This document shows, piece after piece, positions 1 through 64,000 of a DNA stretch of 64,000 bases. The notes under the pieces are model-generated. The model saw only the letters and a list, made by a program, of their open reading frames with translations, was not told the origin of the DNA and ran no database searches. The DNA is from Phoronis australis (lineage: Eukaryota; Animalia; Phoronida): assembly GCA_002633005.1 (NCBI GenBank), contig NMRA01000694.1, forward strand, positions 123,742 to 187,741. The letters are read 5' to 3'. The position numbers and the translations under genes are program-made. How positions within the stretch are numbered: the stretch's first letter is position 1; every line of letters begins with the position of its first letter.

Positions 1-519
1 TCACGTGACAACAACATGTGTGTTCATCCAGAGATTTTTCTCGTGTTGTTGCGCAGATATAGACTTAATCGCAATTAATCTGGACTCCACGTGAACTTTA
101 AAAATTGTAAAATATAAGGAAGATTTCAGATAATTTGTTGAGTCGAAACTATATTTATATTCAAGAGTTCAAGTTTTCCTATTGACGATCGCGATTCAGC
201 AATGCATCAATCGGCAAGTTTTCGCCCTGTGATGAGCACAATTTTTTGAAAAATTATCGTAATTTAACAATGGAAGTTGATAGCAATGCACCACAATTTT
301 GTAGAAAGACTGTCATAGGCTTCAAATACGTCACAGAGCGTAAATTTGATGAATCCTAGCTTCCGATTTTACCCGTTTGGGAAACCGGGTTTCAACTGCC
401 GTTGGCTACAATGAGCGTTCCCTCCCCGTGAAATGAATTTTTCTAAGCGACTGCGGTTCAACTGAGACTCATTTGACATTCAATTGAAGTTTTTACCATG
501 TAAATGAATTGATTCACTT

Positions 520-660
520 CATTAGCATATTCAATAGCCCTTCAATAGCCATTCAATTCTCCATTCAGTTCAGGATCATCCCATATTCAATAACCTTTCA
601 ATAGCCATTCAATAGCCGTTCAAAGGCCATTCAATAGCCATTCAATGATCATTCAATTGT
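520..660. repeat. Degenerate 11-bp tandem repeat (TTCAATAGCCA)n
   Basis: About 10 imperfect copies of ttcaatagcca/ttcaatagccc visible directly. Confidence 0.8.
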
Positions 661-2016
661 TCTAACTATGCAGAATAATTTGAATTTCAAGTATTTTCTA
701 TAAAAAAATTAACTCTGTCAAAAAATAGGATGTGTTGTTGTTAACCTCGTCAAGAGATAAGAATAGTTCACAATCTTCATTCAACAACCTGGCATGCACG
801 AATAAAACCAAATCATAGACAACTGAACATTTCAAAACCTTAAATCGAAACTTGCACAAGTATTATAATTATCATACAGCATCAAACAAAGAAAAACAAA
901 AACAGAGCCTTAGGTGTTTGAAAAGTAGCAGCCTTTGCAAACATTTTGAAGAATCTCTTTAATGCTGACTAATTGTAGATTGTTTTGTTTGTTCAACATT
1001 TGTATGCTGAGCCTGGTACATGAAATAATCATATGACACTATGGACTTAGTTGAACACATCCATACGTTGAAGGGTAAATGAGTATTTTATATCCAGTTA
1101 ACTAAATAAATTTAGGCAATAATATCAAAATAATAATTTCAGGCATACAAAGCTATAGCAGTAAATAAAATATTAGTTGTCTGAAAAGCACGGTCCACAT
1201 GTGATACCAAATCTTTTAATGTCAGCATTGTACAGCCTTTCATGGTCTATGCAGAACTCTGGAGTCGCACTTTTCAAAGCACTGAGACTTGATATAATCC
1301 ATTAATTTGAGGTATCTGTCCACAACAGGAACTGATGACTGGCACAGTGTTGGTGGTAGTGGGCATTAGCTCCCAAGAATTGTAGTCATTTCACTTCATC
1401 ATGCATGTTTTCAAAGTCTTCTGTACTAAAAGTTGAAAAATATTCAGTTAGAGGGTATCAAGTAACAGTAAGTGAATTTGAATTTTGAATTGAGCTTGTT
1501 GCTCAGGAAATACATGAATGCTTTCTTAGTTAATTAGCCATAGTCTTTAGAAAATTTAATATATATGCTTTTGACTGAGAGCATTAATAAGGGGGTTATC
1601 TGGTACACTAATGAAAACTGCAGAAATAGGAAAACTACCATGAAACTTTTTTGAAGTCTATTCACTGAAGGAAAATAATGAGTACAAAGCATGGGTATCA
1701 GTGACAATTGCATTAACTTTCTCATAACTTCGTATTTCTTACATCTATAAACACGATGTTTCATTGTAAATGCAATTCAATTTTTTACATTATTTGGCTA
1801 GTGGGAATATCCAGCACCAACATACATTTATCAAAGGCTTCAAACTCATAACCTCTGCAGTACTATGACTGTTTGAATGACTTTCACGAAGTAGCTTATG
1901 TCACTCAATAGGACCTTAACTCATAAGCCAAAGTGAGTACACTTTCCAATTTGCTGTTTGTGATAGCCAGATATCTGTAGCATGTCATTAACTCATAGCT
2001 GAATTTTGATTTTTAG

Positions 2017-2563
2017 TCCTATGAGCAGAACAGTTTAACCAGTATGGCGTTATCAGAACATACTGCAGAGACACTACGGGTTATAGATGACTGGTGGCAA
2101 TGACAAACCTCTAATATCCAATACATCTCTTACTTCGTGCCTAGCTCNTTCTTTGAGCTGGCCATTGTTAGGGTGCATCAGTGCTTTGGACCATTTTTGC
2201 GGGATGTTGTGACATGGAAAAATGGTGTTTACTTCCACAAAGGTCACGACAAGATATGGATGTCCAAAGTACGTGTTAATGACGATGTCATTCTACGACT
2301 TGCAGTGCGGGGTGAACAAGTTAATAAGTCGTTGTGGCCTAGTTTGATGAAAGCATACCACGCAGTTGTTGGTCTTTTAGTAATTAAGTGGCCGGGAGCT
2401 TCATATGACATCTTCTATGTTTGTCCTCATTGTCTATGCTCTGAAGTCGCTGAACCTACTTTGTATCCAGCACATGATCTGCAAAACTTTCTGTCTGGTG
2501 AAGAATTCCTACCGTGTGACAACAGTGATGAAGGGGTTCTAAAAGTGGATGAGGTTGTACCAG
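2017..2563 (+). CDS. Roco-DED gene exon A: C-terminal part of a COR domain (MFHAS1/LRRK-like Roco protein); 5' boundary uncertain
   Basis: Translation YISYFVPSxFFELAIVRVH...WKNGVYF...WPGASYDIFYVCPHC...C matches the COR-B pattern (F.P.G.F.RL.VR, WKNG, WPG..Y....CPxC). Donor CAG|GTAATA after 2563 (phase 1). Candidate acceptor TTTTAG at 2016 includes an in-frame TGA at 2101-2103; alternative acceptor CCTAG at 2144. Confidence 0.75.
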
Positions 2564-3308
2564 GTAATACACTAGTAAAGTCACTATTGATCAAGTTATC
2601 TAGTTAATGAAGAACTGACTTTGAAGTGTATGTACAGAAAAATATGGCCACCTGTTGCGATAAGTTCGGAGGACTTTAATTGGATGATTTAGAGCACCAA
2701 TTGTAAGTGTCTTGACGATTCTATCTCAAAGTGGATGTAATTTCTGTGCTTGGAAAGACCTTAGAATTCTGGAGTTGGCTTGTCATGAAAGGCCATTATA
2801 TTTGACAAATTATATTGTCAAGGAAAAGTGAGCTGTCATTATATCCAAGTATAGAGGATCCTAACGAGTCTGTTTCATGAAAAGTGACTTAAATAATTTG
2901 TTCAAATTTTCACAGTAAACAACAGTTATGGATATAACACGAGTGTTAAGTATATTTCAGAAATAGTTATGTTGAGCATGAGACTAAATTTTTATCTTAA
3001 ATCATTTTTCATAAAACAGATCTCAGTAGTATGGCAAAGGAAGTGGTTGAAATCAAAAGTCTAGTTTTAATCAAGTTGCTAAACTGTCAAGCAGTAAGAT
3101 TTGGGTCGAGGGCTTACACAAAACATTTTTTCTGTGACTTGTGTGTGACCTTTGAGAAGTTCCAAATTCTCCCTCTTAATTCTCTAACTTTAATAATTTA
3201 GTAAAGGTCATGAAGTTGTAAATATCTTGTAGCCTGTTTAAGAAATTAAACGCGTGTATCGACAAATTTAAATATGACCATGAACGTAAGGTTTTAATTT
3301 GTCTTCAG

Positions 3309-3379
3309 GTTCCTTTTCTGTACCAACTGAAGGACAGCTGTTTGAGGCACAGAAAGGTTTTGACATTTGTCAGCGAAAG
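3309..3379 (+). CDS. Roco-DED gene exon B (GSFSVPTEGQLFEAQKGFDICQRK)
   Basis: TTCAG| acceptor and AAG|GTAAGA donor. Phase 1 in, phase 0 out, open frame continuing exon A. Confidence 0.75.
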
Positions 3380-4130
3380 GTAAGAAGTAATTTAAACTGC
3401 ACTAGTTTTTTATAAACGCTCTAGTTTCCTAGCCAATACTCGACCGTTTTAGGATTGATTTCCGATTCTAGTTTTCATGACTTGTAATGTTCGCTTCTTG
3501 TTGGATTTGTTTTTGCATTGTCCTACCTTGCAGTGTCGCACTAAGCAGGTCGAGGTAACTTTTGGGCAGATAAAATTGAGTGCATAATTATTCTTCTCAA
3601 GGTGTGTTAGATTACAGTTTGAAATCCTTAATGTGCCCGTCCCTGTTTGTATTTTAAAGACGGTATGTGGTGTGGTGAAATCATTGCACAATATTTTAAG
3701 TATCAGAATTCCCATAATGTCCCTAATGTTTGTAAAGTTGTGTAGGAAGACATAATTCTGCGAACTTTTACCTCCACACGTAAATAACTTCTATTTCTAC
3801 TAATGAATCAGTCAACCACTTAAAAATGTATGATAACATGCACCAGATTTGTGTTCCAACTCTCTCATTACATGCTGTATAGGTCAAAAGTGACAAAATG
3901 ACCCGAAATTCTCTGTCATAAGGGCTTAATTGGTGGAATTTATTGTAAAATTTATCGTGAGAGTAGTCTCATGACCGAGAATGAAGGGAAATGAACAGAA
4001 AGTTTGTATGGTGGCTCGAAGTAAACAATTCTTTAATCAGAGTTTTACCGCTTTTATGGTTATTACTGTCATGACGGGGAAACGGTATTTTGTTTGATTA
4101 GTTTTGTCTTGCAGTGACTGCACAACTGAT

Positions 4131-7100
4131 TATTATGTGCCCACATAATATTTATATGAGGTCGTATATTGCCATCATGTCTGTCTGGACGTCCAGGTGT
4201 CTGGCATTCGGTGTCCGTAGCCGTATCTCCTAAACCCCTTAAAGGATCTTGATGAGATTTAGCAGATGTGTTTCTATGATACTAACGACAAATGACGACG
4301 AATTTCGGACCTCTTCGACTACCAGTGTGCCCCCTAGTGGCAATTTTAGTTTTTCATGCGTACCTCTGTATCTTCCTAGTCCTCAACGGATGCTCATAAA
4401 ATTTGGCAGTTCGGCATCTATTAAAGAGATGATGCCATCCTCCCATATTTTCGGATGGGTTCGAGGTACTTTGCACCACCTAGTGGCCATTTTTATTGTT
4501 TTCAAGTCTGGTTTTTGGAATCAACCAAACCGCTCTATTGATGATTTTAAAATTTGACATATATTATGTTCTTACTGTGAAGAGGGTGGATTACAATGAT
4601 TTTCTGATGACTTCAGTTACTGTGGTGCCTCCGAGTAGTAGTTTTGTTTGTTTTTGCGCCCATGACTTTATCTCTTAAATGCTATACAGGATCTTTATTG
4701 AATTTTGTTGGTGTATTTACATGAAGTTGACAACAGAGGACAACGACTTTTGGACGTGTCAGGAGAGCTGAGGATGATTTTCCGACGACCTCGACAACTG
4801 TGGTGCCTCCTAGTGACAGTTTTTTTACGCCCATGACTTTATCTCTTACCCTCTGCAGTATCTTTATTATGCGCCCACATATTTGTGGTCACACATTGCC
4901 GTTATCTCTGTCTAGGCGTCCGGCGTCTGCGGCTGTATCTCCTAAACCCCTTGCAGGATCTCATTGAAATTTGGCAGGTGTGTTCCTGTGGGGATGATGA
5001 CAGAGGGCGACAAGTTTCAGATCAACCATTATACCACTGTGCCCCCAAGTGGCAATTTTAGTTTGCCTCTGTATCTTCAAAGGTCCTCAACTGATTTTCA
5101 TGAAAGTTGGCACCTAAGCATCTTTTAATAAATTCACGCTATCCACTCGTTTTCGGATGGATTTGAGGCATTTTGTGCCATCTAGTGGTCAATTTTACTA
5201 CTTTCGAGTCCTTTTTTGGCATCCGCCCCTCTAACAACCAAACCAATCTAAGGATGATTGTGCAAAATGGCGTGTATGTTCTTACTATGAAAAGAATGGT
5301 TGATGATGATTTTCCGACATCGGCTACTATCATGGCACTTAGTGATGGCAGTTTTGTTTGTTTTTGCACCCATGGCTGTATCTCCTAAATGCTCTACAAG
5401 ATCTCTTTTAAATTTAGCAAAGGTATTTATATGAAGTTGACAAAGGACGACGATGACTGGTGTGCCCCCTGATATTAATCTTGAATTATTTTTTTAATTT
5501 ACTTCCGCATTAATCTGTATCTTCAAAGGTCCTCAACAGATTCTCATAAAATTTGGCAGATAGGCATCTATTAGTGTGTTGATGCTATCCTCGGGTTTTC
5601 GGTTTGATTCGTAGTACTTTACTGCATTTGAATCTTGTTATTTGGCGTCTGCCCCTCTGTCAACAGTTACCACTCTTAGGATGGTTGTGGAAATTGTCGT
5701 GTATGCTCCTTAAAGGGGAAAAGGAAGTATGATGATTTTCCGACCCCGTCATCTTCTGTGACGCCTCTTAGTGGTAGATGTTTTTAGCGCCTATAGCCTC
5801 CTAGTGGCAATTCCATTTTTTCCGTTTTGTTTGGTTTCTCAGAGGTTCCTTGATGGATTTTTATGAAATAGCCTTGATGTCACGTACCAGTTTTTGGATG
5901 AATTCGGTGCATTTTGCTCCATGTAGTGGCCATTTTTATGTTCCAAATAAACACTCCTAGAAGCACACCATTTGCAGTGCATTCGTAGGCACATTTCAAC
6001 ACACCACATTGCTCTTGTTATCTTTAAATGTGGTTGCATATTTATGTCATCCTTGGGTGTCCGGGTGTCGGTGTCTGCTATTGTATCGCTTAGACTCATT
6101 GGAAAATCTTTGGCATGTGTGCTGATATGAAGCTGATGACATGCTGTCGAATTTTCGGATTGACCTCCCATGTTCTGTTGTGACAATTTTAGTTTTTCGC
6201 ACTTTCCACTCTATCTTCCTAATTCTTGGATGAATTTTCATGAAATTTGGCAGATAGGTTTCCATTATGAAGGCAACAACACCTTTTCATTTCCAGATGT
6301 TTTTGGTCATTCTGCGCCACCTAGCGGTCGTTTTTTTAAAGTTTTCAATCTGGTTTTGATAAACCGCTTGAAGGATCATTATAAAAATTGAGGAGACTGC
6401 AGCTGACGTTCATTTTCGGATGTGTTCGACAATTCTGGCACCCTCTAAATGTTTTTTTTGCGTCTTTAACCCTTCTCAAGAACACTTTGAAATTTGGCCA
6501 ATGTGTTCCTGTGGCCGATGAGTTTAAGTCCATTCTGTTGATTAGTGTGCCGCCTAGTTGCAAATTTATTTGCATCATGTTTTTGGCATCTGCCTCTTTA
6601 TCCACTGAACTGCTTAATAAAGGATATTTAAAGAAAGCTTGAAAGATATATGTTGGCGATGAAAAGACGTTGATTTTTGCATGAAAGTGACAACTGTGGC
6701 ACCTCCTGGTGGTGATTTTGTCTTTTCTGCATCATTGGCTGTATCTTCTTGCTCTTTTTGAAGGATCTTTGGGAAATAATGCAAGTGTTCGATTTGACCA
6801 CATGTGAAAAATCCTACATCGAGTATTAAAGTCACGCAATGATTTCCCAGAAATTCGTTTCAACGATTGTGGTGACTTTGAAACTTTAAATTGGCTTCAC
6901 TATAATTGTGACTACGACAGTGGTTATGACTTGGACGGTTCTCACTATGGCTGTACCCCCCAGTGGCAATTTTTGTTTTTGTATTTGCCTTTGTATCTTC
7001 AGAGTTCTTTGGCAGTTTTGATTAAAATTTGACAAACATGTTTGTGTTATGATGGCGATAGCATCTTTCCATTTAGGATGGATTTGACGTGTTCTGCATA

Positions 7101-7181
7101 ACTTAGTGTTCATTTTTTGTTGCCAGTAAACACCCCTAGAAGCACACTGTGAGTGCCTGCATTTCATCACTCTTTGTTGCT
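4131..7181 (+). mobile_element. Cluster of degenerate Helentron-associated (HINE/DINE-1-like) family A copies
   Basis: 5' motif TTATG(C/T)GCCCACATA at ~4133 and ~4868, followed by GTCC/GTCT microsatellite and ~150-bp units with CCNCCTAGTGG. 3' end GCACATTTCAAC..TTGCTCTTGTT at ~6018. Confidence 0.7.
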
Positions 7182-7311
7182 CAGCTCTGTTTTCTATCTC
7201 TGCTTACGATGGGATTTTTATGAATTACGGATTGTATTCCAAATACGATACTTGTCATGCAGAAGTAATGTAGTGCTTATTGGTAAACTTTTTTTATCAA
7301 TTGTGTTCTAG

Positions 7312-7384
7312 GCAAAGAAATGCTCCTCAGCAGAAGGTGGTACAATTCCCGGTTCTTCGAATATTGCCGGTACATCTACCTCAC
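7312..7384 (+). CDS. Roco-DED gene exon C (AKKCSSAEGGTIPGSSNIAGTSTS)
   Basis: TTCTAG| acceptor, phase 0 in, donor C|GTTTGT (phase 1). An alternative phase-1 donor at 7369 is possible. Confidence 0.6.
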
Positions 7385-8179
7385 GTTTGTATTTTTGCCT
7401 TTTTCTTTCAAATACTGTGTGGGAGGTTGTCTTCTTAACAATAAACTATGGCTCATGGAGCGTTGCATTAGTTAATGCTAATTATAAGATCTCAGATTGT
7501 ATGATATAAACCCTTAAGTTATCAAAAATAGGCATAGCTTCTTTAAATTTCTCCCTATGTATATATAAACATTATTGTAAAGTTGATTACTTGATTATTT
7601 TGTAAACAAAATTTTGTGTTGGAGCGACACATAACTAAGTGTTAAGATCTTGCATATTTTATTTAGAATCTCTGTTGCTCCTATCATACTTGGTGTTTAG
7701 TGCTGTTATTTGTGACTAAGTGTGCACACTTGCTATGTATATATGTTTTGTAAATATGTTTTTTTTGCAAAAATAAAATTAAAAAATTTTAAAAAATCTC
7801 AGGTTTTGAAAGTTGAAACATACGCTGCTGTATCGTATCTTTGAGACGTGCAATTTCAGTTTTAAACTTTATTTGTTAGAAGAATCAGTGTTGGTTATAC
7901 TTTGTCCAAAAGTAGGTGGATACATAAGCTTGGCAATGTGATTGGATCATACTCAGCATTCCTCTATCTCTTCAAGCCAGTTTGGTGCCATTATGTCTCG
8001 TACTACATGAATAGTGGCCTTAGTTGACGTTAAGCTCCCTAATTTTTTGGTCTTTCACGGCTTCATTTTGCTCTGAATGTTCTTCAATTCCGAATCTAAT
8101 GGTCAATTTTCATCATACTGAACTATATGTCGGTGCCAAATTTCAGATGCTGTAAGTTCGTCAAATCCATCGTTGTTAG

Positions 8180-8232
8180 GCAAAAGAAAATCTGCCATTG
8201 ACGACGCAGAAGCTGGCATTATTCCACCTAAG
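8180..8232 (+). CDS. Roco-DED gene exon D (RKRKSAIDDAEAGIIPPK)
   Basis: TGTTAG| acceptor and AAG|GTTTGT donor. Phase 1 in, phase 0 out, bridging exons C and E. Confidence 0.6.
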
Positions 8233-8781
8233 GTTTGTCAAAATGAAATTATGAGCTGGTCAGCTAGTGAAAATAAACCGAGTGACTTGAGTGTCTAACA
8301 GAATATTTATTGTAAGTTTAACAACTGTGTAATCCCAGCCATGAGTTTAAGCCAGACTACAATAAGCAGCAACTGCCCTGTAGTCATTTTAGAAGACCAG
8401 ACTTCATGTTAAATTAAGCTTTCCTTCATATAATATCATATTGTATAACAATGAGTGGTTGTTAACAACTCAAAGGGGGATAATCTGGAGACAATTTGCT
8501 GTAATGTGTTCTCGTGCATAGTAAATGGTGCAAGCTGAATTGGTTCCGTGATTTTCAGTAGTCACTTTTTGTTGGTTATACATTTTATATTCCTTCAAAG
8601 CATGACAATAAAGTCATTTTCTGATTCTTTTTGTATAACCTTTCTTGCATATGAAGTGAGCCAGTTCATTGCTGCAAGTGAAGCAGTGAAGTAGAACCCA
8701 TTTATATTTTCTATCAACTAACTGATAAAAAATGAAGAGTTTTGCTACATTCTCCCCAAACATTAAATTTTTGTTTTCCAG

Positions 8782-8830
8782 ATTCCTGTAGGTGTGGCCT
8801 CAACCAGCACTGATCCTTCCACGGCCACAG
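8782..8830 (+). CDS. Roco-DED gene exon E (IPVGVASTSTDPSTAT)
   Basis: TTTTCCAG| acceptor and CAG|GTATGT donor. Phase 0 in, phase 1 out. Confidence 0.7.
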
Positions 8831-11540
8831 GTATGTAATCTATTCCATTCTTTGGTTGTTATGACCTTTTGCTATGTCTTATATAATGTCAAGGTTGAAA
8901 CACTGTTCAAGGGTTTTGTTTGTATACTGAATTCAGTGACTACACATCAGTGGATCAGATGTCATTTAACCTTTATTTCAACTGACTGTTGCTCTAAGGT
9001 TTCTAATAATCATTTTGCCAGAGTATAGATTTTGATATCAATATACTGGTATTAGAGCCTATGATTGAATAAAGCAGTTGTGTAAATGTTGTCAAATGAA
9101 CCTGAAACGTTACTCAAGGTGAGCGCTGTGTTCCAGTCAAGGCAACGTGATAATGCAGCGAGTTGATGTTCCATGGATGTAAACTGTATTTATAATGGTG
9201 CGAGTGGATGATACAACTGTATTTTAGTCTGGCAAAGTGAAAGCCTTATGAGTGGATGATTCATGGGTGTATACTGTATTTTAGTCTGGAAAGTGAAAGC
9301 CATACGTTTTTCCAAGAACCTCATTCTGGAAGCATCCCCTTTAAAAAATTGTATGCTCCTATGTTAATGTTTAGGAGGAGCTAAACGACAATGTTAGTCT
9401 TACAGAATCTTAGGTAAACAATTTGCATTTGTGTTATGTGAAAACAAAAGTTTCTGGCAAATAGGTGATCTTTCCACTAATGACTTACCTCATAGGCTTA
9501 CATAGCATGCATCATGCAGTGTTATTCCCCAGCACCACGTCATGATACTTACATGATTGGTTAAACAGTGATTTTGCGACGGATCATTTTCGCCACAAAA
9601 CTTGTTTTTAAAAACAATTAGCAATTTTCAACCTACTTCCCATTCACATCACCGCTGTATGTTGTGTTCCTAACTTATTTGGATAAACAATGCCAGAGAT
9701 GTGGAATTAGCCTGCAAGTTTCAATTTAAATGGGATAAGGATCAATTTGAAGAAATCTTTGGAATTTCTCCATTTGTCACGTTGTCAGCTGAACCTGTTC
9801 TATCCACATCCCAGTCTCAAATGGGGCTTAGTCATCAGTTGGGTGACTCTGTGCTTCACTAGGTCAAATAGTGAAATAATTACTGGAGTTTTTTTCAAGG
9901 AAAGGATTCAGGCCCTATTTTCCATTTTCGTTTTGGAGCATAAAATCTGATGGAAACCATAATATCTGAATAGAGAAGTAAAAGTTAGACTATGTGAATT
10001 TTCAAATTTGGTCAGGTATAGGTACATTATTTTTTCAGCAAAAACGAACCTTGAACTATTCATTGGAAAGTAATTTGCATCATGGCTTATCAGTTAATTA
10101 TAGGCATCACTACCTTACAATAGATGCTGTGCCTGAAGGAATGTGGATACAAGGAGTCCTGATGGATGAATTGTGTTTAAAGCATCCTCACAACATGATA
10201 GTGACTTTCCATATTAGTACTGTTAGACTCGCAAGGAGTTATGAACACAAATCTCAACCATGCTGCCTTCTCTGTTTATATTACAAAAAAAAAACAATTC
10301 TACTGATTCCTGGTAGAAGCATATCATTTGTCTACTTAGGTTAACTGCCAAAATAACCGATGCTGACACACCAAGGGGGGACAGGGCTTAATATTTACAT
10401 TTGTTGCAAATTGCTGGAATTCATGACGTTTCATTTCTGCATGACTAAGGCCACATGTCGAGCTGTGTTACTTCAGTGTGGGAAGGTTTTCAAAAGTTTG
10501 CAAACAAACCTGTGTTAGTGCAAGCTGTCAAGTTCAGTAGGTACAATTTAATACATTATGAATATTATAGCTGAACTGCAGTCTAGGCCAATGCTAGACT
10601 GTCTTGAAATCAGATAGACTTGTGTACAAAATGTTATTGTGGTGCTGAAATGTCAAACCAGAAATGCTGGAAGACAGTTTGCTAAACAGATCAACTAGTT
10701 ATCGTATACCAACTACACCTTTGTCCATAGATTCGTTAGAGACTGTTGGACAGGCCATTCAGAATGCAAGCTGGATGTTGGCCAAAATTCAGGTCTGAGT
10801 TTTAATTGGCTTGCACTTCATAGCATGGCCTATCTTGAGAGAGAAAAGGTATTAGTTAAACTCAAACAGCCACAAATAATACCCACAGATTATTGGGTTG
10901 TATTCCATGTCAATACTACAGGCCATTCATTGCCTGTTCTGTATTTTCCTGGTGTTATAAATTGCAGCACAAAAGCTATTTTTCACGCAACATCTAGCAT
11001 GCCTTTGACTGGTTAAAAATCCTGTTATCAGCTGCTGCATAAAATTGCTTGAACTGAACAGCTCAATACATCTAAAATATCAAAACCCCTGGAAGAAAGA
11101 TTTTAAGAGGTCAGTGCTTTCGTTCATCCAAGGGGAAAGGTGGCTGTGCCTTCTGAGAGAGGAATATTTCGAGGTGAGGGCAAAATTCTTCCTCCCGATC
11201 ACCATCTATAGAACCCCCATCATGTTGCAGGCCCTCACAGACTATGCCTTAAGTAGCCAAAACTAACTTTTGTGCTCCTTCGAATTGAGGGGAATTTTTG
11301 CTCATGATGAGTTGAGTTTTGTGGTTTTTCAATACTTTTGAGAGGAGAATGAGGCGAATATTGGACCCCAAAATCAAGGGATTAATGCCGTGGTGTTTAC
11401 TAATAAAAGTTGTGCCAATGTCCAGTCATAAAAATGCACTTACTTTAACACAGAGGATTGACAGAAATATATTTAGCGCGGCCATATATTTGACCCGTCT
11501 TTGTGCGTCCAAATTTACAGGACAGGTTCTTGAGTGCATT

Positions 11541-11830
11541 TTTTTATGCACTCGCGTATGTGGGTGCTTTATGCCATCATCCCTGACTGTCTGGCATCCG
11601 CTGCTGTAACTCCAAAACCACGCAATAGAAGTGCATGAAATTTCGTAGACCTCTTCCTATCATAGATGTGACGAGCAAACCTGCGGACGGATCCGACTAC
11701 TGGTGTGCTCCTTATTGGCAATTTAATTTTTTACCTTTGTTTCTGTATCTGGCAAACAGGTATCTGTTAAGCAGATGAAGCTGTTATAACTGTTTTCAAG
11801 TCTGTATTTTTAGTGTGCGCTTCTCTTTCT
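11541..11830 (+). mobile_element. Degenerate HINE family A 5' fragment
   Basis: TTTTTATGCACTCGCGTATGTGGGTGC palindromic start followed by a first-unit remnant. Confidence 0.55.
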
Positions 11831-12965
11831 TTGAAACCAGTCTAAGGACATTAAAGAGGCATATGTCACAGTTCCTATGGCTAAGAACATGGTGTGCAAT
11901 TGGCCAAGATAGTTTCATATGCCATTTGAGTGACGGAGGCTACCTGGATCATTTAGTAGTGCACATTGACCATAGAATGTAGTTTTTATGCACCCACATA
12001 TTTATGTATGGCCGCATTATGCCGTCATCTCCGTCCGTCCGGCGTCCGTCCATCTGGTGTCCAGCGTCCGCTGCTCTATCTCCAAAACGCCTTGATCTAT
12101 GTTCATGAAATTTTGCACATAGGTTTCATCTGTGGATGGAACGGCACGAGCGAACTTTCGAACAGATCACGCTACCGGTGTACCCCCTAGTGGCAATTTT
12201 ATTTTTTTATGTTTACCTCAGTCTGTATCTTCAAAAGTCGTGAACGGATTTTCATAAAATTTGGTATATAGGCACCTATTAGTGAGATGACACTATACTC
12301 CCGTTTACAGATGGATATGACAAAGTTTGCGCCACCTATGTTCTAACTATGAAGTGGAGGGTTGACGATGATTTTTCGACTACTGTGGAGCCTCCTAGTA
12401 GCAGTTTTGTTTTTTTGCGCGTATGGCTGTATCCCCTAAACCGTTGGCAGGATCTTTACTAAATTTAGTAAGAGTATTTATATGAAGTTAACAACGGAGG
12501 ACGACAACTTTCATACGAATCTGACAACTGGTGTGCCACCTAGCGGCAACTTTATTTTTTTACTTTTACCTCTGTATCTTCAAAGGTCCTCAAGGTATTT
12601 TCATAAAATTAGGCACACAGGCATCTGTTAAAGGCGAAGGCCACCCTTTTCCATGTCATTTTGAGCTAAAATAAGGTTGGTTGGTTATCCTAGACATATT
12701 TTCCACTTAATTACAGCTTTTCATAATTTTATAAATTACTCGTCCGCTACTCCGGAAGTGACGTTTTAGGAGGCAAGCGTTTCCCGCCACTTGGTTTTGC
12801 GTTGACTTTATCTTGCGAATCTGTTCTATTCTACTTTTGTTTTCTGCTGTTTTTCAACAATTGTCGCCACCACTTTCCATCGGCGAGTATTCTGCGGCAA
12901 GATAGGTTAGTAGAGAACTCAACTTCGTTGGATTTAGGGATTGTTTAGTGTGTTGTAAGCTGAAA

Positions 12966-13280
12966 ATGGCTGGAGTCGGTGACCCGTATCACAGTGACAG
13001 TAGTGTGAGTGACGGAGACCTTGTTCACAGCAGTGGTGACGAGGAATTTTTGCACGGACATTCAGTGGGTGGGTACATGTTTGAGCCCGAGTATAACGAG
13101 GCAGAGTACGCACAGGCACAGGCAGCTGTTGAGAGAAACGAGGCGGCTACTGAGGACAGTAGTCGGTGGTGACACATCTTGGTGTAAATGCACTGTGTGC
13201 GTTGTTATGCCTACCTCAATGAAATGCTTGTGCTGTTCAGAGTTCGACGAGGCCAAGCCACTACTGGACATGGTTAAGTG
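12966..13280 (+). pseudogene. KolX accessory protein N-terminus (P2X7 cytoplasmic-tail-like Cys cluster), frameshifted and truncated
   Basis: Acidic leader with GYMFEPEY, then WCKCTVCVVMPTSMKCLCCSE, the WCxCxxCxxMxxxxxCxCCxE signature. Confidence 0.85.
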
Positions 13281-14054
13281 GACCTCCGGCATACCACGGA
13301 CAGAGGAACAACTGTCCCACTTGCCAGAGTGTCCCGCGACACACTCCCACTGGATGGTGACCTGAGCACCCAAACTGCTTACAGACGTGTCGTGTGACTC
13401 CCTCGCCACACACCTGGCACCTTCTAAATAGCTCCAACACTTTAGACAAGTCCACAATAAACTTATCAAAGTTTGGCTCACCGATCTGTTCACTGGACGA
13501 CGAACTGTCCTCTTCACTGGGTGTCGAACTGAGCCTGTAATCACTCCCACTACTCAATATCGCTGCAGGGCTGCTTAGAGGCTCTGGGCTGGAGAAAACA
13601 GCACAGGGCGAATCACTACTGGTTCCAGGAATTGCAAGCTCTGGGGTACGTTCGGAGGCACGGGTGACAGTAGATGAAGTGCCTCCACTGGCTCCAGTCA
13701 CTGTACTGGCCACAGCTCGCGAGGCTTCTCGCTTCAAAAACGCACTTCTCGGGGGTGGCGACGGGGCACTGCCGGGAATAAACACAGATGAAATGGCATC
13801 CTTCTTCAGACGTTGTTTCGCAGGGACCTTCATCAGTTCAGCGTACAAAATCCCTTTCGTAATCGGACGGCAGAAAGTGCTTGCCGCTGCTCCACTGCTT
13901 TGTACGTTGCGTGGACGGGTAACGCTGCATTCTTCACACGAACGAGCCAAGTACGGCAAAGTGTGTCATCCATCGGAAAGCGATGCAAAGGTACGCCCAA
14001 AGCGCGCGTGAGCCGATAATTAGTACATCCTGGTACGCAGCAACAGTGTGGCAT
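13261..14054 (-). pseudogene. Kolobok transposase N-terminus (THAP domain, acidic linker, Cys/His region), frameshifted and truncated before DDE
   Basis: MPHCCCVPGCTN...LHRFP.D..LCRTWL..VKN, then KHF and LKKDAISSVF in shifted frames, then KFIVDLSKVLELFRRCQVC and WECVAGHSGKWDS. Confidence 0.85.
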
Positions 14055-15392
14055 GTTGACTGACTAGTAAATGAAAGCAAACGACGACAGAACTTAACAC
14101 AACCGAGGTAGAACAATGACTGACTCGGCAGCTCTCACAGTCAGACTATATGAAAAGAAATTGGCGCGAAATGCTTGCCTCCTAAAACGTCACTTCCGGA
14201 GTAGCAGACCAGTAATTAATAAAATTACGAAAAGCTGTAATTAAGTGGAAAATATGTCTAGGATAACCAACCAACCTTATTTTAGCTCAAAATGACATGG
14301 AAAAAGGTTGCCTTCGCCTTTAATGAGATGACGCTATCTCACCGTTTTCAGATGGATTCTACCTAGTTTGCGCCATCTAGTGGCCATTTTTACTGTTTTC
14401 GAGTCTGTTATTTGGCATCCGCTCGTCTATCAACCAAACCGCTTTCAGGATAATTTTGAAAATTTGCACTATTGTATGATTTTACTATGATGTGAACGGC
14501 TGACGACGATATTTCGACGAGTTCGACTACTGTGGCTCCTTAGTGGCAGTTTATTTTGCGTTCATGGCTGTATCTATTAAACCGTTTGCAGGATCTTTAC
14601 TTAATTTAGCAAGAATATAGGCATCTATTGGTTAGGTGACACTATTATCCTGTTTTTGGATGGAATTGAGGTTTTTTGCACCCCTTGGTGGCCATTTTTG
14701 CAGTTTTCAAATATTGTTTTTAGCGTCCACTCCTCGATCAACCAAATCATTCTAGGGATGGTTTTGAAAATTGACGTATATGTTTTGAGTGTGAAGATGA
14801 CGTTTGATGATGGCGACTGACTACTGTGGCGACATTGGGTTTATCACCCTGTGGGCATTTTTGCCTGCTGTGAGCCGTACTTCACTCTTAAACCGTGATT
14901 CAGTGAAAGGCTATAATTACCACTCACAAATGTCAGCTCTGAAATCAGGACTGTCTGAGGCTCTTCCTCGGCTTCACTCGTTGAAGATGCTGTTGTGAGA
15001 GGTTTGAGTTCGTATAGCCTCAAACATGCAGTCTGGTGATATGGCGAGGTGTACTTCATTACTTGTTTCGCCCTGTCGATTTCACTTCCATCTGCATGTC
15101 TGTCTTCATAATACTTGTCAAACTCACCATCTAAGTCTTCGTAACATAAAAAATCACTCTCTGCCATTGTATATAGGCTGTCAGCTGTGGTCACCGTCTT
15201 CCACTGATTGACATCATGTGTAGGATAACCAAAAAATCATTTTTTTAAATTTAAAATTCCTCAATTACTCACCAAAATACGTTTTTCTTTAGTTAGATTT
15301 TATGTTATTAGATTATTATACATGGTCTAAAACCTCAAAAAATGCAATGCTATCATGACTCTAAAACGCTGTTACGGTTTTATGCCAAATTA

Positions 15393-15648
15393 CCGTAAAC
15401 GTTTGGGTTAACGCCCTGGGCAGTTAAATTGGCAAACCCAAAAAATCGGGGGTGGGCGGTTAACCAGACATGGGCGCTTAAACGTGAAACTTCAAAAAAT
15501 GCAGGGTGGGCGGTTAACCGAACATGGGCGCTTATTACGACAGGCAAGCACCCTGGGCGGTTAATCTTACCTCGTGATCTACAGTAAGTACCCACACCAC
15601 ACACGTAGGCCTACTCGGAACGCGTAGCACTTTTCAAAGAGCGTTATC
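15393..15648 (-). mobile_element. Truncated end of the pogo/Tigger-like element (inverted copy of ~54265-54512)
   Basis: TA|CCGTAAACGTTTGGGTTAACGCCC terminus. High identity to the reverse complement of the right end of 52067-54512. Confidence 0.85.
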
Positions 15649-16319
15649 CATGCTATGAACAGTCCCACTAAATAAGATTGGTCCTAACCCCGGTCGTCAA
15701 GGTAAACGGTGGGGTATGGAAAATTGAACTAGACCGTATTTATCCACCTTGGCTGAGTCGCGCTCGGCTCACTATCAAAGGGATGCCGCCAAGCTGCTCT
15801 ATTCATCGAGTCACGAGCGAGGATAATTGGCTTCGCTCATGCGGATAGGATCAGCTGATTACAATCTACCTAGCAGACTGTACTTTTTACGAAGAGAGTT
15901 ACAAGTAGTTTTTACTGTAATATTTGAAAAGAGGAGCGAAAACAAATATGAGTACAACTTTGAATTTTTCAAATCGGCCCAGGATAAGAGATTTTGCAAC
16001 ACAGCAACACTCGCGATTACTTTCATTCGGCGCGCACTAATACAAAAATATAGGACCCAAGTTATTTAGATTGTGGAACACATGCATTGCAATGTTCAAA
16101 ATACTTTTATTATGAATCTTACAAGCTGGAAAACGATGTTGTTTAATTTCATTATGCTCATTCATTGCCATCCGTCAAATCGGAAATTTCCGAGATGTGA
16201 TCTGCGGCGTGCGCGTATGTGTACAAAACACGTGATGTTATGTTCCTGAAGTACGAACATTAAGAAACTTTAGCATGCCGTTATTATTGACAGGGACACA
16301 ATAAAACAAATTTGGATTT

Positions 16320-16795
16320 TGACTATAGAACATACATGCCAATTTTCACAATCATACTTATAGCGGTTTGGTTGATAGAGGGGTGGACGCCAAAAAACAA
16401 ACTCAAAAAAAGTAAACATGGCCACTGGGTGTCGCAAACTATGTCGAATCCATCTGAAAACGGCAGGATAGTGTCATCTCACTAATAGGTGACTACATAC
16501 CAAATTTCATGAAAATTCACTCAGGACTTTTGAAGATACAAAGGTAAGCATAAAAAACTAAAATTGCCACTAGGGGGCACACCGGTAGTCGGATTCGTCC
16601 GAAAGTTCGCACATGCCGTCCCATTCATGAATGGAACACGTGCCAAATTTCATGAACGTATGTCAAAGGACTTTGGAGATAAAGCAGGGGACGCCGGAGG
16701 GACGCCGCCTGGACGGACGGACGCCGCCCGGACGGACGGACTGACGGAGATGACAACATAATGCGTCCAGATATAAATATGTGGGCGCATAAAAA
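16320..16795 (-). mobile_element. HINE family A copy (minus strand, 3' truncated)
   Basis: Reverse complement of 23984-24460, including ATGTGGGCGCATAAAA and (GGAC)n. Confidence 0.85.
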
Positions 16796-17998
16796 AAATG
16801 AATTAGTTTTTGATGTGGACCTCTAGTATACGCTATGTCTGTAGAATTAGAGAGAGCTCATTTTGAAGTTGTTCAAACATAATTATTTGGATTTATGAAG
16901 CTTTAAAAAAGAATTTGAGTTATTTTTGTAAATACCCTATTTTTGCAACTACCACACCAGACTTGTAATCTTTTGTAACCATACCACAGCTTAGTGATCA
17001 TGCTACGTTCAAAATTAAATGAAAGCTACCTTTATGCAATGGAACTACAAAATATGCGAAGTTCATCAGAAGGTAGGCCGAACTTAAGTGTCTTCATGGT
17101 GCAAACGGACAATTCCAAGCATTAATTTGACTTAGACACAGCCCTAGACCTACCGGAGGTAACTGTTTGCCTAGGACGAGATGAGTGTGCATCTGAGTTA
17201 TGAACCTGAGTTTTTTAATCAAAATATTTTGTTACAAGATTAGAAAAGCGTAAACAATGCTATCGAGTCGACCTAGTCAGAGACTTTAGTACATGTGTGG
17301 TCTGTAATCTATGACCTACTTTACTCCAGGAGTCACACCACTTGTGACCTACTTTTCCTTCAGCGAAATTTAGCAGACGACAGAATAAAAATGTCAGTGA
17401 ATCTTCACTGATTTTGTTCGAAAGATCCTGAAATCTATGGAATCGTACAGACAATTCGACTTTAAGGTACATACTCAGCTACATGAACATATCATATCTG
17501 TGGCCTTGTCATTTTTCAGGAAGGTGAACCCCGAGGGGTTGTTCGGATTCAGTTTCGCTGGCTCTGATCGATCGAACACTTATTTTTCATTGCCACCTTC
17601 ACAAATTCCCATATCCTGAACGTACGATTCTCAGTTGAAAAGCATCGCCTGTTGTCTTTTTCGAAGCGTTCAAATAGTGCAAAAAACACTCATCGATTCC
17701 ACCAAGAACATCGTTTAGCGACCGTGTATTTGCCTGTGACATGTTGTTGGTTTGTCGGGTATCACGTAACTTTTCTCATAGGGGCGGGGCTTGCGAAAGG
17801 TCAATCCCTAATTGATTTTGGGGTCTAATATCGAGCTCATTCTTCTCTGAGAAGTATTGAAAAACCACAAAACTCAACTCAACATGACTAAAAATTCCCC
17901 TCGATTTGAAAGAGCACAAAAGTTAGTTTTGGCTACTTAAGGCATAGTCTGTGAGGGCCTGCAACATGATGGGGGTTCTATAGATGGAGATCGGGAGG

Positions 17999-18404
17999 NN
18001 NNNNNNNNNNNNNNNNNNNNNNNNNNNNNNNNNNNNNNNNNNNNNNNNNNNNNNNNNNNNNNNNNNNNNNNNNNNNNNNNNNNNNNNNNNNNNNNNNNNN
18101 NNNNNNNNNNNNNNNNNNNNNNNNNNNNNNNNNNNNNNNNNNNNNNNNNNNNNNNNNNNNNNNNNNNNNNNNNNNNNNNNNNNNNNNNNNNNNNNNNNNN
18201 NNNNNNNNNNNNNNNNNNNNNNNNNNNNNNNNNNNNNNNNNNNNNNNNNNNNNNNNNNNNNNNNNNNNNNNNNNNNNNNNNNNNNNNNNNNNNNNNNNNN
18301 NNNNNNNNNNNNNNNNNNNNNNNNNNNNNNNNNNNNNNNNNNNNNNNNNNNNNNNNNNNNNNNNNNNNNNNNNNNNNNNNNNNNNNNNNNNNNNNNNNNN
18401 NNNN
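17999..18404. other. Assembly gap
   Basis: Run of N. Confidence 1.
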
Positions 18405-18822
18405 AATAACTTGGGTCCTATATTTTTGTATTCGTGCGCGCCGATTGAAAGTAATTGTGAGTGTTGCTGTGTTGCAAAATCTCTTATCCTGGGCCGATTT
18501 GAAAAATTCAAAGTTGTACTCATATTTGTTTTCGCTCCTCTTTTCAAATATTACAGTAAAAACTACTTAAAACTCTCTCCATAAAAACTACAGTTTGCTA
18601 GCTAGATTGTAATCAGCTGATCATATCCGCATGATCGAAGCCAATTATACTCGCTCGTGACTCGATGAATAGAGCAGCTTGGTGGCATTCCTTTGATCGT
18701 GAGCCAAGCGCGACTCAGCCAAGGTGGATAAATACGGTCTAGTTCAATTTTCCAAACCCCACCGTTTACCTTGACAAGCGGGTTAGGACCAATCTTATTT
18801 AGTGGGAATGTTTATAGCATGC

Positions 18823-19954
18823 TTGTGGTAGTGGATGTGTTTACGACATGTATATGGTATTAATAACGGAGGACGACGACTTTCGGACAGATCTAACTAC
18901 TGGTGTGCCACCTAGTGGCAACTTTATTTTTTTACGTTTACCTCTGTATATTCAAAGGTATTCAACGTATTTTCATAAAGTATAGCATACAGGCATCTGT
19001 TAATGAGGTGACGCTATCTCACCATTTTCAGATGGATTCGATCTAGTTTGCGCCACCTAGTGGCTATTTTTACTGTTTTCAAGCCCTCTTTTTGGCGTCC
19101 ACCCCTCTATCAACCAAATCTATTGATGGTTTTGAACACTGACGTACATGTAAATGTTCTCAGTGTGAAGAGGACGTATGATGATGGCGACTAACTATTG
19201 TGGCGCCTCCTAGTGGTAGTTTTGTTTTGTTTTGCACCCATAGCTGTGTGAAGATAACAACAGACGTGGACAACTTTCAGGTGGATCCAACAGATTTTCT
19301 GCCCACTAGTGGCAATTTCATTTTATTCTGTTTTCCATTGTTTCTCTGAAGTTCCTTGACAGATGTTTATGAAATATGTTATGTTCCCGTTTTTTGGATG
19401 GATTGTACATTTTTGCGCCATCTAATGGCCATTTTTATGATACAAATTAATAACCCTAATAGCACACCATTTGCGATTTATTGGTGGGCACATTTCAACA
19501 CTCCGCGTTGCTCTTGTTACTGTTTTTGAGTCTGTTTTTGGCATCCACTTCTCTATCAACCAAAACCATCCTAAGGATGATTTTGAAGGTAGTCGTATAT
19601 GTTCTCAGTGTGATAAGGACAGTTGACGATGACAATTTTGAATTCTGTGGCGTCTCCTAGTGGTAGTTTTGTATGTCGCCCATAGCATTATTTCCTAAAC
19701 ACACTGCAGGATCTTTATTAAACTTAGTGAGGGTATTTATATGAAGTTAACAATAAATGACAACAACTTTCAGGCGTACGCTGTGCCCCTTCGTGGAGAT
19801 GGATTGGAAGTTTTGCGCCATCTAGTGGCCAAACAAATAAACAACTCTTGAAGCACACGTTTTGCGGTGCATTCTTGTTTGCATTTCAAGCCTCTGCATT
19901 GCTCTTGTATTTGCACTGTAATTGGGATGCCCAATACTCCACATTGCTCTTGTT
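18823..19954 (+). mobile_element. HINE family A internal units and repeated 3' ends
   Basis: Same ~150-bp units. 3' motif GGGCACATTTCAACACTCCGCGTTGCTCTTGTT at ~19485-19518 and further TTGCTCTTGT ends at ~19908 and ~19954. Confidence 0.75.
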
Positions 19955-20341
19955 TACGTTGTTCTTCCTAGGAAGGTCACTAGCATGTGGCTTTTAAGCG
20001 TCAGTGAAGAATCAAAGAATGTTCGAAATCAAGTATTTCTCTGTCAGCGTCGCCAACTCTACTTTGGAGTAAATTTTTGTAACAACTCATTGAAGTTTGT
20101 TAAATTGGCAAGCATGCATGCAACTAACGCTTTGGCCAAGAGAGTTTCAGATGTGATGTGAATGACACAGACTGCTGGGAGCATTCAGTAGTGTGCATTG
20201 ACCGTAGAACGTAGTTTTCATGTTCCTGATAAACCTGCAGCGTATAAGTAAAAAAGATGTTAGTTACTAATTCCGCAGTTGTAGAAATTCACACACAGCT
20301 ATCCTTAGTAATTAACATGGTATTTTGTTCACTGTTTTCAG

Positions 20342-20453
20342 CGATCTCGCAGTCTACAAAAAAACTTCACTACAAGCTACTGAATGTTGTTCATGACCAT
20401 CTTCTTGACAGCGATTTTGAAAAACTGAAGTTCCGCTGTGGAGAATGGATTAC
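20342..20453 (+). CDS. Roco-DED gene exon F: N-terminal half of death effector domain
   Basis: TTTTCAG| acceptor and AC|GTAAGG donor (phase 1 in, phase 2 out). YKLLNVVHDHLLDSDFEKLKFRCGEWI fits DED helices 1-2 (LL..+...L...D+..LKFLC.D.I). Confidence 0.85.
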
Positions 20454-21429
20454 GTAAGGAAATTCATTTTTTCATTCACAATGAAGGACCAAGTATTTGG
20501 GATGATTGTAACAATACATTGTTCAACAAGTAATATTTCAAATTAAAGTTTAACTGTAAAACTGTTATGATAACATTTTTATTCGTGAAGTGCACTTTAA
20601 GCAGGTAGATAGCAAGGATTTACTTGCGCTTTTAAACTGCAAAATTGTGTTTTTAAACCCAGCCATACTAAAATTTGATTCCTCTGCCTTAGTGTAATCT
20701 TATGAATAAAGATGACGCTGTATCTAAAATGATAATTCAGTTGACTTTATGCAGGGCTTTAGAAAAATGTTTAAATTTGGTTTGTAACTTAGGAACACCA
20801 TACTCACATACTGTGCTTTACTGCGCCTTTTAAAAATGCTGGTTGGAATTGTTTTCACATTATTCCATGGAATGCTGACTACAATTAAGTGAATGTTCCT
20901 TTGAAAATATGTTTTGATCATGAATTCACATACTCATAAAAATGTGGACCCGATGCGAATTGTTGTCACTCTCTGTATGCTGGTTAATTTCGAAAACCTC
21001 GTGGGGAATCTTTGTTAAAATTGGCAGGATTATGGATGATGACAGTTTGTATATTCAGACTGGTCTGACTGCTGCTGTGCCCCTTAACGGCAATGAGGAT
21101 TTTACATTTTCCTTTGTATTATTGGGATTTCATGGTATTCTTTTATGAAATTTTGTAAATAGGTTTCTGTGAAGGATTTGACATAAAGTTAACTGCACAA
21201 TCTAGTGACCATATTTATTATCGCCCTTGTACTTTCCACTCGAAAATTGGTAGTTGTGTTCCTCCTGAGAAGAGCTTGACGTCTGATTTTAAGAGACAAC
21301 ATCTTCACACTTGGAGATGCATTCATAATTATCAATGCTTCCTAGTGGCCATTATATTATTTATAAGTCTGTGGCATCTGCCTTTTCATCTTGAAGGATC
21401 ATTATGAAAATTGAGATGTTTTAAGATTA

Positions 21430-22390
21430 AGTAGGCTTTATCTTGGGAAGGAATATGAACTAAAATATTCGGGTACTTGACGACCTATTTTATTACATTG
21501 AGAAAGTTAGCAAACTCGATTGATGTTATTAATTGAGTTTGAGACAGCGATTCTTTAGCATGGGACTTCATAATCAAAACTCCTTCCTTTTTAATTTTGG
21601 TTGTTCCATTAAACGTTGGGTTGGGGTGTTTTACAAAAACATAAAATCGAGCATTATACTTAATGGACAACTGTCACGTTCATGGTTTAATATCTGACAC
21701 GGAGTTAGACAAGGTGACCCTATATTCCCCTATCAGTTTATTATTTGTGCTAAGGTAATAGCTCTTATGATCATCTGTGATAGTAATTATCAAGGGTATT
21801 AGAGTGAGCAGGGAGGAACTTTGTATTTCTCAGTATGCGGATGATACGTCTGTTAGATGGATATGAAGTTTTGTTGGCGTCTTTTGAAGGTTTTGAAAAC
21901 ATTTGCTGATTTCTCCAACCTTCACGTCAATACTGAAAATACAAAAGCTGTTTGGTTTGGTAGTAATGCTAACAGTCGGAAAAATTACTACTAATGAATG
22001 CCTGTCATGAACTAAACGGATTATATTTACTTGAAGTTGATTTTCAAGTCAACCTAAAGGACATGGCTGATCAGAATTATTTACCAAAGTTAAATCAGGA
22101 CACAATTCCTATTTAGAAATGGGTCAAGACCAAATCTCACTCCTTTTGGAAGGGTTTCTGTGATCAAATCTCAGGTTGTGTCAAAAAATATTCACCTTTT
22201 GTTATCCCCACCAAGTCTGTCGCAATATATTTTGACTGAACTTGGTTGCATTTTTTTCAATTTATTTGGCAAGGATGTAACAATAAAAGTAAATGCGCCC
22301 ATGCTGCTATAGCAAAGTAGATTTCAAAATGATCAATATTTTTAATTATTGTAAAGCTATTACATTAAAATGGGCAACTAAATAATAGCC
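21430..22390 (+). pseudogene. Decayed L1/Tx1-clade LINE reverse transcriptase fragment
   Basis: Frame-broken motifs GFILGRN..NIR, DSLAWDFI, FNFG.SIKRWV.VFYKNIKSSIILNG, GVRQGDP, ISQYADDT, KTKAVWFGS, LTPFGRVSVIKS, FIWQG. Confidence 0.85.
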
Positions 22391-22597
22391 AGTGTCAGAA
22401 TAAATATTGATTAAGTAATTAGTAAGAATAGATCCATTTTAAGTTGCCCAAACTTATGTGCATATGTACTTTTAAATCATGGGGTCAGACTTGTTGACGT
22501 GTACTTTAACGTCAAAATATATTTTTAGACGGTGTTTACAACTTCGGGTTCTGGGGTCAAAGTACTCTAGAGATTCTAGAAAATTCTGAGAACAAAT

Positions 22598-23227
22598 TGT
22601 AACAACCAATAATATGAGTGGATATGATCATGTGGTTTTATTAGCCAATCACTAAATAAGTAGAATGTTATATTATGGGCTGAAATCAACAAGATAATCA
22701 GATGCGCTATAGTAGTTGAAGCATAGGGACTTGCTACGGTGAACAGAAGCAATTGTATGACTGAGCCATCTCGTGGAAGATTCTAGAAAGGATCTTGGCA
22801 TGGGCAAGGGTTAACGAACAGGAAGTTAACTAAGAGCTTGTCACTTGCATCATGGGTAGTAAGATACTACCTGAAGTGTTGCATCACCAGAGACGGTGAC
22901 CAGCAAGTATACTGTTGCTATACAGTGTGTGTGTAGTTCGAAGATTCACCAACAGGACAGACATCCAACAAGTGGAGAGTCCTAGCTTGGATAGCAGATA
23001 AGACATTTGATTATTTGGGTTGATTGATTAAAGTATTCTTTAAAGAGGGCACTAGCGTAGTTACTTTTCTTTGTAGTTGATTACTTAATTAGTTATAATT
23101 TTCATTTGTCTAATTAGGGGTTATCATATAATAAATTAATTACTGGATTTGATTATTCACTTTCCATCTATGCACAATCTCAAAGCATAGCTACCTTTTA
23201 AACAAACCCACAGTCAATCGTCTGACA
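22598..23227. mobile_element. Possible solo LTR
   Basis: TGTAAC...CTGACA bounds with LTR-like composition. No TSD match and no partner in the window. Confidence 0.25.
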
Positions 23228-23983
23228 GCCAGTTTTTCTAAATAATCATCTCATTTGTTATATTCGTTGTATCCAGAAGTTCAAGGTTTTGCTAAATTTG
23301 GTGTTAATTTTTATAAACGTGAAATACCAAATATTTGTAGTCAATACTGGAAGGATTTTTTGAAACTCTCATCTTCCTTATCGGTGCAATAAAAATAGAA
23401 AACAGATTTTCTTAACCAGGCTCTGCGTATAATGATGATGCTTGCTGTCTGTTGAGACATTGAAACACCTTTTTCGGGAGTGAGCGTGCATGTAGGTTAA
23501 AAATTTCTGGACTTGTCTTAGCTGCCAGGTTAGTGAAAAGTGTGCTGGTTGCCATGTTGACACTCTCTCGTACAAAGCAGTAACCTTTGGTATTGGTAAC
23601 ATTACAGGAATTTCTGTCTTACATGTTATTACTTTTGGGAAACAATTAATTCTAAATGTAAAGGTGGAAACTTGCATGATAACACCTTTTTAAATTTCTT
23701 CAATGCTTATAATTACGATCCTGAATAGCTTGTAAAAGCTCAAGTATGTTAAACTTCAACAAAAATGGGGAAAATTTGGAACCTTTTTTGTGAAGTGGTG
23801 TGATTGTGGGTGAACTTGAGTGTGGCTGATGTTAGTTTTTGTTTCACATTTTTGCAACCATGACATATTGTACCGGTATTCTCAAATAGTAAATTCACAG
23901 CAAATGGTTGAAAAAAATGGTAGATTTGCTCCTTTTGAGAAGAACAGGAACAGGTTCGAGTGCCGTGTTCCTCCCTTCTGGCA

Positions 23984-24664
23984 TTTTTATGCGCCCACAT
24001 ATTTATATGTGGACGCATTATGCCGTCATCTCCATCCGTCCATTCGTCCGTACGGGCGGCGTCCGTCCGCGGGTGTCCGGCGTCTGGCGTCCACTGCTCT
24101 ATCTCCAAAACCCTTTGACATATGTTCATGAAATTTGGCACATATGTTCCATTCATGAATGGGACGGCATGTGCGAACTTTCGGATGGATCCGACTACCG
24201 GTGTGCCCCCTAGTGGCAATTTTAGTTTTTTACGCTTACCTTTGTATCTTGAAAAGTCCTGAACGGATTTTCATGAAATTTCGTATGTAGGCACTTATTA
24301 GTGAAATGACGCTATCCTCTCGTTTTCAAATGGATTCGACATAGTTTGCGCCACCTAGTGGCCATTTTTAGTGTTTTTGAGTCTGTTTTTGTGCGTCCAC
24401 CCCTCTATCAACCAAACCGCTCAAAGGATGATTGTGAAAATTGGCATGTATATGCTTACTATGTAGAAGACGGTTGACGATGATTTTCCGACTATTTCGA
24501 CTACTGTGGCGCCTCCTAGTGGCAGTTTTGTTTTTTTCGCAAAGTACAACATACTACATATATGCCCTCTACTGGCCACTTTATGGTACCAATAAACAAC
24601 CCTAGAAGGATACCGTATACGGTGCAATTGTGGGCGCATTTCAACGCTTTGCGTTGCTCTTGTT
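23984..24664 (+). mobile_element. Complete HINE/DINE-1-like element, family A reference copy
   Basis: 5' subterminal IR TGCGCCCACA in palindrome with TGTGGACGCAT, (CCGT)n microsatellite, three ~150-bp units, 3' subterminal IR TGTGGGCGCA and stem-loop CAACGC-TTT-GCGTTG. T-rich ends, no TSD. Confidence 0.88.
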
Positions 24665-24992
24665 GTGTTGGCAGGTGTATCTGATTGGCCCCTAACAGGA
24701 TGTTTGTGAATAGAGTTTGACAAGTGTTTTTTTGTGAATATGAACTTTCGGAAGAATCTTTCAACTGCTAATGTCTCCTACTCCTATTCGGAGTTCCCTA
24801 ACAGAATTTTATGAAATTTGGCAGATGATATTCAATTTTTGGACTAACTGGACACTGATTCCATATATTCTTCGGAGTTACTGTACAGATTTCCATGAAA
24901 TGTGACAAATAGATTCCTATTATGGAGACGGCATCTTAGGCTTTCCTGCATTTGGGCACTGATTCAGTATATATTCTGTACTACACCATTAC

Positions 24993-25914
24993 NCAAATGG
25001 GGGGAGGTCGGGAGGGGGGCAAACCCCCCTCCCGCCCAGGAAATTTTTCTGTTTTGACCTCTAAAAATCAAATATTTTCCTTGATTCCTGAAGTATTACC
25101 CAAGAAAAAAAGGCAAAAAAAAAAACACGGAGAACGTGTCAAACAGGAAAAACTGCAAATACCGAAGACTCGAACTCACGACCTTGCGTATAAAGCGCGC
25201 GTTCGTTACCACTACACCACCACGATTTGACTACTAATGTCATACTAAGAGACCTACTTGTTTATGGTCCACAGCGTTTGCGCGCGAAACCTACTTCTTT
25301 TTGTAATGCTTATTACACGTTTTGTGCCATCGATTCTTAACAAATTTGTCGTATTTAAAATAGTCTTAAAATGCCCAAAAGACCAAATCCGTTATTCGTG
25401 TTGGCAATAATGACCGGGGATTGCTTTGGAAATCGTCTTAACATAAAGTTTGACAAAGAGAGTATTGCGAGTTTCTGAGTGATTCACTAAGGCTTCTATT
25501 AAAATTCCCATCTTACCAGCAGCTTCTGTTTTTTCATCGTCACTCAGGTTCCATTTTCTTTAAAAAATGAAGTACATTTTCTTCATTGCACAGTGGAGCA
25601 GACGACGGAAACTGAGTCGTAGTGCGCAGCGCCACTGCCGGTCGCTTGGGATATCGCGGGAGAGCCTATACTTAGCCATAGTTCCGTTACGAATGCGCCG
25701 TGTTCCGAATTTGACACTTGAAATTGGATTTGAGCCCCCCCACACACTAAAACTGCACACATTTAAATCTTTTTTCATCCTTATACTTTTAATTACCGGG
25801 GTTAATTAATAAACTCAACATTTATTTCCCTACGCTCTTACTGTTTTATTTTTTTGCGGCAGCCAAGGGGGGGGGGCCCGGGCCCCCTGGGCCCCCCCCC
25901 TAAATCCGCCTATG
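24993..25914 (-). mobile_element. hAT-like MITE with 6-bp TSD (copy B)
   Basis: Reverse complement of most of 40566-41498. Terminus TAAATCCGCCTATG; CATTAC on both sides (24987-24992, 25915-25920). Left end hidden at N. Confidence 0.75.
25162..25224 (-). pseudogene. tRNA-derived (Val-TAC-like) sequence embedded in MITE
   Basis: GTGGTGTAGTGGTAACGAACGCGCGCTTTATACGCAAGGTCGTGAGTTCGAGTCTTCGG contains A box TGGTGTAGTGG and B box GTTCGAGTC. No acceptor stem. Confidence 0.55.
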
Positions 25915-26034
25915 CATTACCATTTTAATGAAACCAATAAAGCCTTTGAAGGATAGCATCATGGGCACATTTCAACATTTTGCTACACTCTTGTTTTTAC
26001 TCGTGGTCTTTGAAGTCTTAATGGTGTTTTACAG

Positions 26035-26221
26035 GCCTGCAGACCGGGAACGTATTAAAAACACTTTGCAACTGCTGGAGCAGCTGGAGAAGCAAGGTGT
26101 TATTGAAGTGGGGAATTACTTGAAGCTAATCGAACTGTTAGAAAAGCACAATCTGCTAAATATTAAGAAGGAGGTGGAGGCAATTGCTGAAAAAATAGCA
26201 AAACTTAAAGCGAATCCATAA
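26035..26221 (+). CDS. Roco-DED gene terminal exon G: C-terminal half of DED and stop
   Basis: TTTTACAG| acceptor, phase 2 matching exon F. PADRERIKNTLQLLEQLEKQGVIEVGNYLKLIELLEKHNLLNIKKEV fits DED (LE..G.I...N+..L.ELL). Stop TAA at 26219-26221. Confidence 0.85.
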
Positions 26222-26504
26222 AAAAGGTTGTAAAAATCTTAATGGTGCCTGACAGTTGACTGGTTTGTAATGGGTGGTTTGTTTGTATTTGTTAGTGTGT
26301 ACTTTGTGGATATAAACATGTGTGTTAGTGAGGGACAGGTTTGATTAAATAACTGAACAACAGTATAAAAGACTATATTGCGTAAATGTCTTGTATTCTC
26401 TGCATGTTTAACTTTGTAATTCCATTTACAGTGAGCCAAGAGATGGCACTGTGCAAGTTGGTAACTCCCATTCTGGAAACCATAAACAGTCTAACCATGC
26501 ACAG

Positions 26505-29500
26505 TTATTACTTGGCGGAATTCTTCCGCCAAGTATGTTGGTCTGACAGCAAGTTTTTACTTGGCGAAATTCTTCGAATTCCAACAAGTATGTTGCTCTG
26601 TCGTCAAGTTTTTTATTTGTTCGCACTCTACAGGTTGCAATTTTCGTCCGATTTTCACGAAATTTGCACACGACGTGTAGATCGGGAATTACTGGAACGC
26701 TATTGTTTTTGGTCATGATCAGATACAAAATGGCGGACATTTTGTATCCGATTTCACAGTCAAATGCTCGTAGAGGCCGCAGTTTTCGACGTACATGGCT
26801 GAAAATCGGTACGATTATACTAGCATGCATGTGCTACAAGTGTGCCGAACATCATTGACTTCCGGTCAAAGATGGCAGAAATATTGGAAGTGGCGCATGC
26901 ACACCCCGAAATATGGCCAAAAATGTTTTCTCCTGTAGAGGGTGCATTTGCAAACCAATCACTTTCAAACTGGTCACGTGTTTGTTGAGTTTAATAAGCT
27001 TTTATAAAATTTTGTTTAACCGGAAGTGACTCAAGATGGCGGCTGTGGCGCGCGCTCACACGTTTTCAATCGTTCTGGGGTCACGTTTTTAACGGGAAGA
27101 GCAAATGATGTGAATTTTTGCATGTGGATTCCTTGAAGTATGCTCTTTCAAGAAGTCTGCGAGAGCGTATTTCTCAGACTTAACGTTTTTGAGTTATTAC
27201 TCTGCGCGTGTAAGTGCAGAGTACTGTTGTTCCTGGGTTTTCTTCAATTTTATTCTTATTCTTCTTCCGACCAAATTTGACACTTAATAACTCCAAAATG
27301 GTTGCAGGTATGTTCTTCAAATTTAACTGATTTTAGGCAGTATATAAATTTTGATATGTTATATATTCATATTCAATAATGCACCGGAAGAGGTCATTTG
27401 GTGCAAAGGTCATGTAATTTTCAAAATGCTACTCCTTCTTTATTTCAAAAGCTATTCTTTTCAAATTCGGTACACAGGTATAAGTCAATAAGACAATTTA
27501 AAAATTTACTTTTCTAAGTAATCGGGTCATCCAATCAGGTGAAATAGGTCAAAGGTCAAGTTAGGTGCAAACTAAAATTTTGAGCTAGACACTACAAATT
27601 AACAGGTCTGATTGGCACAGGAAATTCAATTCGGAAAGTTTCAGGTCATTTAGTGCAAACATGGGGTCATTAGGTGCATTTTTCTTCTGAAAATCTGACC
27701 TTTTCAATCAGCAAGTATTCTGAAGTGTCAACGGTCTGACAACATGGGCTTTGCATTAATTCTCCTAAAGACGCTTATAATGCACCGGATAGGGTCAATT
27801 AGTGCAAAGGTCATGTAAGGTTATATCTCTTATGTTTTTCAAGGAATTCTTTTCAATTTCAGCACACTTGGGTAAGTCAACATGCCAATTGAATACCCTA
27901 CTTTACTTCACAATAGGTCTAACCAATCAGAAAAAATAGGTCAAAGGTCATTGAGTGCAAACTAAAATTTTGAGCTAGACTTCAAAATTACATATCTGTT
28001 TACTAAGTGCGATTGAGTTTGAATTCTAAATTTTCAGGTCATTTGGTGCACCCATGGGGTCATTAGGTGCATTTTTCTTCTGAAAGTTTGACCAATTTAT
28101 TCATCTTGTATTCTGAAGTGCTTAAAGTACACTCCGAAACCCTATAGTCGTCCGCCTAAGCATAAAACCGGCTTGTTGTCTTACTCACCCAATTATTCCA
28201 CTTCAAAGTTATGATCTGAATAGGACTTGATTTAACTCTCACAAATATATAGTATTCGTTGATTCAAACGTTTTCTTTTACTTAAGCCGAGTTGTTCAAA
28301 TGTGCATTGCTTTTCGGCAGCCATTTTATAATGTCACCTATGGTCGTCATGTGCTGCCGCCTTTTGAAAGGACAGAAAACCACACAGAAAAAGGCCAAGA
28401 AAATAGTGGAAAGTGGTTTACAGCAACTCTACTTCAACCACAAACTGTTTTACTGGTATGATATCGATTTTTAAATCGATTAAAATTGATTTAGAATTTC
28501 AGTTCTGGAAAATAAATCACAATTGTTTTATTCCAGGCAGACCTTACTTATTTTGTATTTGTGACCTCTTTATTTGACTTTTTGCTCTTGTTGTTCTTAA
28601 CATCACTTATCTCTGCTGTCCTTCTTTTTCTTTTCAGTTTCTCTTCATTCTCTGTTAACACCTTGTCAGCCAAAACAGAACTGTAAGCCTTTGAGACTTG
28701 GTAGGCGGAAGTTGATCATTGAACCTCGATACAATTGTTCTAATAAATTACCCATAATTGTATTGTTTGATTTTTTCTCATCTTTAACAGGCTTCTGCAT
28801 TCATAAATAAATAAATAAATACCCAAGTTGCATTTGAATTTTATTGCTCAATCTCTTCTTTTATTTTTGATTATGTCATGCTGTGTTGTATGTAACAAAT
28901 GCAATATAGTGAAATAAAGTCAATGTTTTACTTTATTGGTGGCCATTCTCTATCAATTCAAGTATTTTAATTTTCTTCAAATAAATTCAAAATGCTTTAA
29001 CCAAAATTTTCAACATAAATGTTGAGTTCAGTACTGTGTTTTGCAATAAAAAAACAAGTGAACAATATTTTGATGACCAAGGCGTGGGCCGAAACTGTTA
29101 AGCACCCAGCGTGTTCCATTTGTCTGCTGCGTTTTTCCTTTGGCCTAACAGATGTCGGTTAGTGCCTGGGACAAATAGATACATTGCATAAACAATCCCT
29201 GGGTTGCTTTTTGTTCCGTCTGAAGAAAATTTAATTTCGAAAATATCTTCTGAAAATGAACAAAAAAGTGCATTAGTAAAATCAACAAGTTTTTAAGTGG
29301 TCTCAAAAAAACAGTCGGTAAATGCATTAATTTTAGTCTCAGTTCTTCCACGCGTGTTTCTCCCGAGAGGTTAGTACCTAACGTGCAGACGAGCGTTCCA
29401 AATTGGAACGCTAAGTCCCGCGTGGCAGCGCTGCACGCGAAACAAGATGGCGGACGACCTTTGGAGACTGACGACGAGAGGTAATCGGACTATACAACAT

Positions 29501-29978
29501 CTGTGATTTTTAGCATTAACCACACTTTTAATCGAGTTAACAATTACTCCTTCATCAGGGCTCATAATGCACCGTAAGAGGTCAATTAGTGGAAAGGTCA
29601 TCAAAAAATTAATGAGTAATTTCTCCTATAATTTTAAAGAATTCCTTTTCATATTGGTGAAGGAGTTGCTGTCAGTAACTTCCCATAGTTCCAGTAATAC
29701 GCACGCGCAGAGTCTGTTATTGTCACGCCGTGACAATAATTTTTCTAGTTTGACTTTGAATTTCAAAAAAAACCGGCAAATTTTCAATTTTTTTGAAATT
29801 TTTTTGGATTTTTGCCAAACTATCACTTTAGATAGAGTTTTGAACGGGCTTCCAGAAAATATTTTCCATTTTGCGCTACGACGTCTACTTTTTGAATTAT
29901 TCGAGATTTTCGGATACCGTTGTTCCTTCGGTCACCTATCCGAAGGACCAAGCTGGCTGGCTTTCAGTTCACTTTGTT
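26505..29978 (+). mobile_element. Second HINE-like family (B) with ~400-bp internal units
   Basis: 5' palindrome TACTTGGCGGAA-TTC-TTCCGCCAAGTA. Repeated AATGCACCG..GGTCA..TGCAAAGGTCA units at ~27378, ~27779 and ~29566. 3' hairpin CCTTCGG...CCGAAGG, then CCAAG and T-rich end. Confidence 0.55.
28130..29492. mobile_element. TA-flanked non-autonomous DNA element (copy 1)
   Basis: Near-identical to 62307-63828 with different flanks. TA on both sides and imperfect TIRs CACTCCGA / TCGGACTA. Confidence 0.8.
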
Positions 29979-30289
29979 TTGATTATGCCTACTTGACCCC
30001 GACTGACCCAGCCAGCACTGTCCTACTGTAGACTGGAATTCCAGGCCAAAAACATAACCTTGCTCTGCAGACTGTCACATGGCGCCACCTATTTTGGAAT
30101 GTGGGAACAAAGCATGGCTCGTCCGTCATGTTGCGCCATCTATTGTTCTTTATTGTAGTTGATTGTATGCTCTCTATTTGATTTCTTCGCTAGTCACATG
30201 AATGTTATCGTCATGATTGTCTTCGTCCTCCCCATTGTCGTCTTTTCGATTAATTCCGCCAAGTGTCGCTCCTCCGAGTGCTCTCGGAA

Positions 30290-30912
30290 TTATTTGTCAG
30301 TCTGTATCGCCAGATGTACGTAGTATAACCTTCTACAGTTAGAATTATGTGACAGAGTGCATCTCCGCATGTACTTAGTCTATCCCTGTACAGCTAGAAA
30401 TATGTATCAGTGGGTATCCCGGATGTTTATAGTCTAACCTTGTACAGATAGAATTATGTATCAGTGTGTATCTCTGGATGTGCGTAGTGTAACCTTGTAC
30501 AGTTACAAATATGTATCAGTGGGTATCTCTGGATGTACCCAGTCTATCCTAGCTTGTACAGTTAGAAATGACTGTGTCCCGGATGTTTTTAGTCTAACCT
30601 TGTTCAGTTAGAATTATGTATCTGGATGTACGTAGTCTATCCTTGTACAGTTAGAAATATGTATCAGTGGGTATCTCTGGATGTACGTAGTCTATGCTTT
30701 TACCATTAGAGATATGTATCACTGTGTATCCCGGATGTTCATAGTCTAACCTTGTACAGTTAGAAATATGTTTCAGTGGGTATCTCTGGATGTACGTAGT
30801 CCATCCTTGTACAGTTAGAAATATGTATCACTGTGTATCCCGGATGTTCATAGTCTAACCTTGTACAGTTAAAATTACGTGTCAGTGTGAATCTCCGGAT
30901 GTATGTAGTATA
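30290..30912. repeat. ~60-bp tandem repeat (TGTACAGTTAGAAATATGTATCAGTGGGTATCTCTGGATGTACGTAGTCTATCCT), left part
   Basis: About 10 imperfect units. The array resumes at 36551. Confidence 0.9.
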
Positions 30913-33900
30913 CCCATTCCAAAAAAGGCCTTCCTGCAAACACTTGCCACAAGCTTGCCGCAAAGTTGCGGCACCCTTGCTGCAAAAGTTTCTGCAAACC
31001 AGCCGCAAACACATGGAATCATCTCTGACCAAAGAGTGGATGCAAATTTCCTGCAACGCAGCCGCAAGCGTTGCTGCAAGTTTGCTGCATGTTTGTGGCA
31101 AACATGCAGCAAACTTTTATCATGCAAATGAAGTTTGCCGCAAGCTTGCTGCAAACATCTCTATGTCCTTATATGGAACAGTTCCTGCAACCCAGCTGCA
31201 CACATTGCTGCAAGCTTGCCACAAACATCTTCATGGGGCTATATAGAAGTTTCTGCGAACCACCTCAAAAATATTGCTGCAAGACTACAACATACTTGAA
31301 TTGTGGCATGAATAATTTAATGCAGATATGTCCTTGGCAAATACATAGTTTTTATTGCATGCCCACTTGCTAGTACAAGAAAATACATATCAGCTGCATA
31401 CTGGATTTAACATGACAGTTTTCAATCGTATGTATAAATGTCATGTATTGAATTTCTACCAGATGTTTATAGTTCCGGTAGCACTTAAATGTATGACTGT
31501 TAATCACGTGTTACTATGACGTATATCCTTAGCGTGTATAAATAGTTTTCTTTCATGTGTTTTAATCACTTGGATGTCGTTTGCTTTAATGCTGAATACT
31601 TTGATAATATAACTCTTTTATCATTCGATTGGTTTTTATACGTCGTACACCGACGACGTTACAATAATGACTAGAAATGAAACCAAAATCACATGACCAT
31701 GAATAACAGAAACTATAGAAGTGTCTATTGTGGCAATTAGTAATAATACTGGTATTACAATCGAATGTGTCTTAAAAAGAGAACAGCTTGAATGTATGCA
31801 AGCCTTAATTACAATATACCAAGGTGTTTTATTCTGAACGCACGACAAAATCTATGGTAATTGTAACAGTGATATTATTTACATGACTAAACTAACGAAC
31901 AACAGCAACACAGAGCATTGAAATGCGCCCATGGCTGCACCGCCAACGGGGTGCTTATTAGCATTGAAAATGGCGCAAAATATTTCGAATGCCAGTAGAG
32001 AAAACCATTAAATCAGACTCTCCCTCCATGGAAAGGCATACTTAGAACAGCATGTCGAGCATACTTAAGTATTTTATTTTAAATTACCTCATTACTTGTC
32101 AACTGAAACAAGTCACTCTTAACAATTATAAACATATTTACTTTTTCCCATGTGCATCTAAAATACTTGAAAACTGTCTAATACTCCATTGATTACTGTT
32201 TCATGAAACATCAGTCTACTGAATGGGCTATTATTGATCTTGTATGTTAATATTTGCAATATTTAGAATATAGGGATATCATACAGCAGCAACATTCATT
32301 TATCTAAGGCATCAAACATAAATTATACCTTATATTACCATGGTTTTGAAAAGAACAACTACAGAGGTTGTCCAGTTATAGTCATACTTAGTAGACGTTC
32401 TAAACACATTCTACTCCAGACTAATCTGCATTGTAGCAATCACTGGTGTTCCATAGGGATCATGGGATGATTGCTCCAGTTTTCTTCCTTGTTTGTTCTA
32501 ACCAACCTTGAGATGCTGTGTATACCATTTGTTCTGGTGCTTTCAACTCAAACTTGTTGCTTCATAACCTCTGCAGTTTGTCAGGCTTTCATCAAGTACA
32601 TTATGTCACTCAATATTCATAAACCTAAAATATGAATGCTATTTCACTTTCCACAAAAAGGCATTTGTGAAAGCAATATTAGAACCTCAATTACATTTTT
32701 AACCAAAACTTGCTCTTGCTTAATGTATGAACAGACAGTTGAACTTGTGTTCAAAGTAACCAGAGAGTATGCAGAGACTGAAGGTTATGGCAGTTAAAAC
32801 ATCTACTGGTAGTTAATATACAACATGCAATTCTTATTTTGTACCCAATAGTTACTATGCATTAAACCAAAATAAAAATATGGTGTTCTCTACTGTGAAT
32901 CAAACAGTCAACGAGTGATATGAGAATTGACGCAACAGTCTCAGTTAAATGATTTACTAGAAGATCTGGTTACATGTAACTTGAGAACGTTTTGGAAACT
33001 AGTTGGATCTGGTCTCAACCCAACTCGTCTTGAAATCTGTGCTGTACTTTTCCCTGATCATTATAACCTCCAATTTGACTGAATCAGTTAGAAAAGCAAT
33101 TTCCTTTTGTTTGAAAGACCAAAACTACTGACGCATGAATGAAATCTAAGTAATGTTGCGTAACAATCACATTAACATCAATACAATTTTAAAATCAAGA
33201 CATCGATACAGTTCTTCAGTTATCCATGTAGAGTCTATGCTGTACAAAAATCGATTTGAATATGGTCCAAGTGAACCCTTAGGTCACTTTCCAGGCATGT
33301 AACCGTGACAGCCACAGTCTTTCCTTGATGACCATCCCACCAGTTCAACATGTATCTCGGCTAGGATTATGTTCATATTACTCTCAGATCTGGGCTAGCA
33401 TAATTAAAATAAACAACCAACAGCCCTAGAGGCATTAACATTAGTGTATTCCAAGAGGCATTCCTTGATAACAGTCCTAGCAGTTCAACCTGTAGCTGGG
33501 CTAGCAAATAAACAACCATCAGCCCTAGAGGCGGCATCAACATTAAAGGAGCATGCCACCCAAAAACAACCTAATTTGTATCAATTTAGATCGAGTAGTT
33601 CTACTCGACAATGGCACGTACGGTTGTGTTACCTGACGGCAGACGGAGGTGTTGAAATTATCCAATGACGATTGGTTTCACACGCAGTCTGTTCAGCAGT
33701 TCATAACACGGGTTACTGGTGTCAGCTTATCGCTTGAATTCATCGTTTAACACCAATAAATCATCAAACTTCGATGTAAACCCCTAAAAATACACAGAGT
33801 TCTTATAAAAACGTGTTGTTTTATTTCGCTGTTACGGATTTATTCAGTTGGTCGGACACACGGTAGCTTACAGAATTCGGAAGGCAAGGTCCGTAGCAGG

Positions 33901-34699
33901 AGTTAGGGGTCTGTTCGGAGATAAATACGAAGTATTTCTCAGTGAGATACATACAGGAGAACCTAGATTTGTCACGGTATTGTTCAGGCTTGTGATTTTT
34001 TTAGTTCTAAACACACAAAACGTTTGTTATCCTGGCCAGAGTGGCTCGGAGCCCGATCAGGCCCGTTGCGGCCGCGGGATCTGACTCTCTCAAGCATCCC
34101 CGGCCAGTGGCTCGGAAACAGATCAGGCCCGTCAAGGCCGGCGGGACTGAAGACATCACGAACATAAACCCGCCAAAGTTGGAAACTAAGCTTCCAATCA
34201 AGAAAATACTATACTAGTGTGCCAAAGAAGTAATGTGCATGTGATTATGTTGGTGAATAACCCACGAAATTGCAAATCTACTTACTCAGTCGTCGGGGGC
34301 CGCGAATTCAGGTTCCGCTTTGGCAACAGAACCGTCAGGGTAGAAGTTGTACATTGAAAATCATTATTTGAATAATGTAAGTGTAAATAAAGATTCCCCT
34401 AACACCTGGCCGTAGGATGATAGCAATCGACTTAGGTGTTTCAGAACAGTTTTTGTCTGCAAACACTGAATTAGCATGAGCTCACACGGCCTCGGTTTGT
34501 CCCGTCAATTAGTTTATTGCCCTTAAATCCGATAACGCAGTGATTTATTCATTGCTGGCTTCTCAAATCATTTGCACTCACGAGCACTCCAAAGGCATTA
34601 CAAATTGCACTTAATGAGACAGACTTTGTTTCAGTTTTATATTGGTTAGGGCGAGAATGATTCATTTTGAAACACAACGCTCAGTAATAAAACGGCAAC

Positions 34700-34865
34700 A
34701 TGCTAAGTGGCAACTCGCAATCCCGACTTAGACGAGAGCTCATCCCGACGAAGACTTCGCAGGTGGATCGTTAAGTTTCACAGGCTATCAGTTCGAACCG
34801 GAATACGGTGATCAAAGAAATACTAGAGAGGCGCCATGAACAAGCTCAGACAACGGAACGTATGA
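34700..34865 (+). pseudogene. KolX N-terminal remnant
   Basis: Frameshifted DLDESSS/DEDF...GYQFEPEY.DQ/EILERR, the same GY.FEPEY motif as copy 1. Confidence 0.7.
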
Positions 34866-34879
34866 TAGCTTTTGGTAAG

Positions 34880-35092
34880 CCGGCATTCGTCAGGCACTGT
34901 GGACGACTGCAGGCCACGGACACGGAGTTGTTTCACGACCTCATACTTGCTATTTACAGCGTACTTTTCATTCTTCACTACTGCGAGCCACTTACTAAGC
35001 ATTTCGAATTCTCGAGGAAGTCGAAAAAACGATATACAAACTTTCCTCACAGCTGCATAGTTTGGACAAGCGGGAACGATGCACCGCAACAT
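34880..35092 (-). pseudogene. THAP domain remnant of Kolobok transposase
   Basis: MLRCIVPACPNY...ISFFRLPRE..MLSKWLAVVKN. Confidence 0.75.
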
Positions 35093-36550
35093 AGCGGCAT
35101 TCACTCTGCAAATGAACCACTGACGTCCCTTCGTCGTTTTTCACCTTCCTCACAGGTTAACGCGACACCTCTCGGCAAGGTAAGGTCGACCGTATGCGAG
35201 GCGATGTGGATATAGACCGATTAAGAAGGCAAAAAAGACTAATTAAATCGGTTGGCATTCTCCTTTATTGTATTCCAAGAGGCATTCCTTAATAACAGTC
35301 CTAGCAGTTCAACATGTCACTGGGCTAGCATAATTAAAATATACAATCGATAATCCTAGAGGCATAAAACATTAATGAAAGGGCCCCCTAGTGAAATGTA
35401 ATTTTCTTATTTTTTCGTAAATAATGTGCAGTACCACAAGAATCCCGAGCCATATCCAAGTCCGTACCATAGCTGTTGACAGACAATATTTTGAAAAATT
35501 GTGAGTCTTCATCAATGCTAAATGCCCTTCAAAATCAAAATGAGTAATTTTTGGCAATTATTTTTGTCTGAAATAGACAACATGTTACTGTAGCTACAGT
35601 GGCTGCTACCTCCTGATTACAGGATAATTTCAAGTGTTGGAAAAGTACAAATTGTTTTAAATACTAATACTTGCACTTTTGGTAAAATTGGATCATTTAT
35701 ATTTGTGTATGGTTTGTATTGATATTTATTATGTTTGTTAAAACGACATGTAGGTAACACTGCCTTTGTTGTTTTTAAGCCATTGCATTTAATATTCTGC
35801 TGTACCGACTTTGGCAGCGGTATGAATATTTGTTTATTATGGCGACTGAATAAAAAACAAAATACATGCAGATGCAGTTATATTCTCCAGTGTTTTGGGT
35901 CACATTTAGCTCTCTTTTGAGCATTTGCTGTTTTAACAATGTAACTTACCAAACAGAAGGTCACATTCATGTGAGTTATCTAACATAGGTAACTGCCCTG
36001 CTTAGGGTCTGAGATTTGAGATTTCTTCGAAATTTAGAAAACTATAAAAACAATCTCACAATTTCTAACGTTTCCACAGTCTTAATGCTAACACTTTAAA
36101 CATTGAAGTTTTCTGCAAATTTCGTGCAAGTACTTTTTCACCCATTTAATGTTTCATGCAATTTTGCCACAAAAACTCTTTAATCTATATGTTTCCTGAG
36201 AACACTTTTTCACCAATAAAGTTTCCTGCAACTTTCCCGCAAACACTTTTTCATCAATAAAGTTTCCCGAAAACACTTTTTTATCTATAAAGTTTCCTGC
36301 AAATTTCCCGCAAACACTGTTTCACCGATAAAGTTTCCTGTAACTTTCCTGCAAACACATTTTGAATCACCAAGTTTGCCGCAACTTTCCTGCAAACTTT
36401 AGTGTTTGAAGCAAGGTTGCGGCAATGTGTGCGGCTGAGTTGCGGGTAGCGGCAAACTCCTGCAAACATTGCGGCTGGTTTGGTGCAAACAAAATTGTTT
36501 GCCGCAAGGTTGCTGCATGTTTGCTGCAAACAGGGTCTTTTTGGTATGGG

Positions 36551-36720
36551 TATCCCTGTACAGTTAGAATTATGTGTCAGTGTGTATGTCCGTATGTACG
36601 TAGTCTATCCTTGTACTGTTAGAATCTATCAATGTGTATCTCAGGGTGCACATAGCCTAACCTTGTACAGTTAGACATATGTATCAGTGTGTATCGCTGG
36701 ATATTATAGTTTAAGTAGTC
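36551..36720. repeat. ~60-bp tandem repeat, right part
   Basis: Same unit as 30290-30912, in register across the TA insertion site. Confidence 0.9.
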
Positions 36721-37974
36721 TAATGTTGATAATCCATGTACAGTGATTCAAACAACTTGCGCTATTACTTAAAGTAAGACTGCCTGCTCTTCCCAAGTGA
36801 GACTCGAGTTTGAGATGGTCTACTGCACGCACCAAGCTGTCAAGCAAAACTGTCTGTGAGATCCAACCAGACATTCAGTTGGTGGAAAATTGTATTAGAT
36901 GAAATATAATGAATGCATCCAATTGTTTTCAATAAGAAATCATGACTTACGTGATTAAACAGGAAGTTTTCCCCTACTTTTCAGATGTGATGTGTCTTTG
37001 AAGGCCTGCACACTACATAAATGTGATGAGGTGTGCCCACGGAAATTTGCAACCTGTGTCGTATCAAATCACTTTAATTGCTTTCTGGTTTCTGGAGGAG
37101 GGAGGGGAAATTCTAAAGCGACCCCTTGAAACATTGATCATGTGATGGACAAACACGATTACGCAAGACTTAGGGAAAAGTTGATCAGCTGTTAGGTAAT
37201 TAAGATTTTGTCACACGTTCTAATATTCTGAAATAGGCTTGGTGCACCTAGACTAGATGATGTAATTACTTTATTAGGGCTCAGATACATGTTACACTCA
37301 TTGCCCTCAGACTTTGATTCCTGCCCGTGGAACACAATGTTTGACAATGTATGCAGCATTCTTCGACCCACAACATATGGAGGTGGCTGTATTGAAATAG
37401 TTTAGCACCTTTTCAGTTTCTGAGCTTGTGATTAATTAGAAGCCGCATGCAATACCAATACTGATCAACAAAGAATATGAGTTGTTACAATATGTGAAAC
37501 TAAATGCAGGGACTTTTCTTTTTCAATTTCATTTGCTTGATGATACATCTAGATATACTGAAAAAATGAAGTTTCCACCTTGCAATATTGTCACAGGATG
37601 AGATTGGCATTAGATCTACAAGCTTATGCATTGTATTTAGGTGTTTTAATACTTAAAAGTGTGCAAATAATTATGAAGCTTCTAAAGTTTGAAATATGTC
37701 ACAGAATGCAGACTGGCATTTGATCTACAACCTAGCTTTATGTATTGTATATAGGTGTGAAGTGCGAAAATAAAAGTATGAAACTTATGAAACTTTTAAA
37801 TATTTTAGTGTCTCATAATGAGACTGTCGTTTGGTCTACAGCCAAGCTCTATATGTATAGTTTGTTTTGTGAAGCGTGAAAATAAGTTTGAAACTGTTGA
37901 TTTTTTAAATATTTTAGTGTGGATGATGCTTTAGATACTCCAGTGTGCATGAAATATCCTGAAATAGTGTGAAG

Positions 37975-38120
37975 CTTGTAAAGCTCGAAATGCCCTAGTG
38001 TGAATGAGGCTTGAAATGCCCTAGTGTGAATGAGGCTTGAAACGCCTTAGTGTGAATGAGGCTTGAAACGCCCTTGTGTGAATGAGGCTTGAAACGCCCC
38101 GGTGAATATGTGGCTTGAAA
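37975..38120. repeat. 26-bp minisatellite (GCTTGAAATGCCCTAGTGTGAATGAG)n
   Basis: About 5 copies seen directly. Confidence 0.9.
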
Positions 38121-40181
38121 TGATGGATGTAGGACTATGTACGTGATTCTTGGTGACAGACGTGTGACTTGTTATTAAATATTTGCATGACGAGAATGTA
38201 CTTGCTGTGTTAATTTAACTTTCCCTCTTCTAAATAAGTATTGTGCCAACTGCAGAGTGTTTATAAATTAGTATGTCTCTGTTAATGCAGCTACTAAGGT
38301 ACTCAGTTGCCGCATGAAAAGCCTTAATGTGATTGTTACACGTCCAAGACTTATAAACTCGGTGTCTGAAAACTGTGAAACTGTCTAAGCAAAACTAAGG
38401 ATATTACAATTTAAAATTGTGTTTCAAAACATTGAATATGATGGATAAGAAACTACCTTTATGCATTTTGTAAGATGTTAGCTCTGAGATATGATTTCAC
38501 ACTTCTTCTTGGACATATTACCACCTGCTGTATGAGAGCTCACTACACATGGGCGGGCGCTTTGACAAAGGGTGTTATGAATGATGAAAGGGGACCAAGC
38601 AGGGTGTTATGAATGATGAAAGGGGACCAAGCAGAGTTACGTAAAATAAAACTTGTTCCGTTAAACTACATCTTTTCAACCTAGTGATCATACATGTTGA
38701 ATCATCAAAAGTTGGCAAATCCCGGATATAATCCAATTGCTTATAGGTAAAGCAATGCATTTGATGGAGACCTTTTTAATGTGCAATGGACATCAGGCCA
38801 TTGCTTCGGATACGATAGCTATCCCCAATTCAAGGATGAGTTTTCGAACATCCTGAATTCAAACTTCAGCGATTGGGAAATGGGCTTCGCCTTAATTTGA
38901 GTCTGTTGCTCTCGCGATTCCTCATGCATGGTATGATGTATGTATAGTGCGGTTTTTATCTGTTTTTGACGTATATAAACGTTTATCTGTTTAAAACAAA
39001 TGAAGATTTTTATGTTTCTGATTTCTTTTGACTATTTGCTACAGTTAATAACCTTTATGCATGAGTCGGAAGAGTCATTGTACCCTTGAACATTTATCTT
39101 TTACAGTCGTTTTGTTAAATATTTCGAATGTACGGGTTGCAAACATTAGACAGACACATTACAATGTCCTGAGTAGCGCTTATTAGATCAAGTCAACTTA
39201 GAACACACTTCAAGCTAGAATTATATCTTTGAACTGAATTGTTCGTCATTTCGAACCACTGGCCGTGGCCCAATCGTCGACGTCAACATAAACTGAAAGA
39301 GTTCATGTCAAAACAAACCCTCGATGGTCAAGAACTGATGGCAAAAATGTTACGTAGACCATCCGAGCACGTGATTTTCAAGACATTGGAACTGGATGTT
39401 TATCGAGCAGTAGCGTCGCGTTGGACGATTGTGGTACTTTTTCTTTTCTATCAAGCAACATTTTAAAATCATTTCAGTTTTTTGGACGAATTTCGGAACA
39501 AGAATAATGAAACCTGTCGCCCTTATGATGAAAATTTTGTAAATTAGGCGAGCCACATTTTAAAGTATCTCGCAGCGGTAATTGCGTCAAGCTGAAGGTT
39601 CAAACATTCAGGAACGTGCCCCAAACATGTACTGATTTCAAACATTAACGCATGCATTTCTTCATTAAATACAGAACAAGGATATTTGCATTAGCGTAGC
39701 CAGAAGTATTGACCACAATGGCTTAATGTGAAATTATTAACGATGGTGGTGGGGAACTCAAAGTAAAACTACCGGCGTTTCGTATTTTGTGGATACCTAG
39801 AAACACTAACCTGTATTTCCAATCAAACAATGACTGAAATAACGGTGGTGCAGTGTTACATGGTGTTTCAAGACATCTTAAAGGCGGAGAGCCAAGTCAA
39901 AGACAGAATTCGCACAACCTTTTAAAATTTACAAAAGATGTATTAAATTCATTTTCCTAACACGTTTGAGGCCATCACACACGAAATGGAAAATACATGA
40001 TGAGAGAACTCAGGTCCTACATGTAGCCTACTACGATATAGTAGGAGTTCTGTAAAAATAATAGCATCTGTGAAGTTCGTTCGCAATAGTTGTGTTCCGA
40101 ACATTTGGTATTTTTTATGCCGCAAGTATATAAAATGCGCCTCTGAGGGTTATACAGAAATGTTTAGCCTAGTTCAGGTCA

Positions 40182-40437
40182 TTAGGTAGGCTTATTGTGA
40201 GGCCAAGTTCGGCCATAATTAAGCAGCGTAAATCGTACATATTCTTGGATACAGAGTTTCGAATCAACACTCCGTACACCCTTCCCGTCATCGAGTTCAG
40301 AGAGATAAATTTCAGCATCATAGATCTCTGGTACGTGATACATTATGAAAGGAGCCGGGTCCGTGATGGAAACGGGCATTGTTGTACTTCCTGATGGTGT
40401 GTGTGTTCCAAAGTATACTCACCTCGTGCAATTTATC
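40182..40437 (-). pseudogene. C-terminal fragment of an integrase-core DDE transposase (IS3EU-like)
   Basis: After TTCAG acceptor: DKLHEVSILWNTHTIRKYNN, then a frameshift to PFIMYHVPEIYDAEIY. This matches the WNxHxIR...P..MY..PE.Y motif. Confidence 0.55.
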
Positions 40438-40565
40438 CTGAAAATATCGAAAGAGTTGCGCTATAAAAATGATGAAAAGTACTCAGTTTAAGCAAGAAGA
40501 CTTTGCACAAAGAAGTACAGTTTTGCGGTTGTGTAATCAAAACTGCTTACTCGGTCTTATCCCAC

Positions 40566-41498
40566 CATGGGCGGATTTAGGGGGGGCACCCAGGGCCCTG
40601 GGTGCCCCCCCCCCCTTGGCTGCCGCAAAAAAATAAAACAGCAAGAGCGAGGGAAATGTTGAGTTTANGGAACGGAACTATGGCTAAGTATAGGCTCTCC
40701 CGCGATATCCCAGGCGACCGGCAGTGGCGCTGCGCACTACAACTCCGTTTCCGTCGTCTGCTGCATTGTGCAAGCACAGGCGCTTGGGTTTATCGCAAAT
40801 GACGTCACTCAATAATATATATATATATATAAGAAAACATGTTTTCTTATATATATATATTGTGACGTCATTTGCGATAAACCCGAGCGCCTGTGTGTGC
40901 AAGGAAGAAAATTATTTCATTTTTTAAAGAAAATGGAATCTGAGTGACGATGAAAAAACAGAGGCTGCTCGTACGATGTAAATTTTAATCGAAGCCTAAG
41001 TGAATCACTCAGAGACTCATAATTCTCTCTTTGTCAAACCTTAACTTAAGACGATTTCCAAAGCAATCGCGTCATTATTGCCAACACAAAAAACGGATTT
41101 GGTCTTTTGCGCAATTGAAGACTTTTTTAAATACAACAACTTTGTTATGAACAGATTGCACAAAATATAAAACGTGTAATAAGCATTACAAAAAGAAGTA
41201 GGTTTCGCGCGCAAACGCTGTGGACCATAAACAAGTAAGTCTCTTAGTATCAAATTAGGAGTGAAATCGTGGTGGTGCAGTGGTGAGATCAACTCTGTGG
41301 GTATTTCAGTTTTTCCTGTTTGATACGTTCTCGTTTTTTTACTTTTTTTCTTGGATAATACTTCAGGAATCAAGGAAAATGCGTGATTTTTAGACCTCTC
41401 CCCATTCGGTGCTATGCGCATCTACAATCGTGCTTTGTCGGCGCAAATCTTTACAGACAAAATGTTGCCCCCCTTGTGATATCCTAGATCCGCCACTG
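40566..41498 (+). mobile_element. hAT-like MITE with 6-bp TSD (copy A)
   Basis: TIRs CATGGGCGGATTTAG / CTAGATCCGCCACTG. Flanks TCCCAC / TCCTAC. Confidence 0.8.
40775..40895. mobile_element. 121-bp foldback MITE with 8-bp TSD (P-element-like CA...TG termini)
   Basis: TSD TGTGCAAG (40767-40774, 40896-40903). Almost perfect palindrome centred on AAGAAAACATGTTTTCTT. Absent from copy B of the host MITE. Confidence 0.9.
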
Positions 41499-44400
41499 TC
41501 CTACGTATACATAAGAGCCCTGCTAATGGTAGGCTGGTTTAGGCCGAGAGGAAGCCTATTCCGCGGCCAACAAAAAATAGAAAAATACGAGTGATCTTTT
41601 TCATTCTTTATTCAAGGACTGCTTCATTATTTATTTACTGATCACAAACTTCATCGGATATAAATGATCGTAACACCGTGTTAGGGTTGAGATTACTGTG
41701 CAGTCACTGAAATGTAAGACGGACGCCAGTTTCAAGTCCTCTGCCTAAGGTAATAATACTTGTACTCGTCATTTAAAGCGCCACCCTCCACGCCAAAATA
41801 TCATTTTGAAGAACCCCTACAACTGAACAGGGCAGACAAGCGTATAGAGTTGATCCATTACATCCTAGATACGCCTATGTTAATAAGTATAAATTTATAT
41901 TACCTATATAATATCCATGAAGCAGAATCAAACCAACTTTGTCTTTTTCATCACCAGCTCTCGTAAAAAGGCTATCCAATATTCAGCGTTCTGCTCTCGA
42001 ATTAAGTATTCCCCAATACAATTGGCTGTTCGACGGCTGTACAGAAAATGGTGCTCCAAAATCCTGAATCGCTGTTTGTGGTACAGTGCTTGCTTGTAAC
42101 CTTAGAATGTAACGTGAAAACACACCAATTCAGCCATTTGCGCAAGTCACTTTTAATTTGAAGTTGCGTTTTCTGAGCTCCACATCCTCAGGAGCAAGAT
42201 ATGCTTCAAAAGTACTGACATAGTCCTTATAACCAATCCTAGCTTAACAAAAAACCATGTAGTTTAACTGCTGCTCGCTCACGACGTAGCTGAATATTTG
42301 AGCGAGAACAGTGTGTATTTCAACTTGGCTGAGGTCCAGATGAAAAAGATGCGTAACTGTCCATGTTTTAGATCAGCCTCGTTTTCGTGCTCGTAAAATA
42401 ACTGGAACGCTCGACGAATAACTAGGACGCTGGGCTCTTAAGTCGGCGGTCGGGTTAGGAAAAAATCAATTGTTACCATATCCTTTCCCAGCCACCGTGG
42501 GTTTGTGATTGGCTTGCAAGTGAGCGCGAAATTCGCTGATGCTGGTCGTCGTAGCTCTCTCCTTTTTTAATAATGTCTTATGTTTCCGAACGGATAGGGG
42601 CAAATCATAAACAAACGGGTGAATAATGCAAGTGCTGCAGGTAAATTGAACTTTCATATTTGCCAATATTTGCATCCAAAATAGCGAATAATACAAGCTC
42701 AAGTCTCTACAATTAGTCAAAGCAGCTTGATTGTGACAACGATAACAATGTTATAGATCAGGAAAAACGTCACGACTTCAAATCAGTGTTCCCATTGGAA
42801 TAACTGAGCTTGTGCTGAGGTGCTTCATTTGAGGAAGGCACGTTCTATAGCCGTTACAGTAGTTTCTTACATAATTTGATTTATAAAAATCTGTGTTCCA
42901 GCGCCAAAAGATCGCAAAAGTATGTCAAAAGTCCATGAAAATGTTAAAATGGCCGACCTTGGGTTGTAATATCTGAGAAATGTCGGATTGGTTTAAAATA
43001 AAGCTGTCAGGTTTCACGATATTCTCTGAAACGCTGATAGATTTTGTTAGTTAAATGCAGTCTTAGATTACCTGAATGTTTAAAGATTTAGTCCCAACGC
43101 ACACGCAATTGTTGATTTTGGAAAATTATTGTGGAAGCCAGTCTAGATCATCATGGCGAGTAACACGTTTTAGCTGACACCATGTGGTGTTGCACTTGTA
43201 CCACCCGCGTAGTCATTGTAAGCAAGTAGCCAACACTCAGCAGCCCAGTAGAAGTCGTTCTGCGTAGGGAAGATAACATACGTCTGTAGTTTATGGGAGT
43301 GAACGGAATTGTCTCATTGTTTAATACCAAGTTTTATTATTATTCAGAGATTACACATCTCATAATTGTAACCGTAGAGATCACAGTTCAAACACTTCGC
43401 TATCCTTTTCAACATGGTTAATAATAAGCTTTTTATGAAGGGAGTAACTTGAAAAGCAAATCATTATGGAAAACATTGGCAAAACGAGGAAGAAATTCAG
43501 ACAGCTAGCGGAGCATGTTGCAGAGAGGTATTATTTTGGAGGTTAGTTGGAGTTACCATAGCTGTTTCTAGAGATGGTCACGTGATCTCATTGAAAATAC
43601 ATTTCACGAAAATCTTCCAGAGATTTCGTCAAACATTACAAGCGAAGCACGTGATCGCAATACCCTTTCTCGGGCTTGGTTCTACCCCAGAGTTGTGTTA
43701 AGGAGACGGAAGGTAATCGTTATGACGTGCTTCGTTTGTAATGTACATAAATGATGATATCTCACATTTGTGACAGTTCGAGCGGTTGTGATTAATGAAA
43801 TAGAGATTCTCTATATATTTATGGTTGTAATAATTTGGACCTGCGCAGCACGCTCTTCCCCCAAAAAAATATTAGACAGAAAATACAAAACTGAACCAAG
43901 TGGACGAGTTGACTTGAGAAAGAAAATAGAACAGCCATCAATTCTATGCTTAACAACGATGCAATTTTTGCTTTTTTCACGAGATTAAGTTCTGCATGAA
44001 AAATAAATGATGGCATCCCGGATCTGTTGCAAAATACTTTTTTACCATTCTGACGGCACACTGTGTTTAATTCGGTCAGTATTAATATGCGTTGCAGCTG
44101 ATCGGCCGAACTGTTTGTTCTGAAAAGTACATCAATGGCTGTAGATCAAGCAATCAATGCATCATCGGGGCTTCACAACTCCATGATGCCCTAGCGTAGT
44201 TCTGACACTAGGCAACCATGTCAAACAGCAGGAGGTATGGTACTGGACAAAAAGTGTCTCGATACGGAACGCATAAAACAGTGACGCCAAGGGTTACCGT
44301 GCTCTCCGCTACAGGATGTGACGCCGCCTGTTTCCAAGACAACATATGGAAAATAATTTACGTCTACATTGGACGAAAATTTTCTTTAAAAACAGATTCG

Positions 44401-44529
44401 TTAAAACACAGAGTTTATTGTTATGATATCGGAGGGCGTATTTGGTGTCGTCTAATTGGCTATTGTTCAATCAAGAGATAGATGGTATAAACCCTGGTAA
44501 ATAATAGCTACAGGAATGCTTTTTTAGAC

Positions 44530-44985
44530 CGTCATATTAGTCGACTCATGCCCAAAATTAATTGTATACGTCGGACCGGTGTGACCAAAAAGGTATTTTA
44601 CAAAAATGTTATGTCCAATAATTACCTCCAGGACAAACATGCCATTAAGGAAATCATTAGGGATAATGTTAAAGTTTTTAAGCCCGATGATTATCTCGAT
44701 TTCATTATTTATTATCAAAATAGGAAATCCTCTAACTTTGTCATGAAAAATAACATTTCTAAAGCGAAAGTAGATTTTTTGTGAGATTGTATGCGCTGCG
44801 GACGCATGTTTTCGTTCACATGTCAAGCAATGTTACATTGGTCAAACGGTTTGCTGTCTTTCCCATCGGTTATCTATGCATCTTCATAATGGCGCCATCC
44901 ATGAACATTTTGTGTAATGTCAAGAAATTGTGGAAAACTCGCCAATTCGATGTGTTGCGGCGATTGAAAGTATTAGATTAGGGAC
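44530..44985 (+). pseudogene. Penelope-like element remnant (linker and GIY-YIG endonuclease)
   Basis: KVFYKNVMSNNY..D..AIK.II.DNVK...L.FIIYYQNRKSSN.VMKNN, then in another frame CYIGQT.CCLSHRLSMHLHNGAIHEH. Confidence 0.7.
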
Positions 44986-45783
44986 GGTGCTCCGGCAGCA
45001 GCAGAAGGTCTCCAATATAATCTTGGAGACAAGGGACTGTGGAAACAGGTGTTCCAAAAAACTAGGAATTTAATTTGTGTGACAAAATGAGTTTCTTTAA
45101 CCCGAGAATAACTGTCTGAGAATAATTTTCTTGGTCATATAGTCTAGTGAACTCCATTTCGTAACTTCAGTTAAAAGCAATGTTTTCGAAGGCTACTAGC
45201 TGGACTTTGTGACAGTGACAAGTAGAAATAACAGGCTTGCTTTGACAAAACTAAAGCTAACTAAAACTTATAGAGGCACACGGATTAGGCCTAGCTCAGT
45301 ACACGGATCATTTGTGAGAACTTAACTCGGCGGACATATGTTTTGGAAGACTTCCTTGATGAGTTTAATTTCGATGTTAAGAATGATAGGGAGAATGGTG
45401 CAGATACGTATTTTTGACTTTCTTTATTAAATAGGCCTTCTAGAAAGGACAACCACTCATTGTCATGCTGTAATGAAAAGGCCTTTGTTCGAAACGGTTC
45501 CTGAACAACTGAACGTCTTTCACTATATTCTGCGTTCACCACCACCTAGCGGAACCAGCGATAGCGTTACTGAACGGTCCAAGGTTCACACTCTGACGTC
45601 ACGGTGACAATATGGCGGTCGTCCAACAAGGAAGTAAATGTTCAGTCAGATAGTAGCATAAATGGAGGGTAAGAAAACATGATGGGGAACAGATTCTTGC
45701 ATTTTTGGAATAAGGACTACGAGGGGAATCTAATGAGGTCAAAATTATGTGATTTTGTCCAACTCAAAGTGTTGCTCGTGTTG

Positions 45784-48156
45784 TGTGCCGCCCTGACCAG
45801 GTTAGTAGGGAGGACAATCAAAAAGTAGGTCACGGTGCTCCATATCTGCCTCCGTGTAAAACCCACGTCGGTAAATTACCCGATTTCAGACTTTAAAGTT
45901 AACTATAAGACAATTTTGTATTGTAAATCGTTACCTTAGTCTTTATTTGTAAGTTTGTAATCTTTTTGTCTCAAATTGTCGCTGATAAATCATTTTTTGT
46001 AAGCTTTTTTTAGCGCACGATTTTCCGCCATGCGATCAACTTTCGAAAAAGTACCTCTTGTTCCTCCTATCCAAAAGAGCACTATACTCTCAAATACAAA
46101 CATGAAATTTGGACAGGATGTAGTTAGATGCTTGCGCATCTCCTCAAGTTGTTTTCTCGAAGTCAAGGCCAAGTTTTCATGCCGAGTTTTCGATCGTCGG
46201 GAAGGCCTAATTTTGGTCGATCGGGAGATTGATGTTTTTCCAGTTGCGCAAAATGCCCCCCCGATTTTTAGATGAGGAATTTATCACTCTTTTAATTGGT
46301 AATTATTTCATTTTCAGAAATTCTGTCAAACTGCTGCGCATTGGCACTTTTCAAACAGCAGTCGTTAGTTCACTAATGTGATGATATCGTTCCACATTTT
46401 ATAGCTGCTCACAGTTTACTGCCCGATCCAACTTTTGACCTACCCCTTCCCGGAAGTTCAATAATATACATCGTATGCCTTTGTCAGTCAATCATTGTGC
46501 TTTTATTACAACATTACATACCATAACCGGCATGACAACTAAGTCGCCGCATGCCAGCGCCACCAGCGGCTACGTTGAAGTTCAGTGGCATCGCAACTTC
46601 ACCGTTCGAAATAAAGTTGTTACAAAGTTTTTGTTGCGTAAATGATGAAATCCTTCATGTTAAGAGTGATTTGTTTTCCCAAATGGTCTTTTGTCTACTT
46701 TCTGATGTTTTTTGCCATGATACGATCTAATAAGTACATGGGTGGCACCCAGCACTGAAAAAAGTGGGGTGCTATAGCCTCCCCAGCCCCCTGTCACTGT
46801 CAGGCAATGATGTGTTGCCCATGTAGGAGCAAATCTAGGATTTTTAGATAGGAAGGGGGCAGGGCAGAGTATTACGCAGGATTTTATCCGTAAGATATTT
46901 GCACCCTCAAACTGCCAAATGAAATATGGGAGTTTAAGGGGAGCCACGGGCCAGGCCCCCTTGCCCCCCCACATCCACCAATGTGATCTTGTGATTTGAT
47001 GTGAAATTTCCTCCTAGCTCAGATGTATTTATTTCTGAGCTGATGTGGTGTCTTTGCTCTTTACCTTTTAAGCTGTGTAATCCATTGTTTTCATCAAACA
47101 TGATGAGCCTGTTCTATGCTATAACAACACACTTAAACGGCAATATCTCTGTAGAAATCGATCCAAANCACCCTCAAACTGCCAAATGAAATATGGGAGT
47201 TTTAGGGGGGGGGGGAGGGGGCACGGGCCAGGCCCCCTTGCCCCCCAAATCCACCAATGTGATCTTGTGATTTGATGTAAAATTTCCTCCTAGCTCAGAT
47301 GTATTTATTTCTGAGCTGATGTGGTGTCTTTGCTCTTTACCTTTTAAGCTGTGTAATCCATTGTTTTCATCAAACATGATGAGCCTGTTCTATATGCTAT
47401 AACAGCACACTTAAACAGCAATATCTCTGTAGATATCGATCCAAAAATTATGTAATAAACACCCCCATGTTTGTCTCAAGGAGACGAATCTTTTTATTTG
47501 CAGCACATGTATATTCTTTTATTTTTTACGAAATTAGGTAAAAAGGCAGATATTTTATGCATTATTGTCGCGTTTCAACGGCCATTTTCTCGTCAACCGC
47601 TCATCCAATTTTTCTGATTTTTGCACCATTTCATTTCTCACACCAAGGGCTTTTCAAAAATGTATGACACATGGGTATTGTAAACAAAAATAAAAAACGT
47701 CCTCCCTAACGTTAGTCTAGTAACACATCATAGGACATAGACATTGAACTATAAGACAGCTTACCTCACTGGATATACTATAGTCTCTAAAGTCTACTGA
47801 AGCACTAATGAAGGTCGGTAATGCGACATACGTCTTGTCTCTCTCGATTCTCAAGTACGAAGAACGAGTATTACTAAAACTACTAGAACGGCTTACCTCA
47901 GTTCAGCTACCCTCATCCCACTCTGAATTCTACTAACTACTTCACACAGGCTAATATACAGATACAAACGTATGTACACAGTGACTATTCCAAGTCACAC
48001 ACACACAGCAATAGCACGTCTGAACCCTCAGACTTCACAGCGGCAACTCCCTAACTCTGAACTGCTGCTCCACAGGGATTCTGAAAACACCCGGGATGTG
48101 ACGTAACTTCCACGTGACGTCACTACCATAGACTCGCTGAAGCGCGGTTCACTCCA
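45784..48156 (-). repeat. 3' LTR (interrupted by 45806-47708)
   Basis: Direct repeat of 51919-54808 after removing insertions. Adjacent PPT (minus strand AGGGTTGGGAGGAAA, ~48157-48171). Confidence 0.88.
45806..47708. mobile_element. Non-autonomous DNA element, TIR TAGGGAGGAC (hAT-like termini), ~7-bp TSD
   Basis: TAGGGAGGAC...GTCCTCCCTA with flanks AGGTTAG / ACGTTAG. The empty site is visible in the other LTR (GACCACGTTAGTCT). Confidence 0.8.
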
Positions 48157-49214
48157 TTTCCTCCCAACCCTATTTGAAGGAGGATGTTCCCGGGTTCTTC
48201 GGTTCTTTTCCTAATTGAATACCTCATCGCCGGAGACTGCTTCTTAGCTCCAAAAACTAATTTCCAAAAAATGTAAACAGTAGTAAATACAAAAGTAGTA
48301 ACTGAACATATTTACACACTACCTAACTATATTCCTGTATGTATTCCCACTCAATACGCACACAAAACGGAGTCTTAGCTTTTGCTCCACCTTTCTTCTC
48401 ACACACACGCCCACATTCTCCATCCTTTTCCACATTTTCCCCTTAATGAAACGAGGATGTTAAATTATTCCTTGAGTACTCACCCTCATAACTCTCATCA
48501 GGCACTGATGTGCTGACTCCCATGGTTGTATCAATGTGTCTTCTAGTTGGGAAAGGGGATTAACCCCCAACGTGATGGGACTGACGCCTAACTTGCCACC
48601 GACGCCCCTTTCGACGCGGGCTTCCCGCTTGCAGTGGCATTCCCTTGGGAAAGGGTATTGACCCCCGGCAAGTTCGCCACTGACGCTCCCTTCGACGCCG
48701 GCTTCCCACGTACCACGTCAGCTCCTCCGTCACTGGAAGACGCTCACTCAAATGGTAAACATTTCCCTGCTGGCCATCTTCCTGCGACCTTGATCATCTG
48801 AGACATGGTTAAATCGTGCAGATACCACACCCAATTTCATGACTGTACATGGTCCTTGATTCCCGTTGGTTTCATGCCCTCATTGCACTATCACCATCCT
48901 CTTGAATGAAAATGTCCAAGGTCTCAGCATTGTACCAACCAAACCTTTAAAAAACATTAACAGTAATCATTACACAGTATTTCGATTGTGTTTTATTTAA
49001 TTCTCCTATTCCTTAAAACACTCTCGAAAATCTACTCCTCATGCGCCAAATTGTGTAAACAGTTAATAAAACCCGCTGCACCAACCCTTGCACGTACAAA
49101 CCTTATGCACAGAATTTAAGCAACATCTGAAGTATTTCCCTACTTACATTCACATCCACTGACATACCCCAGTCATCACCATTGCATATGGAACCATCAA
49201 CCGTTGCTTGAACA

Positions 49215-49630
49215 TCACCGTAGTTCCTTGTCAATCCCTCTGGACGTTGACGTCGGTTGGTTCTGATGACCTATGTCTGCTGCAGGACAATGTGCTCTGA
49301 AGTGACCAACTTCCTTGCACCGGAAACACTTTTTTCGCCTAGGCCTACTTGGATTGCTGCCACTGCTACCAATTTCTTCACAGTAACAGTTAAAAGTAGG
49401 CCCCACCATATACCTGCTTGCATTTGCCGTTCTGGCGTCGTGTTGGTCTCCCGAAGACACAACTCCTTCGCAGCTTTCTGTAGATTCTGAAGAGTGTTGC
49501 ATCAGCCGTCTTTTCGTCAAAGGACACTGCGCCACAAAATGACTCTTGGTTACAATGGAAACCAGGCCTTTATCCAGGATTTCAAAAATAGGTTGTCCAA
49601 AATGGTGTTCCCAATATTCCAGGGCGTCCA
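49215..49630 (-). pseudogene. Gag zinc-knuckle region
   Basis: CFRCKEVGHFRAHC (CX2CX4HX4C) and a degenerate upstream knuckle (SHFVAQCP). Confidence 0.75.
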
Positions 49631-50011
49631 TGATTCCGACGCATAACCCCCACCACCAGCAATCCCCCCAAACACGCAGATTATTTTTTACAAAAAAATG
49701 CATAGACCAAGCTTTTTACATCTAAGTTTACAAAACAGCTTTCTGTTACAGTAGTGAGCATTTTTACAAAAAAAACTGTGCAGACCAAGACTTACAATGC
49801 TATCAACCGAGTGTGAGCATAGCAACATTGTGTATAGTTTGTATATACATTGTATATTTCTTCCTGCTTTTAAAAAAGATCCATCACTGAGAGTCTTTAT
49901 AGGCTTCCTATTGGTCATTACAATGTCTGTGACCAAACTTGAAAGGTTCCTATTGATAGTGGGCGTCCAAATGATACATTGGGCGTCCTTGCTAGGGCTT
50001 CCATATTAGTG

Positions 50012-51362
50012 CTAGGGCGTCCAAATTGACGCCCAGGACGTACGCTGCATAAAGGCCTGACGGAAACATTTCCGCACTTTAGGCATATAATGACGACACT
50101 CATAGTCACGTCCCTGTCTGTTACTCTTTCTTGGACCTTGTCCCATAGGCCTTTCCCCTGATTTCGCACCAGGGTGTCCACTAGTATCCCTAACTGGTCT
50201 CTCCACAAGCTCTCCCAGCAGTTCATTTTGTTTGCTAACAACTCCAATCAATTCATCAAACTCACTTCCTGTATTTGGCTTTGTTGCACTCGGCATAGAC
50301 ACACTTTGAGATTTTTCTGGTAAGCCATAGCCCACTGTGACATTTGGCGTTCCCTCTGGTTGTGCTGGTGTTGACCCTGAAAATGCTGACACATGGCACA
50401 CTGAATCGAGTGGCATGCGTAGTTTCACTTGCATTTTCTGCACCATCAACGCTTTCACTTCCACTATGGTTCTAGGACTAGTCAGCAGGACAAATTCGTC
50501 ACATTCCTTATCTGAAGCTCCCATGCAGAATTGAGAAATGGCCTCTCTGTGTACCACTTCCATGTTGTACATCCCAAATGCACGTGGTGCAAGTAAATAC
50601 ACTCTCATAGCCCACTCACCTACCGGTTCATCAACGTCCTGCTTTGCCAAGTGTAAATTACAGCTATCGACTTCAGCACTTGTAATTTCATCGTAGAATG
50701 CATCTAATAGGTCTAGCACCTCCCTCAAGGTTACTCTGTTGTCGACTTCCACCTGTTCTACTACAAACTCAAGTGGTTGGCTGTCCAGACACGTGATGAA
50801 AAAATCCACCGTTTCATCACCATGAATGCGATGCGCCTGCACCCATCTACAAAACAGCAACCCAAGCATGCGATAGTTTCCGTAACCGTTAAATCGAATG
50901 TGCTTTAGCACCTGAAGCACATTAGGCAGTGCATACTCACCCTCTGGTCTGCACTGATTTCTGTCTTCCAGGAATCGCTTGCCTATTTGGACTCTAACGA
51001 GGAACATCACCACTGTGGTATACCCGTTCGCCACCTGTTGGCTGTTCTCTATCGTGCACCGTGGTGGGAACCTCTTCTCCCTCGTCACCAGTTGTCATCG
51101 TCACCCTTGGACATTGACTCAACGAGTTTTCCTCCGTCTTGTACCCAGAATCCTCCATTACTGGACTACAATCGCCTCCCCGAAGTCTTGATGTCGTCTC
51201 CTGCCTATCCTCATTAGACGAATTGGAGCGAAATGATCCCTCCTCATGGTCTCTCATCTTTAGGGAGCGGTGAATTGGTCCACATCTTTTCCTTTGGACG
51301 TACCTCTCCTCACCTTCTCTCCCCTCTCTTTCATCAAATGCAGTCATCCTAAAGCAATCCAT
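50012..51362 (-). pseudogene. Gypsy gag (capsid-like) ORF, frameshifted
   Basis: 358-aa ORF with AKQDVDEPVGEWAMRVYLLAPRAF...AISQFCMG..DKE...P.T+.E retrotransposon gag pattern. An upstream 122-aa frame overlaps it. Confidence 0.75.
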
Positions 51363-51900
51363 GACTACACAAAAATAACAATTAAGCCCTACTCACTTGT
51401 CTTACCAATGAAACACAATGAATTTCAAGCACAAACACAGGCAGATTTACTATACTACAACCCTTGTTTCAACCAATTTTACTACAAAACACACCTGAAA
51501 ATCCAAAGTGAAAATTAATTCCAGCAGCTGTAAACAAGTGCACCCCTGAAACACACCTAGAAATATTAACAAGTCCGTTAATTATTTCACAACGTTGCAC
51601 CACCTTTGATAATCAATCAAAGTGGCCGCCCTACTCGATGCTATTCTGAATCAGAGGTTTGCTACTCACAGACTTGATTCCCTAAAGTTATCTCAAAGTA
51701 CGCTTATCTCCACGTATATTTCAAACTAACCTTTCTAAACTCTATTTACCCTGTCGCAAGAATTGAACCTGACGACCAAAACTACAGAGTTAGAAAGAAA
51801 ACCGAATTCAAAAATTCGAAAATCCAATATGGCTGCCAACCCGCGTGGTCCTTTGTCCGACACCGGGTTCCCAAATTTCAGTACTCTTGAGAATACTAAC

Positions 51901-51913
51901 ACCGCTGCCACCA
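51901..51913 (-). promoter_or_regulatory. Primer-binding site complementary to the tRNA-Leu 3' end
   Basis: Minus strand TGGTGGCAGCGGT lies 5 nt from the LTR. Plus strand ACCGCTGCCACCA equals the 3' end of metazoan tRNA-Leu(AAG)-type plus CCA. Confidence 0.75.
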
Positions 51914-51918
51914 AAATT

Positions 51919-54808
51919 TGTGCCGCCCTGACCACGTTAGTCTAATATATCGAAGAACTATTAGACGGCTTACCTCACGGGATATACTATAGTCTCTAAA
52001 GTCTACTGAAGCACTAATGAAGGTTGGAAATGCGATATACGTCTTGTCTCTCTCGAGTTTCAAGTACCGTAATCGTTCGGGTTAACGCCCATGCTCAGTT
52101 AACCGCCCATCCCCGACTTTACGTGGATTTCGATTTAACCGCCCACTGCTCAGTTAACCGCCCCCCTGCGATTTTTGAAGATTTCCAGTTAAGCGCCCAC
52201 CTCTCGGTTAAGCGCCCATCCCCGACTTTTAAAGAATGAAGATTTAGCGCCTAGTGCTAAGGAAACGCGCGATTCCCCGACTTTTAGAAAAAGATGATGA
52301 TCACAAAGAGCGCAACGACGCCGGGCTTCCGAGACGGTGGTTTAGCAATGTGAATTACAATTCTAGTAACGAGTTATTGTCTTGGGTCATGGACTCACTT
52401 CAAAATATAATACTTGAACGTTTTTGTCACTTTATTTTCTTCCCATGTTTGCAAAGTTTAAGAACGCCGCCGGCGTCAAAACCTCCGCTTTCAGCGACTT
52501 TGTCTGCCGCGCTGAGTTTCCATCTGTAGTGCACAAGATAAAACATATATTCGAAAAAATCAGGCCAGAGAAATGTGACCATGGTTTTGCCAACCCTCCA
52601 AATTCTATTAAGGTGGGAAGCTCTCGTATTTTGAACAAATCGCACAACTCACGGAAAGACGTCAAATTCTCAATATTTTGATGACTGTAACTGCCGGGTT
52701 ATAGAGGATGTATGGCGATCGAAGGGACAGTACAAGTGCCTTACTGGGTTACCGATTTCGTTGCTGCCTATCGATTTCTGAATTCAAAGGTTGACAATAA
52801 TGTATGTTTGTGTATGATCTTGAGGTAATAAAAAACTGCTAGTCAAATTTTGTTTTTCGCGTATTGCATCTCAGTCAAACTGGCGTTAGCAGATTTAACT
52901 AATGTCGCTGGCTGTTTACTATTTCTTGCGTCAGCCCCCACGTAAGCGTGACTGTGTGAATTATCGTTTCCACATCCCCTTTTTAGCCATCCAGAATAAT
53001 TTTGTTTATACATTGGCCAGTTTCAGCCTGAACAAAAATTCTTACCATTCTAGTCTGAAATATCTACGACGTAGACTGACTGAAAATTGGCGACAGTGGG
53101 TAAGAGATGCACGCAGCTAGCTACGGGCATGGGCTTAGGGAACATCGAGCCGGGAAATATCGGAATTGACTTGACATCGCAGTTTTGGGGAACATTGGCA
53201 ATGGAGGAACATCGTAAAGAATTGGGTCTTTTGTAGCAACAGCTTAAAAGTACATAGTCACGCCCGTTTTTGATACTTAGGACTGTCGCTATTCTCTTTG
53301 GCGACTTTGTTGTGGTGCACGTGCGCAAGTTCCCACACTTTGGAGTGCATGTTACCTTGACACCAACATGTGATTGACAGGTGACTCACACGTAGGCCCT
53401 ACGTGCGTGCTGAATCCCGCCGCTATCTTTTGCCATAAAAAAACGAGGTGCATATATCGAAAGAGGCCGTTATATTACTTGACGGCATTTATAAATCACG
53501 ATTGTCAGCCGACTGAGACATTGCGCGCTAACAGCCTGACCGAACAGTGCCGCAATGCGATTTTGCAAGTGATATAAATAGGATAATCTGGACATCCTGC
53601 ATGAAAAATAAATGTTTTTCCACCACGAAGTTTGGTAAGGTGATCGTTTAAGAATGAATTGAAACATCGCTGTTTTGTGGCGTTTTATCACATATTTATG
53701 CCGTGGCTCGAAATTTTATTGTTGATTGACGAGTGGCTCACCCCGATTCTTGTCTTAGGCCTACTTCTTTGCCGAGCATGTTTGGCGCAACGGCAAGTGA
53801 GCAATGCCGGGCGGTCGAGATAAAAAAGCTAGCCGCAGAACCATACGCTGAAACTGTCATTGAGTCACGGAGTGTCGACATCCCAAACACAAAAAACATC
53901 TGAGTTAAGTTTATCAAACTTTTATTACAACTAATTTTAAAACTGCTCTCTGACTATGAACTTGGCAGCTAGTACGAGACTGTAACCATAAATTTGATGT
54001 CTGCTGTGACCTCTGCAACAAGTGAAGCTTGCACGCGCGCACTTTAGCAAGGTCACGTGTTGAAATATTTGCAATCCAAGTAGAGGCTGCGTGGTCTCTG
54101 GTCGTCTGCGCTGCGCAGGGCAAAGTAACAAGACCGCAGGACGGCACGGGGCTATTACTCAGCAATTCTGTAAATTTAATAGAGTGAATAACTAATCTGA
54201 GGGCAAGAGAACCTTTGTTGGGATCATCCGCTGTTATGACATTTTCCCCGTCATGTGGCGATGTGACGATAACGGTCTTTGAAAAGTGCTACGCGTTCCG
54301 AGTGCGTGTGTGTAGTGGGGACTTAGATCACGAGGTAAGATTAACCGCCCAGGGCGGTTGCCTGTCGTAATAAGCGCCCATGTTCGGTTAACCGCCCACC
54401 CTGGATTTCTTGAAATTTCACGTTTAAGCGCCCATGTCTGGTTAACCGCCCACCCCCGATTTTTTGGGTTTGCCAATTTAACCGCCCAGGGCGTTAACCC
54501 GAACGATTACGGTACAAAGAACTAAAACTACTAGAACGGCTTACCTCTGTTCAGCTTCCCTCATCCCACTCTGAACTCTACGAACTACTTCATGCAAGCT
54601 AATATACAGATACAAACGTATGTACACAGTGACTATTCCAAGTCACACACACACACACAGTAATAGCACGTCTGATCCCTCAGACTTCACAGCGGCATCT
54701 CCCTAACTCTGAACTGCTGCTCTGCAGGGATTCTGAAAACACCCGGGATGTGACGTAACTTCCGCGTGACGTCACTACCATAGACTCGCTGGAGCGCAGT
54801 TCACTACA
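51919..54808 (-). repeat. 5' LTR (interrupted by 52067-54512)
   Basis: TG...CA direct repeat of the left LTR, adjacent to the PBS. Confidence 0.88.
52067..54512. mobile_element. pogo/Tigger-like (Tc1-mariner superfamily) non-autonomous element
   Basis: TA TSD and perfect 24-bp TIR CCGTAATCGTTCGGGTTAACGCCC, with subterminal TTAA(C/G)CGCCC repeats. Empty site CAAGTAC seen in the other LTR at ~47852. Confidence 0.9.
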
Positions 54809-55128
54809 CTCGCACACCCGCTATTACTTATACCAACAGGCAACACAGTCGACCGACAGGCCCTGGAAACTGCACTGGTCGGATGCTGCGGTCCCACTTT
54901 AAACCACCTTAACTTCTTTAATTTTTATCGAAAAATCATAATTTTAGCATCAATGTGTTTAAAAGACAAATGGGAACCATTTAAATGGTAAGGAAATGGG
55001 TCATTGATTTCAGTGTTAGCGAAATTTTTCCCAGAGGCAAGTAAAGCTGTCTAGTTTTTCACTTTTGGATATTTTTCTTTTAAAACTGGGTATTCACATT
55101 CCATTCCAGTTTTAAAGGGTAGTTCATA

Positions 55129-55276
55129 CAGTTGCATAAAAGTTATACGCCGCATAGCAACAATGACGTCGCATGATCACGCGCCACGTTGTTATTGTTG
55201 AACAATGCACCTGGCGTCATGCAACAATTGAACTTATCCAGCGGATAACTTTTGAAGCTTTATGCAACTCGGCCCA
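55129..55276. mobile_element. Small Harbinger-like MITE remnant
   Basis: AGTTGCATAAAAGTTAT ... ATAACTTT..CTTTATGCAACTCGGCCC inverted ends and internal TTATCCAGCGGATAA. Confidence 0.45.
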
Positions 55277-58200
55277 GATTTACAGATTTTGCAGTAAAAT
55301 GTGAAGGTGTTTCGTCTAACATCGAAAATTCGAAATTCAATGTTTCTGCACGTCAAAGTATTAAATTTGTGCTTAGTTGGTACTTTTCCCAATTAGTTTA
55401 CGAGGCAGTCCATATAAAAACCAGTAGATTATCAAAAATCAGTCCATACGTCAAAATTCAAAACAACTTCACAATGCGAAATGCTGGTGATTAAATCTCA
55501 AGGGTTACAGGGACTATAAAGTTAATCGACTTACCGGTACTTTTTTCAACGAGTTCAATAGTTCATTACCCATTGGGGCTGTAGGGGCAATAAACATGGT
55601 AATTACGCTTGATCTGGCAGTGGAACTTAACGCCATCAGGTAATGTGTATAGGCGTGAAATCACATGTCACCAGCCAAATAAAGGTTTGTATTTTTTTCA
55701 GGAATTTCCACTGACTCGAAAATGAGGCGAGGTTTTTTGGGTCAGTCTGTCATGACCGCAACCCGATATGTATTATGCTATTTTTTCTCTAGGTCCTGTA
55801 CGTTTGTCATGAAGTGTCAAAATCTGTCAAGACAACTTTCGCCATTGGAGGAATGGTTTACATGCCGTGAATAATACGCTTACACGAAAGTCAGGCATTT
55901 CTAAAGATAAGTGTGACTTTTCATCGCTCGTCCTTCGGAGCGGCTCTTACCGGGATCAAAGAGAGCGCGGCCCCAGAGTCAGACTCAGTTGCGATGACCG
56001 CATTGTCCGGTGCGAACAAGACCCAATTAAGTGTAATTACCCGACCATAAACTGTAGTAAACACTTCTGCCTGTACATACTGGCGAATTTTCAAAATGCG
56101 TTAACCAACAGTTTTCATTAAAAACAAATACCACAACTGTATTCAGATGGAAAAAACAACCAAGTTTGGTTTTCGGTTTTAAAAAATCGATGAACTATTA
56201 AACTAAAAACAACAAACATTGTGTTCGATTGAAGATAAACGACTGTGCGTATTGATATACTCGGTGATTTACAAAGGGTGATCAGAGTTAACAATATCAC
56301 ATGGATTATTCCTTTAATATACAACTAAGCTACATTGAAACAACTATGAACAACACACAGTCAGTGACTAAGTTGGATATCAATAATTTTTAAAGCATCG
56401 CTTATGGCCCAGTGGATGCCGAACTACTTTACTCCAGGAGTAGTACACTAACCAGAAAACTACTATTTGCGGAAATGCGCCAGTTTCGATAGTTAGCTTG
56501 TAGTTGTAATGGAACACCTATGAAGACAACTAAGATGGCTACATTTGTAGTCAATGAGAGAGTGCAAGCAGTGGATGAGGTTGGTTGGTGGGCAAGAGCT
56601 GTGATTTCATTTTTTATGAATGAGGAAAAGCTAGAATAGTTACGTAGTTACTGCAACGAAAATTGTCCAGAGGTTCCAAATCTTCAGTTTGGCTATCCCC
56701 ATATTTGCACATTCGCATATATTTTATGATTTGAGTTCTAATAATGATTGAATTTGAACTAATGGCACAAGGAGTTTTGTTTGCTGTGACATATTTGGTG
56801 TAGCTGTGGTCTTGAAAATTCAGGGATGGATTCACAGTTAACTGACTTCTATAATTTGTTTTGATGCTTCAATTAAACACAAAATAAAATGATAGCAACC
56901 CCAACCGATAGAAAAAAGCAAGTAGACAGGAATATTAAAATAAAGTAATGAAAATAGGCATGAAACATATTTAAAACCAACTTTCCTTTTGGAAGTGGCC
57001 CTTCATCAAGATCAATGCAAATTAACTTTTTAGTCTTTTTGTAATATTTAAAATGTTCAAAACTGCTCTCGATATTGCATTCTTTAACTCTGTGCAAATG
57101 CCAGAGAAAAACACTTTAGGTGTAATAATGACCACCATGGTGAAGAAAGTAGTGCTAGCAATTACCTTTCCACTTCATTAGCTCAGATCTACATCAATAC
57201 AAAGGGCGTGCTGAATAGGGATTGTAAAAGTTGTCTGGGGCTTAGGGACTCAGAGGGGTGACCAGTGTAAGTGAGAAATTCTCTACATGATACAGGATTC
57301 CATGACTGGAAGCCCAATTTTACTTCAGACTGAACACGCCTTATTCCCGCAAGAATTGGTTGTGCATCGGAACCCCATTGGTCGCATCCCCAGGCAGTGT
57401 TGTGTACACCCCATCTAATATGAAAACACTCAAGTCACTTAGTGGAAATAAAGATGTCATTGACCTAGCATAAACCTACGTATTCAATGACTTTATTTTA
57501 ATATATAAAATAAAGTCATATACTCCAAATTCAAACTCATTTTTATATCAAATAAAAACACGAACATGCTAAAAATATAGTTTATACAAATTTCGTTGCT
57601 TTGCATACAGCTGGTTGGAGTATTGTGACTCATTTCAAGATCTTGGCTCATTTCCCAACCGCTGGTTATCAATGCACCATGCAATGATGTATCTATATTG
57701 TGACATTGATGGGTCAAATGCCTCCCATTTTCAGAAAACAATGACATTGGTGATGAAAGTAATGGTCTAGGGAAATGCGCAAATTGATTTTGGTTCCAAT
57801 AAAAATTTTTGTACATCAATAAAACACACATTGTCAATGTTTGTCGACTAAATACCAAAATTTATGGTAGAGGTAAACTTCTATGCAGCCATGTCCTGTC
57901 TCCCACGAAGTAGACATTCTGAAATGTTGTGGTATAGCGAGTCATACATGGACTGGATAGTTGAGCCTATGTTTTATCTCAGTCTCATGTCTTGCCCCAA
58001 CTTTCTCATGGTCAATATGTTTGCAATGTCAGTCAAAGTTCAATGTTCTGAAGTTGGTACAGCCAACATAAACTTGTGTGCAACTGAAAATCTTCCGGAA
58101 ACTGCACAACATCAGGTCTGCGGTTTCGTCCAACATCTTGTTATATGTAGTCAGGGTAATCGGGTATAGTAAACACTCAAATTCAAATTCATTTTCCATG

Positions 58201-60189
58201 ACTAAGTGTGTGAGGGAGTTTAAGTTAGGACAGTTGAAACAACATATTCAAGATATTGTATACATCCACTGGATGTCAAAATGTTGTAATTGTGTTATTC
58301 CAGACTCATTCTTCTGGGTGAGAACAACCTATTTTCAGTTTTGGAGTGAACTGTGGGAACTCGGATCCAGTTGTTGGTATTAAAAATTCAAATGTTCAAT
58401 GCATTTGTGTTTTGTTAACTGAGCCGCGTTATCTCTGTGATCCGGATCAGGAACTGGATCACCTGTCGTATCAGGATTTGGGTCATTGTCTGTACCTGGA
58501 ATATCTCTCTGTTTGTAAAATAATCCAGTCTTTTTAGGCCTTTTCATGGCAGACGACAGACTCAGTGTTCACTACAATGTTTCCAATGCACATGTTGTTT
58601 CATAAGGAAAAACAGATGACACTGGCAGTCCAAAATGCTGGAATTTCCCCCCTGAAAATGCAAACCTAGTGCACTGCCATTGTAAAAGTATACAGCTGTG
58701 ATCGACATAGCAGTTTTTCAATTGGGGTAATCAAAGATGTTGGAACAACGAACAAAATTCCTTACCAATTAATGAGATGAGCTCAATTCTGATTAGCTGA
58801 TGACATGAGAAATGCATCAAAAGCAACCAATAGTATTCGTCCAAGTGAGCTCCACGAGTAACACACAATAAAATTGTAGAATGGCCATTAAACTTTGGCC
58901 TAAACGACGTGCGAGTTCACAACAATTGTGAGTGCAAAGAGCGTGAATACTGTCTACACTATTCCCATAAATGAAGCAGGGGGAAATGTCTGGACTATAG
59001 TAAAATCAGTCAGACATTCTGAATATAATTGGACCCAATCCAATGTCTGTTAACAAAATCTGTTACCAACTACGTGGCATCTCACAATCTGCTCAAAATT
59101 TAGCATAAGCAGTTCTCAGGAAGAAACTACTTTGAATACTCAGTACATTGGGAATGGCATAATATTGCAACCATTTAACAATCCAGGTGGCAACTTTTGA
59201 AAATTATTAGATTAATAGGCCTTCCTCTCCTCTCCACCTGGTGGAGGTCATGCGTTAATTGGTAGTTTTACTTTACCAAAAATATTCCGGATGATGGATC
59301 AAAACTGTAGTCTCGTACATTGCAATATTCAAGAGCACCCTTCTGTGCAATGAATGCTATAGTCTATTCTGTGGTTCACTCCTTGGTACTCAGGTTATGT
59401 GACTGTCGGACTACAGACTGAAGTGTCACTGTCAGCTAGCCAGTTGGCTGTGTATGACTGAATATTGTGTAAGATTAACATAGGATGCACTGCAATATTG
59501 TACCTTTATGGGCTGGATGTCACTTCCTTTGGGAAGTGTTTTAATAGCCAGGAATATATCCCTGAACGCTATTGGTTTAAAGTTAAACCTGGTTTAAATT
59601 GGACTTTGACCTGTTTTGAAGATAGTCTGCATTTCATAAAAGTGGTGTAAGTTTTAGACCAGTGATCTAGTAAAACATGGTTGAACTCCAGTTATTAGAC
59701 CTGGTCTAAGTCTAGTTTTCATTTCATCAATGAGGTCTATCTTCCTTAGACCTGTATCAAGATCCTAAAGCAGGTTTGACTATAGACTTGGTCAGAGCCA
59801 GGTTTAATACTGTTAAATATGTCAGACTTGCAAGATGTAGATGCAACTGAATAATGCCACGGTGTGGATTTACGACGCTGTTTTAGAGCAATTTTTACAA
59901 TGACACCATTAGAACAAAGGTAACTGGAGTGGATCCATGATTTTTTAAAGGGGGTTGTATCAAGGATTTTTTAGAAGGTGTCGAAGTACACAATTTGAAA
60001 ATTATAGATTTGAAATCAATAAAATCAAGAGAAAAAAGGGGATCCGGACCCCTTGACCCCCTGGGTAGGGTGTCCTTCGGATTCCTCAGAATACGACCAG
60101 TTGAGTAGGGCGTCATTGTTGTAAGCGCTACGGGCTTGACTGAAGATAGCACCTTCTGATTCTTCTGACCATGTTCCACCTCAATGGGT

Positions 60190-60357
60190 CCCCCGATTTA
60201 AGGTTGCCATGCAGGGGTCCTGCCCCCCCCTTTGGGCGCAAAAAATAAACAGTAAGAAATTGTGCATTTACTATGTTGCGGCTAATTATGATCAAGTTAG
60301 GACAGTGACATTACAAAATGAAAGATGTCCCCTCAGGATATCCTAGATCTGCCACTG
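60190..60357 (+). mobile_element. Short degenerate relative of the 6-bp-TSD MITE
   Basis: Ends ATATCCTAGATCTGCCACTG like 41480-41498 and contains GCAAAAAATAAACAG. Confidence 0.55.
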
Positions 60358-61073
60358 GGTCCCTTGACCATTTTTCTTTGCAGTTTTTGCACTTACGAAA
60401 TTATCTTTCTGGCCTTCATTTTTTAATGATATCCTTTAACTGTTTGTTGCTGCAATTCTCCGAGTGTGGGAAGTGTGCAGCCAGTCTGGACCAATATCTC
60501 TCCAAGCCTGCTGTTTTCGTCAGCTTGATTTGTACCATGAGTATTCTTGTTTTCTATAACAGTAGCTTTTTCTCTGATCAGTTATGTCAGGGAATATTTA
60601 TCCTCACGTGAAATGATTTTAGTCCTTTTTTAATGTCTGCACTGATTCTATTGCTGTGTGCCCACATGGTCAAAGTTTCATTGAATTGTTTCTTTGTTGG
60701 GTTTATCCAGATCAAAACAGTAGTGTAAGTTGTATACTTTAAACCTGGTTTTACTAATCCCACTCCCTGGTCTAACAAAACCAGGCTATTAAACCTTGTT
60801 GGAGAAATGCAAGTTAAGTCTTAAGTTAGAGCAGGGCCCGATCTCCAATCTTTTTACTCGAAATGGAACTTGAAATTAGGTTTGGCATTTTCTACTGTAC
60901 TTTTGGGCGAACTCAAGATAAGTGTCTATTATTCTATGCTCGAGTACACAATAACTTACTTAGATAATTTATTGCCCTTAGTTCACAGTTTGTAAACCCA
61001 ATATTAAAGCAATAAGTTCGAGTTTGAACTCGAAATTTCGAGTTTTTACTCGAGTTTGTAGCACAAATATAAG

Positions 61074-61175
61074 CAGGGCTCAACATTAACTTTTGAAGCC
61101 ACTTGCCCTTCGGGCAAGTAGTTGAAATTTTTACTTGCCCGAACAACGAATTCACTTGCCTCAAGTACAATCCCA
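61074..61175 (+). mobile_element. Left end of a hAT-like element
   Basis: CAGGGCTCAACATTAAC terminus with repeated ACTTGCCC subterminal motifs. Right end not found. Confidence 0.5.
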
Positions 61176-61570
61176 AATAGCACTGCGCAAGTGCACACCT
61201 AGGTAATGTGTTACCGTAGGGCTGCCTGTGCTGAGCCTCCTCTTGTGAGTCTTGTGTTGTGCACGCTACATACACGAGTTACTATTTTTTTAACGATTCT
61301 TCTTATAGAACATTTATTTATAAGGTGTGTCAAAACACTAGATAGACAAATTAGACGAGTANGAAGCACGCACACGCACAATAACGCCTGGCCGATACGG
61401 TGTGTTATTCATACTGTATGAATACAGGACAGTAAGCCTATCGCGTACACAAGTCTTCGGCAATAGAAAGATGCACTCCGAAAAGGCGCAACCACAATTT
61501 CTAGAATTCACATTTTCTGAACATAAATTTTAAACACCGATTTGTCTGCCCGACAGACCAAATTATTTTA

Positions 61571-61680
61571 AACTTCAGTCCATCAGTCATGCCAGTTTTA
61601 ACTGGCATGACTGATGGACTGAAGTTCTGATTTTTGGCTAGTCGAATTCTTAAAAGAATTCGACTAGCCAAAAGTCAGAA
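61571..61680. repeat. Twin abutting 56-bp palindromes
   Basis: 27-bp arms with 2-nt loops: 61571-61626 is perfect and 61625-61680 has one mismatch. Confidence 0.95.
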
Positions 61681-62306
61681 ACGCCGGTGTAAAAACATTT
61701 CCCGGGGAAAAGGGAGACAGCCTCCTGTTCAGTAACGCTAGGACCTCGCTAAAATGCAAGAATTCGCTAGGTTACCTGAGATATTGCCGTGTATTTTAAA
61801 TGAGAACACGTGACTTTGACTAGTGTAGGTCCAAGTGTCTACTGATGCTGGCTACCGACAACCTAGCGGCACGCAGGGAAACAAGAGCCGATATCACCGC
61901 TAGAGGCGCGGCTGCTCGTTTCCGGTATAAACAAAATGGATGTATCCGTGTTATAAGTTTGGATCATTGTTTGCTCAATAATTTGCAGTAACATGGCAGG
62001 GTCCGCTCTGAAGAGGCTTATGGCTGAGTATAGACGTAAGTATTCTTCACGTCGGTCGTATTTGGTTCTCTGAGTTTGAAAGTTCCTATGAATATGGTTC
62101 CCCCGACCATCTGTTCATTTTGAGTTTGAATTGAGGAGGCGTCGAGACGTCGAATTCGAATCGGCAAACGCGACCCTGGCTTAGGCAATTCCATCGCCCT
62201 GAATGCCGTTGGCATACAGGGGCGATAGCACATTCCCACGAAAAGTTAGGCATTTCAAAATATAGCAAATAAAATCGAATGAAACATGCATTCCACATGG
62301 AGTATA

Positions 62307-63828
62307 CACTCCGAAACCCTATAGTCGTCCGCCTAAGCATAAAACCGGCTTGTTGTCTTACTCACCCAATTATTCCACTTCAAAGTTATGATCTGAATAG
62401 GACTTGATTTAACTCTCACAAATATATAGTATTCGTTGATTCAAACGTTTTCTGTTACTTAAGCCGAGTTGTTCAACTGTGCATTGGTTTTCGGCAGCCA
62501 TTTTCTAATGACACCTATGGTCGTCATGTGCTGCCGCCTTTTGAAAGGACAGAAAACCACACAGAAAAAGGCCAAGAAAATAGTGGAAAATGGTTTACAG
62601 CAACTCTACTTCAACCACAAACTGTTTTACTGGTATGATATCGATTTTTAAATTGATTAAAATTGATTTAGAATTTCAGTTCTGGAAAATAAATCACAAT
62701 TGTTTTATTCCAGGCAGACCTTACTTATTTTGTATTTGTGACCTCATTATTTGACTTTTTGCTCTTGTTGTTCTTAACATCACTTATCTCTGCTGTCCTT
62801 CTTTTTCTTTTCAGTTTCTCTTCATTCTCTATTAACACCTTGTCAGCCAAAACAGAACTGTAAGCCTTTGAGACTTGGTAGGCGGAAGTTGATCATTGAA
62901 CCTCGATNTTTGACTTTTTGCTCTTGTTGTTCTTAACATCACTTATCTCTGCTGTCCTTCTTCTTCTTTTCAGTTTCTCTTCATTTTCTGTTAACACCTT
63001 GTCAGCCAAAACAGAACTGTAAGCCTTTGAGACTTGGGCGGAAGTTGATCATTGAACCTCGATAACAATTGTTCTAATAAATTACCCATAATTGTATTGT
63101 TTGTTTTTTCTCATCTTTAACAGGCTTCTGCATTCATAAATAAATAAATAAATACCCAAGTTGCATTTGAATTTTATTGCTCAATCTCTTCTTTTATTTT
63201 TGATTATGTCATGCTGTGTTGTATGTAACAAATGCAATATAATGAAATAAAGTCAATGTTTTACTTTATTGGTGGCCATCTTTTCTCTATCAATTCAAGT
63301 ATTTTAATTTTCTTCAAATAAATTCAAAATGCTTTAACCAAAATTTTCAACATAAATGTTGAGTTCAGTACTGTGTTTTGCAATAAAAAACAAGTGAACA
63401 ATATTTTGATGACCAAGGCGTGGGCCGAAACTGTTAAGCACCCAGCGTGTTCCATTTGTCTGCTGCGTTTTTCCTTTGGCCGAACAGATGTCGGTTAGTG
63501 CCTGGGACAAATAGATACATTGCATAAACAATCCCTGGGTTGCTTTTTGTTCCGTCTGAAGAAAATTTAATTTCGAAAATATCTTCTGAAAATGAACAAA
63601 AAAGTGCATTAGTAAAATCAGCAAGTTTTTAAGTGGTCTCAAAAAAACAGTCGGTAAATGCATTAATTTTAGTCTCAGTTCTTCCACGCGTGTTTCTCCC
63701 GAGAGGTTAGTACCTAACGTGCAGACGAGCGTTCCAAATTGGAACGCTAAGTCCCGCGTGGCAGCACTGCACGCGAAACAAGATGGCGGACGACCTTTGG
63801 AGACTGACGACGAGAGGTAATCGGACTA
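62307..63828. mobile_element. TA-flanked non-autonomous DNA element (copy 2)
   Basis: Near-identical to 28130-29492, plus a local duplication around the N at 62888. Confidence 0.8.
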
Positions 63829-64000
63829 TACATGGGTAAACGCCGGCAAAAATCAAACGTCGTCCATTGTTCACTGTCTCGCAGGCCAGAAAACCTAATT
63901 TCCCATGACGGAACCCATCCCCGCACTTTTTTCGTTTCATATTATTGCTTTGATTCTTCCTGAACTTGTTTTTTAGCAACTAAACCAATGCCGTCCAGGC

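What the first reader, a model, noticed from the sequence alone, without database searches (positions are those of the whole stretch)
2017..26221. Roco (COR) protein ending in a death effector domain: candidate invertebrate GTPase-gated death/immune signalling receptor
Seen: seven exons with canonical splice sites and matching phases (1,0,1,0,1,2) over 24 kb join a COR-B-like segment to a ~90-aa linker and a complete DED. The ORF track shows only fragments of this. Established: Roco proteins (ROC GTPase plus COR dimerisation domain) include MFHAS1, LRRK and DAPK1. DAPK1 ends in a death domain, while DEDs characterise FADD and caspase-8/10 and assemble by homotypic polymerisation. Inference: a COR-to-DED fusion could couple GTP/COR-driven dimerisation directly to caspase-8/FADD recruitment. 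The DED RxDL motif is replaced by NLLNI, suggesting atypical partners. I cannot tell whether this architecture is already catalogued.
Basis: partly seen in the sequence, partly recalled or inferred. Interest (0 to 1): 0.78.

Follow-up and report, generated by a model that had tools for sequence, protein, structure and literature searches.

The report
Roco GTPase tail with death-effector domain
This is the expressed back half of an invertebrate gene whose exons encode the end of an LRRK2-type GTPase module and likely splice on to a cell-death docking domain, so it is probably one more immune or cell-death switch of a design already listed in other animals.

Summary
Mostly real, with one correction. 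Exon A encodes COR-B (Pfam above cut-off). Exons F and G match consecutive halves of the DED profile. All six phases check out. RNA reads show joints A-B, B-C and C-D, and all exons A-F carry sense-strand reads. The deciding E-F joint was not among the joints displayed, so the fusion is inferred (about 85%). The start at 2017 is wrong: that frame has a TGA at 2101, and the mRNA leaves the window sequence at 2149 for an upstream exon that is not in the window. Roc, COR-A and any sensor domain are therefore unseen. The closest relatives are Lingula LRR-Roc-COR-CARD proteins (35% identity at best); none of 78 relatives has a DED. The design is known: a COR+DED sponge protein is listed in the source data of Kaur et al. 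2021, and this scan earlier noted Roc-COR-DED genes in a feather-star genome. Likely mechanism: a nucleotide-gated Roco scaffold clusters its DED to recruit FADD or a DED caspase. Verdict: new member of a known kind, modest interest.

The parts
2017..2144 (+). Not part of the mRNA. Likely the 3' end of an intron (branch-like CTAAT 2111-2115, pyrimidine tract, AG 2143-2144); holds the in-frame TGA at 2101-2103
   Evidence: TGA. RNA departs from the window before 2149: 33 loose ends; X5 contig laid on only 35 letters of the bin. The acceptor itself is inferred from the sequence.
2145..2563 (+). Exon A, most of COR-B including the C-x-H-C...C motif; RNA-supported from 2149. 2147-2148 (one letter and an N) are likely an assembly blemish at a contig join
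   Evidence: Pfam COR-B 28.4 bits; 38 relatives at E<=0.001; invariant W, C, H, C, C kept; joint to exon B. The start at 2145 is inferred.
3309..3379 (+). Exon B, linker (phase 1 to 0)
   Evidence: Joints A-B and B-C in RNA
7312..7384 (+). Exon C, linker (phase 0 to 1)
   Evidence: Joints B-C (shown as 3381-7314, skip 3932 = the intron length) and C-D at 7384/8147, GT..AG
8147..8232 (+). Exon D, linker (phase 1 to 0)
   Evidence: Joint C-D; depth about 43 in X8
8782..8830 (+). Exon E, linker (phase 0 to 1)
   Evidence: Depth about 37 in X8; one X5 contig lies on C, D and E by its shared depth value; D-E joint not displayed
20342..20453 (+). Exon F, first part of the DED (phase 1 to 2)
   Evidence: Pfam DED positions 3-28; sense-only depth in its bin, about 10, 6 and 2.5 if all on the exon; E-F joint not displayed
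26035..26221 (+). Exon G coding part, rest of the DED and TAA stop (26219-26221)
   Evidence: Pfam DED positions 32-78, E 5.5e-4; not covered by either read lay
26344..26349 (+). ATTAAA, candidate polyadenylation signal
   Evidence: Only such hexamer in 26222-28200; untested

Best explanation
Exons A-G likely form the C-terminal 330 or so residues of one expressed Roco protein of the MFHAS1-like, kinase-free type, in which COR-B is followed by a 97-residue low-complexity linker and a single terminal DED that would act as an adaptor for immune or death signalling. Shown: COR-B, both DED halves, splicing from A to D, and sense-strand expression of A to F. Inferred: the E-F and F-G joints, and an upstream Roc, COR-A and probably LRR region, as in the closest relatives. 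Predicted mechanism: the Roc nucleotide state sets whether COR dimerises or oligomerises. In the clustered state, most likely GDP-bound or empty by analogy to the Chlorobium Roco, the flexibly tethered DEDs are concentrated and nucleate assembly with FADD or a DED caspase. The DED occupies the variable effector slot that relatives fill with CARD, Death, caspase, GT4 or OTU domains, and it probably arrived as a phase-1 exon cassette.
For: COR-B above cut-off. DED halves collinear, 14.2 + 20.6 bits; ESM Atlas named hits for exon G are all death-fold clusters, DED first, at lead-level scores of 0.84 or less. RNA joints A-B, B-C, C-D. The RNA upstream of 2149 reads in frame as F-H-F-S-R-Q-C-P-E-A, matching the F..CP.G.YE stretch that precedes this segment in Lingula relatives. 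Exon E has an open frame and a strong donor, and an X5 contig runs on about 114 letters past it (my arithmetic; exon F is 112). Non-repeat intron bins 9390-11869 and 16830-18069 have depth under 1 on each strand, while the exon F bin is sense-only and has no repeat match within the window. Of 6 phase-1 open exon candidates in intron E-F, 5 lie at 12311-13842, in or beside the transposon region, and the sixth is F. The top 7 relatives are Lingula MFHAS1-like or uncharacterised Roco proteins, 6 of 7 with a CARD. Four near-identical COR-B sequences carry caspase+GT4, GT4, OTU and Death tails. FADD and DED caspases exist in molluscs, annelids and brachiopods (PMC11463336 passages).
Against: The E-F and D-E joints were not among the joints displayed, and F-G was never laid. 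A 406-letter gap (17999-18404) lies in intron E-F. In-frame ATGs at 20257 and 20317 would allow a stand-alone DED. Roc and COR-A are unseen. 0 of 38 and 0 of 41 relatives carry a DED. The summed DED score, 34.8, is just under the 35.9 cut-off. RxDL is lost. The tree does not place this COR-B with the Lingula CARD clade or with any other. No functional data exist; human MASL1 complexes are with HSP60, not with death adaptors (PMC3995007 abstract).
Confidence: 0.55

Rival explanations
1. The fusion is real, but the single, eroded DED works as a brake or decoy, like PEA-15 or cFLIP. It would cap or sequester FADD or caspase DED assemblies, or signal to NF-kB, and not trigger death.
For: RxDL is replaced. 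By my recalled alignment to FADD (no call), only the Phe of the three-residue hydrophobic patch named in PMC4558505 is kept. No protease follows the DED, unlike the sponge COR+DED+TRADD-N+caspase protein. Single-DED regulators exist.
Against: Relatives carry CARD, Death or enzyme effectors in the same slot, which fits an output role. I had no set of invertebrate DEDs with which to show that this erosion is unusual.
Confidence: 0.22
2. The DED exons F and G belong to a separate small gene, or to a mis-scaffolded contig, and the Roco gene ends in an exon hidden in the gap or in the transposon.
For: No E-F joint was displayed. In-frame ATGs at 20257 and 20317. A 406-N gap in the intron; single Ns at 47168 and 62908 have duplicated flanks, so this scaffold is patched from contigs. 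Exon F to exon A depth ratios differ between runs.
Against: Phases match, the strand matches, and F depth is of the same order as exons A-D. No other unique sense-strand exon shows between E and F. A death-fold domain after COR-B is the family norm (17 of 38).
Confidence: 0.11
3. It is a transcribed but decaying or GTPase-less paralogue of an expanded Roco family, with no switch function.
For: Long branch, 1.58. Of 11 exonic letter differences displayed between RNA runs and the window, 7 change the residue and 4 do not (the tables showed only the best-supported rows). The DED motifs are eroded.
Against: The frame is open over 330 codons across six introns. The TGA is not in the mRNA. Invariant COR-B residues are kept. 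Spliced reads occur in 3 of 3 raw RNA runs and in a contig from a second study. Many residue-changing alleles are also what a diversifying immune gene would show.
Confidence: 0.12

Closest known systems
Lingula anatina MFHAS1-like LRR-Roc-COR-CARD proteins (e.g. XP_013417012.1, XP_013404030.1; database entries)
   Same: Best sequence relatives of exon A (up to 35% identity); same COR-B type with the C-x-H-C motif; a death-fold domain at the C-terminus.
   Different: They end in a CARD placed almost directly after COR-B. Here it is a DED behind a 97-residue, four-exon linker. The tree does not group the window protein with them.
[quoted passage not shown]
   Same: A DED directly C-terminal to COR in an animal Roco protein.
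   Different: There the DED is internal, followed by TRADD-N and a caspase. Here it is terminal. Homology between the two was not tested, because I did not hold that sequence.
Bacterial LRR-AP-GTPase-COR-effector conflict systems (PMC8195603 section 15, read whole)
   Same: Constant GTPase-COR core with a swappable C-terminal effector or adaptor (at least 24 kinds reported).
   Different: Prokaryotic, with EAD, TIR, caspase or GT4 effectors; no DED named in that section.
DAPK1 and human MFHAS1/MASL1 (PMC6337361 passages; PMC3995007 abstract)
   Same: Roc-COR proteins linked to cell death; DAPK1 ends in a death-fold domain.
   Different: DAPK1 has an N-terminal kinase and a Death domain, not a DED. 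MFHAS1 has no C-terminal adaptor.

Membership tests
Roco proteins | Roc GTPase domain (G1-G5) | not testable with these tools
   No Roc exon in the window by tblastn with 11 relatives; no genome held; the gene continues upstream of the window.
Roco proteins | COR-A between Roc and COR-B | not testable with these tools
   Not in the window.
Roco proteins | COR-B | tested here: met
   PF25497 28.4 bits, cut-off 27; a profile including exon A hits Chlorobium-type Roco structures 3dpt and 3dpu at E 6e-4 and 2e-3.
Roco proteins | GTP binding and nucleotide-dependent oligomer change | not testable with these tools
   Needs biochemistry.
MFHAS1-like LRR-Roco group | N-terminal LRRs and no kinase | tested here: inconclusive
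   No kinase follows COR. The N-terminus is outside the window. Tree placement is unresolved.
Death effector domain | Full-length match to the DED profile | tested here: inconclusive
   The halves cover positions 3-28 and 32-78 of 82; rough sum 34.8 bits against a cut-off of 35.9. The joined domain was not scored against Pfam.
Death effector domain | Six-helix death fold | tested here: inconclusive
   Only exon G was folded, without an alignment: pTM 0.42, no significant structural match.
Death effector domain | E/D-RxDL charge triad | tested here: not met
   NLLNI at the motif's place (register from my recall of DED alignments). The motif is typical of DEDs but reported not to be the main binding surface (PMC4558505).
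Single expressed COR-DED transcript | Reads joining every exon pair | tested here: inconclusive

The most novel reading that the evidence does not exclude
This is an apoptosome-like sensor built on a Roco GTPase. A variable LRR arm senses a pathogen cue, the nucleotide switch clusters COR, and a terminal non-canonical DED plugs directly into the caspase-8-type filament without a death receptor. It would be one member of a family in this genome that swaps effector cassettes at phase-1 introns.
Probability: 0.25. Interest if true: 0.7.

Novelty: new member of a known kind. Interest (0 to 1): 0.36.

Why it matters
No animal Roco protein with a death-fold tail other than DAPK1 turned up as functionally tested in my searches. 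If the DED output is gated by the Roc nucleotide state, this small kinase-free protein gives a direct readout (DED filament or caspase activation) for the open question of which oligomeric state of a Roco protein is the active one. It also adds DED to CARD and Death as interchangeable tails, supporting the view of invertebrate Roco expansions as a parallel to NLR-type immune receptors. The architecture alone would not surprise a specialist in domain shuffling.

Tried and rejected
No genome is held, so upstream exons, paralogues and partner DED proteins could not be searched. Word-index protein searches with exon A and exon G among longer proteins found nothing, which is weak evidence. No run on record as RNA was listed as an indexed holder; RNA runs came by species label, plus one contig set guessed to be RNA. 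The first read lay was swamped by intron repeats and displayed no exon joints. In the second, the 96% filter nearly removed exon E reads in X6 and X7, which may be why D-E and E-F were not displayed. Rejected: premature-stop pseudogene or selenocysteine at TGA 2101, because the mRNA does not contain that stretch. The 7 extra Pfam bits gained from 2104-2148 (35.3 against 28.4) are best read as a chance extension into a pyrimidine tract; I cannot exclude a remnant of a paralogue at a contig join. A 13-letter motif from the upstream exon has no exact match in the window; 3 matches at 2 mismatches against 1.25 expected. PDB sequence searches with exons F and G gave no DED chain, only designed PPR repeats and chance rows. 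The fold of exon G alone was poor and found nothing significant. The ESM Atlas gave no usable hit for exon A. The COR-B tree (49 rows: the window, all 38 representatives, 10 of the 40 further hits; cluster members P0039-P0050 left out) left the window row unplaced. A Pfam scan of 89 further open frames of 80 aa or more found one weak hit and no caspase, FADD or Roc. No complex prediction was run.

Full report
Observation. The window is animal DNA of about 39% GC, rich in repeats; no whole genome is held. I rebuilt the seven exons. All have AG acceptors and GT donors, and the phases are 1,0,1,0,1,2 as reported. Exon A matches Pfam COR-B (35.3 bits on 2104-2562; 28.4 bits on 2149-2562; cut-off 27). 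Exon F matches DED profile positions 3-28 and nothing else (14.2 bits, E 0.054). Exon G matches positions 32-78 (20.6 bits, E 5.5e-4). The halves join in exact register. Their rough sum, 34.8 bits, is just under the 35.9 cut-off; the joined domain was not scored.

Read from 2017, exon A has an in-frame TGA at 2101-2103. RNA resolves this. In run X8, 33 reads end loose before 2149 with a consensus that differs from the window (agreement 0.99). The loose letters read in frame as F-H-F-S-R-Q-C-P-E-A, which matches the stretch before this segment in Lingula relatives. So 2017-2144 is not in the mRNA and the TGA is irrelevant. The simplest reading is an acceptor AG at 2143-2144, after a branch-like CTAAT and a pyrimidine tract, with two blemished letters at 2147-2148. 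Two of the six single Ns in the window have duplicated flanks, as contig joins do, so a mis-join is also possible. The upstream exon is not in the window, and neither are Roc or COR-A.

Expression and splicing. Three raw RNA runs of the same species label and one contig set were laid twice. Exons A-E carry first-mate-minus, that is sense-strand, reads; depth in X8 is about 30-43 on B-E. Displayed joints: A-B (14, 3, 3 reads and one contig), B-C (18, 5, 0; drawn two letters off, which I read as an allele at 7313, the skip equalling the intron length) and C-D (32, 2, 3; donor at 7384). D-E and E-F were not among the 15 joints shown; 26 were hidden; F-G lay outside the stretch. The indirect case for E-F: the bin holding F is sense-only (1.85, 1.19, 0.48; about 10, 6 and 2.5 if all on F) and has no repeat match within the window. 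Non-repeat intron bins have depth under 1. A 314-letter X5 contig on C, D and E runs on about 114 letters beyond E by my arithmetic, and F is 112. F is the only one of 6 phase-1 open exon candidates outside the transposon region. Against: a 406-N gap lies in this intron, and in-frame ATGs at 20257 and 20317 would allow a separate DED gene. I put the fusion at about 85%. The corrected model from 2149 is open for 330 codons.

Relatives. A full phmmer search with exon A gave 38 representatives at E<=0.001, best identity 35%. I scanned all 38 against Pfam (30, 8). CARD hit 11, Death 6, caspase plus GT4 one, GT4 one, OTU one, and DED none. The top seven are Lingula anatina proteins, six named MFHAS1-like and six with a CARD. 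Others come from lancelet, oyster, sea anemone, acorn worm and an annelid. A COR profile search among longer proteins returned 41 Roco proteins, mostly molluscan where named; 16 list Death and none lists DED. One protein is shared, so 0 of 78 distinct relatives carry a DED. A COR-B tree left the window row unplaced on a long branch, so I claim no direct descent from the CARD clade. The same tree has a fully supported clade of four near-identical COR-B sequences with four different tails, which shows that this slot is swapped.

Mechanism. C-terminal COR forms the dimer interface in the Chlorobium Roco (PMC6337361 and PMC4104024, passages). That protein is a dimer when empty or GDP-bound and a monomer with GTP (PMC5714945, abstract), and loss of GTP binding raises the toxicity of human MASL1 (PMC3995007, abstract). 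DEDs assemble FADD, caspase-8 and FLIP through a hydrophobic patch, with RxDL reported to orient the patch (PMC4558505, passages). [quoted passage not shown] I therefore infer that a sensor arm and Roc nucleotide state control COR clustering, and that clustered DEDs on a flexible 97-residue tether nucleate a FADD or caspase assembly, probably from the GDP or empty state. Every step after the domain assignment is inference. RxDL is replaced by NLLNI, and by my recalled alignment only the Phe of the patch is kept, so a decoy or non-death role is the main rival.

What is known. Kaur et al. 2021 describe bacterial LRR-AP-GTPase-COR proteins with at least 24 swappable C-terminal effectors (PMC8195603 section 15, read whole). 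Their Figure 4 source data list an animal APGTPase+COR+DED+TRADD-N+caspase protein (Amphimedon XP_019855546.1) and COR+Death proteins from sponge and coral. That file was cut when stored, covers only TRADD-N proteins among animals, and file 13 was not searched, so more cases may be listed. Six full-text searches combining Roco, COR or AP-GTPase terms with DED or death-domain terms listed no paper devoted to a COR-DED protein; subscription papers are not covered. PMC5823876 (listing only) reports by its title that LRRK2 binds FADD. This scan has noted ankyrin-Roc-COR-DED genes in a feather-star genome and a Roco-protease in this genome; these are unchecked notes and I did not test them.

Verdict. 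A real, spliced, expressed gene fragment with a misdrawn 5' end, very likely encoding COR-B, a linker and a terminal DED. It is a new member of the Roco-plus-death-fold kind. The terminal single DED behind a long multi-exon linker is a minor variant that I did not find among 78 relatives or in print. Interest 0.36.

Noticed in passing
window 12300-14400: THAP-domain transposon inside intron E-F (THAP at 13836-14063, minus strand, E 3.6e-7); heavily covered by RNA reads on both strands, probably from many copies.
   Followed up: partly
window 34826-35140, minus strand: A second THAP domain frame (E 5.5e-6).
   Followed up: no
window 49218-51094, minus strand: A 360-codon open frame and a CCHC zinc knuckle, likely the gag of a decayed LTR retroelement.
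   Followed up: no
window 3309-8830: The linker is two cassettes, B+C (144 letters) and D+E (135 letters), each entering and leaving in phase 1, so either could be skipped in frame to change tether length. No skipped form was among the joints displayed.
   Followed up: partly
window 2149-8830: Alleles differ strongly: 7 of 11 displayed exonic differences change the residue, and the X5 contig has a three-letter insertion after 8202. Exon A depth is six- to fourteen-fold higher in X8 than in X7 or X6.
   Followed up: partly
window 2422-2520 (exon A): A C-x-H-C...C motif is invariant across 10 aligned COR-B sequences; it may bind zinc.
   Followed up: no
window 46902-47445 and 62741-63063: Single Ns with duplicated flanks: false duplications at contig joins. 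28128-29496 is also about 98% identical to 62305-63832.
   Followed up: partly
window 30287-30909 and 36551-36714: Tandem array of about 55-letter period with a related short copy.
   Followed up: no
P0023, P0033, P0034, P0038: Near-identical COR-B with four different tails: caspase+GT4, GT4, OTU protease, Death; P0023 is from Branchiostoma belcheri.
   Followed up: partly
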